Below, piece by piece: positions 1 through 64,000 of a stretch of 64,000 nucleotides of DNA. Under the pieces are notes generated by a model, which saw only the letters and a list, made by a program, of their open reading frames with translations, was not told the DNA's origin and searched no databases. The position numbers were made by a program, and so were the translations under genes. How positions within the stretch are numbered: position 1 is the first letter of the stretch; every line of letters starts with the position of its first letter. Where the stretch lies: the IMG/VR virus record IMGVR_UViG_3300006155_000009, one strand, 5' to 3'. This DNA is from an uncultured virus (IMG/VR IMGVR_UViG_3300006155_000009). Taxonomy: Duplodnaviria; Heunggongvirae; Uroviricota; Caudoviricetes.

Positions 1-64
1 GGCGTGCCCCGGCGACTACATCTACCAGCGGCTCGGCGACATCGCCGCGAAGGTGAACGCCAAG
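1..64 (+). repeat. 64-bp direct repeat identical to 63802-63865
   Basis: GGCGTGCCCC...GAACGCCAAG is identical at both ends, then the two sequences diverge. Confidence 0.95.
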
Positions 65-316
65 CTGGGGGCCACTGGCGCGGCCCCGGTACAGCCCTCC
101 GCTCCCGTGAGCAGTGTTCCCTATAAGGTCCGCATCACCGCCGCCGATCTGCGCATCCGCAAGGGCCCCGGCACCAACACCGCCATCGTCCAGAACGCCA
201 TCACCCCCGGCGTCTACACCATCGTCAGCGAGGCCACCGGCCAGGGTGCCACACTCTGGGGCAAGCTGAAGTCCGGCCAGGGCTGGGTGTCGCTGGACTT
301 CTGCAAGAAAATTTGA
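2..316 (+). CDS. Endolysin C-terminal part (end of amidase + SH3b-like cell-wall-binding domain), 5' truncated
   Basis: Frame reads ACPGDYIYQRLGDIAAKVNAK..PYKVRITAADLRIRKGPGTN..WGKLKSGQGWVSLDF; matches the end of the amidase at 63802. Confidence 0.85.
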   Translation, partial: ACPGDYIYQRLGDIAAKVNAKLGATGAAPVQPSAPVSSVPYKVRITAADLRIRKGPGTNTAIVQNAITPGVYTIVSEATGQGATLWGKLKSGQGWVSLDFCKKI

Positions 317-329
317 GGAGGAAAACATC

Positions 330-902
330 ATGAACGAATTCCTGTCCACTCTGTTGCAGGCCGTCATCATCGCGGCCGTCCCCATCTGCGCTGGTGCCGC
401 CGTCAAGGGCGTCCGGGCCGCCGTCCAGTACCTTGCCTCCAAGTCGGAGAGCGAGATCGCCAAGAAGTATCTGACGGACGTGGCCGACGCCATCAGCACA
501 GCCGTCACCTACACCAGCCAGACCTATGTGGATGCGTTGAAGAACAGCGGCAAGTTCACCAAGGAGAACCAGGAGGAGGCTCTCAAGAAAGCGGTGGAGC
601 AGGCTGAGAAGCTGCTGACCGCCGAGGCCCGCAGCTTCCTGGAGAAAGCCTACGGAGATCTGAACGCCTACCTGGTCAGTAAGATTGAGGCCGAGGTCCG
701 GGTACAGAAGCAGCAGGGTAACACCATCACGCTGGGCGAGCCGTTCACCGCCGAGCTGAAGGAGGCCCCCGACGTGACCACCGTGGCTGCCGCCACCGCC
801 GCGGCGACCGCTGCCGCCGTGGTTCAGAGAGCTATCCCCCAGACAGCCCCCACCGGCACCCCTGACAGCCCCCAGGAGGGCGGGGTGGCCCCGGCAGTAT
901 AA
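330..902 (+). CDS. Putative holin (LL-H-like)
   Basis: RBS GAGGAGG, N-terminal hydrophobic helix, IEAEVR motif, adjacent to endolysin. Confidence 0.65.
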   Translation: MNEFLSTLLQAVIIAAVPICAGAAVKGVRAAVQYLASKSESEIAKKYLTDVADAISTAVTYTSQTYVDALKNSGKFTKENQEEALKKAVEQAEKLLTAEARSFLEKAYGDLNAYLVSKIEAEVRVQKQQGNTITLGEPFTAELKEAPDVTTVAAATAAATAAAVVQRAIPQTAPTGTPDSPQEGGVAPAV

Positions 903-962
903 ATCGCGTCCACACCTCTGCTCCCCGTCTGTGGGTCGGGAAACGGCGGACGTGGCCGCAGT

Positions 963-1002
963 AAGCCCCCTTGCAGGTTTCGGCCTGCGAGGGGGCTTTT
1001 TC
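963..1002 (+). terminator. Rho-independent terminator of the late/lysis operon
   Basis: AAGCCCCCTTGCAGG-loop-CCTGCGAGGGGGCTT followed by a T-run. Confidence 0.8.
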
Positions 1003-1010
1003 GTTTGCGG

Positions 1011-1036
1011 CAAATTCCCAGACGTTTGGGATTTTG
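1011..1036. repeat. 26-bp palindrome copy 1 (CAAATTCCCAGACGTTTGGGATTTTG)
   Basis: Related copies at 12274, 21356, 26043. Confidence 0.85.
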
Positions 1037-1054
1037 GGTTGAATCAATGCCGGT

Positions 1055-1261
1055 TCATCTGGTGGTCTTGCCGACCCAAACCTGGTATCCCATCACCGTT
1101 TTAATTTCGGTTGCTTTGAAATCCCTGGCATCCCTTTCAGTGTTTTGCCGCACCCGGAGAATTGCGTCCTTTGAATCTGTGCCTACCGCCAGGGTTTTGT
1201 GGCCATGTAAGCCGGAAAAAGAATCGTTCCAGGTGTTAAAAGTTACTTCATACAGTTTCAT
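1055..1261 (-). CDS. Hypothetical protein (68 aa)
   Basis: GGAGG RBS; lies downstream of composite promoter copy A. Confidence 0.7.
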   Translation of the reverse strand: MKLYEVTFNTWNDSFSGLHGHKTLAVGTDSKDAILRVRQNTERDARDFKATEIKTVMGYQVWVGKTTR

Positions 1262-1284
1262 TATCCAATCCTCCATTTTGTTCT

Positions 1285-1383
1285 CCCTTTCGGTATGGAC
1301 ATATTCGCTCTAAATGTGGATAATAGCAAGTCAATTCTAAGAATAAACTACATAATTCCACTCCGGCATATTTGTGTAGTTTA
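1285..1383 (-). promoter_or_regulatory. Composite promoter motif copy A
   Basis: TACACAA-16-TTATGTAGTTTA-13-CTTGCTA-12-AGAGCGAATATGT..ACCGAAAGGG. Confidence 0.8.
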
Positions 1384-1473
1384 CGTGGCCATAGCTCAGG
1401 GGTGCGGCCCGCTTGCCATGATGTTGTACGAGAGCAAGCCCCCTCTGGGGCTTGGCTTTCGGCTGGGGGTGGT

Positions 1474-1812
1474 TTACCGCCCGGTGCGGCATTCCCATTC
1501 GAACTCGGCGTAGGCTTCGTAGTCGTCCCGGAACCTTTCGTCGTCGTCGATGGACTCGTAGTCGTAGTCGATTCCAAGGAGCTCCTCAAAGGTGGTGCCT
1601 TTCCCGGTGGCGGCTTCCTTGGCGAAGTCCTCAGCGTTTTCCTTGACCCAAGCTTTGAATTCGGAATCCGTCATGTCCTCGTTCTCGATCTCCACTTCGT
1701 ACTCCCATTCGGCATCTGCCCAGGTGATGGTCGCTTTGGAAATCCGCTCCTCTGCGTTCCAGTCGCTCTTGCTGGCCTTTGCCCTGCTTAATGCCTGTGC
1801 GTAGCTGATCAT
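1474..1812 (-). CDS. Highly acidic small hypothetical protein (112 aa)
   Basis: GGAGG RBS; about 32 Asp/Glu residues. Confidence 0.8.
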   Translation of the reverse strand: MISYAQALSRAKASKSDWNAEERISKATITWADAEWEYEVEIENEDMTDSEFKAWVKENAEDFAKEAATGKGTTFEELLGIDYDYESIDDDERFRDDYEAYAEFEWECRTGR

Positions 1813-1838
1813 TTTTCGTTCCTCCGTTTTTCGTGTGT

Positions 1839-1939
1839 TCCCTTTCGGTAGTGTATTAATCACTCTAAAGCGGAGAAATAGCAAGACAATCCTGAGCATA
1901 AACTACACAAAGACAGGGGCTGGAAACTGTGTAGATTTA
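1839..1939 (-). promoter_or_regulatory. Composite promoter motif copy B
   Basis: TACACAG-16-TTGTGTAGTTTA-13-CTTGCTA-12-AGAGTGATTAATAC..ACCGAAAGGG. Confidence 0.8.
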
Positions 1940-1999
1940 CAGTGCCAAAAGCCGGGCGCAACGGCACCCGGCTCCCCAGAGGGGCGGCTGTGTTCCACC

Positions 2000-2572
2000 T
2001 TAATGCAGGCGGTAGACCTTGTTTCTGTACTTGACGGCGTAGGTGCCGCTGTACTTGCTGACCGTGACGTCGGCCTCGCAGATGCGCTTGACATTGAATT
2101 CCCGGCGGATGATGCGCTTGGCAATCTCCATGGCCTTGGCGGTGATGTCCTCGGTCTTGCTGTCCTGGTGCTTGGCAATGTACCGCTGGAACCGCAGCTG
2201 CTGGGCGGCGGTTGCTTCTTCCTGCGTTCCGTAGAACTTCCCGTGGTGGCGATCCGCCCCGATCTCATAGAAGCGTTCCCGGCTGATGATGTCGAGTCTG
2301 TTGTTCCAGAGGGTGCAGTAGTCGCTCTCGCAGTTCGGGATGACCTCGCTGTCCGCCCGGCCCACGATGATCTCCAGGCCCTCGATGGAAAGCTTGCCCC
2401 ATTCGTGGAAGGTTTCGACCAGGATGCGGATGACCTCGGTGCCGTTGGTGAGGTCGATGTGCGCATAGTCGCCCTGGCTGCCGCCCATGGTGCGGGTGTT
2501 GATGGTGTACCCATTAGCCAGGTACTCGGCGATGATGGCGGTGTACTTCTTGTTGATGTCAGCGTATTTCAT
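2000..2572 (-). CDS. Hypothetical protein (190 aa)
   Basis: AGAAAGGA RBS; phage-like codon usage. Confidence 0.8.
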   Translation of the reverse strand: MKYADINKKYTAIIAEYLANGYTINTRTMGGSQGDYAHIDLTNGTEVIRILVETFHEWGKLSIEGLEIIVGRADSEVIPNCESDYCTLWNNRLDIISRERFYEIGADRHHGKFYGTQEEATAAQQLRFQRYIAKHQDSKTEDITAKAMEIAKRIIRREFNVKRICEADVTVSKYSGTYAVKYRNKVYRLH

Positions 2573-2619
2573 TTCAAAATCCTTTCTGCCCATAGCCTCT
2601 GGGGTGGGCACTTCGTTTG

Positions 2620-2776
2620 CCTCTCGGTAGTGTATTAATCACTCTGAACCAAGATAATAGCAAGTCATTTTTGAGAATAAACTACACAATTTCAAACGGT
2701 CATGTTTGTGTAGATTTCGCCCCAGAATGCCTTGCTATTTCCTTTGTTCAGAGCGAATATGTGTGTACCGAAAGGG
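2620..2776. promoter_or_regulatory. Back-to-back composite promoter copies C (-) and D (+) sharing one inverted repeat
   Basis: Central TAAACTACACAA-16-TTGTGTAGATTT, with 13-CTTGCTA-12-AGAG(T/C)GA on each side. Confidence 0.85.
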
Positions 2777-2802
2777 AAAACAGACAAACGGAGGGCAACA
2801 GC

Positions 2803-2982
2803 ATGAAAACGAAATTTTACCTCAACGGCAAGAAAACCACCCGCAAGGCCATCCAGGAGCAGCTTGGGGCGGATTGGCTGGCCCGGATGCTGAAAGAAGC
2901 GAAAGAAACCTTCCTGGCTGACCCGCTGACCCAGAACGATTTCTTCATTGGGAACGGGATGCTGACCATCGCCTTTGAATGA
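2803..2982 (+). CDS. Hypothetical protein (59 aa)
   Basis: GGAGG RBS; MKTKFYLNGKK... Confidence 0.75.
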   Translation: MKTKFYLNGKKTTRKAIQEQLGADWLARMLKEAKETFLADPLTQNDFFIGNGMLTIAFE

Positions 2983-3268
2983 GCCAGCGAGACCGGGGGC
3001 AGGGCCGCAAGGCCCTGTTTGCCGTTTGTGGCCCCGTGTGGCGCGCCCTCTGGGTGGATGGGCGTTTATCCCTCCGCCACCGCTGAGGCCCACTGTGGCC
3101 AGCGACATGGGGCGGTGTGACCGCTTCCTGTTCTGTTTTCAAGGTGCTTATATCAACGGGGCGGCGATTGACTCCCCCGGTGCCGATGGGTAGACCCATG
3201 AGCGCCCGCCCCGGTGGGGGCGGCTGGACTTGCACCAGCGGCGGCGAATGCCGTCGGCCTTGCGGGCG

Positions 3269-3406
3269 TTAGTTTTCTTCCTGCTCCGCTGGTTCGTAAG
3301 TATCGCAGCCAGCTACGGAAATGTTTACGGCCTCCCCGCCGTAAGAGCAATGACCGTCAAGCCAGAACTCACAATCGGAACGGATGCATTTAATTTCAAG
3401 CATCAT
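3269..3406 (-). CDS. Small Cys-rich hypothetical protein (45 aa)
   Basis: AGAAAGGA RBS within the repeated hairpin module. Confidence 0.55.
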   Translation of the reverse strand: MMLEIKCIRSDCEFWLDGHCSYGGEAVNISVAGCDTYEPAEQEEN

Positions 3407-3602
3407 ACTTTTTCCTTTCTGCCCTCGTGACCTCCAGGGCGGAGTTTTCAATACTGAAATTTTTCAGCGTATATTTCCCGTCCCCTCCCTTTTTGCATCC
3501 GCAAAGAGAATCGATTGCTGTTACCCAATGTAGCGTACAAATTCCAATGGAGCCAGGTTGCTTGTGATGTCGGAGAAATTTACAGTTATAGCACTTTCCC
3601 AT
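3396..3602 (-). CDS. Small Cys-rich hypothetical protein
   Basis: CYNCKF..C..C pattern; overlaps its neighbours. Confidence 0.45.
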   Translation of the reverse strand: MGKCYNCKFLRHHKQPGSIGICTLHWVTAIDSLCGCKKGGDGKYTLKNFSIENSALEVTRAERKKYDA

Positions 3603-3820
3603 TGACTTACCCCCCCGGTGACTTCGCGGACTACTTTACGGATAAGTCCGAAACGATCAAGAGTGGTCCAGGAATCAAACAGGGTCACAACATGACCAGC
3701 CATAGGGGGATACTGGGAAATATGCTGGTCAAATTCTTCTGGTGCGGAATAGCTGAATGTGCATATGAGCTTTCCATTCCTATCTCGCTCAGTTCCTTGA
3801 TAACGCTTCTCAAAGTACAT
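3521..3820 (-). CDS. Hypothetical protein
   Basis: AAAGGAG RBS within the repeated hairpin module. Confidence 0.55.
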   Translation of the reverse strand: MYFEKRYQGTERDRNGKLICTFSYSAPEEFDQHISQYPPMAGHVVTLFDSWTTLDRFGLIRKVVREVTGGVSQWESAITVNFSDITSNLAPLEFVRYIG

Positions 3821-3827
3821 TTTCGCA

Positions 3828-3857
3828 CTCCTTTGCCCTCGTGACCTCCGGGGCGGG
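3828..3857 (-). repeat. Intergenic hairpin/RBS module CCCGCCCCGGAGGTCACGAGGGCAAAGGAG (also 3414-3442; degenerate 2581-2608)
   Basis: Direct sequence comparison of the three sites. Confidence 0.8.
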
Positions 3858-3864
3858 CCTCGTA

Positions 3865-4461
3865 TCAATCGTAGAAGGGGCGGAGCTGGCCGTTCCAGCA
3901 CTCCCACCAGTTGCGCCCGACGTTGAACCGGATGTAGTGGTAGTCCGTGGCGCAGTAGACTGGGCGGCGGTCGATTTTCTTCCCAGTCCGGCGGAGCTGG
4001 TGGTGCCGGTTGACCTCGTACTCGTCAATCTCATGCAGGATCGTAATCTTGCTTCGGTCAAAGCCGAATTCGCTGCAAACCCAATCCAGGGCCTCGGCAT
4101 CGGTCATGTAACGCGCTGCGCCACCTGGGACGCTCTCGGCCAGTTCAGCGTAATCCGCCTGGGCAATGTTGTGGGTGTCCTCGTAGGGTTTCCACTCCTG
4201 CTCTCGCTCCAGCTCCTTCTTCAGGCGCTCAATTTCGATGTCGCGGCGGGTGATCTCGGCGGCCTGGGCATTCTGCGCTTTGAAGGTGGCCATGTTGACC
4301 TCGCGCTGGATGCGCTCGGCGATCCCGTCGGCGTTCTTCTTGTAAGCCTTGCAGAAGGCGTCCTTGTCGCCGTCGAAGTCCATGTAGGCCCGTTCGATGG
4401 CCTCATACTGTACCTGCGTGGGGTAGAAGCCGGTGCGCTCCTCAAATTCCTCGATCATCAT
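3865..4461 (-). CDS. Hypothetical protein (198 aa)
   Basis: AAGGAGG RBS; strong codon bias. Confidence 0.85.
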   Translation of the reverse strand: MMIEEFEERTGFYPTQVQYEAIERAYMDFDGDKDAFCKAYKKNADGIAERIQREVNMATFKAQNAQAAEITRRDIEIERLKKELEREQEWKPYEDTHNIAQADYAELAESVPGGAARYMTDAEALDWVCSEFGFDRSKITILHEIDEYEVNRHHQLRRTGKKIDRRPVYCATDYHYIRFNVGRNWWECWNGQLRPFYD

Positions 4462-4583
4462 AATCGATTGCCTCCTTGATTTTTTTGCCTTACTTTGTTA
4501 TCATGGAGGCGGCCGGGTAAGGCTCCCGGTCGCCCCTCTGGGGTTGGGTGGCGGTTGTCCTTGGTCGGGGGCCGCCGCCCTTT

Positions 4584-4727
4584 TTACTTGCTGACCGTCA
4601 TCGCTTCGAGCTTTTTGACCAACTCATCCAGGTCTTTGCAGCTCCGGGCCAGTTCGAGCAGCTGGAGCCTTTCGGCTTCCCGTGCCAGCTTTTCAATGAC
4701 CTCGGCGGCGTTTGCCATTTCGTCCAC
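4584..4727 (-). CDS. Small helical hypothetical protein (47 aa, not in ORF track)
   Basis: MDEMANAAEVIEKLAREAERLQLLELARSCKDLDELVKKLEAMTVSK; AAAGGAAG RBS; first gene after the leftward promoter. Confidence 0.65.
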   Translation of the reverse strand: MDEMANAAEVIEKLAREAERLQLLELARSCKDLDELVKKLEAMTVSK

Positions 4728-4777
4728 GTCCTCACTTCCTTTCGTAAGGGGCTGGCCGCCCCTGCCTTACAAGTATC

Positions 4778-4877
4778 AGTATAAACTAAACGGTTGAAAA
4801 TGTCAACCCTTTATTTTAACTTTTTCGTGGAAATTTGAAAAATTTTATTTGACTTTTGAAAAGGTTTAGTTTATACT
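4778..4877. promoter_or_regulatory. Divergent sigma-A promoters with a shared 14-bp operator-like sequence
   Basis: Leftward TTGACA(4806-4801)-17-TATACT; rightward TTGACT(4849)-17-TATACT(4872); AGTATAAACTAAAC 4778-4791 is inverted at 4864-4877. Confidence 0.8.
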
Positions 4878-4898
4878 CTGGCATATGGAGGTGAGGCT

Positions 4899-5108
4899 AT
4901 GACAGCACGCCAGATTGTCGAGATGGCCACGGGGTATTGTGGGGTATCGAACTCCGAGCTTGCCCGGCGCCTTGGCTGGTCTCCGCAGCTGTTGAACAAA
5001 CGGCTGAACACGGGGAAGTTCACAGTGGAGGAATGGGAGAAGATTGGGGAGGCCCTTGGAGCAACAGCGGGGGTCAGGTTCAAGTTCCCGGATGGCACAG
5101 AAATTTGA
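4899..5108 (+). CDS. XRE-family HTH transcriptional regulator
   Basis: SNSELARRLGWSPQLLNKRLNTGKFT HTH; GGAGGTG RBS. Confidence 0.85.
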   Translation: MTARQIVEMATGYCGVSNSELARRLGWSPQLLNKRLNTGKFTVEEWEKIGEALGATAGVRFKFPDGTEI

Positions 5109-5461
5109 TCCCTGCAAAAAGAAAGCCCGGACGCCAGGTGAGCGTCCGGGAGGGGAGAGCAGGGGCATATTCCATTTTAAGCAGGGAGGCCGTGCCGGGT
5201 CTCTCTGCTTTTTTCTGTCCATGTACAGCCCCCGCGCCCATCCAGGCCCGCCAAGCCCGATGGACAGTGAAATCCTAATCAAGCCGCTCTCCTTATGGCC
5301 GGAGTATAGCACGGGCGGTCTGCTGATTCTGTTAAAAAATGGGGGATTGGATGCACCCACCTATGCACCCCAAAACTCCGTTTTAAGGGCTATGCACCCC
5401 GGATGCACCCCAATTATTCTTGTTTTTCTTGGCCCTGTTTTGTCAGACTTTGCTACATGGA

Positions 5462-5494
5462 AAAACCCCGGAACCGTTGCGGCTCCGGGGTTTT
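5462..5494. terminator. Terminator following the rpsI 3' fragment
   Basis: AAAACCCCGGA-11-TCCGGGGTTTT inverted repeat. Confidence 0.75.
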
Positions 5495-5503
5495 GCAGGA
5501 ATA

Positions 5504-5557
5504 TCAACGCTTGGAGAACTGAGGCGCGCGGCGGGCGGCTTTGAGGCCGTACTTCTT
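5504..5557 (-). pseudogene. rpsI: 3' fragment of 30S ribosomal protein S9 gene (replacement end carried in attP)
   Basis: Minus strand translates KKYGLKAARRAPQFSKR*, the conserved S9 C-terminus. Confidence 0.9.
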
Positions 5558-5642
5558 GCACCCTATCCAGAAAAATGGCCTATTTTCAAGCGTTTTACGG
5601 GATTGTTCTGAAAATGCACCCCGATATGCACCCCAAAAACCG

Positions 5643-6839
5643 CTATTTTGGATTGTTCGCAAATGCCTGGTTGACCTTCGAGATTAGATCCTTCGGTTGG
5701 TTATAGGTCAGGTGTGCGTAGATGTCCAGCGTGATTTTGGCGTGCTCATGGCCAGCCAGCACCTGCACCGTCTTGACGTCGACGCCGGCCAGGAGCAGGT
5801 TCGTGATATAGGTGTGCCGGAGCTGATGGGGCGTCACCTCAAAATCGATGCTGTACACCACATCGCTGTTGTGGGCGGCCCGCTCCCCCAGCACGGGTGT
5901 CACGGTATGCGGGATTTTCTGGCCGTTGACATAACGATAGTATGTCCGCTCCCTGACGGTGCGGGTTCGCACATACCCCCACACCCGACGCCACTGTGTT
6001 TCGGACAGCGCCCCACCGTCCCGATTGGCAATCACAAAATCGGAGGTGGACTTCTCCTTGATGTCCTTCAAGCATTCCACCAGCTGGAGCGGGATGGGGA
6101 TCGTCCTCTTTGCCGCCTTCGTCTTCAGGTCGGTCAGGATGACCGGCCTGTTGTGTTCTGTGTGCCAGGCCCGGCAAACGGTGATGTGCGGGGCGTCCCC
6201 CTCAAGGAAGACGCTGTCCCACTGGAGGGCCAGGGCCTCCTCCCGGCGCAGGCCGGAGTAAAGGCACAGCATGATAAATGGATAGGGCGGCAGGCCCCGG
6301 ACCGCGTCCAGGAGGGTGGTGACTTGCTCATCGGTGAGGGCTTTCTTCTCCTTCGGAGTTTTTCCGCCGCGGGGGTTTAGATTCTTGCAGGGAGACTCAT
6401 CAATAATGTGGCTCTCCAATGCGGAGCCGAAGATCATCTTGTAGAGCATCTGCACTCCCCGGTAGATTGAAGCTGACTGTGCAGCGGCCTTGTTGATGGC
6501 CATCTTCACATCGTCCGGGGTAACCTCGGCCATGTACTTTTTCCCCAGCGGCTCTATGATATAAATCTTGACCTTGGAGGTGTAGTCCACGAGGGTGGTC
6601 GTGCGGACATGGGAGCCGTGCATGGCGAGCCACTTGGTGGCGTACTCCTCCACGGTTGGGTTATCCCGGTGATAGACGTCCTCCTCGATCTCCCGCTGGA
6701 CGGCGGCGATTTTTTCCGTCAACTCCTCTGGCGTCTTGGCGTAAAGGGAGATACGCCGTCCGTCCGGCCCCTTGATCCGTTTCCTATACTCACCTCGGCT
6801 TGCAACAAATCCATAGGTAGGTTTTTTGGGTCGAGCCAT
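5643..6839 (-). CDS. int: Tyrosine integrase
   Basis: SGLRREE, HQLRHTY, LAGH..TLDIY catalytic motifs. Confidence 0.95.
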   Translation of the reverse strand: MARPKKPTYGFVASRGEYRKRIKGPDGRRISLYAKTPEELTEKIAAVQREIEEDVYHRDNPTVEEYATKWLAMHGSHVRTTTLVDYTSKVKIYIIEPLGKKYMAEVTPDDVKMAINKAAAQSASIYRGVQMLYKMIFGSALESHIIDESPCKNLNPRGGKTPKEKKALTDEQVTTLLDAVRGLPPYPFIMLCLYSGLRREEALALQWDSVFLEGDAPHITVCRAWHTEHNRPVILTDLKTKAAKRTIPIPLQLVECLKDIKEKSTSDFVIANRDGGALSETQWRRVWGYVRTRTVRERTYYRYVNGQKIPHTVTPVLGERAAHNSDVVYSIDFEVTPHQLRHTYITNLLLAGVDVKTVQVLAGHEHAKITLDIYAHLTYNQPKDLISKVNQAFANNPK

Positions 6840-7000
6840 GGGGACACCTCCCTTCGTTTTTGAAAAAAACAGAAAAAAGTGGGAATTTCAAAAAATTTTG
6901 CAGTCCAGCTCCTTATTTCAGCAGAAACGGACGGATTTTTATGGTATAATTCATTATGCGCAAATACATACCTTGACGCCGGGGTGGAAAGGATCGAACG

Positions 7001-7144
7001 ATGACAAAAGCCGAAGCGGAGCAGCTGGTACAGTCTCTCACGCTGGATGAGAAGTTGCGTCTTGATGAACTGCTGTCCTCTCTCATGCAGGCCCGTCAAC
7101 CCCAGCCCTCCACGACTGTGGAGAAATCTGAATTGAGGTCATGA
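7001..7144 (+). CDS. Small hypothetical protein (47 aa, not in ORF track)
   Basis: MTKAEAEQLVQSLTLDEKLRL...; AAAGGA RBS; extended -10 TGGTATAAT at 6942-6950. Confidence 0.55.
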   Translation: MTKAEAEQLVQSLTLDEKLRLDELLSSLMQARQPQPSTTVEKSELRS

Positions 7145-7148
7145 AAAT

Positions 7149-7370
7149 ATGAAAAGCCCATTAAAACAACGAGCGGAAAAACTCCAGGACGAACTCAATG
7201 ATGTCATGGATATGCTCAAGAAAGAGGGTCAGAGCGACGGTGAACGCCGCTACAAGAAAATCATGGCGGAAGCTGTGTTTCTTATCCTTTTCCGCCTTGA
7301 TTTCATCGGCACGGCGGTTCTCGTTATACTCGGCATGGTACTCGGTCACATCCTGAGCAATGCCTTTTAG
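7149..7370 (+). CDS. Small membrane protein (antisense-overlapping)
   Basis: GAGG RBS; hydrophobic C-terminus; follows the 7001 ORF. Confidence 0.4.
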   Translation: MKSPLKQRAEKLQDELNDVMDMLKKEGQSDGERRYKKIMAEAVFLILFRLDFIGTAVLVILGMVLGHILSNAF

Positions 7371-7514
7371 CTCACCCACAACATGGTTTGGAGCAAGCTC
7401 GGCCTGTAAAGGCTCTACGGGCCGGCATTCTGCCTGCGCCTTTTGAAATAGACGTAGTTCCTCATCTGCTTCAACCTGTGCCTTTGCAAGCTCGTTCAGC
7501 TCATCGAGATCCAT
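7161..7514 (-). CDS. Membrane-anchored protein of the immunity operon
   Basis: Start overlaps the cI 3' end; GGAGG RBS; C-terminal hydrophobic segment. Confidence 0.6.
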   Translation of the reverse strand: MDLDELNELAKAQVEADEELRLFQKAQAECRPVEPLQAELAPNHVVGELKGIAQDVTEYHAEYNENRRADEIKAEKDKKHSFRHDFLVAAFTVALTLFLEHIHDIIEFVLEFFRSLF

Positions 7515-7863
7515 GTGCGTCCCTCCCCGCAATCATGCCCTGCACAAACACCTCGACTTTTTCCCGCTCCTCCGGCGTCAATTGAATAAGGCGCTCAACC
7601 AAATTTGCATCCAAAGTAGGCCCGTCCCCATCCGTGGGGGCGGGCTTTTCCTTCTTTTCTGCGCGTCCAAGAAGATAGTCAGTGGATACGCCGAAGTAAT
7701 CAGCAATGCGATTGATTTCGTCAATAGTTCGTGGTTCCCGCGCTCCGCTCTCCCACATTCCAACGGTGCCTTTAGAAACTCCAAATTCTGCAGCAAAGTC
7801 CCTCTGGGTCATCCCTTTGCTTTCACGCAATTCCTTTAAACGGATTTTGAACATTTTCGGCAC
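7501..7863 (-). CDS. CI-like repressor (XRE HTH)
   Basis: LKELRESKGMTQRDFAAEFGVSKGTVGMWESGAREP; divergent from cro. Confidence 0.9.
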   Translation of the reverse strand: MPKMFKIRLKELRESKGMTQRDFAAEFGVSKGTVGMWESGAREPRTIDEINRIADYFGVSTDYLLGRAEKKEKPAPTDGDGPTLDANLVERLIQLTPEEREKVEVFVQGMIAGRDAHGSR

Positions 7864-7884
7864 CCCCTTATGTGTTTATTATAA

Positions 7885-8020
7885 TCACAAACTGTGAGTT
7901 TCAACAAGGGGGCAAATATTTTTTTCTAAATTTGGTCACTAACCGTTGACTTTCAAAATTGGATATGCTATGATTGCCCACAGAACGTGACCACAATTTG
8001 TGACCGCCCATAAACTGTGA
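7885..8020. promoter_or_regulatory. Lysis-lysogeny switch: operators and rightward promoter
   Basis: 13-bp (T/C)CA(C/T)A-n4-GTGA boxes at 7885, 7978, 7991, 8008; TTGACT(7946)-17-TATGAT(7969). Confidence 0.75.
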
Positions 8021-8043
8021 GCGCAGATAAGGAGGTGATTTTC

Positions 8044-8280
8044 ATGAACACTTGTTTTCGAATTAGAGAGCTCAGGCGGCGAAGCGGAATTACACAGGCA
8101 CAGCTTGCAGCAAGTTTGGGGCTGAGGAGTTCCAGCACAATCACCATGTGGGAAACCGGGGATCGCAATCCATCCAGTTCCATTCTTCCGCGCTTGGCAG
8201 ATGCGCTGGGTTGCTCTATTGATGAGCTCTACGAGCGGGACTCCCCGGAGCCAGTTGGAGCGGGCTGCTCCAGTCCATGA
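8044..8280 (+). CDS. Cro-like HTH regulator
   Basis: IRELRRRSGITQAQLAASLG..TITMWETGDRNP; AAGGAGGTG RBS. Confidence 0.9.
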   Translation: MNTCFRIRELRRRSGITQAQLAASLGLRSSSTITMWETGDRNPSSSILPRLADALGCSIDELYERDSPEPVGAGCSSP

Positions 8281-8425
8281 GAAATCATCCTGGGCGGCAA
8301 AGAAAACACCCCGCCAGGTGCTGACGACACCTGACAGGGCAAGCGACCTATTACAACCGACAAAAGGCCACAGTTGGATTATATCACATCCCCCTGCTGG
8401 CTGACAAGTACTCAATCGACAAGGA

Positions 8426-8656
8426 GTGACGCAAATGACACTTATGACCCGAAAAGAGGCTGCGGCCCGGCTGGGGATGTCATTGCCCACGCTGGATCAG
8501 GAGCGCAGCACCGGCCGGCTGGCCTACATACAACGGAAACCTGGCAGCAAGGTTTGGATCACCGACGAGGCCATTGCCGAGTACCTGGCGCGGGCCACCC
8601 ACCAGGCCCGACCGGAACTGAGAACGTCCCGGATGGCCTATCGGCGGCGGGCCTGA
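8426..8656 (+). CDS. Excisionase-like HTH DNA-binding protein
   Basis: LMTRKEAAARLGMSLPTLD.. winged-HTH pattern. Confidence 0.75.
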   Translation: MTQMTLMTRKEAAARLGMSLPTLDQERSTGRLAYIQRKPGSKVWITDEAIAEYLARATHQARPELRTSRMAYRRRA

Positions 8657-8678
8657 CCGCAGAAAGGAGTTTTTACAG

Positions 8679-8909
8679 ATGAGACGCAAACGGAGCTTGG
8701 CCTCGGTGCTTTTCGAGCTGGCCGCCGTGCTCCTGATAACTATCGCCGCATTTGCATGGGGCGTGAAAACGGCCCGGATCGAGCGGGGCTATGAGGCTAT
8801 CGGCGGGGAGTACCTGCTCCTCCTGCTCCCGGCTATCTACTACACCGGCAAGCGGACAGTGCTGGACTGGATCACCGACCTCCGGGAATTGACGAAAGGA
8901 CGGTACTAA
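8679..8909 (+). CDS. Small membrane protein
   Basis: Two hydrophobic segments; ERGYEAIGGE motif. Confidence 0.7.
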   Translation: MRRKRSLASVLFELAAVLLITIAAFAWGVKTARIERGYEAIGGEYLLLLLPAIYYTGKRTVLDWITDLRELTKGRY

Positions 8910-8911
8910 GC

Positions 8912-9154
8912 ATGGACAGAAACGTTAGAGGCGGTACCCTCCTGATTAAGACCACTGGTGACCAGTCTGAGGTGGAAATCTCCGGGTCTTCCGCAGACAT
9001 CATGTTCAACTGGACGGCTCTGACCCATCAGGTCAGCAAGACGCTGAACATCCCCCCGGTTTCCCTTGCCGCTATGCTACCGCATTTGGTCGGCGACTAC
9101 CAACGCACCGCCCTCAAGTATGAGATCAGGATGGGAGGGAAAATGCGTGGCTGA
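8912..9154 (+). CDS. Hypothetical protein
   Basis: RBS; operon continuity. Confidence 0.65.
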   Translation: MDRNVRGGTLLIKTTGDQSEVEISGSSADIMFNWTALTHQVSKTLNIPPVSLAAMLPHLVGDYQRTALKYEIRMGGKMRG

Positions 9155-9488
9155 AACAACGACCATCCTCACGATGGATGAACTTATCACTGGACTTGGT
9201 GACATCCGAGCCACCACCGAAGGCAAAGGGCGGGAGATTTGCCAGACGGCAGCAAACATCCTTTTTGCCCTGTCTGAAGAAGGTGCCAAGACCTCGGAGG
9301 ACGCCCTTGACATCCTCCACGACTACCGGCTCCAGGCCAAGCAGTCCGCTGCCCTCCGCAGCAAGCACGCAGTCGCCGGCAAGCCCTCTTTGAAGGATGG
9401 TGTGTGGCACTGCCCGGACTGCAACCGCAGGGTGGCACCCAACCACTCCTTCTGCCACCGCTGTGGGAAAAAGCTGGGCTGGAGGTGA
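9147..9488 (+). CDS. Zinc-ribbon protein
   Basis: CPDC..CHRCG at the C-terminus. Confidence 0.7.
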   Translation: MAETTTILTMDELITGLGDIRATTEGKGREICQTAANILFALSEEGAKTSEDALDILHDYRLQAKQSAALRSKHAVAGKPSLKDGVWHCPDCNRRVAPNHSFCHRCGKKLGWR

Positions 9489-9752
9489 TTGCCTTTGGCA
9501 AACAACATAGGCGCGGACTGGACTCGGACATGTGAAGGCTGCCGCCATGTGGTTACGACTCCATGGCCGGTGAAAGGCTCTTACGCCGATGCGGTCACAG
9601 CCTACCGATGCTTTGCGCCAGGGCCGCACCAGGGCTACCACATCGGAACGGAGCGCTTCTTGCCCTACATCCCAGCGTGGTGCCCGGAACGAAAGAAAAC
9701 CGCCCCCGATGCCGCAAACATCGAGGACGGGAGGCCGAAAGGCCAAATTTAA
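9489..9752 (+). CDS. Cys-rich hypothetical protein
   Basis: GGAGGTG RBS; CEGC..C..PAWCP. Confidence 0.55.
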   Translation: MPLANNIGADWTRTCEGCRHVVTTPWPVKGSYADAVTAYRCFAPGPHQGYHIGTERFLPYIPAWCPERKKTAPDAANIEDGRPKGQI

Positions 9753-9794
9753 GTACACCCTCAGTATAGAGGGCTAAGGAAGGAATGTCAAGCC

Positions 9795-10181
9795 ATGAAC
9801 GAATGGTATGAGCAGGCCAAGAGTAAACTGGAGGCCGAGAAAAAGGCTGGCAGCTACGACAGGTATGCCAGCGCCATGAAGGGTGCCGTGTGCGAGGCCC
9901 TGGACGGGTTCTGCCGCCAGGATGCGGAGTTTGCCCAGGCAGTGGTCCAGGGTGGCACCTTCGCCGACTGCATGAAGGCGGTGGCCAAGGGCTGCGGGAG
10001 TGCGATCTCCGACCTGGAGGCGTTCCGCCGGGCGGTGAGGTTCTACTTCCCCGGCGCCGATGTGAAGTTCCACATGACGGTCAACCTCTGCGCCGACGTG
10101 GAGGCCGAGGCCGAGGTTGCGGCTGCGGCTCTGGTGGCCAGCACCGGCCCGAAGATCCTCGACCTTGAGGATTTTTTGTAA
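9795..10181 (+). CDS. PcfK-like (AcrIIA9-related family) protein
   Basis: Sequence pattern (FCRQDAEFAQAV..SDLEAFRRAVRFYF) and position upstream of a PcfJ-like gene. Confidence 0.6.
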   Translation: MNEWYEQAKSKLEAEKKAGSYDRYASAMKGAVCEALDGFCRQDAEFAQAVVQGGTFADCMKAVAKGCGSAISDLEAFRRAVRFYFPGADVKFHMTVNLCADVEAEAEVAAAALVASTGPKILDLEDFL

Positions 10182-10194
10182 GGAGGCGGACACA

Positions 10195-11961
10195 GTGACA
10201 GAGCAGAAAAAAGCCGAGCAATTCGCCGGCAAGGCCCCGCCCCTGAACCAGGCGGAGCGGGACGCCATCAACGCCCTGTTCCCCGCGTACATCTTCCGTC
10301 GCTCCCGCACCGATGAGATCTGGACTACCTGCTGCCGCAAGCACATGGTGGTGACGGATGAGGACATGATGGTGACCACGCCGGAGCAGAACTTCCCGGC
10401 GGTCATGTGGGAGCCCCACCAGCGGGAGCAGAGGAACCGCTGGGATGATGCGCCCAAGCCGACCGTGCAGTGTCCCCTCTGTGGGAGGATGGTCATTGTA
10501 AAGGAGCTGCGCTACACCGGCGGGCGGGACAACCTGAGCCGGTACCGGCGGGTGGTAGTCCTTCGGTGGTACCGTGGGGCACTGTGGGCCAGGGCTTATG
10601 ACTGCGGCAAGCACTACAGCAAAGACAAGGGGTACAGCCTCACGGGAGAGCCCAAAATCAAGCTGGTGGGCGTGTATCGGTTCAAGCCTGGACTGGCGGA
10701 GGCAACCACCAGAGACTGGTACTGGGAGCAGCCCTTCATGTCGATTGAGCGCCAGGACGGGCCGCTCACCAAAGGGAAATGGCACATCCACGGCCCATTC
10801 ACCGCCAATGCGGACTATGGCGTTGGCTATGATGTGATCGGCCTGGATGAGATACAGAAAAGCCCCTTCCGCTACTGCATGGCGGAGGAGGCCGAACGGA
10901 AATTCACAAAATTCCTGCATTTCCTGACGGCCTGTTGCTTTTACCCCCGGCAGATCGAGATGCTGATGAAGGCCGGGATGAGCGACGTGGTCATGGATTT
11001 CGTTGAGCGGGGTGTGAAGCACGCCGCAGCCATCAATTGGGACGAGCCGAACCCCTCGAAAGCCTTCGGCTTGAACCGGCAGGATATGAAGACCTTCCTC
11101 GGCACAAACCGCGATATTCAGATCTTGGAGTTGCGCAAGCGGCTGAAGGGCCGTGTTCCGCTGACACAGTGCGCGGAGTGGATGAGGGATGGCCTGAACA
11201 TTCAGAAAACCTTCTCTGCCGCAAAGAAGTGGAACCTGCCCCCGGAAAAGCTGATCCGGTATCTGGACGGCTATGTGGGGTGCGCCCAGTACGGTGGCAT
11301 GAGCAGCCTTGAATCGGCCCTGCGGTTCTGGGAGGACTACCTTACCGCCGCCGAGGCCACGGGCTACCTTCTCCACCGGGAAAACGTCCTGCTCCCCCGG
11401 AACCTGGGGACGGCTCACGACGAGGCCACGAAAAAGCATCAGGCGAAGCTGGCGCGTGAACGTGCCGCCCAGCAGCGCGAATGGGAACGTCAGCGGAAAG
11501 CGGCGCAGGCCGAACACGACCGCCAGGTGCGTCTGGCTGAAGAAAAGTACGAGGAGCGCCGCCTGAAGCTGGAGAAAAAGTACGGCTTTGCTATGAGTGG
11601 CTATGTGATTCGGGCGCCTCTCGGCAAGGATGAAATTCTGGCTGAGGCCCGAAAGCTCCAGCACTGCGTGGGCGGCTACGCAGACCGGCACATCCAAGGG
11701 AAAACGACCATACTTTTCATGCGGAAGGCCAAAAAGCCGGACGAGCCGTGGCTAACCATTGAAATGAACGGGAACAAGCTGGTTCAAATCCATGGTTACA
11801 AAAACGAAGGTGTACACACCACCAAGGGCCGCTTTGCCCCTGATCCGCGGGAAGTCTACCGGGAATTCCTGGACACCTGGCTGGACTGGCTGAAAAAGGG
11901 CAGCAAACGTGACAAGCAGGGCAATCCCAAATTGCCCAGGAAGAAAGGAGTAGCAGCATGA
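10195..11961 (+). CDS. PcfJ-like domain protein
   Basis: C-terminal LQHCVGGYADRH..ILFMRK..P..P..TIE motif. Confidence 0.8.
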   Translation: MTEQKKAEQFAGKAPPLNQAERDAINALFPAYIFRRSRTDEIWTTCCRKHMVVTDEDMMVTTPEQNFPAVMWEPHQREQRNRWDDAPKPTVQCPLCGRMVIVKELRYTGGRDNLSRYRRVVVLRWYRGALWARAYDCGKHYSKDKGYSLTGEPKIKLVGVYRFKPGLAEATTRDWYWEQPFMSIERQDGPLTKGKWHIHGPFTANADYGVGYDVIGLDEIQKSPFRYCMAEEAERKFTKFLHFLTACCFYPRQIEMLMKAGMSDVVMDFVERGVKHAAAINWDEPNPSKAFGLNRQDMKTFLGTNRDIQILELRKRLKGRVPLTQCAEWMRDGLNIQKTFSAAKKWNLPPEKLIRYLDGYVGCAQYGGMSSLESALRFWEDYLTAAEATGYLLHRENVLLPRNLGTAHDEATKKHQAKLARERAAQQREWERQRKAAQAEHDRQVRLAEEKYEERRLKLEKKYGFAMSGYVIRAPLGKDEILAEARKLQHCVGGYADRHIQGKTTILFMRKAKKPDEPWLTIEMNGNKLVQIHGYKNEGVHTTKGRFAPDPREVYREFLDTWLDWLKKGSKRDKQGNPKLPRKKGVAA

Positions 11962-13190
11962 GCGAAATGGAAGTAACTGAGGGCCAGCTCCTCAGTAGGG
12001 ACTTTGGGGTGGGAGGCCCGCCGGCCACCCCCGAACGGACGCTGGGCGTTGTGGAGATGGAAATCCGCGTCATCCAGCACCAGACAGGCCAGGCCATACT
12101 GAATGGCGCAATCGAAATGGGCCGGCGTTTGGAAGAGGCCAAGGCCATGGTCGGGCATGGCGAGTGGGGCCCCTGGTTGAAGAAGATGGGCTATTCGCAA
12201 TCCAATGCCAACAACCTGATGCGCGTTTTCCGGGAATATGGGAGTACCCAACAGAGCCTGTTTGGCGCAGAGTCAAAGTCCCAGACGTTTGGAAGTTTGA
12301 CCTTTTCCAAAGCACTGAGCCTGCTGGCCATCCCGGACGAGGAGGAGCGGGAGCGTTTCGTGACCGAGAACGACGTGGAGCACATGAGCGTTCGGGAGCT
12401 GAACGAGGCTCTCAAGGCCAGGAACGAGGCCGAGGAAAAGGCCGCTGCCGCCGAGGATGAGGCCCGCGGACTGCGACAGGAAACGGAGCGGCTCCGGGAG
12501 AAACTCGCCGATCAGGCCCAAGCCTACAAGGCCAAGCTGACCGCTGCCGATGTGGAAACGACCGAGGCCAACAGGAAGGCACGAGAAGCCCAGGAGGCCC
12601 TTGATAAGCAGCGGGAGAAGGCTCAGCGGCTCCAGGACGCTCTGAGCGAGGCCAACGCCTCCGCCCAGGCCGCCGAGGAGGAGCACACGCGCTTGGCGCA
12701 GGAGCTGGAGGAACTCCGCAGCCGGCCAGCCGAGGCAGACACGGCGGCGGTGGAGGCCGCCCGACAGGCCGCCATCGCCGAGATGACGGAGAAGGTGGAT
12801 AAGGCCAAGGACGCCAAGAAAGAGGCCGAGGAAAAGCGCAAGGCCGCCGAGGAGTCCTTGAAGGCCGCGCAAAAGGAACTGGCCGACCTAAAGGCCAAGG
12901 GGCCGGAGGTTCGGGAGCTCACCCAGGAGGAAAAGGACGCCCTGACCGCCGAGGCGGTGGAGCGCATCAAGGCCGAAAGCGCAGAGCGAATGCAGGCCCT
13001 TGAAAAGCAGCTGTCCAAAGCTGACCCCGATACGACCACACTCATGGTGCTGTTCAAGAGCTGGCAGGAGACCTATACGAAGATGTGGGAAACTCTGAGC
13101 CGGATTGAGGTCGCAGACAGTGATAAGGCCCAAAAACTGCGGGGCGGCATCCGAAAGGTACTGGAGACCGCGCTGGAACAGATGGCCTAA
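11958..13190 (+). CDS. DUF3102 domain protein with long coiled coil
   Basis: IEMGRRLEEAKAMVGHGEWGPWL..YSQSNANNLMR; heptad-rich C-terminus. Confidence 0.85.
   Translation: MSEMEVTEGQLLSRDFGVGGPPATPERTLGVVEMEIRVIQHQTGQAILNGAIEMGRRLEEAKAMVGHGEWGPWLKKMGYSQSNANNLMRVFREYGSTQQSLFGAESKSQTFGSLTFSKALSLLAIPDEEERERFVTENDVEHMSVRELNEALKARNEAEEKAAAAEDEARGLRQETERLREKLADQAQAYKAKLTAADVETTEANRKAREAQEALDKQREKAQRLQDALSEANASAQAAEEEHTRLAQELEELRSRPAEADTAAVEAARQAAIAEMTEKVDKAKDAKKEAEEKRKAAEESLKAAQKELADLKAKGPEVRELTQEEKDALTAEAVERIKAESAERMQALEKQLSKADPDTTTLMVLFKSWQETYTKMWETLSRIEVADSDKAQKLRGGIRKVLETALEQMA
12274..12299. repeat. 26-bp palindrome copy 2 (inside the DUF3102 CDS)
   Basis: CAAAGTCCCAGACGTTTGGAAGTTTG, encoding KSQTFGSL. 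Confidence 0.8.
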
Positions 13191-13229
13191 TGCCAGATTA
13201 GGAAAGGAGGTGAAGGCATGGAAACCTTA

Positions 13230-14099
13230 GAGCCTGTTTAAAATCTCTTGACAAGAGGGGCAAAAAAGGGGATAATAAGGGAAAACGTGCAGGAGATGAG
13301 GGCAGGATGCATCAATACCCAAGTGATATCAGCCGGGAAGAATACGAGCAGATACGAGAAGATTTGGAAGGAGCGCGGAAAAAGACACGCCCAAGAGGGT
13401 ACGATTTGTACGATGTGTTTTGTGCAGTGCTGTATGTGGTGCAGGGTGGAATACAATGGCGAATGCTGCCCAGCGACTATCCCAAATGGCAGAGTGTGTA
13501 CTACTATTTCCGGGTATGGTCCGAAAAAAATGAAACGGGGGTCAGCGTTCTGGACAAAGTGCTGCAAAAATTGGTGAAACAGATACGGAACGAAGATTTA
13601 AGACGGGATAAGACTACGTTTGGAATTGTTGACGCGCAGAGCGTACAGAATGCGGACACAGGGGAAGAAAAAGGTTATGACGCAGGGAAAAAGTATCCGG
13701 AATCAAGCGTCACGTTGTCGTAGATACAATGGGACTGCCTCATGCCATAGCCGTAACAACCGCTGATGTTACAGACCGGGATGGAGCCATTCAGATGATT
13801 CTTCTGAACCTGGACAACCTTTCCTGCGTAAAGAAGTTCCTGGTAGATGGAGGATACTCCGGCGAACGTTTTGCCAATCAGGTCAAGGAGATTTGCGGCG
13901 CGCAAGTCGAGGTAGTAAAGCGCAGCGAATTACACAAGTTTGTTGTGTTGCCGCGCCGCTGGGTGGTAGAGCGTCTCTTCGGCTGACTCGACAAATTCCG
14001 CAGACTTTGGAAAAATTGTGAGCGAAAACTCTTTATTTCTCATCAGATTCTCAATCTTGCCCTCATTGCCATCCTTATTAGAAGATTTTAAACAGGCTC
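13230..14099 (+). mobile_element. IS5-family insertion sequence (870 bp)
   Basis: 17-bp perfect TIR GAGCCTGTTTAAAATCT; TTA target duplication at 13227-13229 and 14100-14102; lower GC than flanks. Confidence 0.95.
13307..14091 (+). pseudogene. IS5-family transposase (two frames, premature stop)
   Basis: orfA YPSD..WRMLP..DAQSV..GYDAGKK; -1 frame VSGIKRHVVVDT..DGGY..RWVVERLFG*; TGA at 13984-13986 replaces a conserved Trp. Confidence 0.85.
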
Positions 14100-14476
14100 T
14101 TAGACAAAAAATCGATTCTTGAAATGGGCCAGGGGTCATTTATGGAGATCGCTGATTACGGCATGGGAAAGCTCCTGGATGACATCATGGATCCAAACAC
14201 CCAGGCGACATCCCCCCGGACGATTACCATCACCTTGAAACTCACACCTAACGAGCAACGCTCGAAAGTGGCCGTCGAGTGTACTCACAAGCTCAGCTTC
14301 GGGAAAATGCTTCCCCTGGAAACCACTCTGCACGCCATAGCGGATAGAAACACCGGAGAGATGTGTATGGTGGAGGCGACTCCTCAGATTCCCGGACAGA
14401 TGGGGCTTGATGGGGACGAGCAGGAACGGCCAGTGCAGTTGAAAATCATCAGAACCGCATAGGAGGTACATAAGTC

Positions 14477-15208
14477 ATGCTGAAAGAATTTATCGCGCAC
14501 ATCCAGAAAACCACGCAGCCGTTCGTGCAGCAGGTTGATGGCAGCACGTTCGTCATCAGCGGCAACGGCAGTGTGGAGGAGATCCACCCCGCCATCTACC
14601 ACCCGGACACCCTGCCGCTCCACAGCCTGGAGGCCCTGGTGAAGATGGTGCAGACCGAGGCGGCGAACATGACCAAGCCGCTCTACATCACCATCCCCAA
14701 CCACCTGACCGTCCGCTGCTTCGGCCAGCCGGACCCCAATGCCCGGTACTTCCGGCAGGTCTACTACGAGGCCAAGGCCACCGATGTGCCGGGGTTCCAG
14801 GACGGGTTCCGGGAGTATGAGAAGGCCATCATCGAGCTGCGGAGCCGGTTCGCCCCCGGTGAGGGTGTGGAGTATCTGCTGGACCTTCTCTCCCGCATCA
14901 GCAAAGAGAACGGCGTGACCACCAATGACAACGGGGTTTCTCAGACTGTGGAGGCCCGCCAGGGCATAGCCCTTAAGACCATGGAACACATCAAGCCGCG
15001 TGTGCCGCTGCGCCCCTTCCGCACCTTCCAGGAAGTGGATCAGCCGGAAAGCGAGTTCCTCCTCCGGCTGGACGAGGACGGGAACATCGGCCTGTTCGAG
15101 GCCGACGGCGGGATGTGGAAACTGACCGCCCGGCAGACCATCAAGGCTTTCCTGGAGGCGAACCTGGCCGACCTGGTGGCCTCCGGCGGTGCGTACATCG
15201 CCCTGTAA
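14477..15208 (+). CDS. Conserved phage hypothetical protein
   Basis: AGGAGG RBS; LRPFRTFQEVDQPESEF..LFEADGGMW motif. Confidence 0.85.
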   Translation: MLKEFIAHIQKTTQPFVQQVDGSTFVISGNGSVEEIHPAIYHPDTLPLHSLEALVKMVQTEAANMTKPLYITIPNHLTVRCFGQPDPNARYFRQVYYEAKATDVPGFQDGFREYEKAIIELRSRFAPGEGVEYLLDLLSRISKENGVTTNDNGVSQTVEARQGIALKTMEHIKPRVPLRPFRTFQEVDQPESEFLLRLDEDGNIGLFEADGGMWKLTARQTIKAFLEANLADLVASGGAYIAL

Positions 15209-15232
15209 GGAAGGCCGCAGCGAAGACCATAG

Positions 15233-15314
15233 TACCCAACATCGGGCGCAAATATTTGTGTAGTTTATGGTCTGAATTAACTTGCTATTCCCATTGAACA
15301 GAGTGATTAATGTG
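15233..15314 (+). promoter_or_regulatory. Composite promoter motif copy E
   Basis: TACCCAA-16-TTGTGTAGTTTA-13-CTTGCTA-12-AGAGTGATTAATGT. Confidence 0.8.
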
Positions 15315-15415
15315 GATGCCAAAGGCCCGCCGGGTGCGTCACCACCCGACGGGCCAAGGGGCAAAAACAATTCAGTACACCTGCAGTATAGCAGGTCAGA
15401 AAGGAAAATGCAATC

Positions 15416-17368
15416 ATGAAAATGCAGCTTGTTTCCCTGACGCTTGAAAATTTCAAGTGTCACGAGCACCTGGAGATCCGTTTTGACGGCAGGAACGCCG
15501 CCATCTACGGCCAGAACGCCGCCGGCAAGTCCAGCATCTACGACGGCCTCACCTGGCTCCTGTTCGGCAAGGACAGCCACGGGAAGAAGGACTTCGACAT
15601 CAAGCCCCTCACGCTGGAGGGCAACGTGAAAGACCACCACGCGATCACCTCGGTGGAGGCGGTGCTTCTGGTGGACGGCGCGGAGCGGAAGTTGAAGCGC
15701 ACCTACTACGAGATCTGGAGCACCAAGCGCGGCAGCGCCGAGGCCACCTTCGACGGCCACAGCAGCGACTACTTTGTGGACGATGTGCCCTGCAAAAAGA
15801 ACGAGTTCGCCCGCCGGGTGGGGGAGATTATCGAGGAGAACGCCTTCCGCCTGCTCACCAGCATCACCTACTTTGCGGCGGAGCTGCCCTGGCAGGAGCG
15901 CCGGGCCACCCTGTTCGATGTGGCTGCGGTAGCCACGGACGACGAGATCCTGGCCAGCGATGCCCGGTTTGCACCCCTGACAGTAGCCATGCAGGGGCTG
16001 ACGCTGGACGATTTCCGCAAAAAGCTGGATGTTCAGCGCAAGGGGTTGAACAATGTGCGCAACGATACTCCGGCGCGGTTGGATGAGTGCAAGAAGACGG
16101 TGGCTGACCTCTCCGGTATCGACTTCCCCGCTCTGGAGCGCCAGAGGGCAGAGACGCAGGAGCGGCGGGCTGCGACCCAGCGGGAATTGGATCAGGCGGA
16201 GCAGGACGGCGGCAGAACGGAACTGCGGAACAAGCTGGCCGGCATCCGCAATGAGCTGGGGCAGCTTGAAAATGAGAACACTGCCCACCGCCTCAAGCTG
16301 AAAGCTGAAAGCGGACAGGACAAGGCCGCCGCGCTCCAGCAGAGCCTCAATTCCCTCCGCGCACGGGAAACCCGCCGCCAGCGCGACCTTGAGTATTTGC
16401 GCGGCCGCCAGACGGCCCTGGAGGGCGACGTGACGGCCTGCCGCGCCCGGTGGGATACCATCAACGGCGAGCGGTTCAAGGGCGGCTCCTGCCCCACCTG
16501 TGGCCAACCGTTGCCCAAGGGAAAGCTGGAAGCGTCCCAGGCCGCTTTTGAGAAAGACAAGGAGCGCCGCAAGAGCGAGGCGGTGGAGGCCGCAAACCGC
16601 GCCAAGGCCACGCTGGCGGGCGTCCAGGCCGACATCGCAAAGCTGGAGCAGGAGGCCACTGAGGATTTAAAGCAGGCGGACAGTCTGACCGCCCAGCTCA
16701 AGGCGCTGGAAGGCGCGCAGCGGCCGGAAATCAGCGACATGGACGGCTATGCCAGCCGGAAGGCGGAACTGGAGGCGCAGGCGGCGGAGGCTCAGAAGGA
16801 ACTGGACGGCTTGACCGCCAGCACCACCGCCCGTCAGAAGGTCCTCCGGGACGCGCTGGCCGACGTGGACCAGGAACTGGAACGGCTGGGCGGCGAGCTG
16901 GCGAAAAAGACGGCCCTGGAGTACGCCAACAAGAGGATGGAGGAGCTGCGGGCGCAAGCCGCTGCCGCATCCGATGAATTGAACCAGCTGGACGGAATGC
17001 TGTTCCTCTGCGACGAGTTCGTGCGCTACAAGGTCAAGTTCATCGAGGAGAGCATCAACCGCCGGTTCTCCCTGGTGCGGTTCCGGCTCTTCAAGGAGCA
17101 GATCAACGGCGGCCTGGAGGACTGCTGCGATGTGACGGTGAACGGCATCCCCTACGCCACTGGCCTGAACAGCGGGGCCAAGGTCAACGCCGGCATCGAC
17201 ATCATCAACACGCTTTCCAGGCACTACGGCGCCCAGGTACCCTTGTTCGTGGACAATGCCGAGAGCGTGACCCAGCTGGCCCAGGCCGACACGCAGGTGA
17301 TCCGCCTGGTGGTTTCCGAGTCCGACAAGGAATTGCGGTGTGAGCTCACCGACGGGGGGCTTCACTGA
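15416..17368 (+). CDS. SbcC/Rad50-like SMC-family ATPase
   Basis: Walker A GQNAAGKSS, coiled coil with CPTCGQ hook, LNSG signature, FVDNAES Walker B. Confidence 0.9.
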   Translation: MKMQLVSLTLENFKCHEHLEIRFDGRNAAIYGQNAAGKSSIYDGLTWLLFGKDSHGKKDFDIKPLTLEGNVKDHHAITSVEAVLLVDGAERKLKRTYYEIWSTKRGSAEATFDGHSSDYFVDDVPCKKNEFARRVGEIIEENAFRLLTSITYFAAELPWQERRATLFDVAAVATDDEILASDARFAPLTVAMQGLTLDDFRKKLDVQRKGLNNVRNDTPARLDECKKTVADLSGIDFPALERQRAETQERRAATQRELDQAEQDGGRTELRNKLAGIRNELGQLENENTAHRLKLKAESGQDKAAALQQSLNSLRARETRRQRDLEYLRGRQTALEGDVTACRARWDTINGERFKGGSCPTCGQPLPKGKLEASQAAFEKDKERRKSEAVEAANRAKATLAGVQADIAKLEQEATEDLKQADSLTAQLKALEGAQRPEISDMDGYASRKAELEAQAAEAQKELDGLTASTTARQKVLRDALADVDQELERLGGELAKKTALEYANKRMEELRAQAAAASDELNQLDGMLFLCDEFVRYKVKFIEESINRRFSLVRFRLFKEQINGGLEDCCDVTVNGIPYATGLNSGAKVNAGIDIINTLSRHYGAQVPLFVDNAESVTQLAQADTQVIRLVVSESDKELRCELTDGGLH

Positions 17369-17739
17369 TGATTGCCCTGGTGGTCAATACCAAGAATGAG
17401 ATCCGCCGGGTGGAGTATGACCCGCCCCACTATGATGTCATCAAGGAAGCTGTTGGCGGGTGGTACGAGCACGTCCACCCCATGGGCCTTGACCGGCCGT
17501 ACAGCATGATGGTGAACGAGGAGGGGTTACTGCTTGGCCTGCCGATGAATCGGCTCGGCTCGGAGCTCTATGGCACTCCCAAGCATGGCCAGCCCATTGT
17601 CGGGGACATCGTTTTCCTCAAGGACGGTTACCACGAAGGGGAGCCTGACACAGTCGGCATGACTGAGGACGAGGCCCAGCGCCTGGGCGATAAGTTTGTC
17701 AAGATGACCGGCGGCATTGTCCGCTGGGCAAAGGAATAA
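17368..17739 (+). CDS. DUF3846-like protein
   Basis: AVGGWYE..MVNEEG.L.GLPMN..IVGDIVF. Confidence 0.7.
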   Translation: MIALVVNTKNEIRRVEYDPPHYDVIKEAVGGWYEHVHPMGLDRPYSMMVNEEGLLLGLPMNRLGSELYGTPKHGQPIVGDIVFLKDGYHEGEPDTVGMTEDEAQRLGDKFVKMTGGIVRWAKE

Positions 17740-17742
17740 GGG

Positions 17743-18417
17743 GTGAAAGCTGAAATGAGTTTGAAAATCAAAAAGAAGTCCGGCTCCTCAGTGCCGCCGA
17801 TGGATGCCGGAACCTACCCGGCGGTGTGCGTCGGCATCGTTGACCTGGGGGAGCAGTACAGCGAAACCTTCAAGAAGTACAACGACAAGATGCTGGTCAT
17901 TTGGGAGATCCCCTCCCAGACCATCGAGATCGACGGCGAGGACAAGCCCCGCTGGCTCAGCAAAGACTTCTCCGCCTCCCTCCACGAGAAGAGCGGCCTC
18001 TATCAGACGCTGGTGTCCTGGCGGGGGAAGGCATTCACCGAGGCGGAACTCACGGAGGACGAGAACGGTTTCATGCAGTTTTCCGTCTTGGATATGCTGG
18101 GTACCGGCTGTTTCCTGCAGGTCATCGTGGAGGAAAAAGACAGCGGCAGCTACAACCGCATTACATCCGTTATTGCCCTGCCGGCGGGAATGGATGCACC
18201 GAAAACGGAAACCCCGCTCATCGCCTTCGACATCGATGCCTGGGATGATGAGGTATTCAACTCCCTGCCGGGGTGGATTCAGGAGCGGATCAAGAAGTCC
18301 ACCCAATATCAGAAACTCCATGTGCCCACCGACCCAGTGGATGTGGACACCAGCGGCGGGCAGAAGCCTGAAGCCGCTGCCGGCGCACAGGAGAAGAAGG
18401 AGGAAAATCCCATATGA
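17743..18417 (+). CDS. Putative ssDNA-binding/recombination-associated protein
   Basis: GTYPAVCVGIVDLGEQ.. N-terminus, acidic tail, position between ATPase and MBL nuclease. Confidence 0.55.
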   Translation: MKAEMSLKIKKKSGSSVPPMDAGTYPAVCVGIVDLGEQYSETFKKYNDKMLVIWEIPSQTIEIDGEDKPRWLSKDFSASLHEKSGLYQTLVSWRGKAFTEAELTEDENGFMQFSVLDMLGTGCFLQVIVEEKDSGSYNRITSVIALPAGMDAPKTETPLIAFDIDAWDDEVFNSLPGWIQERIKKSTQYQKLHVPTDPVDVDTSGGQKPEAAAGAQEKKEENPI

Positions 18418-19112
18418 CCTTCACCTCGCTTGCCAGCTCCTCCCATGGGAACTGCTATGTGGTCAGCGATGGCCAGACGGTGATCCTCCTGGAGTGCGGT
18501 ATCTCCTTCCGCAAAATCAAGAAGGGACTGGGCTTTGACCTTTCCAACATCCGGGCCTGCCTGGTCAGCCACGAGCACAAAGACCACGCAAAGAGCGTTA
18601 TGGACCTCATCAAATCCGGTGTGGAGGTTTTCGCAAGTGAGGGGACTGCCGACGCCTTGGGCTGCGACCTGATTTCCGCTGTAGCGGATCGGGTCCAGCT
18701 CCAGGTGGGCAGCCTGGAGATCATGCCCTTCGCAACCTTCCATGACGCTGCGGAACCGCTGGGGTTCCTGATTTACAGTCGAACGGACGGGGAGCGGCTT
18801 GTGTTCGCCACTGACACCGTTAACCTGGGCTATCGCTTTCCCGGAGTGAACCTCCTGGCGCTGGAGGCCAACTACGATGCCGCTATCCTTGCCCGTTGCG
18901 AGAGGATGCCGGAGAAGGTGAAAAAGCGCGTCACCAACAGCCACATGGAGATCAATACGCTGTGCCAGTATCTGCGCACCCTGGACTTGTCGGCCTGCCG
19001 TGCGCTGTACCTCCTGCACCTGTCCAACGCCGCCAGCAACGAGGGCAATTTCATCAACCGGGTGCGGCAAGCGGTGCCATGCCACGTCCAAGTCATCATC
19101 TGCGCAGAATAG
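18414..19112 (+). CDS. Metallo-beta-lactamase-fold hydrolase (nuclease)
   Basis: SSSHGNCY, SHEHKDH, HDAAEP, ATDT, EANYD, LHLS. Confidence 0.9.
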   Translation: MTFTSLASSSHGNCYVVSDGQTVILLECGISFRKIKKGLGFDLSNIRACLVSHEHKDHAKSVMDLIKSGVEVFASEGTADALGCDLISAVADRVQLQVGSLEIMPFATFHDAAEPLGFLIYSRTDGERLVFATDTVNLGYRFPGVNLLALEANYDAAILARCERMPEKVKKRVTNSHMEINTLCQYLRTLDLSACRALYLLHLSNAASNEGNFINRVRQAVPCHVQVIICAE

Positions 19113-19119
19113 GAGACGC

Positions 19120-19395
19120 ATGATGGGCATTACATTCGACCTGCGCACCGCCGCCGAGCAGCGGAATGGTTCAGTCTTCTCCGACGAGGAGTACCGGCTG
19201 GCCCTTCCGGAGGCGCAGCGAAAGCTGGAGCGCATCAATAACCTGTATGGAACGCGCCACGGCGAGCCTTACCTCGCCATCCTGATTTCCGAGGCGGTTC
19301 AAGCCCAGCGGCTTACCCGATACCTCAATGCCGTCTACGAGCTGAGGGAACAGGCGCGTGGGAGCGGCCCTGATCAGGGGCTTGCGCGTCCATAA
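19120..19395 (+). CDS. Hypothetical protein
   Basis: AGGAG RBS; operon continuity. Confidence 0.6.
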   Translation: MMGITFDLRTAAEQRNGSVFSDEEYRLALPEAQRKLERINNLYGTRHGEPYLAILISEAVQAQRLTRYLNAVYELREQARGSGPDQGLARP

Positions 19396-19463
19396 ACGAT
19401 ACAGGGGATTCCGGGGGGAGCAATCTCCCCGGACATTCCCACAAAAGGCGGTGAGGCAAAGGA

Positions 19464-20318
19464 ATGGCACGACCAACGAAAACCGGGCTTGACTATTACC
19501 CGATGGACGTTGGATTTCTGAGGGACAAAAAGGTAAGACTCCTTCGGTCGGAGTTTGGTGCATCCAGTGTGTTATTCGTGCTGTATGTGTTGGGCAAGGT
19601 CTATGAGGGAGATGGATACTTCCTACGGTGGGACAAAGACGAACTTCTGCTGGCGGCTGATGAGCTGCGGGAGCAACCCACCTACATAAGCGAGGTACTG
19701 CAAGGGTGTCTGACACGTTCGCTTTTCGATGAGCGGGTCTTTCAGATGTTCGGCGTACTGACAAGCGCGGGTATCCAGCGTCGCTACCTTCGCGGCTGCG
19801 AAAAGCGCGACGTCATAACAGTTTTTAGCGAATACTGGCTACTGAACACCTGTTCTAAATCGGATGTTCCGGCCGGTATTCGTGCGAAGCTTACCCTAAT
19901 TAGCGTAGCAGGGGGAAATAATGACGTTAATTCCCCCGGAAACTCTGAAAACTCCCCCGGAAATCCCCAAAGTAAAGTAAAGGAAAGTAAAGTAAAGGAA
20001 AGTAGAGTGTTGGGCGGTGCGCCGGCGGCGCCCGCCCCCCCACACACGCCGTCCGAAGGGGAGAATTTGGGGACTGGTTTTGTGCCGCCGACGGTGGAAG
20101 AGGTTGCTGAATACGTGCGTTCTCGCGGCAGCTGTGTTGATCCACAGGTCTGGGTTGACTACTATGCGGCAAGGGGCTGGATGACGGGTAGGGCCGTTAT
20201 GAAGGACTGGAGGGCGGCGGTCAGAGCATCTGAAACCTGGGAGCGATGGCAAAAGCCTGGAGGCAGAAGGGACGTCAAGACACCCTCGGATTATGAGAGT
20301 GGAGAAAGTTTTGTGTGA
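19464..20318 (+). CDS. Replication initiator (DUF4373/Lin1244-like)
   Basis: MARPTKTGLDYYPMD..VLTSAGIQRRY; C-terminal PPTVEEV..GW..MKDWRAA; upstream of a DnaC-like gene. Confidence 0.85.
   Translation: MARPTKTGLDYYPMDVGFLRDKKVRLLRSEFGASSVLFVLYVLGKVYEGDGYFLRWDKDELLLAADELREQPTYISEVLQGCLTRSLFDERVFQMFGVLTSAGIQRRYLRGCEKRDVITVFSEYWLLNTCSKSDVPAGIRAKLTLISVAGGNNDVNSPGNSENSPGNPQSKVKESKVKESRVLGGAPAAPAPPHTPSEGENLGTGFVPPTVEEVAEYVRSRGSCVDPQVWVDYYAARGWMTGRAVMKDWRAAVRASETWERWQKPGGRRDVKTPSDYESGESFV
19910..20007. repeat. Iteron-like repeats, probable replication origin within the initiator gene
   Basis: TCCCCCGGAAA x2 and AAAGTAAAGTAAAGG x2. Confidence 0.6.
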
Positions 20319-20329
20319 GGTGAGAAAAG

Positions 20330-21166
20330 GTGCTGGATGTTATTCAAGGGCTGATGGAAACCCATGAGGAGCCCGGTGATTATGTTGGTGAGGATGGGCT
20401 GCTGTTCTGCGGGAAATGCCACACGCCCAAGCAGACGCGCCTGCCATTTAACCCGCTCACTGGGGACAGGGTGGAAACCGTTGTTCGGGCTGCCTGCCAG
20501 TGCCAGCGTGAGGCTGATGAGGAGGCCGAGCGGCGGGCCGTGCGCGAACGGTTCCAAATGGACATGGCGCGGCGCCGCGAGGATGGCCTCTCCTGCCCGG
20601 ATGGGCTCCGATATACCTTTGCCCAGGATGACCGGCAACAGCCGAAGGTGTCCGACGCCTGCCAGCGGTATGTAGAGTACTGGGAGGAGATGAAAGCGAA
20701 CAACATCGGGGTGCTGTTCTACGGCAGCGTTGGCACGGGAAAGAGCTTCCTGGCCTCCTGCATCGGGAACGGCCTGCTGGATCGGCAGGTCCCGGTGGCG
20801 GCCACCAACTTCCCCCGGCTGCTGAACCTGCTCCAGGGCACCTACGAAAAGCAAGCCCTCCTTGACCGCCTTTCGATTTACAAGCTCCTGATCGTAGATG
20901 ACCTGGGCGTGGAGCGGGACAGCGCCTACGCTGAAGAACAGATTTTCAACATCATCGACGCCCGGAGCAATTCGGAACTGCCGGTGATCGTGACCACCAA
21001 TTTGACGCTGGAGGAGATGGAGCACCCCACCACCATGCAGTACGCCCGAATCTATGACCGGGTTCTGGCAATGTGCCCCATCCGCCTCAAGCTGGCTGGG
21101 GAGAGCCGGAGAAAGGCCAATGCCTCCGAGCGTGAGCAGCTGGCAAGGAAGATTCTCCTCGGCTGA
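20330..21166 (+). CDS. DnaC/IstB-like ATPase (helicase loader)
   Basis: GSVGTGKS, LLIVDDLG, IVTTN, RIYDR. Confidence 0.9.
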   Translation: MLDVIQGLMETHEEPGDYVGEDGLLFCGKCHTPKQTRLPFNPLTGDRVETVVRAACQCQREADEEAERRAVRERFQMDMARRREDGLSCPDGLRYTFAQDDRQQPKVSDACQRYVEYWEEMKANNIGVLFYGSVGTGKSFLASCIGNGLLDRQVPVAATNFPRLLNLLQGTYEKQALLDRLSIYKLLIVDDLGVERDSAYAEEQIFNIIDARSNSELPVIVTTNLTLEEMEHPTTMQYARIYDRVLAMCPIRLKLAGESRRKANASEREQLARKILLG

Positions 21167-21184
21167 GAACACAGGGAGGACAAA

Positions 21185-21346
21185 ATGCTGATATTGACAT
21201 TTCAAGTGAACTGTGCCGCCTGGCACATTCCAGGCATCAAGGAGGCCATCGCCATGCTGCTGGAGCGGTGGGGTGATGTCCGGCTGGTCGATGTCCGGGA
21301 GGCCCAATGGCCCACGCAGGAACAGATGAAGATTGGAAACACCTAA
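21185..21346 (+). CDS. Small hypothetical protein (53 aa, not in ORF track)
   Basis: GGAGG RBS; MLILTFQVNC.. Confidence 0.55.
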   Translation: MLILTFQVNCAAWHIPGIKEAIAMLLERWGDVRLVDVREAQWPTQEQMKIGNT

Positions 21347-21355
21347 TACTGGTGG

Positions 21356-21381
21356 CAAATCCCAAAACGTTTGTGAATTTG
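21356..21381. repeat. 26-bp palindrome copy 3
   Basis: CAAATCCCAAAACGTTTGTGAATTTG, abutting the RBS of 21395. Confidence 0.7.
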
Positions 21382-21394
21382 GAGGTTTTACAAA

Positions 21395-21829
21395 ATGACA
21401 GCGAAAGAATTAGCTGAGATGCTCGACCGCCGGGAGGTCGGCGAGGAGATTGAATGGGGCGAGGAACGGGATATCAAGGATGCCGGTCTGGTTGCGGTCT
21501 ACGGCTATTCCGACGATAACATGGAGTTCCGTGGGGCCATTAACTACGAGGCCGGTTCCTATGATGGCGGTACCGTCTACCTCACCAAGAATGGCATACT
21601 TGAGGGGCCGGCCTGCTCCTGCGCTGAGGACTGCGAGTGTCCCTACTTCACCAAGGAGCGGGAGAAGTCCAAAACCATTAGAGGCGTGTGGCACGACGAG
21701 GGCGGCCCCTACTGGACCTTCGAGACCGACATCCCCCACGAGACGTTCACCATCATGGAGGACGGCGAACCGTGGTGCATCGGGATCGTGTTCAGCATGG
21801 CGGATCTGGAGGACAAGGAGACGTTATGA
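21395..21829 (+). CDS. Conserved phage hypothetical protein
   Basis: GGAGG RBS; GYSDDNMEFRGAI..TDIPHETF. Confidence 0.8.
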   Translation: MTAKELAEMLDRREVGEEIEWGEERDIKDAGLVAVYGYSDDNMEFRGAINYEAGSYDGGTVYLTKNGILEGPACSCAEDCECPYFTKEREKSKTIRGVWHDEGGPYWTFETDIPHETFTIMEDGEPWCIGIVFSMADLEDKETL

Positions 21830-22353
21830 AGATTCTGGATATAGTAAAGTTCAACAGCGGAGTGGCGTTTGTCGTTGATAAAATGCCCGTCTTGACATAC
21901 GAGAAGATGGTCGCTCCAACCTCAGCCTGCGAAGGCAAGTACGAAAAATTTGTATTTGCGGGGAGGGAGTTTCTGATTGGATCTGACGAAAGCGGTGTGT
22001 TCTACGATGTCCTGTATCACAGGAAAGAAAGCGGGCCCAAAGCGTTCGGCGGTCACGTGTTTTCGCACCCGCTGAAAGATGGCGGAACATTTACGACAGA
22101 CGGCTGGTGGTGGGACGGAGGTTCAACCGTGGCGGCGAGGATGCTCGGAATTGAGATGGGCAGAGTAACAATTCAAGACCGCACATCTCTCGAAAAATGT
22201 TTCGTTTTCACTGCACAGTACATGGATGTGAAGATGTTCGATGAGCGGTTGTATCATCCGTTTTTGGAAGAACGCGGGAAAATTGAGCCACGGGATTACC
22301 ATGAGTTTGAGTGTGAACTGAGATTTACGAAAAGACAGGAGAGGTCATTGTGA
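21826..22353 (+). CDS. Hypothetical protein (lower GC)
   Basis: AAGGAG RBS; ATGA overlap with the previous gene. Confidence 0.7.
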   Translation: MKILDIVKFNSGVAFVVDKMPVLTYEKMVAPTSACEGKYEKFVFAGREFLIGSDESGVFYDVLYHRKESGPKAFGGHVFSHPLKDGGTFTTDGWWWDGGSTVAARMLGIEMGRVTIQDRTSLEKCFVFTAQYMDVKMFDERLYHPFLEERGKIEPRDYHEFECELRFTKRQERSL

Positions 22354-22537
22354 GTTTTTCTAAGCGGTCTGACCGGAGGGAAGCGTCGTGAAATACTGCT
22401 GCAATGAGTGCAAAAACAAGGACTGCCCAGTTAACTACAAAAACGCGCCCAAGGGAGCGCCGATTCAGCTCGCTGCCCTCTGCGGCTCGAAACAATGCAC
22501 GGGCTACAAGCGTCCGTGAGGTGATGGAGGAATCATC

Positions 22538-23084
22538 ATGAGTTTTTCAATCGAACTGCCCCAAACCTACACATTTTCCCTTTGCATCGACCAGGGAGGC
22601 CACACCATTGTTGACACAACGGTCGAAGTGCCGGACACCAGAGAGGGAATTGCCAGAGCAAAGAGAACCGTCCAGCGCCTGATGAACGAGTACGCCCCGA
22701 CTCCCAAGGCGCCGGAGCCGGCGGGACTGAACCCGGAGAGCCAGCCCCCCCGCCGACCTGTTGCCGGCAGCGGAGACTGCACCCACCCCGCCCCCGGAGA
22801 AAAAGCCGGAAGGGGCGCGGGGACTGCTTCGCCTCCACTGCCCGGAGTGTGGGAACACCTTCGGGACATTCCTGCGGGAGTACCAGACCGAGATAGAGTG
22901 CAAATGCGGCCACCACATCGACCTCACGGGCCAGCTTGGCCGGTACCACGCCACCTGTCCGTACTGCCAGCATGAGAGCTGGGGCAAGACCAACAGCGAG
23001 GAACCAGTGGTTGAAGTTCAGTGCAAGTGCAAAGAGATGATTCGGCTTCAATGGGTACCGGAAGCCAGAGAATATCAGAACTGA
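22538..23084 (+). pseudogene. Zn-finger protein split by a frameshift at the C7 tract
   Basis: Removing one C from 22745-22751 fuses the 22538 ORF to the Cys-rich 22761-23084 ORF. Confidence 0.6.
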
Positions 23085-23099
23085 AGAAAGGCGAGGAGG

Positions 23100-23327
23100 T
23101 TGCCCAGAATGCCTAAGAAATACATCGACAGCCGCGGTTGGAAGTACCAGGTCATGCCTGGCCTTGGTGAGAACACCTTTAAGGCCCGGTACCAGCGGTC
23201 GGAGAAACAAGGCGATGTTGGCTGGAAAGGGCTGGCTGCCGTCCCGTGGCGCGGAAGCCGTGAGGAAGCCCAGACCGACCTTGACCAGCTGGCCGAGAAG
23301 AAAGGGTGGGCGGAATGGAACGGTTGA
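23100..23327 (+). CDS. Hypothetical protein
   Basis: RBS; operon continuity. Confidence 0.65.
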   Translation: MPRMPKKYIDSRGWKYQVMPGLGENTFKARYQRSEKQGDVGWKGLAAVPWRGSREEAQTDLDQLAEKKGWAEWNG

Positions 23328-23995
23328 CAAGCAGAGAGCCGAGGATCAGCGGGATGCCGGGTGTGTGTTGCACCCATTTCGAAGGTGGAGACTGCCAAGC
23401 CATACAAGGGCATTGCGCTGATGGGTGTGCATGGGAAGAGGCCGCATGGGAACGGCTGGCGGCGTATGAGGACACCGGGCTGGAGCCGGAGGAGGTAGCG
23501 GAACGGCTCCGGACGTGCAAGGAGCTGGTACAAATTTTCGAGCGTGCGGACCTCTATAACGGGATTGGACCCATTGAACACATCTGTGAGCTTTCCCAGG
23601 CCGAGAAGGACGGGCGGCTGGTGATGTTGCCGGATGCCAAGTATACCGATGCGGATGGGGAGAAAGCCCTGCAGAAAGCTATGTGGGTCTGTGGCAACAC
23701 GAACAACCCGGTCACACGATACACCGCCGATGCTATTGCTGAAAAGCTGTGCCGGGAGGCGAGGGACGAGAACCCGCCGCTGACCCTGGAGGAGCTACGG
23801 GAGATGGACGGGGAGCCGGTTTGGATTGAGTGGGGAGGACACCCGCAAGCGGGGTGGGCGTTGGTTCGGGTATGGTCGAAAGCGAGTAATGTCGTCTATC
23901 TGACATACCACAATGGGAATACGGATTTGCTTGGATTCGTGCTGAATGATGGTGGAAAAATCTACCGCCGCAGGCCGGAGGAGAGAATGACATGA
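23315..23995 (+). CDS. Mosaic phage hypothetical protein
   Basis: MERLT..RLAAYEDTGLEPEEV plus a PLTLEELREMDGEPVW module. Confidence 0.75.
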   Translation: MERLTSREPRISGMPGVCCTHFEGGDCQAIQGHCADGCAWEEAAWERLAAYEDTGLEPEEVAERLRTCKELVQIFERADLYNGIGPIEHICELSQAEKDGRLVMLPDAKYTDADGEKALQKAMWVCGNTNNPVTRYTADAIAEKLCREARDENPPLTLEELREMDGEPVWIEWGGHPQAGWALVRVWSKASNVVYLTYHNGNTDLLGFVLNDGGKIYRRRPEERMT

Positions 23996-24098
23996 CAGCT
24001 GACTGGTTATGGATTGGCTATGTGATTGGCTTCGTGACGGCTGACTGGATTTTGCCGGCTATTGGCGAGTGGCTGGATAAGAGAAGGGGGAAGAAACC

Positions 24099-24551
24099 GT
24101 GAAGGCGCTCACCATCTGGCAGCCCTGGGCTTCTCTGCTGGCATCCGGTCGGAAGAAGTACGAAACCCGCAGCTGGGCCACCTCCTATCGCGGCCCCATC
24201 GCTATCCATGCGGCTAAGCGGCCGGTGCGTCAGACTATCGACGCGCTGGTCGCTGACCGCGGGGACGGGTGGACCACGCTGGACTACTTTGAGAGCCTGT
24301 TCATGCGGCCTGGGGAGCTGGACCATCTGCCTACCGGGGCTGTCGTGGGAACGGCACTCCTGACCCGCTGCCACCTTATCACAGAGGACTTCGTGGCGAA
24401 GCTCACGCCCATGGAGCGCGCCCTGGGGGATTTCACCCTGGGGCGGTACGCCTGGGAGTTTCACGGGAGAGTTCCCCTTGACTCGCCGATACCGGCAAAA
24501 GGGATGCAGGGGCTTTGGGAGCTGAATCTGAAGGAGGAAATGCTATGTTGA
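24099..24551 (+). CDS. ASCH domain protein
   Basis: ALTIWQPWASLL..GRKKYETRSW..YRGPIAIHA..GMQGLW. Confidence 0.9.
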   Translation: MKALTIWQPWASLLASGRKKYETRSWATSYRGPIAIHAAKRPVRQTIDALVADRGDGWTTLDYFESLFMRPGELDHLPTGAVVGTALLTRCHLITEDFVAKLTPMERALGDFTLGRYAWEFHGRVPLDSPIPAKGMQGLWELNLKEEMLC

Positions 24552-24862
24552 TTGTAAGCCAAAACAGGAAATGCCTGCTCAACATGGAGAGGGCTGGAAC
24601 TGTTTTCCTTTCGTCCCTCTATGGAGGTCATGAGGAGGGGGAGCCTGTCAAGGTGCTGGCCTCCTTCCCTCTGGCCGAGGATGTCACCGAGAGCCTGGGG
24701 GAGTACGAGAGCGAGGCCAGGGCCATGGAGGTGCTGGAGGAAATCGCTGACGAGTACGGTAAGTATCTGAGGGCCGATGGCGGACTCCTCGCCACGGCAA
24801 ACTTCTACGCACCGCCATTCGCCTTTGCTCCGCCGAAGATCTACAAGATGCCGTTGGAGTGA
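24545..24862 (+). CDS. Hypothetical protein
   Basis: MLIVSQN..LGEYESEARAMEVL; AAGGAGG RBS. Confidence 0.7.
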   Translation: MLIVSQNRKCLLNMERAGTVFLSSLYGGHEEGEPVKVLASFPLAEDVTESLGEYESEARAMEVLEEIADEYGKYLRADGGLLATANFYAPPFAFAPPKIYKMPLE

Positions 24863-24880
24863 GGGGGGGGGAGAAGGCAG

Positions 24881-25117
24881 TTGAAAATTACGAGTTTTCA
24901 AGCGGCGAACTTCACCGGCTACGCTGGCGAGCGTTTCAGATTCCAGACGCTGGATGATAACGGGGAGCCCGTGGGTCCCGTCCTGACCGGTGAGGTTAGA
25001 AGGGTGTTCCGGCAGGGGCGGCAAATCTCCGTGGAGCTCTATATCCCGGACAAGCACTGTACCCACATTAACGAGGCAAAACGAATCTACTACAAGGGGA
25101 GGGCCGCGAATAAATGA
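24881..25117 (+). CDS. Hypothetical protein
   Basis: Operon continuity. Confidence 0.55.
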   Translation: MKITSFQAANFTGYAGERFRFQTLDDNGEPVGPVLTGEVRRVFRQGRQISVELYIPDKHCTHINEAKRIYYKGRAANK

Positions 25118-25881
25118 GAAAAGCAATCGCAATCGACTTTGACGGGTGCCTCTGCACTGACACCTACCCGGAGATTGGGGAACCAAACTGGCCTGTTATC
25201 AGACGAGCCCGGGCGGAGCAGCGGGCCGGGGCTGGCCTGATCCTCTGGACCTGCCGGGAGGATCAGCTTCTCCTGGACGCCATTGCTGCCTGTGGGGGCT
25301 GGGGCCTGACCTTCGATGCCGTGAACGAGAGCCTGCCGGACTGGATTGAGGAATTCGGAACCCGCCCCCGGAAGATCGGTGCGACCGAGTATTGGGACGA
25401 CAAAGCGGCGCGGATTCCTACAACGCAGCGATTCTTTGTGGGTGGGGCCGGCGACGGTTCCATAGAGCTGTTCGAGCCCGTTCCGGGCAACGAGAACATG
25501 AACTTGAAGCCTTGCCCATTCTGCGGAGGAACCAGCATATTCTACGAAAGGTATGGCAGCCCGGCAGGCGAACGGTGGCGCTGCTGGTGCGCTGAGTGCC
25601 TTGCTGGTATTGACCCAGGCGTAGCGCAGGAGATGGGGCAGGTTCGGGAGATGTGGAACAAAAGGGCTGTACCGTCAAACCTTCCCCTAACCCTGGACCA
25701 GCTTCGGGAGATGGACGGGGAGCCGGTATGCATTGCCCCGGTAGATGGAGGCCCATATACATGGATGCTGGTCGATACGAAATACGAGGTTTGCCGTGAA
25801 GCACACGGCGGCTTGGCGGTATTCGAGAACCTTGGCAAGACCTGGGTGGCTTACCGCCACAAACCGGAGAATGGGGCATGA
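25114..25881 (+). CDS. HAD-like hydrolase fused to a Lar-like zinc finger
   Basis: IAIDFDG..WTCR..K..YWDDKA; LKPCPFCGG..C..C..WNKR. Confidence 0.75.
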   Translation: MRKAIAIDFDGCLCTDTYPEIGEPNWPVIRRARAEQRAGAGLILWTCREDQLLLDAIAACGGWGLTFDAVNESLPDWIEEFGTRPRKIGATEYWDDKAARIPTTQRFFVGGAGDGSIELFEPVPGNENMNLKPCPFCGGTSIFYERYGSPAGERWRCWCAECLAGIDPGVAQEMGQVREMWNKRAVPSNLPLTLDQLREMDGEPVCIAPVDGGPYTWMLVDTKYEVCREAHGGLAVFENLGKTWVAYRHKPENGA

Positions 25882-26042
25882 GCAGAAGAAGTGGGAACAG
25901 CCGGGGCGGGATGCAGTCCGCTGGTGCGCATCCGTCCATCTACTGCCCGGTCTGCCGGAAACCTGCGGCCAGATATGAGCCGGGGGTCGGCTGGATGCAC
26001 TTCACGAAAACTGGCTCGGTTTGGCACAAAGAGAAACCGGGC

Positions 26043-26068
26043 CAAAATCCCAAACGTCTGGGATTTTG
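26043..26068. repeat. 26-bp palindrome copy 4
   Basis: CAAAATCCCAAACGTCTGGGATTTTG (one central mismatch from a perfect palindrome). Confidence 0.85.
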
Positions 26069-26099
26069 AAGGAATACATAGCACGGAGGGGCTGGTGGC

Positions 26100-26498
26100 A
26101 TGACGCTGCAGGAACTATCGAAATACTACAAGCTACATGAGCGGTTAGAGCGGAACCGGGAGATGCTCGCGTCCCTGTACGCAGCGGCAGGGCCGGGGGC
26201 GCAGGTGATCACGGGGATGCCCCATGCGCCGGGAGTGTCGGACAAAGTGGGTGACTTGGCCATCGAGATCGGGGATCTGCAGAGCCGGATCGACCATCTC
26301 GAATCGAAGTGTGCCGAGGAGAAGAAAAAGCTGGAGAAGTACATCGGTGCCATCAAAGACGACCAGACCCGTATGATCTTCCGCCTGCGGTTCATCCACT
26401 GCATGACCTGGCTCCAGGTGGCCGAGGCCATCGGCGGCCGGAACACAGCCAACAGCGTCAAGCTGATCTGCCATCGCTACCTGAACCCCAAAAGTTGA
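26100..26498 (+). CDS. RinA/ArpU-like late transcriptional activator
   Basis: ITGMPHA..RMIFRLRFI..TWLQVAEAIG; last gene of the early operon. Confidence 0.75.
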   Translation: MTLQELSKYYKLHERLERNREMLASLYAAAGPGAQVITGMPHAPGVSDKVGDLAIEIGDLQSRIDHLESKCAEEKKKLEKYIGAIKDDQTRMIFRLRFIHCMTWLQVAEAIGGRNTANSVKLICHRYLNPKS

Positions 26499-26551
26499 AA
26501 CGGCGTGAAACGCTGTGAAACTTGACGAAACGCGCCTCTCCGTGATATGGT
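26496..26551 (+). promoter_or_regulatory. Putative late promoter with four phased GAAAC repeats
   Basis: (T/C)GAAAC at 26496, 26506, 26516, 26526; TTGACG-18-TATGGT with TG extension. Confidence 0.65.
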
Positions 26552-26725
26552 AGGCTTGCGAAAATCCTAAATCAGCCAGGCGGTCCTCCTCCGGGAGGGC
26601 CGCCATCCTTTTTGAAGGGAGGTTTTTGGCTCCGCGCTTTCTCTCCTTTGCGCGTGGTCTTGCATCGGGTACGGCGACCGCCAGAGCCGTTACAGCGGTG
26701 ACAGACGACAAAAGGAGGCTTCACG

Positions 26726-27973
26726 ATGGAAATTGTGAAGATGAAATTATCGGAGCTGAACCCGGCGGAGTACAACCCCCGGAAAGCTCTCAGGCCGGGA
26801 GATCCGGCCTATGAAAAGCTGAAGGCGTCCATCCTCTCCTTTGGGAATGTGGAGCCCGTCGTGTGGAACCGCAGCACAGGGAATGTGGTCGGCGGCCACC
26901 AGCGGCTCCGTGTCCTTTTGGATCTGGGTGTGACGGAGAGCGAGGTCAGCGTGGTCGAGCTGTCCGAGGTGGACGAAAAGCGGCTGAACATCGCTCTCAA
27001 CAAAATCACTGGCGAATGGGATGACGAAAAGCTGACGTCCCTGCTGGCTGACCTCACCGCCGGCGGCGCGGACGTGTATCCCACCGGCTTTGACGAACAG
27101 GAACTTTCCTCCATGTTCGCCGATCTCACCAAGGCGGCCGCGCACGATGATGACTTCGACCTCACCGCCGCCCTGGAGAAAGCCTCCTTCGTCAAGCGGG
27201 GCGACGTCTGGACGGTTGGTAGGCACCGCCTCATGTGCGGCGATGCCACCTCCGTCGAGGACGTGGCCACGCTGATGGACGGGAAGAAGGCCAACCTCAT
27301 CCTGACCGATCCCCCCTATGGCGTCTCCTTCAAGTCCTCGGATGGGCTGACCATTCAAAACGACTCCATCAAGGGGGATGACTTTTACCGTTTTCTCCTC
27401 CAATCCCTTACAAACATGGTCGCCCACCTGGAGCCAGGAGGGGCGGCCTATGTTTTTCATGCGGATACGGAGGGGCTCAATTTCCGCCGGGCGTTCATTG
27501 ACGCTGGCCTGCACCTGGCTGGGGTGTGTATCTGGGTGAAGAACTCCCTGGTGCTGGGCCGCAGCGACTACCAGTGGCAGCATGAGCCGGTTCTGTACGG
27601 CTTCCTTCAGAACGGCAAGCACCGCTGGTATTCCGACCGCAAGCAGACCACCATCTGGAACTACGACAAGCCCAAGCGGAACGAGAACCACCCTACCTCC
27701 AAGCCGCTGGATCTACTGGGCTATCCAATTCAAAACTCATCCCAGGAGAACGCCATCGTTCTGGATACCTTCGGCGGCTCCGGCTCCACCCTTATGGCCT
27801 GTGAGCAGCTGGGGCGGATCTGCCACACGATGGAACTGGATGAGAAATATGCCTCCGTCATCCTCCGTCGCTATGCGGAGGGCTCCGGGGACACCTGCGG
27901 CATCCACGTCCTTCGAGACGGGGAGCGTATCCCCTACGCAGACCTGGTCAAAGAGGTCGGCGCCGGTGGATAG
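26726..27973 (+). CDS. ParB-like N-domain + N6/N4 DNA methyltransferase
   Basis: YNPRK..VGGHQRL; TDPPY; HPTSKP; LDTFGGSGST. Confidence 0.92.
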   Translation: MEIVKMKLSELNPAEYNPRKALRPGDPAYEKLKASILSFGNVEPVVWNRSTGNVVGGHQRLRVLLDLGVTESEVSVVELSEVDEKRLNIALNKITGEWDDEKLTSLLADLTAGGADVYPTGFDEQELSSMFADLTKAAAHDDDFDLTAALEKASFVKRGDVWTVGRHRLMCGDATSVEDVATLMDGKKANLILTDPPYGVSFKSSDGLTIQNDSIKGDDFYRFLLQSLTNMVAHLEPGGAAYVFHADTEGLNFRRAFIDAGLHLAGVCIWVKNSLVLGRSDYQWQHEPVLYGFLQNGKHRWYSDRKQTTIWNYDKPKRNENHPTSKPLDLLGYPIQNSSQENAIVLDTFGGSGSTLMACEQLGRICHTMELDEKYASVILRRYAEGSGDTCGIHVLRDGERIPYADLVKEVGAGG

Positions 27974-29552
27974 GTTAAAGCTGGGGAGCCTGTTTGACGG
28001 CTCCGGGGGCTTCCCCTTGGGCGGCCTGCTGGCTGGCGTTACCCCGGTGTGGGCCTCAGAAATCGAGCCGTTCCCCATCCGGGTAACCACAAAGCGGCTG
28101 CCGGGGATGCGGCATCTGGGAGACGTGTCCTCTATCAACGGCGCGGAGATCGAGCCGGTGGACATCATCACCTTCGGCTCACCCTGCACCGACATGAGCA
28201 TCGCCGGCAAGCGGGCCGGTCTGGAGGGGGCACAGTCCTCCCTTTTCTATCAGGCCATCCGCATCATCAAAGAAATGAGGTGTGCAACCAATGGACAATA
28301 CCCGCGCTGGGTCTGCTGGGAGAACGTTGTTGGGGCCTTCAGCTCGAATCAGGGCTTCGACTTCAAGGCGGTCCTCGATGCGGTCATCGGTATCGCAGAG
28401 CCGGGGGCCTCGGTGCCTATGCCTGAGAAAAACCGATGGCCCTACGCCGACATTTACATGGGAGACCGATGGAGCATTGCGTACAGAGTTTTTGATGCAC
28501 AATTCTGGGGAGTCCCCCAGCGAAGGCGCCGCTGTTACCTTGTCGGAGATCTTAGAGGCCAATGCGCCGGACGGGTACTCTTTGAGTCCGAGGGCCTGTC
28601 TGGGTATTCTGCGGCGAGCTTCCGCACGTGGCAAAGAGCTGCCCGATATCCTTCGGCGGGCACTGGAGCTGCAGGCGGGATCTGCTTGAACGACCAGGGC
28701 GGGGGCCGCATGGACATCTCGGAGGAGGTGGCCAGCACCCTCCGGGCGGAGAGCCACGGCCACCCGCCCTGTGTGATGGCGGCAGGCTTCTGCACGGAGC
28801 ATTCCGCCGCAAGCCGGTCTATCGGCTATGGCGAGGAGTGCTCCCCAACGCTCCGGGCCGGGGTGGTCCCCGCCGCTGTGTATGAGAACCACAGCCAGGA
28901 CACGCGCTACACCGGCCCCCTCGATACTGCTCCCACGGTCAGCTCTACCTACGGCACCGGGGGCAACAACCAGCCCTTTGTGGTGGGGATGCGGACATAC
29001 GATGTCCGTTTCACTTCGGAGGGCACAAGAAACGCCCGACAGAACGTTTACGAGACGGACACCGCCAGGACTATCGACACCGGGGGCAATCCCCCGGATT
29101 CCAACCAGGGCGGGGTGGCGGTGGTGGCTGACCCTGCGGCCTACGCCATGACCATGTGCGGATTTCCACAGGTCAGTAAGGAGCAGGCCCCCACGCTGCT
29201 GGCGCGGGATTTCAAAGACCCAACAGCAGTCAACCGGGGATACACCGTGAGAAGGCTGACCCCCACAGAGTGTGCCAGGTTACAGGGGTTCCCGGACTGG
29301 TGGTGCGCCGGCCTGGAGACCCCGGAGCCGACAGAGGAGGACATCACCTTCTGGTCGGAGGTCTGGGAGACCCACCGCAGGATCATAGGGGCGGCCACCA
29401 AGCCCAAGACAAGGAACCAGATCGTCAGCTGGCTGCAGTCTCCGCATTCGGATTCTGCCGAGTACAAAATGTGGGGGAACGGGGTCGCGCTGCCCAATGT
29501 GTTCTTTGTGCTGGCTGGCATTGTGTGGTCTACACAAGAGTGGCCTGGATAA
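27966..29552 (+). CDS. C5-cytosine DNA methyltransferase
   Basis: SLFDGSGG, GSPC, WENV, QRRRR, RRLTPTECARLQGFPD, GNGV. Confidence 0.92.
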   Translation: MDRLKLGSLFDGSGGFPLGGLLAGVTPVWASEIEPFPIRVTTKRLPGMRHLGDVSSINGAEIEPVDIITFGSPCTDMSIAGKRAGLEGAQSSLFYQAIRIIKEMRCATNGQYPRWVCWENVVGAFSSNQGFDFKAVLDAVIGIAEPGASVPMPEKNRWPYADIYMGDRWSIAYRVFDAQFWGVPQRRRRCYLVGDLRGQCAGRVLFESEGLSGYSAASFRTWQRAARYPSAGTGAAGGICLNDQGGGRMDISEEVASTLRAESHGHPPCVMAAGFCTEHSAASRSIGYGEECSPTLRAGVVPAAVYENHSQDTRYTGPLDTAPTVSSTYGTGGNNQPFVVGMRTYDVRFTSEGTRNARQNVYETDTARTIDTGGNPPDSNQGGVAVVADPAAYAMTMCGFPQVSKEQAPTLLARDFKDPTAVNRGYTVRRLTPTECARLQGFPDWWCAGLETPEPTEEDITFWSEVWETHRRIIGAATKPKTRNQIVSWLQSPHSDSAEYKMWGNGVALPNVFFVLAGIVWSTQEWPG

Positions 29553-29612
29553 TTTGTGATAGTCAGGCTGAGAAATGACTTGCTATTTGTGGCCTACAGA
29601 GTGATATATGTA
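29531..29612 (+). promoter_or_regulatory. Composite promoter motif copy F
   Basis: TACACAA-16-TTGTGATAGTCA-13-CTTGCTA-12-AGAGTGATATATGT. Confidence 0.75.
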
Positions 29613-29640
29613 GCCAACAAAAGCAAGGAGGCAGACAGCC

Positions 29641-30303
29641 ATGACAATCAAATACAACCGCACCGGGGCCGACCGCAAGTCTCTGGTCGATGCCATCGCC
29701 AACATCACCGGGGCCGAGGCCAAGTACCTGGGCGCCCCCAGCTTTGCCTACCAAGTGGACTATTTCACCATTGACCGCAGCGGCACCGTCACCTTCGACG
29801 ACCGGGCCGACAGCGAGGAGATCGAGAACCTCATCGAGCGACTGGCCAGCATGGGCTTTGAGGCCGACGCCGGGGCGGAGCAGCCCTCGGCGCACGATGG
29901 GCTCACCATTCAGATGCCCGCGGACAGCTTCACCCCGGAGGCCCTCAACAACCTCCACAGCCTCATCGCCGCCAAGGGGCGGCTGATCCGCAAGGCCCTG
30001 GGTGTTGACCTGCTGCCGGTCCAGGTGGAGGCCGACACGGTTTCCTTCCCCTGGTTCAGCGGTGAGACCACCGCCGAGGAGGTCAAGGCATACACGCACC
30101 TGATCACCGCGCTCTGCGACATGGCGCGGAACCAGAAGCGCATCACCGCCAAGGATAAGGACACCGACAACGACAAGTACGCATTCCGGTGTTTCCTCCT
30201 CCGGCTGGGCTTCATCGGGGCCGAGTACAAGGAGGAGCGGAAGATTCTGCTCCGTAACCTCACCGGCTCCTCGGCCTTCAAATCCGGCGGCAAGGCGGTG
30301 TAA
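29641..30303 (+). CDS. 'Virulence-related'-type phage protein, paralogous to the amidoligase C-terminus
   Basis: YLGAPSFAYQV..NDKYAFRCFLLRLGFIG..NLTGSSAF. Confidence 0.8.
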   Translation: MTIKYNRTGADRKSLVDAIANITGAEAKYLGAPSFAYQVDYFTIDRSGTVTFDDRADSEEIENLIERLASMGFEADAGAEQPSAHDGLTIQMPADSFTPEALNNLHSLIAAKGRLIRKALGVDLLPVQVEADTVSFPWFSGETTAEEVKAYTHLITALCDMARNQKRITAKDKDTDNDKYAFRCFLLRLGFIGAEYKEERKILLRNLTGSSAFKSGGKAV

Positions 30304-30399
30304 ATACACCAAAACAAGCCCCACATCCTTGTGTACTTTATGGCTCGAAATAACTTGCTATTAACTCCGTTTAGAGTGATTAATACACTACCGAAAGGG
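30301..30399 (+). promoter_or_regulatory. Composite promoter motif copy G
   Basis: TACACCA-17-TTGTGTACTTTA-13-CTTGCTA-12-AGAGTGATTAATAC..ACCGAAAGGG. Confidence 0.8.
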
Positions 30400-30426
30400 A
30401 AAACACAACAAACGGAGGACAACACA

Positions 30427-31377
30427 ATGAACGAGAAGCTGATGAACCAGGTCGCCGAGATGAAGAAGCAGACCATCGGGGTTGAGGTCGAGATGAACAA
30501 CATCGAGCGGAGCAAGGCCGCCAAGCTGGCCGCCGAGTTCTTCGGCACCCGCCGCTACCAGAACACCGCCACCCGCAACGGTTACATGACCTGGTCCGCC
30601 TGGGACGCCCAGGGCCGCGAGTGGAAGTTCCAGAAGGACGTCAGCATCCACGGGCCGGACAGCGAAAAGTGCGAGATGGTCACTCCGATCCTGACCTACG
30701 CCGACATGGACCTCCTCCAAGGGTTGGTCAGGCACCTGCGCAAGGCCGGGGCCAAGAGCGACGCCACCAGGGGTTGCGGAGTCCACATCCACATCGGAGC
30801 CAAGGGCCACACCCCGCAGAGCCTGCGGAACCTGGCCAACATCATGGCCAGCCATGAACGCCTCCTGGCGGACGCCCTCAACCTCGACCGGGGCCGGATG
30901 AGCCACTACTGCAAAACGGTGAACCCCGCCTTTTTGGACAAGCTGAACCGGCAAAAGCCCACCACAATGGCCGACCTTGCCGAGGTTTGGTACACCTGCA
31001 ACAGCAGGAGCTACGAGAGCCGCAGCGCCCACTACAACGAGAGCCGCTACCATATGCTCAACCTCCACGCCACCTTCACCAAAGGCACGATTGAGTTCCG
31101 CCTTTTTCAGTTCGACGCACCGTCCACCGATCGCAAGAACGGCCTCCACGCCGGACAACTGAAAAGCTACATCCAGCTTTGCCTGGCCCTCAGCCAAATG
31201 GCCAAAGCCCTCAAGAACGCCAGCCCCAAGCCCCAACAGACCGACAACCCCAAGTACGCCATGAGGACTTGGCTCCTCCGGCTGGGGTTCATCGGAGAGG
31301 AATTCGCCACCGCCCGCGACCTCCTGACCCGCCGCCTCGCCGGGAACGCGGCCTTCCGCAACGGAAGGGCCGCCTGA
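30427..31377 (+). CDS. Amidoligase (COOH-NH2 ligase type 2)
   Basis: IGVEVEM, DVSI, EMVTP, CGVHIHI, RYHMLN, TIEFR motifs. Confidence 0.9.
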   Translation: MNEKLMNQVAEMKKQTIGVEVEMNNIERSKAAKLAAEFFGTRRYQNTATRNGYMTWSAWDAQGREWKFQKDVSIHGPDSEKCEMVTPILTYADMDLLQGLVRHLRKAGAKSDATRGCGVHIHIGAKGHTPQSLRNLANIMASHERLLADALNLDRGRMSHYCKTVNPAFLDKLNRQKPTTMADLAEVWYTCNSRSYESRSAHYNESRYHMLNLHATFTKGTIEFRLFQFDAPSTDRKNGLHAGQLKSYIQLCLALSQMAKALKNASPKPQQTDNPKYAMRTWLLRLGFIGEEFATARDLLTRRLAGNAAFRNGRAA

Positions 31378-31468
31378 CCCACCCCGGCTCCGCACCGCCC
31401 CGCCTAACCCGCCACAAGCGGGCTTTAGGCAGTAGAAGGGGATGCCCTTCGGAAAGGACGGATCGGAA

Positions 31469-31951
31469 ATGGCGAAAAGGTTTTACATTGCCTACGGCAG
31501 CAACCTCAACCTGCCGCAGATGCGGGGACGCTGCCCTGGGGCGACTGTTGTCGGCACCGCAGTCATCGAGAACTACCGACTGCTGTTCAAGGGGAGCAAG
31601 ACCGGCTCCTACCTCACCATTGAACCATGGGAGGGAGGCAGGGTGCCAGTGGCGGTGTGGGAGGTCACGGCGGCGGATGAGCGCAGCCTCGACCGCTATG
31701 AGGGCTACCCCGTGTTCTACCACAAGATGGACATGGAACTGGAGGTAACGCTGGCCGGCTCCGGCGAGGTGCGCACCCTGGAGGGTTTTGCCTACGCCAT
31801 GTACGCGGACAGGCCCCTCGGAACGCCCAGCAATTCCTACTTCATCACCTGCACACAAGGGTATCGGAGCTTTGGCTTTGACCCGCGCATCCTTCTGGAT
31901 GCATACGCAGACAGTAAAGGGGAGGCAGTTTTATGCGCGACAAAACAGTGA
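31469..31951 (+). CDS. Gamma-glutamylcyclotransferase (AIG2-like)
   Basis: YIAYGSNL..QM..RCP..LDRYEG.P..Y. Confidence 0.9.
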   Translation: MAKRFYIAYGSNLNLPQMRGRCPGATVVGTAVIENYRLLFKGSKTGSYLTIEPWEGGRVPVAVWEVTAADERSLDRYEGYPVFYHKMDMELEVTLAGSGEVRTLEGFAYAMYADRPLGTPSNSYFITCTQGYRSFGFDPRILLDAYADSKGEAVLCATKQ

Positions 31952-32127
31952 GCGAGCACGTCTGCCCCAGGTGCGGGCGGACATACACCGAGCGCCCAGC
32001 CATGGCCAGGGACAACAGCGGCCCCATCTGCCCCGACTGTGGGACACGAGAGGCGCTGGAGAGCATCGGTGTGGGTGCGGATGAGCAGGAGCGCATCCTC
32101 GACACCATCCATCGGCACCAGATGTAA
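31933..32127 (+). CDS. Small zinc-finger protein
   Basis: CPRCG..ICPDCGTREAL. Confidence 0.75.
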   Translation: MRDKTVSEHVCPRCGRTYTERPAMARDNSGPICPDCGTREALESIGVGADEQERILDTIHRHQM

Positions 32128-32210
32128 ATATAACCGGCGAGACGGCGGGCGGCTCCAATTTGGGCCGTCCGCCTGTTTTGTGCTGCTATTTTTCAGAAAG
32201 GGCGATAAAG

Positions 32211-32528
32211 TTGCCAAGAAACGGAACGATTGAAGAAACCCCTGGCTATTGCAAGGCGGAAGACCTGGCGAGGCTGTTAACCCTGTCCGCCCAGAGCATC
32301 AGCCAACTCACCAGAGATGGTGTACTGAAGAAAAGGGACACCCCCGCCGGGAAACGCTATAACGTGGTGGAGTCCACCCAGGCTTATATACAGTACCTTC
32401 GGGACAAGGCGGCTGGCCGCAAAGATGCCTTGGAGCGGGAGGCGCTGGAAGCCGAGGTGCGCATCAAGAAGGCCAAAGCGGATATTGCCGAACAAGAGGC
32501 CAAGGAATTCAAGGGATGGCCAGTCTGA
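32211..32528 (+). CDS. Nu1-like terminase small subunit, probably truncated
   Basis: N-terminal wHTH (LARLLTLSAQSISQLTRDGVL..YIQYLRDKA) plus a coiled coil that ends abruptly. Confidence 0.55.
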   Translation: MPRNGTIEETPGYCKAEDLARLLTLSAQSISQLTRDGVLKKRDTPAGKRYNVVESTQAYIQYLRDKAAGRKDALEREALEAEVRIKKAKADIAEQEAKEFKGWPV

Positions 32529-32580
32529 TGGAATGCCAGCTATATAGCGCGAAGGGGGCGTATAGGGGGAAGGTGGTGGT

Positions 32581-33072
32581 ATGGCAAATGAGAAGAATCT
32601 AATACCGTTTACCAGCGACCAAAGCCATGATGAAGCCGTGAAAAACGGCAAGAAGGGCGGCGTGGCGTCCGGGGCGGCCAGACGGCGGAGAAAAACCATG
32701 CGGCAGACGCTGAATGCCCTGCTGGGTGCCGGCCTGGACGTCAGTGAGCAGGAGTTCGTGGAGAAGGTCACGCCGCGGCTGCTGGCGCTCGGCATCGACG
32801 TGGAGGACGCCACTTATCAGGACGTGATGCTGGCCGGTATTCTGATGAAAGCAATCCGGGGTGACGTCCGGGCCGCTGAGTTTATTCGGGATACCGGCGG
32901 GGACAGCCCCCATCTGGATATGAAAAAACAGGAGCTGAAACTGCGAAAGGAAGAACTGCGGTTCAGGCAGGAGCTGGAAACAAAGAAAGCTGCGGCTGAG
33001 GCGTCTGGCTCTGAAGAAGGGGAAAAGGAGACCGTACACATCTACCTGCCCGACAACGGAAGAGGGGGATAG
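32581..33072 (+). CDS. Putative terminase small subunit (KGG motif)
   Basis: MANEKNLIP..GKKGGVASG..GDVRAAEF; directly upstream of TerL. Confidence 0.7.
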   Translation: MANEKNLIPFTSDQSHDEAVKNGKKGGVASGAARRRRKTMRQTLNALLGAGLDVSEQEFVEKVTPRLLALGIDVEDATYQDVMLAGILMKAIRGDVRAAEFIRDTGGDSPHLDMKKQELKLRKEELRFRQELETKKAAAEASGSEEGEKETVHIYLPDNGRGG

Positions 33073-33075
33073 TGT

Positions 33076-34476
33076 ATGGACAAGGAGATCAGACCACAGC
33101 CGGGACCGCAGGAGGCGTTTCTGTCCTCTCCGGCAGATGTGGTGATCTATGGCGGCGCGGCCGGCGGCGGAAAGACCTACGGTATGCTGCTGGACGCGCT
33201 CCACTATACCCATGTGCAGGGTTTCGGTGCGGTGTTTTTCCGCAAGAACCACAATCAGATATTCTCCGAGGGTGGTTTGTGGGACACTTCGCTCGATCTG
33301 TATACGGGCCTTCCGAATGCTGTCCCAGTCCTGGGAAGATGCCAGTGGAAGTTCATGAACCCCAAAGGCCGAACGTGCTCCAAGGTCAGCTTCAAACATA
33401 TCGAGCGGGATTTAGACCTCGGAAAATGGCAGGGGAGCCAAATATGCGCCCTGTATTTCGATGAGTTGACCCACTTCAGCGAAAAGACGTTTTTTTATAT
33501 GTTCTCCCGAAATCGCTCACTTTGTGGCGTAAAGCCGTATACGCGAGCATCATGCAACCCCGACCCTGACAGCTGGGTTGCCAAGTTTATCGAGTGGTGG
33601 ATCGACCCGAAAACAGGATATGCCATCCCGGAGCGCAGCGGGGTAATCCGCTGGTTCATCCGAATTGAGGAGGTCATCCATTGGGCCGACACCCGCGAAG
33701 AACTGTGGGAACGGTTCAATCTCACCACAAAGACGGAGCGGGACAAGCCCAAGTCCGTTACCTTTATTGCCGCTTCGGTCTACGATAACAAACTCCTGCT
33801 GGAGAAGGACCCCGGCTACCTCGCCAATCTGGAGGCCATGGCCCTCGTGGAGCGGGAACGGCTCCTGCACGGCAACTGGAAAATCAAAGCTGCCGCCGGG
33901 CTGTTCTTCAAGCGCGCCCAGCTTGGAAAAAGACTGGACGCCGTGCCTACGGACGTTGTGCGCTGGGTGCGGTGCTGGGACTTGGCGGCATCCGAGAAAA
34001 CACAGAAGGGTGACCCCGCCTATACCGCAGGAGTCCTCATGGGCAAGCGCAGCAACGGGCGGTATATCATCGCGGATGTGGTAAACAGGCAGATGGCAGC
34101 CTCCGATGTGCGCAAGACCATTCTAATGACGGCGCAAATGGACCGGGACAAATACGGCGATGTGCGCATCCGGCTCCCACAGGACCCCGGACAAGCGGGA
34201 AAGGAGCAGGCGGAGTCCTACATCAAATTCCTGTCTGGCTTCAATGTGACCACCGAACTGGAGTCCGGCAGCAAGGCGACCAGAGCGGAGCCCATGGCCG
34301 CCCAGTGGCAGGCGGGCAATTTCGACATACTCGCCGGCGAATGGAACGAGCCGTATCTGCTCCAACTGGAGAATTTCCCGGACGGGAAGTTCAAGGACAT
34401 GGTGGACGCATCCGCAAATGCGTTTTTAGAAATCGAAACCGGGCAGCAGCCTTTTGCTTACTCGTTCGTTTACTGA
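33076..34476 (+). CDS. terL: Terminase large subunit
   Basis: YGGAAGGGKT, FDELTHF, SCNP, WDLA, DMVDA. Confidence 0.95.
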   Translation: MDKEIRPQPGPQEAFLSSPADVVIYGGAAGGGKTYGMLLDALHYTHVQGFGAVFFRKNHNQIFSEGGLWDTSLDLYTGLPNAVPVLGRCQWKFMNPKGRTCSKVSFKHIERDLDLGKWQGSQICALYFDELTHFSEKTFFYMFSRNRSLCGVKPYTRASCNPDPDSWVAKFIEWWIDPKTGYAIPERSGVIRWFIRIEEVIHWADTREELWERFNLTTKTERDKPKSVTFIAASVYDNKLLLEKDPGYLANLEAMALVERERLLHGNWKIKAAAGLFFKRAQLGKRLDAVPTDVVRWVRCWDLAASEKTQKGDPAYTAGVLMGKRSNGRYIIADVVNRQMAASDVRKTILMTAQMDRDKYGDVRIRLPQDPGQAGKEQAESYIKFLSGFNVTTELESGSKATRAEPMAAQWQAGNFDILAGEWNEPYLLQLENFPDGKFKDMVDASANAFLEIETGQQPFAYSFVY

Positions 34477-34484
34477 GGTGAAAT

Positions 34485-36596
34485 ATGAGACTTTTCGACA
34501 TTATTCGTGGAAGGCAAAAAGTGAGTGCCCAGTACCGGCGTGACGGCAGCTTTGTTTCCCGCTGGGCGCGGCCGCCCTCCCGCAACACCGCCGAATGGCT
34601 GGAGATGTTCTCAAAGAGCCCACGTCTGGCGGTGGTGGAGAGGATCGCGAGCGACCTTGCCAATCTCAACGGGCATCTGTACCGCGTTGCCCCGGACGGC
34701 TCCAAGACTGAGGTCACGAAGCATCCGTTCCTTGACCTGATGGCGCAGCCCAACCCGCTCTATGAGATGACCAGTTCTGCCATGTGGCGGCTCAACGAGA
34801 TTTACCTGATGCTTGTCGGCGAGAGCTTCATGCTTGTCGAGCGGGACGAATACGAACGCCCGGTGGAACTGTGGAACGTGCCTCCCCACTGGGTCAAGAT
34901 GACTCCGTACCTCGGCAATCCGGGGTACCTGATCACATCCCCGAGCGGGCTGACCATGACCGTGTCGGTGGATGATATGTTCGTGATGAAACAGCTTAAC
35001 CCGCTGGACCCGTTCATGCGGGGCCTGGGCGTGGCGGAGAGTGTAGCCGATGAGGTGGAGATCGACGAATATGCGGCGAAGTTCCAAAAGCGGTTCTTCT
35101 ACAATGACGCCACCCCGCCGTTTGTGTTTGCAATACCGGGCGCCACAAAGGAGCAGCTCGACGTTTTCACAGCCGATTGGGAAAAAAAGCACCGGGGCGT
35201 AGACAAAAGCCACCGCATGGCGGCCCTGGGCGGGGATGTGAGGGTTGAAAAGCTGGGGGATGCGCACGGCAAGGACATGGGCTTTCTTGAGAGCCGGCTT
35301 GCCATGCGGGACGCCGTGCTGGAGCATTTCGGTGTGCCCAGAGAGATCATGGGCATCACGGAAAACAGCAACCGGGCCACGGCGGACGCCGCTCAGTACA
35401 TCTATGCCAAGAACGTGCTGATGCCCCGCATCAGCAATCGGCAGCAGGCACTCAATATGCAGCTCCTTTCGATGTTCGGCGACGACAGCCTCGTGTGGGA
35501 GTTTGACCCGGTCATCCCCTACGACAAGGAGTTCGACAAGGCCGTGGCGCTGGAGGGGTGGGACGCCGGGCTTCTGACGAAGAACGAGTCCCGCGAGCTG
35601 CTGGGCCGCCCCGGTATTGAGGGCGGCGATGTGTATAAGACCTCCATCACCGACCTGTTCCTCCGGGAGAGCGACGACCCGGCCAAGGTGTCGCAAGCCA
35701 TCCTGCAGGACGGTCTCGATACTACAGCCCCGGTTCCGGGTGAGAAGTCCCTGCCGGCGAGCGTCACGGCCATGCTTCAGCGCGAGGAACAGGCTGTGCG
35801 GAAACACAGTAAGTCCTTCGAGGCGGCAATCTCGCGGCATTTCGCCGAGCAGCGGTCGGCGGTTCAGAAAGCCCTGGGGCTCAGCCAGAAAGCAGAGGAT
35901 ACCACTGCCTTCGATGAGCTGAGTCAATACCTGCTCCCTGATGGAACGCTGGACATGGATCTCTGGAACGCTCTGGAGGAGGCCGAGCAGATCCGCATTG
36001 CCAACAGCGTGGCCGCTGGACTGCTGGACTGGAGCGCCGAATCCAAAAAGCTGCAGGCCATGTTTATGCCGCTCTGGAAGGAAGCGTATGAGGCCGGGGT
36101 CAAACTCGCCGAGGAGTACCACGGCATCACCAACATTACCCGACCGGAGTTTGTATCCGTTGTAAAGGTCAACGGCGCCAAGCACATTGTCGGCATCGAG
36201 CAGACCACCCGCGACAGCATCGCGGACATCATTGCTGACGGGATCGCCAACGGCGCCAGCCAAGCCGAGCTGAAGAAGGCCGTCTATGAGGAGATGGATA
36301 CATCCCACAAGCGGGCCAAGCTGATTGCCCGCCAGGAGACCATGATGTCCCTTGCTACAGGTCAGTTCGACATGATGAAGGCGGCGGGAGCCAAGACCAA
36401 GACGTGGCACCACAGGCCGCAGAAGGACCCGCGGGACGGTACGCATGGGAAGGTTGACCACGTTTCCATGGAAGGGGAGACAGTCCCCATCAACGAGACG
36501 TTCTCCAACGGGCTCCTCTTTCCGAGAGACCCATCGGACGACCGCCCGGAAGAGGTTATCAACTGCCGGTGTTACCTGACATACGGCGGTTTTTAA
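34485..36596 (+). CDS. Portal protein fused to a MuF/minor head domain
   Basis: HK97-like portal (HPFLDL..PNP, FGVP, NRATA, LTKNE) continuing into RAKLIARQET..KTWH..INCRC. Confidence 0.88.
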   Translation: MRLFDIIRGRQKVSAQYRRDGSFVSRWARPPSRNTAEWLEMFSKSPRLAVVERIASDLANLNGHLYRVAPDGSKTEVTKHPFLDLMAQPNPLYEMTSSAMWRLNEIYLMLVGESFMLVERDEYERPVELWNVPPHWVKMTPYLGNPGYLITSPSGLTMTVSVDDMFVMKQLNPLDPFMRGLGVAESVADEVEIDEYAAKFQKRFFYNDATPPFVFAIPGATKEQLDVFTADWEKKHRGVDKSHRMAALGGDVRVEKLGDAHGKDMGFLESRLAMRDAVLEHFGVPREIMGITENSNRATADAAQYIYAKNVLMPRISNRQQALNMQLLSMFGDDSLVWEFDPVIPYDKEFDKAVALEGWDAGLLTKNESRELLGRPGIEGGDVYKTSITDLFLRESDDPAKVSQAILQDGLDTTAPVPGEKSLPASVTAMLQREEQAVRKHSKSFEAAISRHFAEQRSAVQKALGLSQKAEDTTAFDELSQYLLPDGTLDMDLWNALEEAEQIRIANSVAAGLLDWSAESKKLQAMFMPLWKEAYEAGVKLAEEYHGITNITRPEFVSVVKVNGAKHIVGIEQTTRDSIADIIADGIANGASQAELKKAVYEEMDTSHKRAKLIARQETMMSLATGQFDMMKAAGAKTKTWHHRPQKDPRDGTHGKVDHVSMEGETVPINETFSNGLLFPRDPSDDRPEEVINCRCYLTYGGF

Positions 36597-36632
36597 CAAT
36601 GCCCGTAATTCTGAGGAAAGGAGGTAGACCGC

Positions 36633-37409
36633 ATGGCAAGAGCACAACGGGGAGTCGCTACACGGGAGAAGAAGTCGGACACACCTCAGCGGGAATATAA
36701 GTCGGCCTCATTTGTGCTGGAAAGCGCAGACGAGAGCACTGGCGAGTTCTCCGGGTATGCGGCTGTGTTTGGCAACGTGGATGATGGCGGCGATGTTATC
36801 GAGAAGGGAGCCTTCGCCAAAACCATTGTGGAAGACTTCAACCGCATCAAAATCTTGGCGTTGCACAATAACTGCTGGCTCCCGGTGGGAAGGCCGATTG
36901 AACTGCGAGAAGATGATCGCGGCCTTTTCATCCGAGGCAAAATCAGCAATACCTCATTGGGCCGGGATATTCGGACGTTACTCAAAGACGGTGTCTTGGG
37001 GGAGCTCTCTATCGGCTATGATGCTGTCGTTTTCGACTATGACAGCGAGACCGGCATCCGGCATCTGAAGGAGATCAAGCTGTGGGAGGTGTCCATCGTC
37101 ACCTGGGCCATGAACGATCAGGCTAAAATCGAGGACGTGAAGTCGCTGGTGGAGGAACTGAGGACCGAGGCCAAGACCGGCAAAATCTCCCGCCGGAGGA
37201 TGGACGCGCTGAAGCCGTTCATCGCAGTGGTCAAGGAGCTGCTGGAAATCCTCTCGTTCATGGACACGCCTGACGCTGACCCGCCCCCGGCTGATCCGGA
37301 CGACCCGCCCGCCCCCGCAGCGAAACCCAAGAAAAGCGCAGACCCCAAAAAGCAGACCAAAAACGCCGGGATGGTATTCGAAATCATCCCCAACAAAAAC
37401 AGGAGGTAA
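36633..37409 (+). CDS. HK97-family prohead protease
   Basis: FSGYAAVFGNVD..H..LSIGY..LWEVSIVTWAMN. Confidence 0.92.
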   Translation: MARAQRGVATREKKSDTPQREYKSASFVLESADESTGEFSGYAAVFGNVDDGGDVIEKGAFAKTIVEDFNRIKILALHNNCWLPVGRPIELREDDRGLFIRGKISNTSLGRDIRTLLKDGVLGELSIGYDAVVFDYDSETGIRHLKEIKLWEVSIVTWAMNDQAKIEDVKSLVEELRTEAKTGKISRRRMDALKPFIAVVKELLEILSFMDTPDADPPPADPDDPPAPAAKPKKSADPKKQTKNAGMVFEIIPNKNRR

Positions 37410-37415
37410 TTGAAC

Positions 37416-38987
37416 ATGAAACTGACCCAGGAACAGCTCGCCGCCCTCATCGCGCAGGTGTTTGCGAACCTCATCGCGGCGGGCAAGGACCCCAGCGCCA
37501 TCACCCAGGATGACATCATGGCCGAGATGAACGCCATTATCGAGGCCGGCGGCATTGGCGACCCCGCTGGTGAGGGCGGCGCTCCCGAAGGCGACGAAAG
37601 CAAGGGCGAGGGCGAAGGCGAAGGTGAGGGCGGCGACCCCACCATTACGCCTGAGTTCATCTCTCAGGTGCTGGACGCTCTGAAAGCCTGCCAGAAGTCT
37701 GCCGGTGAGCCCTCTGCCAAGCCCGGCTCCGGTGAGCCTGCGGCCCAGAAGGGTGCCGAGGGCCCCTCCGCCCAGAAGGGCGCCGCTCCCGCTCCGGCTC
37801 CTGCTGCTACGCCCGCCCCCGCTGCCCCTGCGCAGCGCAAATACTCCAGCCTGTTCCTCTCCACCGGCGCATCCCGTGACGGCGGTGCCACCAGCGGTTT
37901 CAAGGCCCGTATCCAGTCTATGTCCGCCCCTGAGCGGCGCAAGACCGCCTACGGTATGTTCGGCCGCGCCGTGAAGTGCATCCACGCCTCTGGAGGCGAG
38001 GTCGAGCGGGCCGCCTATGTCGCCGAGCACAAGTTCAACGATGCTGAGATGGCCCGCGAGTTCAAGGCCCTGGCCGCGACCCAGCCCACCGATGGCGGAT
38101 ACCTGGTGCCGGAGGTCTATGCGGACGAGATTATCGAACTGCTGTACCCCGCCACGGTCATCTACGACCTGGGCGCCCGCCGGCTGGCCATGGATCACGG
38201 CAATCTGAACATCCCCAAGCTGAAGACTGGTACCCGCGCCATGTACACCGGGGAGAACCGGAAGATCCCCAAGACCGCCCCCAAGTTCGGCAACATCCGC
38301 CTGTCCTCCAAGAAGCTGACCGCCCTCATTCCCATGAGCAACGACCTCCTTCGGTCCACCAGCTTCGACAACGACGTCATCGTGGGCCAGGACGTGACCA
38401 AGCAGATGGCCTTGGGCGTGGATTGGGGTGCTTTCCGCGGCACCGGCGGGGAGTTCCAGCCCCTCGGCCTGTTCAACAACAAGGCCGTCCAGAACATCAA
38501 GGCCGCCGATGCCGGCACCTCCTATGCCAGCGCCGATGGCGTTCTGACCGCCATGTTCCCCAACTTCCTGGTCGCCTCTGTGCTGAAGAACAACGTCTAT
38601 GCTGATGCCCTGGGCTTCGTGTTCAACACCAGCGTGGAGCAGTTCTTCAAGTCCATGCGCGACCAGGTGGGCGGCTTCATCTTTGCTGAGGAGATGAACA
38701 AGCAGCGCACCCTGGCGGGCTACCCCTACCGCACCACCAACCTGATCGACACCGAGGATGGCAAGACCAAGATCGCCTTCGGCAACTGGAACGACCTCAT
38801 CATCGGTGAGCAGGGCGCCCTGGAGATCGAGACCAGCCGCGAGGGCTCCTGGACTGACGAGGCGGGCAACCTTGTGTCCGCTTTCGAGAACGACCAGACC
38901 CTCATCCGGGCCATCGACAACGTGGACGTGGGCCTGCGCCATGACGAGAGCTTCGTGGTGGCTACCGGCGTTGCCGTCCCCGTCTAA
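37416..38987 (+). CDS. Major capsid protein (HK97 fold, N-terminal scaffold region)
   Basis: DGGYLVP, SNDLL, GTG..PLG, FGNW, FENDQTLIRA. Confidence 0.92.
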   Translation: MKLTQEQLAALIAQVFANLIAAGKDPSAITQDDIMAEMNAIIEAGGIGDPAGEGGAPEGDESKGEGEGEGEGGDPTITPEFISQVLDALKACQKSAGEPSAKPGSGEPAAQKGAEGPSAQKGAAPAPAPAATPAPAAPAQRKYSSLFLSTGASRDGGATSGFKARIQSMSAPERRKTAYGMFGRAVKCIHASGGEVERAAYVAEHKFNDAEMAREFKALAATQPTDGGYLVPEVYADEIIELLYPATVIYDLGARRLAMDHGNLNIPKLKTGTRAMYTGENRKIPKTAPKFGNIRLSSKKLTALIPMSNDLLRSTSFDNDVIVGQDVTKQMALGVDWGAFRGTGGEFQPLGLFNNKAVQNIKAADAGTSYASADGVLTAMFPNFLVASVLKNNVYADALGFVFNTSVEQFFKSMRDQVGGFIFAEEMNKQRTLAGYPYRTTNLIDTEDGKTKIAFGNWNDLIIGEQGALEIETSREGSWTDEAGNLVSAFENDQTLIRAIDNVDVGLRHDESFVVATGVAVPV

Positions 38988-39010
38988 TCTGAGAAGGAGG
39001 AAATGAGACA

Positions 39011-39412
39011 ATGAAGCGCAATCTGTTTCAGAACGTGACTGCGATCCCCTACAAGTCCGGCGAGGCCATCGACCGGACGGGTTTTCTCTCCGCCGTCATC
39101 GGCGCCAACGTTGCGTCCGGCGCCACGATGACCGTGAAGGTGGAGCACAGTGACGACGGTGAGACTTTCGCGCCCGTCACTGACGAGCGGGTGTTCCCTG
39201 AGAAGCAGACCACCGGCGGGGAGTACACCTTCAAGAACGAGCCCATCGAGGCTGCGGATGATGAGGGTGACGTGCCCGCTGGTGGTGTGGTCAACATTGA
39301 TGTTGACCTTGTGGGCTTGAAGTCCATTGTGAAGTTCACCGTCACCGGGAACGACGAGACCACCGGCGGCCTTGCGGTCGTGCTGGGAGACGCCGCCGTT
39401 CAGCCGGTGTAA
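39011..39412 (+). CDS. Putative head decoration/accessory protein
   Basis: Position after the capsid gene; beta-rich; strong RBS. Confidence 0.55.
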   Translation: MKRNLFQNVTAIPYKSGEAIDRTGFLSAVIGANVASGATMTVKVEHSDDGETFAPVTDERVFPEKQTTGGEYTFKNEPIEAADDEGDVPAGGVVNIDVDLVGLKSIVKFTVTGNDETTGGLAVVLGDAAVQPV

Positions 39413-39425
39413 GGAGGGCCACGAA

Positions 39426-39602
39426 ATGCCGAGGTTCTATGACATCGTAAAGCCGTCCGCAAACAAGGCGGCTGCCCCCGGCAAGGAGAAGAAGGCCGGA
39501 AAGCCGCCTGTCGCGCCCCCTGGCAAGGGGGAAGGCAAGGGTGCGCCTCCTACCCCCGGAGGCAACGGGGACGGCCAGGAACGGCCCGAGAACGCCGAAT
39601 AG
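39426..39602 (+). CDS. Small low-complexity protein
   Basis: AAGGAGG RBS. Confidence 0.5.
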   Translation: MPRFYDIVKPSANKAAAPGKEKKAGKPPVAPPGKGEGKGAPPTPGGNGDGQERPENAE

Positions 39603-39656
39603 AGGGTCAAGGGGCGGTGGGGCAACCTGCCGCCCCTATACTGACAGGAGGTTTGT

Positions 39657-40280
39657 ATGCTTGCGAATAACGCACTTACCACGCTTGACAGGATGAAGCT
39701 CATGCTGAGCCTTGATGATGAGACCGACGAGCGCACCTGTACCCTCGTTGAACTGCTGATCAATAAGGCGTCGTCCTGGGTGGAGCAGCAGGTGGGCAGA
39801 CCCCTCGGCAAGAACACCTACCGTGAGTTCTACGAGGCCGACGGCCAGCAGGAGCTGGTCACGCTGAAATACCCAATCGTCAGCGTTGACTATGTCAAAG
39901 AGGCCGGGAGGATTGTCCCCCCTGAACTCTACGACTACGGGCAGACCGCCAACATCGGCGTCATCTACCGGGATGACGGCTGGCTGAGGGCCGGGTACCG
40001 CCGGGGCCTTGCCAATGACATTATTGAGACCAAGCGGAACATTGAGGTGTGCTACACGGCAGGCTATGTGCTTCCGAAGGATGCCACGGACGAGGAGCCC
40101 CAGACGCTCCCAGCAGACCTGGAGGGCCTTGTCTGGGACATGGTGTCCCAGGCGTATGCGAATATGCAGAACGGCTCCCAGGGGCTGAAATCCTTCTCCA
40201 TCTCGGATGTAAGCTGGACCTTCGACAAGTCCACGCCAGCCGCCTGGCTGCAGATTGTCAATCTGTACAGGAGGTATTGA
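39657..40280 (+). CDS. Head-tail connector/adaptor
   Basis: LTTLDRMK..YTAGYVLP..LPADLE; synteny. Confidence 0.75.
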   Translation: MLANNALTTLDRMKLMLSLDDETDERTCTLVELLINKASSWVEQQVGRPLGKNTYREFYEADGQQELVTLKYPIVSVDYVKEAGRIVPPELYDYGQTANIGVIYRDDGWLRAGYRRGLANDIIETKRNIEVCYTAGYVLPKDATDEEPQTLPADLEGLVWDMVSQAYANMQNGSQGLKSFSISDVSWTFDKSTPAAWLQIVNLYRRY

Positions 40281-40281
40281 T

Positions 40282-40911
40282 GTGGACGGGATAGAGCGGC
40301 TCCTGGAAGACTTCAACCGCATCAAAGCCGCGTGCCAGGAGATGGAGCAGAAGAAAATCCGGGTGGGCATCGTTGGTGGTAAGGCGGACTCCGATATTAT
40401 GGCCATCGCCCACGCCCATGAGTATGGCGCCACTATCAAGCCCAAGAAGGGAAAGTACCTCGCCATCCCTCTGACCAAGGAGGCCCAGGCCGCCGGCTCT
40501 CCCAGAGCCTTCAGCGACCTGCGTTTTGTCAACGCGAAGGACGGCAAACTCCTCATGGTCCGGGACAAGAAGAAACGCGGCGGCAAGACGGAGAGTGAGG
40601 CGATGTATCTGCTGGTGAAAAGTGTTACCCTCCCGGAACGTTCCTTTATCCGGGCGAGTTTTGACGCACAGCAGAAAGAACTGGGCAGCATCGTGACCGG
40701 GGCAATGGTAAAGATGCTGGAGGGGACCATCACCCCCACCGCTGCGGCAGAGTCCATCGGGGCCCAGGCCGCCCAGCTGGCGCAGAGCTTCATCGATCAG
40801 AACAGGGTCACACCGAAGTCTGATTTCGACCACAAGACGCAGCACACCACGCTATATGAATCCGGCACACACATCCGTGACCGGATTGCTTACGAGGTGG
40901 TAATAGAATGA
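40282..40911 (+). CDS. Neck/virion morphogenesis protein
   Basis: IAHAHEYGA..PERSFIR; synteny. Confidence 0.7.
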   Translation: MDGIERLLEDFNRIKAACQEMEQKKIRVGIVGGKADSDIMAIAHAHEYGATIKPKKGKYLAIPLTKEAQAAGSPRAFSDLRFVNAKDGKLLMVRDKKKRGGKTESEAMYLLVKSVTLPERSFIRASFDAQQKELGSIVTGAMVKMLEGTITPTAAAESIGAQAAQLAQSFIDQNRVTPKSDFDHKTQHTTLYESGTHIRDRIAYEVVIE

Positions 40912-41264
40912 ATTTTGCGGCAACACCCAGGCTCCCCAGGGCCTTGCTTCACTCGCTGAAGGTCTATGAGCGCACCTTTGTCCGCGATGGCCCCGGCGGG
41001 CAGTCCCGTCCGGTCGAAAAGGCGGTAAAGACGTTCAAAGGCATCGTCATGCCGCTATCGGACAAGGACCTGAAGGATCTGCCGGAAGGGACGTACACCG
41101 AGAACTCGCAGAAACTCTACACCGATGACCCGGTGGAGATCGGCACCAACCAGATCATTGAGGACACCTTCGATGGCCAGAGATACACCGTCAAGACCTC
41201 GCTGAGCCACAACAGTATCCACCCCATGGTGCGGTACATCGTGGAAGGGGTGGTGAAGAAGTGA
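40908..41264 (+). CDS. Head closure/adaptor protein
   Basis: Synteny; LKDLPEG motif. Confidence 0.6.
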   Translation: MNFAATPRLPRALLHSLKVYERTFVRDGPGGQSRPVEKAVKTFKGIVMPLSDKDLKDLPEGTYTENSQKLYTDDPVEIGTNQIIEDTFDGQRYTVKTSLSHNSIHPMVRYIVEGVVKK

Positions 41265-41794
41265 CGTTCGTCCAGGCCCGTAACGCTATTGTGTCCGGCC
41301 TTGAAGCGCACACCGGTCGTCCTGTTGTTCTGTCTGACCAGATAGCGGACCGGCCAGAGTTCCCATACTGCTACTACAGTGTCCTGACACCGCGCACATC
41401 CAACCACGCCTTTGGGCGGCATGAGGTCGTGGGGGATGAGGAGCAAGGCTACCGCCACATACGTTCCGAGCCGGTAGAGGCAACGATGTCTTTCACCTTC
41501 TGCGGTCAGAACCGGGAGGCTGAGGACGGCAGCTATATCTACGGCGAGGATGAGGCTCTTGGCCTCGCTGACAAGGCGCACGGGTTCTTCCTGCTGAACG
41601 GGCATTGCATCCTGGTCGGCAGCGAGGATATCGTGATCCGCAATGTTGGCTCCGTCGCAAACCGGAGCGGATTTGTGGTGGAGGATACCGTTCGCCGGTA
41701 CGGATTCGATGTGCGCTTTGCCTATATCCGCACCGACGAGATGCCGGCCACCACTATTCGGGAGGCCAATACCCCAGGAAACGCACACCAGTAA
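41261..41794 (+). CDS. Tail terminator/neck protein
   Basis: Immediately before the sheath gene; RYGFDVRF. Confidence 0.65.
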   Translation: MTFVQARNAIVSGLEAHTGRPVVLSDQIADRPEFPYCYYSVLTPRTSNHAFGRHEVVGDEEQGYRHIRSEPVEATMSFTFCGQNREAEDGSYIYGEDEALGLADKAHGFFLLNGHCILVGSEDIVIRNVGSVANRSGFVVEDTVRRYGFDVRFAYIRTDEMPATTIREANTPGNAHQ

Positions 41795-41811
41795 GAAGGA
41801 GGAAACGCAAA

Positions 41812-43305
41812 ATGGCAAAAGACGTAATTGTCGTTGTGAAGCGCGACGCGCTGCCTACGACAAAGGAGAGCCTTGACATTCTGCTCATCTCGACCACCGG
41901 GGCCCAGCCCGTCGGTGTGTACCGGGATGTTGAGAGCGTCAAGGCTGTCTATGGGGATGATGGAAAGACCCCCAACTCGAAGATTGTCCGCAAGGCGACC
42001 ACCCTGATGAACCAGGGCAAGACCACGCTGGCCGAGACGCTGGTCAACAAGTTCAAGATCGTGGGATTCGAGCCGCCCACCGCATCCCCCGCTGTCGCCG
42101 CTACCTTCGTTATCGATTTCGACAACGATGTGTTCCCGTTTGACGCCCCCGCCGCGAAGCAGAAGCTCTACGTGCGGATCGGCGGCGACGACAAGGCCGT
42201 GGTCACGCTGACCGCAAAAGTCGAGATCGAGGACGGCATGAAGCTGGCGGCACAGTTCAACGGGGCTTCCTTTACCAAGGGCGGCAAGACCTACACCGCC
42301 TCCGCGAAGGACACCGTGGTCACGTTCACCGCCACCGAGGGCGGCAGCACCGACTCCATTCCTGAGCGCATTGAAATCTTCCTGGACGAGGCTATGTCTC
42401 AGGAGTTCGTCGCCACCGGGAAAAAGACCTTCACCAACGGCAAGGACGCCATGACCGCCGCTGACAGCCTCATCGAGACCATCAAGGAGTTCCAGCGGGA
42501 CGAGGACGATGATTGGTACTACTTCCTGACCGACCGGGACGAGCCGGAGTTCGTCAAGACCCTGGCAAAGTTCGCCGAGGCCAGTGAGCCTACCGAGGCG
42601 GAGCTTGGCACCGGCGTGGAGGATCACCGGAAGTTCTACATGGGCCAGACCAGCGACCTCGACTTCGCCGACAACACCGCCCGCGCCGCTGTCATCTACA
42701 CCGAGGAGAAGTACCTCAGCGAGGAGCCCGACGCCTCCTACACCGGCAACGTCGGCCCGTTCTATCCGAAGAACGTGACCTGGAAGTTCAAGAGGCCGCA
42801 GGACGGCAACGCCGCCACCAGCGAGGGCACGAAGCTCATCAGTCGGCCCAAGCTGACCGAGGGCCAGCGCAACCAGCTGAACGAGAACCATGTCAACTAT
42901 CTCACTGAGGAGTACAAGCGCCAGTACGTCAAGGAGGGCGTCTGCCTCAACGGTGAGTTCATCGATGTGGTGCTGGGCGGCGACTGGATCGCCAAGCGGA
43001 TGCGGGACCTGCTTTACGACATCCTGCTGGAGAACGCCAACATTGACTACAGCGACGCCGGCTTTGGCCTCATTGCCACAGCGGTGCTGCAGGCTCTGGC
43101 TGAGGCGGCGGACGAGGATCACAACATCGTGGCCCGTGACCAGGAGAGCAGGGCTGGCATTTTCACCGTGAATATCCCGAAGTACGCGGAGAGCACGGAG
43201 GAGCAGCGCCGGAACCGGGTCATGCCCGACATCACCTGGGAGGCCCTGCTGTGCGGCGCCGTCCATCAGGTCAAGACCAAGGGCGTCCTCCGGGCAACGC
43301 TCTAA
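41812..43305 (+). CDS. Tail sheath protein (DUF3383-like)
   Basis: TWKFK, EG..NGEFIDVVLGGDWI, GAVHQV. Confidence 0.85.
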   Translation: MAKDVIVVVKRDALPTTKESLDILLISTTGAQPVGVYRDVESVKAVYGDDGKTPNSKIVRKATTLMNQGKTTLAETLVNKFKIVGFEPPTASPAVAATFVIDFDNDVFPFDAPAAKQKLYVRIGGDDKAVVTLTAKVEIEDGMKLAAQFNGASFTKGGKTYTASAKDTVVTFTATEGGSTDSIPERIEIFLDEAMSQEFVATGKKTFTNGKDAMTAADSLIETIKEFQRDEDDDWYYFLTDRDEPEFVKTLAKFAEASEPTEAELGTGVEDHRKFYMGQTSDLDFADNTARAAVIYTEEKYLSEEPDASYTGNVGPFYPKNVTWKFKRPQDGNAATSEGTKLISRPKLTEGQRNQLNENHVNYLTEEYKRQYVKEGVCLNGEFIDVVLGGDWIAKRMRDLLYDILLENANIDYSDAGFGLIATAVLQALAEAADEDHNIVARDQESRAGIFTVNIPKYAESTEEQRRNRVMPDITWEALLCGAVHQVKTKGVLRATL

Positions 43306-43322
43306 TGAGGAGGTAAAAAGCT

Positions 43323-43715
43323 ATGCTGAAGAACTATGACCCGCTGAAAGTGAACGTCGCCTACAACGGCAGACAGCTGCGTATGTTCGGCGATAGCCTG
43401 TTCACGCTGGCCCGTGACGAGGCCAACCACTCGATGAAAAAGGGCGTCAAGGGCGACACCACCTACATCATGAACGCAAACAAGGCCGGAAAGCTGACCA
43501 TCACGCTCCAGCAGGAGTCCCCGGACATCCCCTACCTGGAGCAGTGCGCCGAGAAGAGCGTCCAGGCGAACCTCGCCATCACGGACGCCAACGACAACGG
43601 CAAGATTTTCTTCGCCCAGAACTGTATGGTGGAGAAACTGCCCGATATCGTGCGCGGCAAGGACGCCCCGGATGTTCAGTTCGTGTTCCTGATCCCCGAC
43701 ATCCTCATCATGTGA
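43323..43715 (+). CDS. Tail tube protein
   Basis: NYDPLKV..GKLTITLQQESP; follows the sheath gene. Confidence 0.8.
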   Translation: MLKNYDPLKVNVAYNGRQLRMFGDSLFTLARDEANHSMKKGVKGDTTYIMNANKAGKLTITLQQESPDIPYLEQCAEKSVQANLAITDANDNGKIFFAQNCMVEKLPDIVRGKDAPDVQFVFLIPDILIM

Positions 43716-43813
43716 TGAAGGCCGGGAAGCACAGCAGCCACAAACATAGCAGGCGGGGCCGGAACGTGATACCGTTTCGGTCCCGCACTCAAAATTATAT
43801 GGGAGGCTTTACC

Positions 43814-44122
43814 ATGGCAAGACAGAAGATCGTTATCGTGAACGATGTGGAGTACACGCTCCAGAGCGTGAGCTTTACCCACTACACCAATCTGACGGAC
43901 CTGTATGTCCGCCCCGCCAGCGGCCGGAAGAACACGGCGAAGTATGCCGACTCTCTCATCAAGAGCTGCGTCATCGCTCCCGCCGAGGTCGCCAAGCACG
44001 GCCTGAAGTTCTTTGACGAGCAGGACGACATCGTCACCCCCACCGAGCTGGTGCGTGAGATCGAGAACTTTCTGTCGGAGCGAGCTGAATCCGACGGAAG
44101 CGCGGAAAAGAGCGCAACGTAA
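43814..44122 (+). CDS. Tail assembly chaperone
   Basis: Between tube and tape measure; GGAGG RBS. Confidence 0.75.
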   Translation: MARQKIVIVNDVEYTLQSVSFTHYTNLTDLYVRPASGRKNTAKYADSLIKSCVIAPAEVAKHGLKFFDEQDDIVTPTELVREIENFLSERAESDGSAEKSAT

Positions 44123-44270
44123 AGAACGGTTCTGGCGCATGACGTTCTGCATGGGTGGTATCAGCTACACTGAACTCAAGGAGATGGATCTGGCGGAGTT
44201 CGCTGAGGCGGAGCAGGCCCGGCTCCTTTGGCAGACCGTGTGGAACAAGAAACCCAGCAAAAACGAATGA
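44070..44270 (+). CDS. Tail assembly chaperone frameshift extension
   Basis: +1 frame ORF overlapping the chaperone 3' end (..ISYTELKEMDLAEFAEA). Confidence 0.55.
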   Translation, partial: FCRSELNPTEARKRAQRKERFWRMTFCMGGISYTELKEMDLAEFAEAEQARLLWQTVWNKKPSKNE

Positions 44271-44288
44271 AGAAAGGGGGGATGACTT

Positions 44289-47200
44289 GTGGATGAGGCC
44301 CGCAGTTTATCATATGGCATAACCGTAAGAGCAATTACAGAACAAGCCGAGGCAGGTATCCGTAACCTCATGGGGATGCTTGGTACGCTGCGGGCCGAGG
44401 CTGCGGGTGATGTGGACATCATCGCTGATACTGAACAGGCGTCCGAAAACATCCGTGATCTTGCGGGTGACATCGGGGACCTTCAGTCCGGCGCTGATGG
44501 TACAGACATCACCGTAGACGCAGATACTGACCAGGCTGAGGAAAGTATCCGGGAACTGACCGGCGACATCGGCAGCCTTGGCGAACGATCCGCAGACATT
44601 GACATTGAAGTCGATACCGAGCGGGCGCAGACCGATGTTCAAAATCTGGAAGACCGCGTTACCAACCTCGGTCAGGACCCGCCTGATATCGAAGTTGACG
44701 TTGACACAGACCGGGCCCACTCCGATTTACAAGACCTGTCCGATGATATCGGGAGCCTTGGGGACGGCGCTGGCGACATCGACATTGATGTTGACGTGGA
44801 TCAAGCCAGGCGCAACATCCGCGATCTGACCAATGACATCGGGGATCTGGAAGACGACGCTGGCGGTATCGGTTCTGCCTTCCGCAAGTCATTCCTCGCT
44901 GGGATAGACAGCGGCAACAGCCTCTCCTCGGCCCTCCGCTCCGGCGTGGGCGGGGCCATCACCCATATTGGCGAGAGGGTGACCGACCTCAAGGAGAATG
45001 TTGTCACCAAAATGACGGGCATCAAGGACAGCGTGGTGTCCGGGGCAAGCAGCATCAGGGAAGGGTTCACACACCCGATAGAGACCATCAAAAGCGGCCT
45101 TGGCGGGGCGATAGACCACGCCAGGAGCCGGTTCATTGATTTTGTCCGCGGAGCAAATGAGGCCGCAGACGCAGCGGACGATGTAGGCGACGCGGCGAAC
45201 GGCGCCAGACCAGATGTTGAAAATCTGGGCGATGCGGCGGAGAATACCGGCGGCAAATTTGAAAAGCTGGGCGGCATTCTAAAGGGCATCGGTAAAGCGG
45301 CGGCAATCGGCCTGACTGCCGCTACTGTGGCCGTTGGCGGCTTCGCTGCCGCCTCCGTCAACACGGGGATGGCCTTCGATTCGTCCATGTCCCAGGTAGC
45401 CGCTACAATGGGCTATTCTGTGGCGGAGCTGAACGACGCCACCTCTGAGGCAAGCCAGAACTTTAACCAGCTCCGAGAGTTTGCGCAGGAGATGGGCGCA
45501 AACACAGCGTTCTCCGCCTCCGAAGCAGCTGACGCGCTGAACTACATGGCCCTGGCCGGTTACGATGCCGAGAAATCCATGACCATGCTGCCAAACGTGC
45601 TGAACCTGGCAGCGGCGGGCGGCATTGATCTGGCGGCCGCGTCGGACATGGTGACGGACGCCCAGTCTGCGCTGGGGCTGTCAATGGGGGAAACCGCTGA
45701 CCTTGTAGACAAGATGGCGGCGGCGAGCTCCAAGTCAAACACCAGCGTCCAGCAGCTTGGCGATGCGATCCTCACGGTAGGCGGCACCGCAAAGAACCTG
45801 TCCGGCGGCACGACGGAGCTGAGTATGGCTCTGGGCGTCCTCGCGGACAACGGCATCAAGGGCGCGGAAGGCGGAACGGCCCTCCGTAACATGATCCTAT
45901 CTCTGTCTGCCCCCACGGACAAAGCGGCGGCTCAGCTGGAAGCATTGGGCGTAAATGCATTCGATGCAGAAGGCAACCTGCGTCCGCTGAACGAGACCTT
46001 TGGTGATCTGAACGGCGCTCTCTCCTCGCTGACGCAGGAGGAGCAGACCCAAGCGCTCAATGAGATATTCAACAAGGTAGACCTGAAGTCCGTAAATGCC
46101 ATGCTCGGCACCAGCGCAGAGCGTTTCGATGAGCTGGGCGCGGCTATTGACGGTGCGTGGGTCAACATGGGCAGCCTGTCCGATTCACTGTCCGATGTTG
46201 GAATCGACCTCACGGCCATGCAGGGCAACCTCGGCAAGCTCGGTATCAGCGAAAAGGCGTTCTCTGACATCCTCAAGACCTCCGGCGGAAACGCCGAAGC
46301 CTTTGCCGATGCACTTCTGGAGGCCGCAGACGCTGGCACATCCCAGGAGGATGTCGTTAAAGCCCTCGGCGGGGACCTCGGAGACCTGCAAACCGCCTTT
46401 GACAACACATCGGGCGCGGCGCAGGCCATGGCCGATACCCAGCTTGACAACCTGGCCGGTGATATAACGCTGTTCAAGAGCGCCTTGGAGGGCGCTCAAA
46501 TTGTTATTTCTGATGGGCTGACCCCATCCCTGCGGCAGTTTACACAGTTCGGCACAGATTCGGTCACGAAACTCTCGGAGGCGTTCCAGGAGGGTGGCCT
46601 GACCGGGGCGATGGGTGCCCTCGGCGGAATCCTGAGTGACGGCCTCGGCATGATCGTCGAAATGCTACCGACCGCAATTGATGCCGGGATGCAGCTGCTT
46701 GGCGCGCTGGGCCAGGGGTTGTTGGACAACTCGCCGCTGATTATCGATGCGGCAATCCAGATCGTGACCCTGCTGGGTGACGGCATCCTGAGCAGCCTGC
46801 CAGTGCTGGCCGGGGCGGCCATGGAAATCATCGCGTCGCTGGCGTCTGGCCTCGGCGATATGCTTCCCACGCTGATACCGTCCATGGTCGAGACAGTGAT
46901 GCTCATGGCCGGGACACTGATAGAGAATCTGCCCCTGGTGATTGATGCTGGGATGCAGCTCATCAGCGGTTTGGCTGACGGTATCATTGGCGCAATTCCA
47001 GTGCTCATTGGGCAGTTGCCGGAGCTGATTGACCAGATACTTGGCTTCCTGACAGAGAGCCTGCCCACCATTCTGGAGCAAGGTTCCACCATTCTGCTGT
47101 CGCTGACAGACGGCATCATTGGCGCGATACCCACGCTGGTCGAAATGCTGCCGGAGGTGGTCACGTCCATCTGCGGCTTCGTCACAGAGAACCTGCCCAC

Positions 47201-48236
47201 GATCCTGGAACAGGGCGTCCAGATACTCACCTCGCTGGCCACCGGCATCATAGGGGCCCTGCCTGAACTGATCGGACAGATACCCGCCATTATTACCGGC
47301 ATCGTTGGCACCCTGAGCGAGAACTTCCCCTCCATAGTTTCGACCGGCGTGACCCTGCTCCTGGAGCTGGGGGCCGGTATCATCTCTGCGATACCTCAGC
47401 TTGTGGCGCAGTTGCCGGCGATTGGAGCGGCTATTCTCGGTGCGTTCGGCGAGATACCCGGCATGGTGCTTGGCGTTGGCAAGAGCATTGTGGAGGGCCT
47501 GTGGAGCGGCATATCATCAATGGCGAGCTGGGTGGCTGATAAGGTCAAGGGCTTCGCAGGCGACATTGTAAACGGCATCAAGGGCTTCCTGGGCATCCAC
47601 AGCCCGTCTACTGTATTCGCTGAAATCGGCGACAATATGGCCTTGGGTCTCGGTAAGGGCTTCGGTGACAGCATGAAGGACGTCACTGAGGACATTAAGG
47701 GGGCTGTCCCGACAAATCTGGATGGGCCTGAAATTGATGTTCCTGAGCCGAACGGCCCTGCTGATGTGACCTATGGTGTGTATCCGAATGTTGAGGGAAT
47801 TGACGAAATCGGAAACGCCATTGCTGATTCCGTTTACAAGGTCAGCCCCATCATTGAGGACGTCAATACTCCGTCCGTTTCCGATGTTACCTACAGCGTG
47901 AACCCGCTTGTTGAAGACTTCAATCCCCCAAGCTACGAACAGTATGCCGGCGATGAAGACGGTGAGGGCGGCTATCCTGAGCAGGTTGATGGCGGCGGCA
48001 ACGGCGGCATCCCTGAGCCGGACGGCGGCTCTACCGGGAATGGCGGTGGTGGGTTTACCTTCTCCCCGACAGTCACGGTCCAGATTACGGTTGAGGGCAA
48101 CGCAGACAGCGAGGCCTTGGAGGAGATGCGGGCGCAGCTTATGGCTGAATTTGAGACCAAGATGAGGGAGCTGTACGATGAGTTCCGCGAGGAGGAGCTT
48201 CAGCAGGCGGCTCTCAAGAACCAATACGCATTTTGA
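44289..48236 (+). CDS. Tape measure protein
   Basis: 1315 aa; FDSSMSQVAAT..FSASEAADAL..DNLAGD..LFKSA core; LGIHSPS motif. Confidence 0.95.
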   Translation: MDEARSLSYGITVRAITEQAEAGIRNLMGMLGTLRAEAAGDVDIIADTEQASENIRDLAGDIGDLQSGADGTDITVDADTDQAEESIRELTGDIGSLGERSADIDIEVDTERAQTDVQNLEDRVTNLGQDPPDIEVDVDTDRAHSDLQDLSDDIGSLGDGAGDIDIDVDVDQARRNIRDLTNDIGDLEDDAGGIGSAFRKSFLAGIDSGNSLSSALRSGVGGAITHIGERVTDLKENVVTKMTGIKDSVVSGASSIREGFTHPIETIKSGLGGAIDHARSRFIDFVRGANEAADAADDVGDAANGARPDVENLGDAAENTGGKFEKLGGILKGIGKAAAIGLTAATVAVGGFAAASVNTGMAFDSSMSQVAATMGYSVAELNDATSEASQNFNQLREFAQEMGANTAFSASEAADALNYMALAGYDAEKSMTMLPNVLNLAAAGGIDLAAASDMVTDAQSALGLSMGETADLVDKMAAASSKSNTSVQQLGDAILTVGGTAKNLSGGTTELSMALGVLADNGIKGAEGGTALRNMILSLSAPTDKAAAQLEALGVNAFDAEGNLRPLNETFGDLNGALSSLTQEEQTQALNEIFNKVDLKSVNAMLGTSAERFDELGAAIDGAWVNMGSLSDSLSDVGIDLTAMQGNLGKLGISEKAFSDILKTSGGNAEAFADALLEAADAGTSQEDVVKALGGDLGDLQTAFDNTSGAAQAMADTQLDNLAGDITLFKSALEGAQIVISDGLTPSLRQFTQFGTDSVTKLSEAFQEGGLTGAMGALGGILSDGLGMIVEMLPTAIDAGMQLLGALGQGLLDNSPLIIDAAIQIVTLLGDGILSSLPVLAGAAMEIIASLASGLGDMLPTLIPSMVETVMLMAGTLIENLPLVIDAGMQLISGLADGIIGAIPVLIGQLPELIDQILGFLTESLPTILEQGSTILLSLTDGIIGAIPTLVEMLPEVVTSICGFVTENLPTILEQGVQILTSLATGIIGALPELIGQIPAIITGIVGTLSENFPSIVSTGVTLLLELGAGIISAIPQLVAQLPAIGAAILGAFGEIPGMVLGVGKSIVEGLWSGISSMASWVADKVKGFAGDIVNGIKGFLGIHSPSTVFAEIGDNMALGLGKGFGDSMKDVTEDIKGAVPTNLDGPEIDVPEPNGPADVTYGVYPNVEGIDEIGNAIADSVYKVSPIIEDVNTPSVSDVTYSVNPLVEDFNPPSYEQYAGDEDGEGGYPEQVDGGGNGGIPEPDGGSTGNGGGGFTFSPTVTVQITVEGNADSEALEEMRAQLMAEFETKMRELYDEFREEELQQAALKNQYAF

Positions 48237-48250
48237 TTGGAGGAAACATC

Positions 48251-48634
48251 ATGAAAAAACTGTTTGCCGCACTTTTTGCACTTATGCTGTGTGTCATCAC
48301 TTTGTCTGCCTGCTCCGAGGCGGACAAAGTGAACACCAATCTGTCCAAACAGGCTGATTACTTCGAGTGCGAGCGCAGGATCACCGTTTACAATGCTCGC
48401 ACCGACACCATCATCCTGGAAGCAGAAGGCTATATGAGCGTCAGCAATAACTCCGCGAGTGAACTGGTCGTGACCTGCAAGGTGGGCCAGAACGAGTATA
48501 AGAAAAACTATATCTACCTCAATGACTATACCCTGTACGTTGTTGAGGACATCACGGGGACACACACAGACCCGTACCATTATCAGCTTTATTTCCACAC
48601 AGAGGTGTTACCCACGGTCGATGTGAAACCATAG
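48251..48634 (+). CDS. Lipoprotein
   Basis: Signal peptide with lipobox LSAC. Confidence 0.8.
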   Translation: MKKLFAALFALMLCVITLSACSEADKVNTNLSKQADYFECERRITVYNARTDTIILEAEGYMSVSNNSASELVVTCKVGQNEYKKNYIYLNDYTLYVVEDITGTHTDPYHYQLYFHTEVLPTVDVKP

Positions 48635-48654
48635 CCGAAATTGGAGGTGGCGGT

Positions 48655-49248
48655 ATGGCCTATATACTCACCAGCAGGAAGGGCGGTACAGTCCGCTTTG
48701 AGCCTTTGAAAAACGGTGTCGTTGAGAAGGAAAGTGAGAATTACAGCAGCACCGTCACCTCCAATCCGATTGAGAACGGTGCCGAGATAAACGACCATGT
48801 GAACAACGCATCCGGCACTCTCAATATCTCCGGCGTGATCATCGGCGGAAACAGCGCAATAAACGCTCTGAAAGCTATGCGGGCCTCGCGGGATATCATC
48901 ACCTATATAGGCGTCACTCGGATGTCCAACCTCGTCTTCACGAGCCTCAAGTTTGACCGCTCGTATAAGAACAGGAACGGCGCATCTTTCTCTGCGACTC
49001 TAAAGCAGGTACAGATCAGTTCCGCGGAGTATGTCCCGATGGATGGCGCGCTACCAATGACCAGCCAGGATGATGGAAAGGCTGAAGACCAGCAGCTGGC
49101 GAAAACAGCCAACGCCGGCCTGACGATGGTGTCCCTGCAGTCGGTAAGCTCGGCCAGCGTGGAGCGGCATGGTGCAGCGTACACACAGCCCAGCAGTGCC
49201 GCTCCGTTGACGAGGCAGACCGGGGCCTATGACGGCCTCGCCGTGTAA
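48655..49248 (+). CDS. Baseplate/tube initiator protein
   Basis: VTSNPIENGAEINDH motif; synteny. Confidence 0.75.
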   Translation: MAYILTSRKGGTVRFEPLKNGVVEKESENYSSTVTSNPIENGAEINDHVNNASGTLNISGVIIGGNSAINALKAMRASRDIITYIGVTRMSNLVFTSLKFDRSYKNRNGASFSATLKQVQISSAEYVPMDGALPMTSQDDGKAEDQQLAKTANAGLTMVSLQSVSSASVERHGAAYTQPSSAAPLTRQTGAYDGLAV

Positions 49249-49261
49249 GGGGGGAACGAAT

Positions 49262-49618
49262 ATGGCCCTGCAGCTGATAGACCTGAACTCTGATGTGCAG
49301 TATATCGCCATCGACGTGTCGCGTGTGCCATACACCTTTTCGGTGAAGCTGACTGACCGCACCTACTCGTTCACGGTCAAGTACAACGCCACCGGGAAGT
49401 TCTTCACGATTGACCTATACGATGTGAACGGAAACGTCCTCACCTTCGGGGAGATCGTCCGCTATGGCCGTCCCCTGTTCAACGTGGTCGAGGATGAGCG
49501 GTTCCCGATCCCGGTCATCATCCCGTCCTGCATTACCGGCGACAGCATCTCCGAGGTCACATGGGAGAACTTCGGGAAGGATGTGAAACTCTACCTCCAC
49601 GAAAGGAAGGTGGAGTGA
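49262..49618 (+). CDS. Baseplate protein
   Basis: Synteny. Confidence 0.65.
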   Translation: MALQLIDLNSDVQYIAIDVSRVPYTFSVKLTDRTYSFTVKYNATGKFFTIDLYDVNGNVLTFGEIVRYGRPLFNVVEDERFPIPVIIPSCITGDSISEVTWENFGKDVKLYLHERKVE

Positions 49619-49619
49619 T

Positions 49620-50462
49620 ATGGCCTTTTGGATCAGGGCGGCCACACTGGTCATCGGGAACAGCAAGTACGATCTGGACGGAATGAACTTCACGTTCAAT
49701 ATTCCCTTCGAGGACAGCGACGAGCCCCCAGTGGCCACCGTGACCGTGACAAACCTCTCCGCTAATACCCGCAACGGCATCAAGAAAGACGATCCCGTGA
49801 TCTTGAACGCCGGCTACCAGGGGAACGTCGGCTGCATCCTGGTCGGCAAGGTGGTCGGACTGAAGCACAAGCAGAACAATGTGGATTGGTCGTCCACCCT
49901 GACCGTCCAGCCCTGTGCGGAGGAAATCCTGGGACGGATCGTCAACAAGACCTACACGGAGAACGTAAAGGCGTCCGCGATCATCCGGGACCTGTTGAAC
50001 ATCTTTGGGGTGGAGGTCGCCAGGTGTGAGTTGTCCATCGACACCAGCTACCCGCGGGGCCGCGTCTGCCGGGGGAATCTGAAGAAGGTGCTCACGGAGA
50101 TCGTGGTGAATGAGTGCAAGAGCCGGTTCATAGTCCGAACCACTGGGCAGGTCTACATCACAAAGGCGGATGACGGTATCAATAACGGCGTCACGCTCAC
50201 CCCGGCGACCGGCCTCCTCCGCTCCGACGAGGAAACCGTTGCCATCCAGGTCGAGACCGACCTGAACTCGCAGAAGACCGGGGAGGATCGAAAAGAGGAT
50301 ACCATCTCCCGCTCCTGCCTGCTCAACTACAGCATCGCCACCGCCGAGGTCGTGAAGGTCCAGTCCAGCGACTTGAACGGCAGATTCATTGTGGTGAAGG
50401 GCAGCCACAAAGGGGGCCGGACCGGGGATTGGAAGACCTCCATGGAGCTGAAGCCATACTGA
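49620..50462 (+). CDS. Baseplate hub protein
   Basis: VTNLS..LNAGYQG..TGLL; synteny. Confidence 0.75.
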   Translation: MAFWIRAATLVIGNSKYDLDGMNFTFNIPFEDSDEPPVATVTVTNLSANTRNGIKKDDPVILNAGYQGNVGCILVGKVVGLKHKQNNVDWSSTLTVQPCAEEILGRIVNKTYTENVKASAIIRDLLNIFGVEVARCELSIDTSYPRGRVCRGNLKKVLTEIVVNECKSRFIVRTTGQVYITKADDGINNGVTLTPATGLLRSDEETVAIQVETDLNSQKTGEDRKEDTISRSCLLNYSIATAEVVKVQSSDLNGRFIVVKGSHKGGRTGDWKTSMELKPY

Positions 50463-50475
50463 GGAGGGATTGCTC

Positions 50476-51075
50476 ATGGGACTGGCCGATGTAAACCAGT
50501 ACAATTACCAGCGGATTCACGATGACAAACTCCGGGAGTCCATCTGCGTGGCCGCCACGGTGCAGGTAATGTCCTTTGACCCCGCAAAGATGACGGTGAA
50601 CGTCCAGCCGCTCTCCAAGCACCTGGAGAACGGCAAGTACGAAAGCCAGCCGCCTATCCTGAAGGTGCCTGTGGCCCTCACGCACTGCGGTGGCTTTATC
50701 TTCCGCCCCTGGATAAAAGAGGGCGACATCGGCACTGTGGTCTACCTGGATCACGATATGGACGCTACCGTGACCGGGGGTAAGGAGGCCAAGCCCCTGA
50801 CCGAGCGGAACCACGCCACGACCGACGCCATCTTTGTGGGGGCGCTGGTGGCCGGGAGCTACACGGTGAAGGGACTGCCGGACGAAAGTATCTGCATTGC
50901 CACCGAGGACGGCAAGATTTACGTTGCCGTCACCAAGGACAAGGTGATCGTGAAGAACGAAGACACCACCGCCGAGTTCACCGCCACCACGATTGACATG
51001 AAATCCACCGATATGAACATCACGCTGGACGGAAACATGACGGTCAAGACCGGCGGTAAGATTTATCTCAATTAG
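50476..51075 (+). CDS. Baseplate spike (Gp138-like)
   Basis: TVNVQPL..VPV..GDIG..D.DMD..RNHATTDAIF; beta-repeat C-terminus. Confidence 0.8.
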   Translation: MGLADVNQYNYQRIHDDKLRESICVAATVQVMSFDPAKMTVNVQPLSKHLENGKYESQPPILKVPVALTHCGGFIFRPWIKEGDIGTVVYLDHDMDATVTGGKEAKPLTERNHATTDAIFVGALVAGSYTVKGLPDESICIATEDGKIYVAVTKDKVIVKNEDTTAEFTATTIDMKSTDMNITLDGNMTVKTGGKIYLN

Positions 51076-51085
51076 GAGGTGCTCT

Positions 51086-51376
51086 ATGCCAGCAGCAACG
51101 AGACAAGGCGACAACTGCACCGGACACGATTCTTGCCCGCCCGTTCCCCTGGTAAGCTGCAGCCCGAACGTCATTATCAACGGAAAGGGCGCAGGCCGCC
51201 GGACGGATCAGTATTCTACGCATGGATGCGTCACTCATCCAGGCCACCAGGACATGATTGCCGCCGGGAGCTCCAAGGTTGACATCAACGGTCTCCCTGC
51301 CGCCCGTGTCGGCGATGCTGTCTCAATCGGAGGCACCGTGCAGGAGGGCAGCGGCAACGTGATCATAGGCGGGTGA
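51086..51376 (+). CDS. PAAR spike tip protein
   Basis: MPAATRQGD..INGLPAARVGD. Confidence 0.92.
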   Translation: MPAATRQGDNCTGHDSCPPVPLVSCSPNVIINGKGAGRRTDQYSTHGCVTHPGHQDMIAAGSSKVDINGLPAARVGDAVSIGGTVQEGSGNVIIGG

Positions 51377-51515
51377 CCGCCCCCCCTGTAAGCGATTTTA
51401 AGCCGCCCACAGCGGCTTTTATCTTTAGCCCAACCCTTACCCACCTTGCGCCGTATCCCCGCCTTCCTGGGGACACTGCGCAACTCTGTGGCCGGTTCTG
51501 AAAGGAGACTTCCCA

Positions 51516-51788
51516 ATGGGACTGTCAAAACTCGCGGCAGGCTGCCAGTCCTGCCCGTATGTCGATACCTGCGACCACAAGCGCATGGAGGCCCTTGGCT
51601 TTCTGCCTGAGCCTCCGTTGTCCATGTCTGCCTCCCAGCCTGCGGCAGACTCTGCGGCCCAGCCGCTCCTCCGGGAGACGCGGGAAATCCGGGTGAACGG
51701 CAAGCCCGTGACCGTCTATGTGGATGAAATCGAAAAGCAGCTCACGCGAGGGTTGTATGCCCACCTGGGCTTGCAGTTCGGAGCGTAA
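51516..51788 (+). CDS. Small Cys-rich hypothetical protein (insertion in the baseplate operon)
   Basis: AAAGGAG RBS; CQSCP..CDHK. Confidence 0.6.
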   Translation: MGLSKLAAGCQSCPYVDTCDHKRMEALGFLPEPPLSMSASQPAADSAAQPLLRETREIRVNGKPVTVYVDEIEKQLTRGLYAHLGLQFGA

Positions 51789-51815
51789 CCCGGATGGAGA
51801 AAGGAGCGCGGCCAT

Positions 51816-52187
51816 ATGGATGAGGACATGACCTTGCTGATTGACCCTGAGACCCGCGATCTGGTTTTCGATGGGGGCGGCAATTTCGTGAAAATCTATG
51901 GTGCTGATACGACCGTCCAGAACGTGCGCCACGCGCTCCTGACCTGGAAGGCTGAGTTCTTCGCCGACCTGGTACATGGCACCGACTATGAGCGCATTAT
52001 GGGCACGAATCAGAACGAGATAGACATCAACGAAATCCAAGACATTGTCCGAGAGGCCATCTTCCAGGAAGATGAGGTTTCCCGGATAGACACACTCAAT
52101 GTCTCATATGACGGGCGGAGCGTGACGGCTGAGTTTTCGGCCACGCTCGTCAGCGGCGAGACCATCGAATTGGAGGTGACAGCGTAA
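51816..52187 (+). CDS. Sheath initiator/gp25-like (DUF2634-like)
   Basis: LLTWKAEFF.D..HGTDY; precedes baseplate J. Confidence 0.75.
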   Translation: MDEDMTLLIDPETRDLVFDGGGNFVKIYGADTTVQNVRHALLTWKAEFFADLVHGTDYERIMGTNQNEIDINEIQDIVREAIFQEDEVSRIDTLNVSYDGRSVTAEFSATLVSGETIELEVTA

Positions 52188-53365
52188 TGGCGAAACCGAA
52201 CGAGTGGGGCCTGACCGATGCTGGCTTTAGGCGTCCGACCTATGCGGAGCTGCTGGATGCCCTGGAGTACAAGGCCCGTGAGTTGTTCGGCTCCAAGGCC
52301 AACCTGACCGTCCGATCCCCGCTCGGAATCTTCCTGCGGATCTTCGCTTGGGTGCTGAACCTCCTGTTCTCTACTCTGGAGGATGTGTACAACAGCCGGT
52401 TCGTTGACACTGCGGTTGGCGCCAGCCTCCTCCACCTTGGCCGGATGATCGGTATACGGCTCCTGGGAGCGCAGAAAGCCATGGGCTACCTGACATTTTA
52501 CGGCGACGACAATGTGGAGGTCCCGGCGGGCTTTCTTGCCGAGACCACAGCCGGGGTGCAGTATGTCACGCTCAGAGCCGGAGTGATCACAGGCGGCAGC
52601 GTGACCCTCCCGGCGTCGGCGGCGGTCGCTGGGCCTGACGGCAATTCCGCCGAGGGAACGATAAAGAACATTTCAAATCCGAAACTCGGCATCAGGTCTG
52701 TGACAAACGAGAAAGCCTTTGAAGGCGGCAGAAACACAGAAACCCCCGCCGAGTTCCGGGAACGGTACTACAAATCGGTGGACTTCGCCGGCGGCGTGAA
52801 CATCGACGCCATTATCGCGGAGATTTACGAGAGCGTTGAGGCAGTCATCGCAGTCGCCGGGGAGGAGAACGACACCGACTTTGAGAGCAAGACCGGGCTG
52901 CCCCCTCACTCTGTTGAGATCGTTGCATACGGAGGATTGGACGAGGACGTGGCGAAAGCCATCTACCGCCGGAAGGCCGCAGGCATCCAGACCTACGGAA
53001 ACACAACGGTCTCCGTGGTCAAGGCTGACGGGAGGCTTTACGATGTCCATTTCAGCCGCCCGACCCCCGTCGGCATATGGGTGAAGGTGTTCAACCTCGT
53101 AACGGACAGCAAGTTCCCCCTGGACGGCATCGAGCGGATCAAACAGGCCATCATCCAGCACATTGGCGTGAACACTCGCGGCGGACTGAACATAGGGCAG
53201 GACGTTATCAACGTGACCCTGCCCACGATTGTTCTGAAGGTGCCGGGGGTGGTGGACTTCGACCTCCAGATCAGCTCCGATGGTGAGCACTTCAGCTGGA
53301 AGAACATCGAGGTTGCTGCCAGGGAGAAGGCCGTCACCGATGAAAGCATGGTGATCGTGGAGTGA
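52187..53365 (+). CDS. Baseplate J/gp47 family protein
   Basis: GPDGN..GGRNTET..EFRERY..LPPHS. Confidence 0.9.
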   Translation: MAKPNEWGLTDAGFRRPTYAELLDALEYKARELFGSKANLTVRSPLGIFLRIFAWVLNLLFSTLEDVYNSRFVDTAVGASLLHLGRMIGIRLLGAQKAMGYLTFYGDDNVEVPAGFLAETTAGVQYVTLRAGVITGGSVTLPASAAVAGPDGNSAEGTIKNISNPKLGIRSVTNEKAFEGGRNTETPAEFRERYYKSVDFAGGVNIDAIIAEIYESVEAVIAVAGEENDTDFESKTGLPPHSVEIVAYGGLDEDVAKAIYRRKAAGIQTYGNTTVSVVKADGRLYDVHFSRPTPVGIWVKVFNLVTDSKFPLDGIERIKQAIIQHIGVNTRGGLNIGQDVINVTLPTIVLKVPGVVDFDLQISSDGEHFSWKNIEVAAREKAVTDESMVIVE

Positions 53366-54285
53366 AGAACTATCTATCTGAAATGCTGTATGCGCTGACC
53401 AGCGCCTACAGCCGGAAGGACTACGATAACCACCAGCAGGGCCGACCGCTGGAGACGAACATCGGCAAGCTGTTCTCTCTGTTCGCCTGGGGCCTGGACA
53501 TCGTCCAGGAAAACGCGGAGCTGGTAAAGCAATGGGATGACCTGGAGGCGGCGAGGGGCGCTGTCCTGGACAGGTATGGGGCCAACTGGGGTGTTCAGCG
53601 GTTCAGCGAGAGCGATGCGCTGTACCGCCTCGCAATCCGGGTCAAGATTCTGTCCCAGCTATCCGGCGGCGATACCGATACAGTCATCAGGGCCGCCGCT
53701 GACCTACTGGGCGTCGAGAACCACGATGTTGAGTTCGAGGACGTGTTCCCGGCCAAGATTGCCCTCTATGTGGACTGGCTGCTCCTGACGCAGGAGCGGC
53801 AAGACCTGATCGAGCCTATCGCCTGGGCAATCAAGCGCATTGTCGCCGCCGGCGTAGGTATGCGGCTATATGTGAGGACATACCGCACCTACCGCTTTGA
53901 CATGCCCATTTCCCACGGCGGAGCCATCGGGACGTTCTACAAGTACCTCCCCATCGGAAAAGACCGGGAACTCATCTGGGATATGGCTGTTGCGCACGGC
54001 GGATCTGTGGCAACGGATTTTTCCTATACACCAATCGGGGAGGATCGAACCGCGAGGACCGGGTTCTCGGTCGGCCACGCTGCGGTTCAACAGGCGGCTA
54101 TCTCGGCCTCCCCGGTCGGCAAGGATAAGGCATTCCACAAGCCCGTTTCCGTGGCGCACAGCAGCCTTCTTCCGCCCACCCTTACCGGAGCACTACCCGA
54201 TACCCACATGGCCTCTGTGGGCCGCAGGAGTGGGCGGGGCGGGGCCTATATGCACAGCCACATCAAACCAAAGCGAATTGACTAA
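53362..54285 (+). CDS. Baseplate wedge protein
   Basis: ARGAVLDRYG..R..D..YR; AAGVG; synteny. Confidence 0.7.
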   Translation: MKNYLSEMLYALTSAYSRKDYDNHQQGRPLETNIGKLFSLFAWGLDIVQENAELVKQWDDLEAARGAVLDRYGANWGVQRFSESDALYRLAIRVKILSQLSGGDTDTVIRAAADLLGVENHDVEFEDVFPAKIALYVDWLLLTQERQDLIEPIAWAIKRIVAAGVGMRLYVRTYRTYRFDMPISHGGAIGTFYKYLPIGKDRELIWDMAVAHGGSVATDFSYTPIGEDRTARTGFSVGHAAVQQAAISASPVGKDKAFHKPVSVAHSSLLPPTLTGALPDTHMASVGRRSGRGGAYMHSHIKPKRID

Positions 54286-54299
54286 AAGGAGGAGTACCT

Positions 54300-55616
54300 G
54301 TGCCAAAAATTGAAGATGGCTGCTATGGCAGCCTCAAAGGTATTGCCCTCATTGCCAAAGTCCTCGCGGGCCGGTGCCGGATGCACTACACTCGCGTGGC
54401 AGCTGGCAAGGGGGCGATGCCGGAAGACCTGACGCCCAAGACCCTCACGGAACCGCCTGAGTATGTCATGGACGCTATGATAAGCTCCGTCACAAACCCG
54501 GTTGACGGTGAGTGTCAGGTGTCGGTCCAGATCAACAGCGTTCATGTGGAGAACGGATTCTACTGCACTTGGCTGATCCTCTACGCTGAGGACCCGGACG
54601 AGGGCGAGGTCCCGTTCACGGCCCTGTGCCTGGAGAACGAGCCGGAGTGGATTCGCCCGGCAAGCTCCATCGTGGGCAAGCTGGCTCATTTCGACATCAT
54701 CGCCGCCGTTGGGGATGTGGACAACGTGTCGGCCACTATCGACCCTGACGCCTTGGTTACGCTGGAGTCCGTGCAGCAGCTCATCACCGAGCATGGCCGC
54801 GATGCAGAGACCCACCAGGACATCCGGCAAGCCGTGAAAGCTCTGCAGGATAAGCTGGGGGGCGGCGTGGTCCGTGCGGAGCGTATCGAGTTGACCATCC
54901 CTGCGGAAGGCTGGGAGCCTGACGACGAGACTGGCGGGGTGTATGCCTACCGTCGGGACATCGCCCACGCGAAGGTGGAGGAGGATATGGTCCCGATGCT
55001 GTCGGTCCTGCCCTCATCTATTGGTGTGGCGAATGGCTGCGCCTTGTGTACCACTGCCAGCACTCTCTCTGGGGCCTTGCGCGTCTATGCCGAGAGCATT
55101 CCGGCCGAGGAAATCAGCGTGAGTGTCATCCTGCTGGGAGATGTTCACAGCCGCGAGGAAATCACCATCCCGACCGTTGGCTGGGAGGCAGGTAACGACA
55201 CCGACGGGCTGTTCCCCATCCATATCGATATCGTCAGCGAGGCCATTACAGCGACTCTTACCCCAATGCTCACCATCCTGCCTGAGTCCCTGCAAGCGGC
55301 CGGGGACTGCGGATTGTGCCCTGCCACACAGACGATGGACGGCACCCTTCGGCTCTACGCAAAGGAGGCCCCCGCTACGCCCCTCCGTGCCCGCCTTACG
55401 CTCCTGGACGCCTCGCAGTATAGCGGCCCGTCTCCCGCTCCTGGCCCGTCCTACTCGCTTCCTGCGGCAGATGGAACAACCTTGGGCGGCGTGATGGTCA
55501 AGCCTGGCTCTGGCCTGCAGATTGATGGGAGGGGCAACATTTCCCTCGACACCGCCGGCAGTGCTGAGGTGTCGGAGCTTTTCAATGGTTCCAAGGCCGA
55601 CAAAGGCCAGGAATAA
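54300..55616 (+). CDS. Tail fibre/collar protein with an internal domain duplication
   Basis: LYAEDPDEGE N-terminal fibre-anchor motif; two copies of an IP..GW..CGLC..LRLYA domain. Confidence 0.75.
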   Translation: MPKIEDGCYGSLKGIALIAKVLAGRCRMHYTRVAAGKGAMPEDLTPKTLTEPPEYVMDAMISSVTNPVDGECQVSVQINSVHVENGFYCTWLILYAEDPDEGEVPFTALCLENEPEWIRPASSIVGKLAHFDIIAAVGDVDNVSATIDPDALVTLESVQQLITEHGRDAETHQDIRQAVKALQDKLGGGVVRAERIELTIPAEGWEPDDETGGVYAYRRDIAHAKVEEDMVPMLSVLPSSIGVANGCALCTTASTLSGALRVYAESIPAEEISVSVILLGDVHSREEITIPTVGWEAGNDTDGLFPIHIDIVSEAITATLTPMLTILPESLQAAGDCGLCPATQTMDGTLRLYAKEAPATPLRARLTLLDASQYSGPSPAPGPSYSLPAADGTTLGGVMVKPGSGLQIDGRGNISLDTAGSAEVSELFNGSKADKGQE

Positions 55617-55642
55617 AAATTATTTAGAAAGGAGCAAAAACC

Positions 55643-55849
55643 ATGTCTGAGAACACTACCCAGAAGGCCGTGACCCTGGACGCCCTGCAGGCGGCCGCGC
55701 CCCTCATCGCCACCAAGGCCGAGGTTGCCAAGGTCAAGGAGCAGATCCAGAACATCGAGGCCGCCGGCGTTACCTACGCCACCACCGAGGAGGTTCTGGC
55801 CCTGTTCAAGGAGCCGGAGCCCAGCGGCGGCGAAACCACCGGCGAGTAA
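55643..55849 (+). CDS. Small fibre-associated protein
   Basis: AAAGGAG RBS; ATTEEVLALF C-terminus. Confidence 0.7.
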   Translation: MSENTTQKAVTLDALQAAAPLIATKAEVAKVKEQIQNIEAAGVTYATTEEVLALFKEPEPSGGETTGE

Positions 55850-55929
55850 GACCAGCAAGGAGCGCACGACAGGCCGAGATGTCGTGCGCTCCTCCACTTT
55901 TCTTGAACGACATTTTAGGAGGAATAAAA

Positions 55930-56415
55930 ATGCCTGAGACTACTGCTAAGACGAAAAACATCTCCCTGGAAAACCTGACCACTTTCTCTGACCAGATGAA
56001 GGCCAAGTACGCCCGCAAGGACGCTATCCCTACCGCCGTCTCCGCCCTGACCAACGATGCCAAGTATCAGACCGAGGAGCAGGTCACCGCCGCCATCAAC
56101 GCCAAGGTGTCCAGCACCTACAAGGCCGGCGGCAGCGCGGCCTTTGCTGATCTGCCTGAGCTGACCGAGGTCAATCTGGGACTGGTTGTCAACGTGACCG
56201 ACAAGTTCACCACAACTGACAGCTTCGTTGAGGGTGCGGGTAAGAAGCACCCCGCCGGGACCAACGTGGTCGTCGTACAGTCTGGGGAGGAGTACAAGTA
56301 CGATGTTCTGGCCGGCTTTGTGGATCTGTCCGGCTATGTGAAGGCCGAGGACATCACCACGGCAACTGAGGCCGAGATCCTTGCGCTGTTCGCAGACGAG
56401 GCCCAGGGCGAGTAA
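55930..56415 (+). CDS. Fibre-associated protein
   Basis: AGGAGG RBS; VDLSGY..ATEAEILALF. Confidence 0.75.
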   Translation: MPETTAKTKNISLENLTTFSDQMKAKYARKDAIPTAVSALTNDAKYQTEEQVTAAINAKVSSTYKAGGSAAFADLPELTEVNLGLVVNVTDKFTTTDSFVEGAGKKHPAGTNVVVVQSGEEYKYDVLAGFVDLSGYVKAEDITTATEAEILALFADEAQGE

Positions 56416-56431
56416 GTGGGAGGTAATATCC

Positions 56432-56872
56432 ATGTGGAAGTGGAAAGCGTTCGACCCCCAGTCGTGGGCCGCTCTGCTTTCCTCTCTCGCTCGGTTGAAG
56501 GGGGCGGCGGACGAGAATAAGTCCGCCGTCTCTGGTCTTGGAGAAGACTTCGCAAGGCTCTCCGAGCTGACTGCGAAGGACATTGCGGGAAAGCAGGACA
56601 AGCCGAAGGGGACTTCATGCACCATTCCTGCAACCGGCTGGGAGAAGGATGAGACAGAGAACTATCCGAACTATTACGATATGCCGGTGACCGGCGTGAC
56701 AGCCACGGATCGGGTGGAGATAACACTTGCCCCCGCCGGGCTTGATGCGGCGGTTGAGTGCGGTCTGTGCCCGACCTGCGAGTCCATGGAGGGCAAGGTA
56801 CGCCTGCGGGCCGCCAGTGTGCCCAGTGCCGCTATTGCGGCGGAATACTGGATTGAACAAGGAAAGGAGTAA
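56432..56872 (+). CDS. Fibre-associated protein
   Basis: C-terminal domain paralogous to the repeats in the 54300 gene. Confidence 0.7.
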   Translation: MWKWKAFDPQSWAALLSSLARLKGAADENKSAVSGLGEDFARLSELTAKDIAGKQDKPKGTSCTIPATGWEKDETENYPNYYDMPVTGVTATDRVEITLAPAGLDAAVECGLCPTCESMEGKVRLRAASVPSAAIAAEYWIEQGKE

Positions 56873-56877
56873 AATCA

Positions 56878-58815
56878 ATGGCATTTGGAACTGTGAATGT
56901 CCCTGGTGTCACCGCGAAAGAGCTGAGGGATGTCTCTGACATTGCGAACGCCGCCAAAGTTGCCGCAGAAGGTGTGCAGGATATTGCCAACAGCGCACAG
57001 TCTACGGCGAACGCTGCTCTGGAGAGGGCGAATGCTGCGGATACCAACGCCAACGCCGCGAAGTCCACGGCGGACGAGGCGCTGGAAAAAGCCACCACCA
57101 ACGAGGGCACCATCGGTGAGATCAGGCAGGCCGCCGCCGACGCTCTCGATGCCGCAAACGCGGCCAAGCGGGATGCAGGCACGGCAAAAACAGCTGCGGA
57201 GAATGCGCAAAAAGCGGCAGAGGATGCCGCAAAAGCCATCACCGATCTCAACAGCACCATCAATATCGTTCCTACGCAGAACGGTGCGCTTTACTACACG
57301 GGGGCCGTACAAAGCCCCTCATGGAACGGGCTGGACACATCCAAGCTCACGCTGGGCGGAACCACCAGCGGGACGAACGTGGGAACCTACGAGGCCACAG
57401 TCACACCCAAAGAGGGTTTCAAGTGGCCGGACGGCACCACCACGGCAAAGACGATTCAGTGGACGATCCAGCGGGCGGTTGTCAGCGTCCCCACCGCGAA
57501 GGGGGGCCAGACGTACACAGGGAGCGAGCTGACGGGGCAGTTCAACGGCTACGACACCAGCAAGATGACCATCGGTGGCACCAGTAAAGCGACCAATGCA
57601 GGGACCTACAGTGCCAGCTTCACGCCGGGGGCCAACTTCCAGTGGCCGGACGGTACGACTACCGCCAAGACGGTTTCGTGGAGCATTGCCAAGGCGGCGG
57701 GTAGCCTGTCCCTTAACAAGACCAGCCTGCCGTTGAACGTCGGCACTTCCGGGGTGATTGCTGTAACGCGGGCGGGTGATGGTGCTATTTCTGCGACGTC
57801 CAGCAACACCAGCGTTGCCACGGTGTCTGTCAGCGACACCAATGTGACGGTGACAGGAGAGGCCGTTGGATCGGCTGCGATTACAATCAAAGTTGCCGCT
57901 GGCACCAATCATAACGCCCCGGAAAACAAGACGGTGAGCATTACCGCCGTCAAACCAACGGTGTCCAATTCTTCCTGGGATGACATCAAGGCCATTTCTG
58001 ACGCGGGAACGGCTGCCAGCTACTTCGCCCCCGGCGATACCAAGAGCATCACGCTCAACGGCACGGTGGGGACGCTGGCGCTGAACAACCTACAGGTGGA
58101 CGCCTTTATCCTGGGCATCAACCACAACGCCTCCAGGGAGGGCAGCAACCGTATCCATTGGGCCATCGGGAAAATCGGTGGCACCCTGATCGCTCTGTGT
58201 GACAGCGGCTATAACAGCAACTACACTGACGGCAATAAGCGGTTCAACATGAACCACTGGGGGAACTACAACCGGGGCGGCTGGAAGGGGTGCGATCTCC
58301 GCTATGACATCCTGGGCAGCACCAACAGGGCCCCCAGCGGCTACGGCAGCGCTGCGCAGGCGGGCCGTGTAGGGTATGACCCGTCCAGCTATGACATTGT
58401 GAACAGTCCCGTGGCCAACACGCTCATGGCGGCCATGCCGCAGGCGGTCCGAAAGGTGATGAAGACCGTTACTAAGTACACGGACAACGTGGGCAACGCC
58501 AGCGGTGACACCGCCGGGAACGTGACCGCCTCCGTGGATTATTTCTTCCTGTTGGCGGAGCATGAGGTCTACGGTGGAAACCGTACCTACGCCAACAGCT
58601 ATGAGAAGAACTACCAGGTGCAGTACGACTACTTCAAAGCAGGTAACAGCAAGCAGGTGTTTAAACACGACGCACGGACTACAGCTGTGTGGGGCCCTCT
58701 CCGCTCCCCTCATTACGATTACATCAATTCCTTCTCGGCGCTGGGCTCCGGCGGCTCTGTCAACCTTTACGGTGCCAACCGTTGCGGGGGGCTGCTGGCC
58801 GGCTTTTCTACCTAA
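56878..58815 (+). CDS. DGR target: tail adhesin/receptor-binding protein (coiled coil, Ig-like repeats, C-terminal CLec/DUF6273-like domain)
   Basis: VR at the 3' end; duplicated YTG..WPDGTTTAKT repeats; FLLAEHEV..W..LRSP..G..AGF. Confidence 0.9.
   Translation: MAFGTVNVPGVTAKELRDVSDIANAAKVAAEGVQDIANSAQSTANAALERANAADTNANAAKSTADEALEKATTNEGTIGEIRQAAADALDAANAAKRDAGTAKTAAENAQKAAEDAAKAITDLNSTINIVPTQNGALYYTGAVQSPSWNGLDTSKLTLGGTTSGTNVGTYEATVTPKEGFKWPDGTTTAKTIQWTIQRAVVSVPTAKGGQTYTGSELTGQFNGYDTSKMTIGGTSKATNAGTYSASFTPGANFQWPDGTTTAKTVSWSIAKAAGSLSLNKTSLPLNVGTSGVIAVTRAGDGAISATSSNTSVATVSVSDTNVTVTGEAVGSAAITIKVAAGTNHNAPENKTVSITAVKPTVSNSSWDDIKAISDAGTAASYFAPGDTKSITLNGTVGTLALNNLQVDAFILGINHNASREGSNRIHWAIGKIGGTLIALCDSGYNSNYTDGNKRFNMNHWGNYNRGGWKGCDLRYDILGSTNRAPSGYGSAAQAGRVGYDPSSYDIVNSPVANTLMAAMPQAVRKVMKTVTKYTDNVGNASGDTAGNVTASVDYFFLLAEHEVYGGNRTYANSYEKNYQVQYDYFKAGNSKQVFKHDARTTAVWGPLRSPHYDYINSFSALGSGGSVNLYGANRCGGLLAGFST
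58682..58807 (+). repeat. DGR variable repeat (VR)
   Basis: 126-bp ungapped match to 59530-59655; 14 mismatches, all opposite TR adenines. Confidence 0.97.
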
Positions 58816-58842
58816 TCCTCCGCAGAGTATCCCGCCCCTATC

Positions 58843-58923
58843 CCGCCCCCGGAAGGGGGCGGCCCACTGGGGCCGACAAAAACCGGCCCGAAGGGCCGGA
58901 ACATGGAGGGCGCGTAAGCGCCC
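58843..58923. other. DGR target-recognition hairpins
   Basis: CCGCCCCC-GGAA-GGGGGCGG, CCGGCCC-GAA-GGGCCGG, GGGCGC-GTAA-GCGCCC. Confidence 0.8.
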
Positions 58924-58949
58924 GACGCGATTTTTGAAATTTTGCCCCT

Positions 58950-58977
58950 TTGCTATTTTGTGCTTTTGTGTTATACT
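58950..58977 (+). promoter_or_regulatory. Putative promoter of avd-TR-RT
   Basis: TTGCTA-16-TATACT with TG extension. Confidence 0.6.
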
Positions 58978-59011
58978 GGCCCATATCCAGAATGGCGAAA
59001 GAGGTAGAATT

Positions 59012-59494
59012 ATGTCGGTACTCGCTAACAAGCGCATTGTCAGCAAAGCGGAGTTTGTCAACACGGCAAATCAAATATATGTGGAGACGTTAAGCTTTCT
59101 GACAAGAATGTCCGCACGATATTCTCGGTTGCTGGCAGAGCCGGTGGCGAAGCTTGCGGGGGAGATTGTTGACCATTCCGAAAAGGCTAACAGCATCTTT
59201 CCCATGGATGGAAAGCGGGTTGTGGTGCCTCAGCGCGCACGACTGCGCAGGGCGCATTTATTGGAGGCCATGGCCTCACTCAAAGCACTGGATGTGCGAC
59301 TGACTCATTGCTACCTGGTCATGAATCAGAACCCGGAAGGCTGTTTTACTACGGCGAACGGGAAAACAGTCAGTTCAAAGGAGGCGATAGAAAAGCTTGA
59401 TAAAATGTCTCAGAGTTTGGGGGATCTTATCGACCATGAGGATAATCTCCTAAAGGGCCAAATTGACAGCATTGAGAAAATGCTAAAATCCTGA
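59012..59494 (+). CDS. avd: DGR accessory variability determinant (Avd-like)
   Basis: 160-aa helical protein between target and TR; MSVL..KR..SK.EF..ANSIFP..R..HL pattern. Confidence 0.75.
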   Translation: MSVLANKRIVSKAEFVNTANQIYVETLSFLTRMSARYSRLLAEPVAKLAGEIVDHSEKANSIFPMDGKRVVVPQRARLRRAHLLEAMASLKALDVRLTHCYLVMNQNPEGCFTTANGKTVSSKEAIEKLDKMSQSLGDLIDHEDNLLKGQIDSIEKMLKS

Positions 59495-59529
59495 CTGCGC
59501 GTTGGGTGTACTTCTGATAATTTATCCCG

Positions 59530-59655
59530 CAGCTGTGTGGGGCCCTCTCCGCTCCCCTAATTACAATAACAACAATAACTTCTCGGCGCTGGGCTCCGGC
59601 GGCTCTGTCAACAATTACAATGCAAACAATTGCGGGGGGCTGCTGGCCGGATTTT
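59530..59655 (+). ncRNA. DGR template repeat (TR)
   Basis: Rich in AAC/AAT triplets (11), 27 adenines, intergenic between avd and RT. Confidence 0.95.
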
Positions 59656-59881
59656 ACGTAAATACGCGGTCAAATGGAGTAGCGAAAGTGAAAGACGACC
59701 GACGTAAAAGGAGAGGTACTTCCCTGGGTAACCAATCCCTAAAACTTCCCTCTGATGTCCTTACACGGACGCTTCTTGCATGGCGGGAGAACGTGCCAGC
59801 TCCCGTTTCATGTGTATTAGGACAACGCAGATTTAGACGGCACCCTACAAGACAACTGTACGGAGGGAGAAAAAACTTTTT

Positions 59882-61060
59882 ATGAACAGTCAGGAACGCC
59901 GGGAGGCCCGGTACCAACGCCGCAAAGCCAAGCGGCAGAAAAAGCGTGAGGAGCGGTGCGCCGCCCTCGGCCCTCTGAGCGAGGTGTTCAGCTATCGGAA
60001 AATGTTCTTTTATGGGCGGAAGTGCTGCAACGGTGTCCGCTGGAAGCAGAGCACCCAGAACTTCGAGTTACACCTCTTTTCCGGCACCGCCCGCCGGCGG
60101 CGGGAAGTCCTGGAGGGAAGATGGAAACCGAAGAAATGTGTCCATTTCACGTTGTGCGAACGGGGCAAGGTGCGGCCCATCGACGCCCCTCACATCACTG
60201 ACCGGCAGATCCACAAGACCCTCTGCAATGAGGTGCTGGTTCCCCTGTACACCCCCAGCATGATCCACGACAACGGGGCCAGCCAGATCGGGAAGGGGCT
60301 GCACTGGCATTTCAAGCGGCTCAAGCAGCACCTGGCGTGGCACTTCCGGCGCTATGGCCGGGAGGGAGCTGTTCTTCAGATTGACCTGAAGGGCTACTTT
60401 CCCAACGCACCCCATGCCCTGATCTACCAGCGGCACCAGCAGCTGATTCTCGACCCGGCCCTTCGAGAGCTGGCGGACAAGATCATCCGTTTCTCTCCCT
60501 GTCCCACACCGGGGCGGGGGATGCCCTTGGGTGTGGAGCCGAGTCAGCAGGAGATGGTGGCCTTGCCGAGTTCCATCGACAACTGGATCATGTGCCAGGC
60601 CGGGGTCGAATATGAGTGCCATTTCATGGACGACTTCTTGATGACCTTCCCTACCATCGAGGAGGCCAAGAGGGCGGGCCACGAGATTGTGCGGCGGTTC
60701 GAGGCGAATGGCATCCGGGTAAACCGCCGGAAGTGCAGTGTCACCCCGCTCACAAAGCCCTTCCGCTTCTGTAAGGCCCGGTTCACCCTGACGGAGACCG
60801 GGAAGATAAAAATAAACGGGAGCCGGGACGGAATCAAACGCGCCCGCAGAAAGCTAAAGCTCTTTCACCGGGAGTTCAAGGCTGGCAAGCGGGAGTTCAA
60901 GGACATCGAGCAGTACATGGAGTGCCAGAGCGCCTACTACCGCTGTTTCGATGACCATGGGCGTCTGCTCCGCCTGCGGCGGCTCTACCACGCTATCTTT
61001 TTTGGAGGTGCAAAATGTTCAGGATCACCAACACCAGAGATGGGAAAAGCCTCGGCATGA
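59882..61060 (+). CDS. DGR reverse transcriptase
   Basis: ERGKVRPI, DRQIH, GKGLH, IDLKGYF, GMPLGVEPSQ, FMDD. Confidence 0.95.
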   Translation: MNSQERREARYQRRKAKRQKKREERCAALGPLSEVFSYRKMFFYGRKCCNGVRWKQSTQNFELHLFSGTARRRREVLEGRWKPKKCVHFTLCERGKVRPIDAPHITDRQIHKTLCNEVLVPLYTPSMIHDNGASQIGKGLHWHFKRLKQHLAWHFRRYGREGAVLQIDLKGYFPNAPHALIYQRHQQLILDPALRELADKIIRFSPCPTPGRGMPLGVEPSQQEMVALPSSIDNWIMCQAGVEYECHFMDDFLMTFPTIEEAKRAGHEIVRRFEANGIRVNRRKCSVTPLTKPFRFCKARFTLTETGKIKINGSRDGIKRARRKLKLFHREFKAGKREFKDIEQYMECQSAYYRCFDDHGRLLRLRRLYHAIFFGGAKCSGSPTPEMGKASA

Positions 61061-61350
61061 CCGAGGCCCCCACCTACATCAAGCAGGCCGAAAACGGCTG
61101 CTACGTTTTGTGCCCGGAGCCGGAGGCTTCGGGCATCGCTATTTCCGGGGTTCCCTACCGCCTGCTGGGCCGGGAGGCCCCGGAGGGCATGGGGAAACTG
61201 GATGCCGTCATGCTGGAGGAAACGGACGCCGGCCCGATGGTCGCTGCGGCCCATAACCTCTCGGCGGACATTGACGGCCTGACCGTAGACCACGAATACC
61301 GCATCACCCTGCTGGAGCTTGGTGTGGCGGCAGACAGTGAGACCGTTTGA
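61015..61350 (+). CDS. Hypothetical protein (tail-associated)
   Basis: GGAGGT RBS inside the RT 3' end; VDHEYRITLLELG. Confidence 0.7.
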   Translation: MFRITNTRDGKSLGMTEAPTYIKQAENGCYVLCPEPEASGIAISGVPYRLLGREAPEGMGKLDAVMLEETDAGPMVAAAHNLSADIDGLTVDHEYRITLLELGVAADSETV

Positions 61351-61367
61351 GAAGGGAGGTGTAGAAG

Positions 61368-61526
61368 ATGCTGTATCGGACCCTTAAGCGCATGATCGAG
61401 CGCGGCCAGACCGAGGGGATGGAGGAGAAGCTGGACATCTTCCTGGCGTCCAGCAAGATCACCGCCGAGGAGTACACGGAGCTGATGGGGATGCTGCCAA
61501 GCAAAGCCCCGACCACGGAGGAGTAA
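61368..61526 (+). CDS. XkdX-like small protein (52 aa, not in ORF track)
   Basis: MLYRTLKRMIERG..KITAEEYTEL; GGAGGT RBS. Confidence 0.65.
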   Translation: MLYRTLKRMIERGQTEGMEEKLDIFLASSKITAEEYTELMGMLPSKAPTTEE

Positions 61527-61529
61527 GCC

Positions 61530-61976
61530 ATGGAGCAGGTCATTCACAAGAGGTACGTCGCTCGGAGGCGGGCGCGGTTCAAAGGCTGCAACGGCCAGCA
61601 GGTCAATATTCCATACGGTTCCATCCTGGAGGCCCAGGATGGTTTTTTGTTGTGGAAAGGCCAGCCCCTGTGTGTGGATACCAGCCAGAACGCCCACGAG
61701 TTCTTCAGCCAGGACGATGACGGCCAGGGCCAGGAGCGTGGCCAGCTGGTGGCCGCCATCCTCACCCGGCTGGAGACACCGCCCAACGCCGGAGAGAAGT
61801 GCCGGGCGGAACTGCAGGCTCGGTGGGATAAGGTGTGGGCCGACCCTCTGTGCCAGAAATACAAGCGGCCGGAACACGAGGACTTCTGGATCTGGAACCA
61901 CGACTTCTATGATGCGCCGGTGGAGGACCTCTGGCACATCGCCGCCCTGGTGGGGGCGGTAGTCAAACGACAGTAA
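61530..61976 (+). CDS. Hypothetical protein
   Basis: GGAGGAG RBS; codon bias. Confidence 0.75.
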   Translation: MEQVIHKRYVARRRARFKGCNGQQVNIPYGSILEAQDGFLLWKGQPLCVDTSQNAHEFFSQDDDGQGQERGQLVAAILTRLETPPNAGEKCRAELQARWDKVWADPLCQKYKRPEHEDFWIWNHDFYDAPVEDLWHIAALVGAVVKRQ

Positions 61977-62032
61977 GCCAATGGGAGGACGGGATACCGT
62001 CCTCCCAAATTTATCTTTGGGGGAATGTGTAA

Positions 62033-62323
62033 ATGGAAGTGACAATCAGCGCGGATATGCTCATCGAGCTGGCCGCGCTGCTGACCGCCCTGGGGGTGAT
62101 CGGTGGCGTTGCCTTATGGTGCCACAGGTTTGTACTGCGGAACAAGAAGCAGGACGAGGCTATCGCGGCAATCCGCAACGAACAGACCCTTATCTGCTAT
62201 GGGGTGCTTGCCTGCCTCAAGGGTCTTAAGGAGAAAGGGTGCAACGGCCCTGTAACTGCCGCCTTGGATAAGCTGGAGAAGCATCTGAACCAGGCGGCCC
62301 ATGATGTTGAAGATACAGACTGA
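62033..62323 (+). CDS. Holin-like membrane protein
   Basis: N-terminal TM; EQTLICYGVLACLKGL..GCNGPV; lysis module. Confidence 0.7.
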   Translation: MEVTISADMLIELAALLTALGVIGGVALWCHRFVLRNKKQDEAIAAIRNEQTLICYGVLACLKGLKEKGCNGPVTAALDKLEKHLNQAAHDVEDTD

Positions 62324-62344
62324 ACTGCGAAAGGATGATGCGCA

Positions 62345-62767
62345 ACGGACATCTTAAGGTCGATTTTAATCGCCGCTGCCGCTTTGATTGTGGGGGCTGC
62401 CCTGGGTATCGTGTTCAGTGCGGCCACTATCCGGCATCTGCGGAAACGGGTGAAGGAACTGCGGACAGGAAAGCCCCGGCCCAATGTCCTGCAGTCGGTA
62501 ACAAGGTTTCTGTTCGCTACCACCCAAATATTTGCGCTGGGTTGGGTGTCGGTGTCCTACGTCATCGCCGTTTATTCCACCGTCAAGCTATATCAGCCGT
62601 TCCCGGTAGTGGAGCTCTCCCAGCAGGCCATTACCACCATTTTGGGAGTGAACGCGCTGAAGGTGCTGGAGAACATCTTCGAGCACAACGAGGGGATGGT
62701 ATTCGGCAGAAGCAGGCAGGAAGATAAACCGCCCAATGAGGGCGGGGAAGAAGGAGGAGTCGGATAA
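62345..62767 (+). CDS. Multi-pass membrane protein (holin-like); start uncertain
   Basis: Three hydrophobic segments; immediately upstream of the endolysin. Confidence 0.65.
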   Translation, partial: TDILRSILIAAAALIVGAALGIVFSAATIRHLRKRVKELRTGKPRPNVLQSVTRFLFATTQIFALGWVSVSYVIAVYSTVKLYQPFPVVELSQQAITTILGVNALKVLENIFEHNEGMVFGRSRQEDKPPNEGGEEGGVG

Positions 62768-62770
62768 GCG

Positions 62771-64000
62771 ATGAATACTGAAGAAAGAATCTGGAGCTTT
62801 CTGAAGGCCCAGGGGCTCACCGACGCTGGCGCCGCCGGCCTGATGGGGAACCTCTACGCAGAGTCTGGCCTGCGGCCCAACAACCTCCAGAACAGCTACG
62901 AGGGGAAGCTGGGCATGGCCGATGCCGAGTACACCGAGAGGGTGGACAGCGGCAGCTACACCAACTTCGCCCATGATTGCGCCGGGTATGGACTGGCACA
63001 GTGGACGTACCACACTCGCAAGGCTAACCTGCATAAATTCGCCAAAGATGCAGGTAAGAGCATCGGCGACCTGGAGATGCAGCTTGGCTTTTTGATGCAG
63101 GAGCTGTCCACCAGCTACAAGACGGTTCTGGCCACGCTGAAGACCGCCACCAGTGTCCGGGCCGCCTCCGATGCCGTCCTGCTCCAGTTCGAACGCCCGG
63201 CGGATCAGAGCGAGGCCGTGAAGGCCAAGCGGGCCGGGTACGGCCAGAAGTATTTCGACAAGTACGCACAGAAAGGAAGTGTCAACACCATGGGATTTTC
63301 CAACAGCCCTTTGGCCACGGTCAAGCTGATTTCTCCCAATAAGACCGTCGGCCGGAACCACGCCATCGACACCATCACCATTCACTGCTTTGTCGGCCAG
63401 GTGACCGCCAAGCGGGGGTGCGAGGTGTTCCAGCCGAGCAGCAAGCAGGCGTCCTGCAACTATGTTGTGGGCTATGATGGCTCCATCGGCCTGTGTGTCG
63501 AGGAGAAGGACCGCTCTTGGTGTACGGGCGGCTACAAGAAGGTGAACGGGGTCAACGTCCCCATCCGGGTGAACGGGATCTCTGGCTCCTCCAACGACTA
63601 CCAGGCTGTTACCATTGAGGTGGCCTGTGAGGCCAAGCACCCCTACGCCATCACCGAGAAGGCCATGGCCGCGCTGATCGAGCTTTGTACCGACATCTGC
63701 CGGCGCAACGGCATCAAGAAACTGCTGTGGTCCGGTGACAAGAACCTGGTGGGCAACCCCGCCAAGCAGAACCTCACGGTTCACCGCTGGTTCGCCAACA
63801 AGGCGTGCCCCGGCGACTACATCTACCAGCGGCTCGGCGACATCGCCGCGAAGGTGAACGCCAAGTTGGGCGTTACTCCTCCGGCCGAAACTAAGCCGGT
63901 GAGTACGGTTCCATACAAGGTTCGCATCACTGCAACCGATCTGCGAATCCGAAAGGGTCCGGGTACCAATACGGATATTGTCCAGAAAGCCATCAAGCCC
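62771..64000 (+). CDS. Endolysin: phage-tail-lysozyme-like domain + N-acetylmuramoyl-L-alanine amidase + SH3b (3' truncated; not in ORF track)
   Basis: GLMGNLYAESGL..GYGLAQWT..FERP; ITIHC..ASCNY..TIEVA..HRWFANKACPG; PYKVRIT..LRIRKGPG. Confidence 0.92.
   Translation, partial: MNTEERIWSFLKAQGLTDAGAAGLMGNLYAESGLRPNNLQNSYEGKLGMADAEYTERVDSGSYTNFAHDCAGYGLAQWTYHTRKANLHKFAKDAGKSIGDLEMQLGFLMQELSTSYKTVLATLKTATSVRAASDAVLLQFERPADQSEAVKAKRAGYGQKYFDKYAQKGSVNTMGFSNSPLATVKLISPNKTVGRNHAIDTITIHCFVGQVTAKRGCEVFQPSSKQASCNYVVGYDGSIGLCVEEKDRSWCTGGYKKVNGVNVPIRVNGISGSSNDYQAVTIEVACEAKHPYAITEKAMAALIELCTDICRRNGIKKLLWSGDKNLVGNPAKQNLTVHRWFANKACPGDYIYQRLGDIAAKVNAKLGVTPPAETKPVSTVPYKVRITATDLRIRKGPGTNTDIVQKAIKP

Follow-up and report, generated by a model that had tools for sequence, protein, structure and literature searches.

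In the P2/P4 Ogr-Delta and Mu C/Mor systems, several promoters of one phage share a dyad at a fixed upstream distance and depend on a small phage activator. One such promoter in Mu guards the DNA-modification gene mom, and a zinc-finger protein adds translational control. Temperate phages also carry morons, accessory cassettes with their own promoter and terminator; no conserved promoter common to morons is known from phages of different classes of bacteria. The late activators of the Ltr superfamily (RinA, ArpU, LtrA/Sigma70_r4, LtrB/DUF1492 and LtrC) and their terS promoters are described by Quiles-Puchalt et al. (2013, PMC3753634).

The locus considered here lies in a 64-kb stretch of prophage DNA (the window, meaning the whole stretch that was analysed) and comprises seven copies of an element that is a real, conserved and portable predicted promoter-operator module, defining a putative accessory regulon. 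Our preferred reading, to which we would give roughly even odds (about 0.5), is that the seven repeats are transcription-initiation cassettes, with a core most likely read by the host housekeeping RNA polymerase and an inverted repeat bound by a dimeric regulator. The core would consist of a promoter of sigma-70-family type (-35 TTGCTA, 17-nt spacer, -10 GAWWAW, with invariant A-11 and G-14), a conserved start region with an A-rich unstructured leader TACCGAAAGGGAAAACA, and a ribosome-binding site; in the present lineage an inverted repeat with 12-nt arms is added. Such a core would be a portable promoter that accompanies an accessory gene island and occurs in the prophages of many Bacillota; in the present phage it would have been extended to seven units, among them four small ORFs and an SbcC-like recombination operon. 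The repeat, placed like the site of a class-I activator, would couple the seven units.

Seven copies with one geometry

The octamer CTTGCTAT occurs exactly seven times in the window, once in each copy:

1285..1383 (-): c1, octamer at 1330, arms 1344-1355 and 1372-1383, weight-matrix score 47.9; predicted -35 TTGCTA 1324-1329, -10 GAATAT 1301-1306, start ~1294, leader ACCGAAAGGG
1839..1939 (-): c2, octamer at 1885, proximal arm 1899-1910, score 57.6; predicted -35 1879-1884, -10 GATTAA 1856-1861, start ~1849
2620..2717 (-): c3, octamer at 2664, inverted repeat in common with c4, score 59.6; predicted -35 2658-2663, -10 2635-2640, start ~2628
2678..2776 (+): c4, divergent from c3, octamer at 2731, shared arms 2678-2689 and 2706-2717, score 39.2; predicted -35 2732-2737, -10 GAATAT 2755-2760, start ~2767
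15233..15314 (+): c5, octamer at 15281, proximal arm 15256-15267, distal arm degenerate, score 45.2; predicted -35 15282-15287, -10 15305-15310, start ~15317
29531..29612 (+): c6, octamer at 29579, overlapping the 3' end of a C5-methylase gene, score 61.3; predicted -35 29580-29585, -10 GATATA 29603-29608, start ~29615
30301..30399 (+): c7, octamer at 30354, arms ~30301-30312 and 30329-30340, score 64.5; predicted -35 30355-30360, -10 GATTAA 30378-30383, start ~30390

AGAG(T/C)GA starts exactly 11 nt after CTTGCTAT in every copy, and the copies align without gaps, with constant lengths and variable sequence between the boxes (arm to arm 16 nt, arm to CTTGCTAT 13 nt, CTTGCTAT to AGAG 11 nt). 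Scored with a weight matrix derived from 148 unrelated viral sites, the seven copies reach 39-64 bits; no other position of the window exceeds 8, and the highest score in five shuffles was 5.8. Weaker additional copies are absent; the seven with exact geometry make up the window total. Octamer count, weight matrix and alignment agree with the initial annotation on where the copies lie and on their rigid spacing. Its statement that every copy is aimed at a gene also holds, with a start codon 62-135 nt downstream in all seven (69, 73, 92, 72, 135, 62 and 73 nt from CTTGCTAT for c1 to c7). A near-identical prophage (G001) retains the boxes, with a diverged loop, spacers and leader.

The initial annotation saw no consensus -10 at 17 nt from the -35-like TTGCTA. 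A -10-like hexamer with A-11 (GATTAA, GAATAT or GATATA) does sit exactly 17 nt past TTGCTA. It is further correct that ACCGA(A/G)AGG lies 3' of five copies (c1-c4 and c7), c5 and c6 deviating there, but the small GNRA-loop hairpin that had been read into this sequence has only 2 bp (-1.6 kcal/mol, z ~0) and finds no thermodynamic support. From the predicted start, the leader is unstructured in five of the seven copies; that of c5 is strongly structured over 100 nt (-40.3 kcal/mol, z -4.06).

A core shared across phages and the genes behind it

Reduced to CTTGCTAT-N11-AGAGYGAWWWAT with a TACC-type leader, the core has exact copies in at least 148 viral-contig stretches. Leave-one-out scoring makes 142 of the 148 viral sites family members among the matches listed, and the GC content around these sites ranges from 0.23 to 0.58. 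Ninety of 141 genome sites score as real, and the named ones are all Bacillota with one exception, a Succinivibrionaceae MAG. In the related host genome G001, the 11 zero-mismatch matches to a degenerate family pattern are confined to two prophage regions, with host genes free of them. The core is a promoter type common to hundreds of phages of Gram-positive, mostly gut, bacteria; far from being peculiar to the present phage, it forms a widely distributed class that moves with the amidoligase island among Bacillota.

The same architecture was found in a motif-independent sample anchored on amidoligase homology, in 65 of 79 loci, 55 of them distinct. Among these 55, the -35 is TTGCTA in 20, TGGATA in 19 and TTGATA in 11, and the -10 is GAATAT in 26, TAATAT in 18 and GATATA in 7; A-11, G-14 and the 17-nt spacer are present in all 55 and T-7 in 45. 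One phage (G003) carries mixed -35/-10 variants within a single genome.

The genes and units behind the seven copies, together with neighbouring features, are:

1055..1261 (-): gene behind c1, 68 aa, no family match
1474..1812 (-): gene behind c2, 112 aa, no family match
2000..2572 (-): gene behind c3, 190 aa, phrog_38037 (unknown function)
2803..2982 (+): gene behind c4, 59 aa, no family match
15416..19112 (+): unit behind c5, with an SbcC-like ATPase (15416-17368), DUF3846, phrog_862 and a metallo-beta-lactamase-fold hydrolase
26726..27973 (+): ParB_N-like protein with N6/N4 DNA methylase; the ParB_N match is weak, below the Pfam cut-off
29641..30303 (+): gene behind c6, a degenerate ("dead") amidoligase paralogue, 220 aa, phrog_2443, no Pfam family
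30427..32127 (+): unit behind c7, with Amidoligase_2 (30427-31377), a gamma-glutamyl cyclotransferase-like GGACT protein (31442-31951) and a 64-aa zinc-ribbon protein (31933-32127)
32144..32173 (+): terminator-like hairpin, 12 pairs followed by TGTTTTGT, ending the c7 unit ahead of a small-terminase-like gene

The four small ORFs of the c1-c4 units sit between the lysis genes and the integrase, and the c3 gene has a homologue, 45% identical, in Faecalibacterium phage FP_Taranis. The dead amidoligase has only a middle stretch and its C-terminal 72 aa in common with the enzyme. Across the family the island contains the ParB-methylase, the dead amidoligase, amidoligase-GGCT, Nmad4, DUF7698, DUF4314 and sometimes a serine integrase. 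A scan of other genomes for co-occurring genes, as proposed in the initial annotation, does return recurring downstream genes, chiefly amidoligases: among the matches listed (149 downstream ORFs), 70 are amidoligases, 15 DUF7698, 9 Nmad4 and 7 serine recombinases, and a further Resolvase/Recombinase ORF lies behind the core in G001:C2. The grouping of amidoligase, recombination and small unknown genes is upheld, and relatives extend it to DNA-modification-type genes (Nmad4, adjoining ParB-methylases). Likewise, the copies behave as transcription-initiation cassettes in being oriented to a gene, at a fixed distance to the ribosome-binding site, each bounding a self-contained unit. No publication met with in the literature searched describes a common promoter or regulon of phage amidoligase, gamma-glutamyl cyclotransferase or Nmad genes.

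Candidate readers of the core and of the upstream repeat

Arms matching TTGTGTAGTTTA with at most 2 mismatches occur 10 times in the window against 1.36 expected, a number reached in none of 100 shuffles, and eight of the 10 fall within the seven copies. The arm-to-core distance is 13 nt in all seven, although c5 has a degenerate left arm and c6 a degenerate right one. The divergent c3/c4 pair was rightly described as sharing one repeat in both directions; centred at 2697.5, this repeat stands 33.5 nt away from either CTTGCTAT and is equidistant from both promoters. A centre ~70 nt upstream of the predicted start is a plausible seat for a dimeric activator, and to this extent the earlier proposal of a dimer on the repeat stands. 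The repeat is, however, a single-lineage add-on, restricted to one sub-lineage (at most 21 of the 148 viral sites among the matches listed); since most family members lack it, it cannot be essential to the core. A search by co-occurrence yielded no candidate protein that tracks the repeat: the HTH protein at 4899-5108 has no homologue in the 9 genomes compared, and the zinc-ribbon phrog_2945 of the c7 unit, found clearly in 5 and weakly in one of 22 motif-bearing records, does not follow it either.

Two readings would deny the element a primary role as a promoter. The conserved block could chiefly encode a structured 5' leader RNA or riboregulator, transcribed from a start further upstream, rather than being a promoter. 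The box spacer does show complementarity to its own leader beyond the controls (mean longest stem 5.42 nt against 4.81-4.89; stems of at least 7 nt at 23 sites against 3-15), and the c7 spacer CTCCGTTT has its complement, AAACGGAG, at the ribosome-binding site, where RNA carrying the spacer would pair over 8 nt (-13.2 kcal/mol, z -2.5). However, the copies match no Rfam 15 model, whether at gathering score or at E<=1, fixed-register covariation is nil (largest excess 0.12), the c3/c4 pair leaves only the 40-nt repeat as space for an upstream promoter, and the boxes vary in the manner of -35 and -10 hexamers. We find this reading barely credible; the complementarity is better explained as an anti-ribosome-binding-site that may silence read-through transcripts. 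It is likewise highly improbable that the repeats are mainly recombination or cassette-exchange sites with secondary promoter activity. The third small-gene unit has kept its promoter and differs in its gene between the window and the near-identical G001 prophage, contigs of one run join c5 to c7 (15289 to 30370) and also the c7 leader to the c2 gene, and the island moves among very different phages. Yet these contig joints may be artefacts that arose in assembly at 31-mer repeats, the same mosaics would result without a dedicated function from homologous recombination in any 60-nt block that is shared, and the orientation, fixed start-codon distance and hexamer-like variation are properties of promoters.

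If the core is a promoter, its reader has to be considered. None of the phage regulators listed in the initial annotation could be linked to the element. The best candidate is the RinA/Ltr-like protein at 26100-26498, with two long helices and a sigma region-4-like domain, which might activate the seven promoters; these would then be "late" promoters. Its family is of the DUF1492/Sigma70_r4 kind by weak matches (DUF1492 in 18 and Sigma70_r4_2 in 15 of 97 relatives), its model (pLDDT 93.4) has a C-terminal sigma-4-like domain (3vep_D, probability 0.99, with an E-value of 0.78 that exceeds 0.001), and phrog_36 matches occur in all 22 motif-bearing viral records, mostly 2-9 kb upstream on the same strand. 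Late operons are activated by Ltr proteins, according to PMC3753634. On the other hand, phrog_36 also matches 12 of 14 ordinary control genomes, and the closest named homologues, in FP_Taranis (47% identity, annotated "RinA-like"), Pioen and Roos (37-47% over the three), come without the motif. Among 11 phage records searched, exact copies occur in one, a plausible 3-mismatch site in another and a chance-like match in a third. By tblastn the regulator is detectable at only 2 of 20 motif-bearing loci and is missing from the second G001 prophage region. The gene is followed directly by a different cognate promoter, with GAAAC four times at a 10-nt phase and then CGTGATATGG, and its relatives have different repeats with a similar box. 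As these repeats differ among relatives, regulator specificity varies, whereas the seven-copy core does not. The hairpin at 32144-32173, moreover, parts the c7 unit from the packaging genes. This protein is probably not the reader of the seven promoters, and a role as their activator is very unlikely. A dedicated factor of another kind (an alternative sigma, a sigma-appropriating protein, or an island-encoded or methylation-dependent specificity factor), for which CTTGCTAT and AGAGYGA would be recognition elements inactive with the housekeeping sigma alone, is possible but unlikely. The boxes are invariant over hosts with site neighbourhoods of 23 to 58% GC, the seven copies all escape a scan with the plain sigma-70 consensus, and the AGAG and the bases on either side of TTGCTA (C and TT) are more conserved than a housekeeping sigma is known to require. 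The confinement of the boxes to prophages in G001 suits a dedicated factor as well as sigma-A. Only three window proteins are common to all 8 motif-bearing phage genomes compared by tblastn, the ParB-methylase and the two amidoligases; the ParB-methylase and the dead amidoligase are missing from motif-free FP_Taranis, whose amidoligase operon is instead under a plain predicted TTGACA-17-TATAAT promoter. We consider it rather unlikely, all the same, that the core is the site of a factor travelling with, or part of, the ParB-methylase/amidoligase island, for example through methylation-gated or island-encoded specificity. The ParB_N match is weak, the dead amidoligase model has no DNA-binding fold (best PDB rows TM 0.2-0.3, E >0.001), and searches of Pfam, NCBIfam and PHROGs gave no sigma region-2 domain protein in the window. 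The core also drives serine integrases, which would be needed before or without late phage factors, and its natural variants drift to the housekeeping consensus.

The host housekeeping polymerase is nevertheless the most likely reader of the core. TTGCTA, present in all seven copies, matches TTGACA at 4 of 6 positions, and the TTGATA of 11 of the 55 relatives at 5 of 6. The spacer is 17 nt in all seven, within the sigma-70 range of 16-18 nt. In the -10, A-11 is constant, but G stands at -12 in all seven and T-7 is present in only two. Judged by sequence, the variants (TTGATA, TAATAT, 17-nt spacer) may be read as a sigma-70-family promoter rather than as the non-canonical or alternative-sigma promoter suggested earlier.

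It is unusual for ~26 specified bases to be kept across hundreds of phages with hosts of varied GC and different classes. The element offers a "guilt by promoter" approach to finding genes that are likely to be turned on along with the predicted phage amidoligases: dead-amidoligase paralogues, Nmad4, DUF7698, DUF4314, some serine integrases and, here, the SbcC-like operon. The role and timing of amidoligase islands, a long-standing question, also become testable for many phages at once. If the housekeeping polymerase reads the core, it would provide a ready-made portable promoter part for Clostridia; if not, there would be a new transcription factor or mechanism to find. Were a dedicated factor to travel with the island or be part of it, the island would be a self-contained "portable regulon" in phages of at least three Bacillota classes, and the spacer would double as an anti-ribosome-binding-site, with only transcripts begun at the core promoter being translated.

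Comparison with described phage systems

The present phage resembles the Ltr systems in encoding a small protein of that kind and in having promoters that are phage-specific and depart from the housekeeping consensus. A -10-like box, GTGATAT, is even common to the seven-copy core and the Ltr-type promoter at 26541-26550. In the published description, however, the Ltr systems have one promoter upstream of terS and regulator-specific sites, whereas the present phage has seven copies and none of them lies directly at terS. The core also stays unchanged among phages with Ltr proteins that BLAST finds unrelated (18 of 20 loci, tblastn), and the Ltr gene has a separate repeat-type promoter of its own.

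The layout is also like that of the Ogr/Mu C-type promoters: a dyad lies at a fixed distance upstream in all seven copies, albeit with degenerate arms in c5 and c6. The dyad differs in having 12-nt arms 16 nt apart and a centre at ~-70 rather than ~-55; the -35 is good instead of absent, and the hosts are Bacillota. Unlike in Mu, the zinc-ribbon protein of the c7 unit is no constant companion, being clear in only 5, with one weak match, of the 22 motif-bearing records.

The predicted enzymes behind c6, c7 and most family members are phage amidoligase (Amidoligase_2/PHROG 2443), gamma-glutamyl cyclotransferase and Nmad proteins. Like morons, the present units are small and autonomous, built of a promoter, one or a few genes and a hairpin; they lie between the lysis genes and the integrase and between regulator and packaging genes, and their cargo differs between close relatives. 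They depart from morons in that the core family has one conserved promoter across phages of different bacterial classes.

Seven copies of the core and its spread

The core of the repeated element consists of the octamer CTTGCTAT, which holds the -35 hexamer TTGCTA, followed after 11 nt by AGAG(T/C)GA and then by a leader of the TACC type; an inverted repeat with 12-nt arms is an addition upstream. The initial annotation had described seven rigidly spaced copies, and this description held: CTTGCTAT occurs exactly seven times in the window, each time with AGAG(T/C)GA 11 nt after it, the intervals of 16, 13 and 11 nt are constant across copies with spacers of varying sequence, and a gap-free alignment of all seven copies spans the distal repeat arm to the leader. 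Copies c1 to c3 lie on the minus strand and c4 to c7 on the plus strand. As had also been proposed, the divergent copies c3 and c4 share one inverted repeat symmetrically (33.5 nt from the repeat centre to each CTTGCTAT), and every copy faces a gene, with a start codon 62-135 nt downstream. The weight-matrix check that had been suggested was run with a matrix built from unrelated viral sites; the seven copies score 39-64 bits, the rest of the window reaches at most 8 bits, and five shuffles of the window peaked at 5.8 bits. The repeat arm is likewise enriched in the window, with 10 matches against 1.36 expected, a number reached by 0 of 100 shuffles.

Close relatives of the window phage are carried by the nearest genome, G001 (a related host genome of 2.8 Mb with prophages), and by the viral record G002. 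Between the G001 prophage and the window the boxes are unchanged, and the loop, the spacers and the leader have diverged, which on sequence comparison reads as a clean phylogenetic footprint. Further afield, an exact-pattern scan found the core in at least 148 viral-contig stretches. Among the viral matches listed, conservation extends beyond the fixed pattern positions to AAAT before the C, T after TAT, TTT before AGAG, and WWWAT after GA, then TACC, then an A-run; leave-one-out scoring assigns 142 of these 148 sites to the family, and the GC content of their neighbourhoods ranges from 23 to 58%. The same scan found the pattern in at least 139 stretches of one-genome-per-species contigs. When 141 genome sites among the matches listed were scored, 90 were family-like and 46 were clear chance matches in other phyla; the family-like ones that are named come from Clostridia, Negativicutes (Acidaminococcus, Selenomonas), Bacilli (Alkalibacterium, Tepidibacillus, Heyndrickxia), one Acholeplasmataceae MAG and one Succinivibrionaceae MAG. 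The core is a conserved, portable promoter-leader module, a larger finding than the initial annotation could see. In the portions of the literature searched by motif strings, DUF1492, phage amidoligase and Nmad there was no description of the core promoter, and in the available text of the Heliusvirales paper the word “promoter” occurs 0 times.

Genes behind the core

The window has a GC content of about 60% and belongs, by its Pfam, PHROGs and NCBIfam matches, to a temperate, contractile-tailed prophage or phage.

Gene order of the window
53-902: lysin end and holin (Pfam/PHROGs/NCBIfam)
5643-6839, minus strand: tyrosine integrase (Pfam/PHROGs/NCBIfam)
between integrase and SbcC-like ATPase: early and replication genes
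15416-17368: SbcC-like ATPase (Pfam/PHROGs/NCBIfam)
26100-26498: small RinA/Ltr-like protein
26726-27973: ParB_N-like/N6-N4 methylase
27966-29552: C5 methylase
29641-30303: degenerate amidoligase paralogue (behind c6)
30427-31377: amidoligase (behind c7)
31442-31951: GGACT cyclotransferase
31933-32127: zinc-ribbon protein
after the zinc-ribbon protein: terminase, portal, capsid, tail and baseplate genes
59882-61060: reverse transcriptase
62771-64000: lysin, running off the window end

Several features of the window stand apart from the core. It opens (1-902) inside an amidase-type lysin, of which the C-terminal end is included, with the holin next to it, and closes (62771-64000) within a lysin; the underlying arrangement may be circularly permuted or tandem, with the window cut out of it. 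On the minus strand at 3189-3270, in the stretch that separates the c4 unit from the integrase region, Rfam detects a self-cleaving ribozyme of the twister-sister class (RF02681; 82.1 bits, gathering score 34), and two small minus-strand genes lie 5' of it. Directly 5' of the reverse transcriptase gene sits an RT-2 RNA (RF03077, 171.6 bits), and the two (59665-61060, plus strand) resemble a diversity-generating-retroelement (DGR) cassette; a DGR target gene is annotated in the homologous region of FP_Taranis, a motif-free phage. At 13307-13986 (plus strand), in a locally low-GC stretch among the early genes, two adjoining ORFs match DUF4096 and DDE_Tnp_1_2; they are an inserted IS4/IS5-type transposase split in two.

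Families of the 149 ORFs behind viral sites among the matches listed (5 further sites had no ORF by the rule applied)
PHROG 2443 amidoligase, full-length or short paralogue: 70
phrog_21141 (Pfam DUF7698): 15
phrog_6231 (Pfam Nmad4, “nucleotide modification associated domain 4”): 9
large serine recombinases: 7
phrog_21303 (DUF6329): 4
phrog_4709 (DUF7678): 2
other families, one ORF each: 4
no family match: 38

The promoter module defines a putative accessory regulon centred on amidoligase and DNA-modification-type genes of predicted function. Amidoligases also make up 18 of the 34 downstream genes in 21 larger loci, and in the second G001 prophage a core copy lies 5' of a Resolvase/Recombinase/zinc-ribbon integrase. 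In a tblastn comparison using the window proteins, only the ParB-methylase, the degenerate (dead) amidoligase and the amidoligase were common to all 8 motif-bearing genomes compared; of the three, FP_Taranis has only the amidoligase by tblastn. What the core travels with is thus an accessory island and not a phage lineage. In the window phage it has been recruited by the SbcC-like operon (c5) and, between the lysis genes and the integrase, by four small ORFs (c1-c4); no SbcC-like gene stands behind the core elsewhere among the 149 viral ORFs of the matches listed.

The dead amidoligase and the amidoligase have in common a highly conserved C-terminal module, ...DNxKYAFRxxLLRLGFIGxEYKxxRKxLLxxLxGxSAFRxG, several positions of which are invariant across 13 diverse phages. 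A different gene is carried behind one copy in the window and in G001. Of four public runs compared with the window, three consisted of assembled contigs, with flat depth and no pile-up of starts or ends, and the raw-read RNA run had 6 spurious reads. In contigs of the public sequencing run X9 over window 14500-34499, position 15289 is joined to 30370 (c5 to c7), and the c7 leader runs on into the gene behind c2; such joints may come from an assembly cross-over at the repeated promoter or from real cassette shuffling.

Promoter elements, leaders and the upstream repeat

Because sites selected by the pattern would have made the reasoning circular, the promoter type was judged on a motif-independent sample of 80 loci gathered by amidoligase homology alone, 79 of which were inspected upstream, the remaining one having no upstream DNA. 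The same architecture is present in 65 of the 79, with 55 distinct sequences. In these 55, the hexamer at positions 1-6 after the C is TTGCTA (20), TGGATA (19), TTGATA (11), TTCCAA (4) or TTGCTC (1), and the hexamer exactly 17 nt further is GAATAT (26), TAATAT (18), GATATA (7), GATTAA (3) or TAACAT (1). The downstream hexamer has A at its second position in 55/55 and T at its last in 45/55, with a G three bases 5' of it in 55/55, and several hexamer variants are mixed within one phage, G003. Judged from sequence, the two hexamers vary as those of a sigma-70-family promoter would at -35 and -10. The register is thereby set: GATTAA, GAATAT and GATATA of the window would be the -10, and the conserved TACC would fall at the expected start. 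A consensus -10 is lacking, as remarked earlier, and none of the copies is called by a simple scan; even so, a -10 can be recognised. We put the probability that the element is a promoter module at about 0.8.

No Rfam family was found over the copies, nor any RNA covariation in a fixed register. Five leaders, those of c1, c2, c4, c6 and c7, have next to no structure when counted from the inferred start (-1.6 to -4.0 kcal/mol; z of -0.05 to -0.66 for c1, c2, c4 and c7, and -1.8 for c6), and the stem of the GNRA-loop hairpin suggested earlier amounts to two base pairs. The 100-nt c5 leader is strongly structured (-40.3 kcal/mol, z -4.06, a stability that none of 200 shuffles reached), with two strong hairpins (15317-15396, plus strand) and no Rfam match beyond chance miRNA matches.

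The 11-13 nt between the boxes are more complementary to their own leader than in composition-matched controls. For the viral sites among the matches listed, the mean longest spacer-leader stem is 5.42 nt versus 4.81-4.89 in controls, and stems of at least 7 nt occur in 23 of 148 sites versus 3-15. In c7 the spacer CTCCGTTT (30362-30372) pairs with AAACGGAG (30410-30417) at the ribosome-binding site, and a transcript containing the spacer has a predicted fold of -13.2 kcal/mol (z -2.5), against no fold for one initiated at the promoter; the c1 spacer is also complementary to the ribosome-binding-site region of its leader. The complementarity is a real but modest signal, and in a subset of sites the spacer may also act against the ribosome-binding site and in this way silence transcripts that read through.

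The inverted repeat is less widely distributed. Among the 148 pattern-selected viral sites of the matches listed, it occurs at the window geometry in at most 21, summed over four neighbouring registers (background elsewhere 0-3 sites per register), and in the strict ACAC-N18-22-GTGT form in 12. Within the window's own clade, represented by the amidoligase-anchored set, it is common: 28 of 55 sequences have at least 8 of 12 positions complementary. The arms are conserved without covariation and the loop is free, as would be expected of a protein-binding site more than of a hairpin. The repeat is equidistant from c3 and c4; counted from the inferred start, its centre lies near -70 and its arms near -56 and -84, which would be the usual position for an upstream (class-I-type) activator. 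That it is an activator site is a tentative reading, with chances a little short of even; the repeat is a putative lineage-specific operator of the promoter module. A comparison of gene content between repeat-bearing and repeat-free phages was confounded by relatedness, the whole replication block being shared. FP_Taranis (L178 16640-16700, minus strand) has an amidoligase operon with a perfect TTGACA-17-TATAAT promoter, whose spacer is a 17-nt palindrome, ACAACGAAATTCGTTGT; this is likely an operator, which would place the same genes under another control system.

Candidate readers of the core

The chances that the housekeeping polymerase reads the core are about even, and a dedicated factor seems rather unlikely. 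A host alternative-sigma regulon was rejected on the distribution of matches in G001: with up to 3 mismatches allowed, the strict pattern gave 10 copies, and the degenerate family pattern gave 11 of 11 zero-mismatch matches, all within two prophage regions; one match per pattern, at the mismatch limit, fell elsewhere, and control patterns gave 0-1 (strict) and 5 (degenerate) matches. The -24/-12 spacing of sigma-54 presumably does not fit, there being no GG 12 nt before GC, and only the GCGAATAT variant resembles a sigma-H-like -10. No sigma region-2 protein was found in the window with Pfam, PHROGs or NCBIfam.

At first sight the small RinA/Ltr-like protein has some of the properties expected of a reader of the seven promoters. 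Weak matches to SigF/ECF region 4 were obtained for it, its family includes members with DUF1492 or Sigma70_r4 matches, and a confident model predicts two long helices and a sigma-4-like domain. Matches to phrog_36 occur in 22 of 22 motif-bearing records, yet 12 of 14 ordinary control genomes match too. The nearest named relatives, gathered by tblastn of a phage collection, have neither the motif nor half-motifs: they are Pioen, Roos and FP_Taranis, whose protein is 47% identical and annotated “RinA-like transcriptional activator”. By tblastn with this protein, regulators were undetectable in 18 of 20 motif-bearing loci. Directly 3' of its gene (26497-26550, plus strand) lies a different promoter, in which CGTGATATGG is preceded by four copies of GAAAC in 10-nt phase; the GAAAC array occurs once in the window, and the element probably serves this protein as its late promoter of the Ltr type. 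Phased repeats of other kinds stand in FP_Taranis and in several viral loci; there too a similar box, TGATATGA/TAG, follows, and after it a conserved ...CAGC(A/G)AAA start region. The control regions of Ltr proteins are described as regulator-specific (PMC3753634), and the phased-repeat promoters match this description, which argues against an Ltr protein reading an invariant core. The RinA/Ltr-like protein was therefore rejected as the reader, on its motif-free relatives, the undetectable regulators and its own separate promoter.

Three other candidates fared no better. The zinc-ribbon protein does not track the repeat it might bind, the dead amidoligase has a good predicted model (pLDDT 85.9) in which no DNA-binding fold was found, and the N-terminus of the ParB-methylase has a sub-threshold ParB_N match only. 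As a system, the seven-copy promoter module can be likened to P2 Ogr, to Mu C/mom and to morons.
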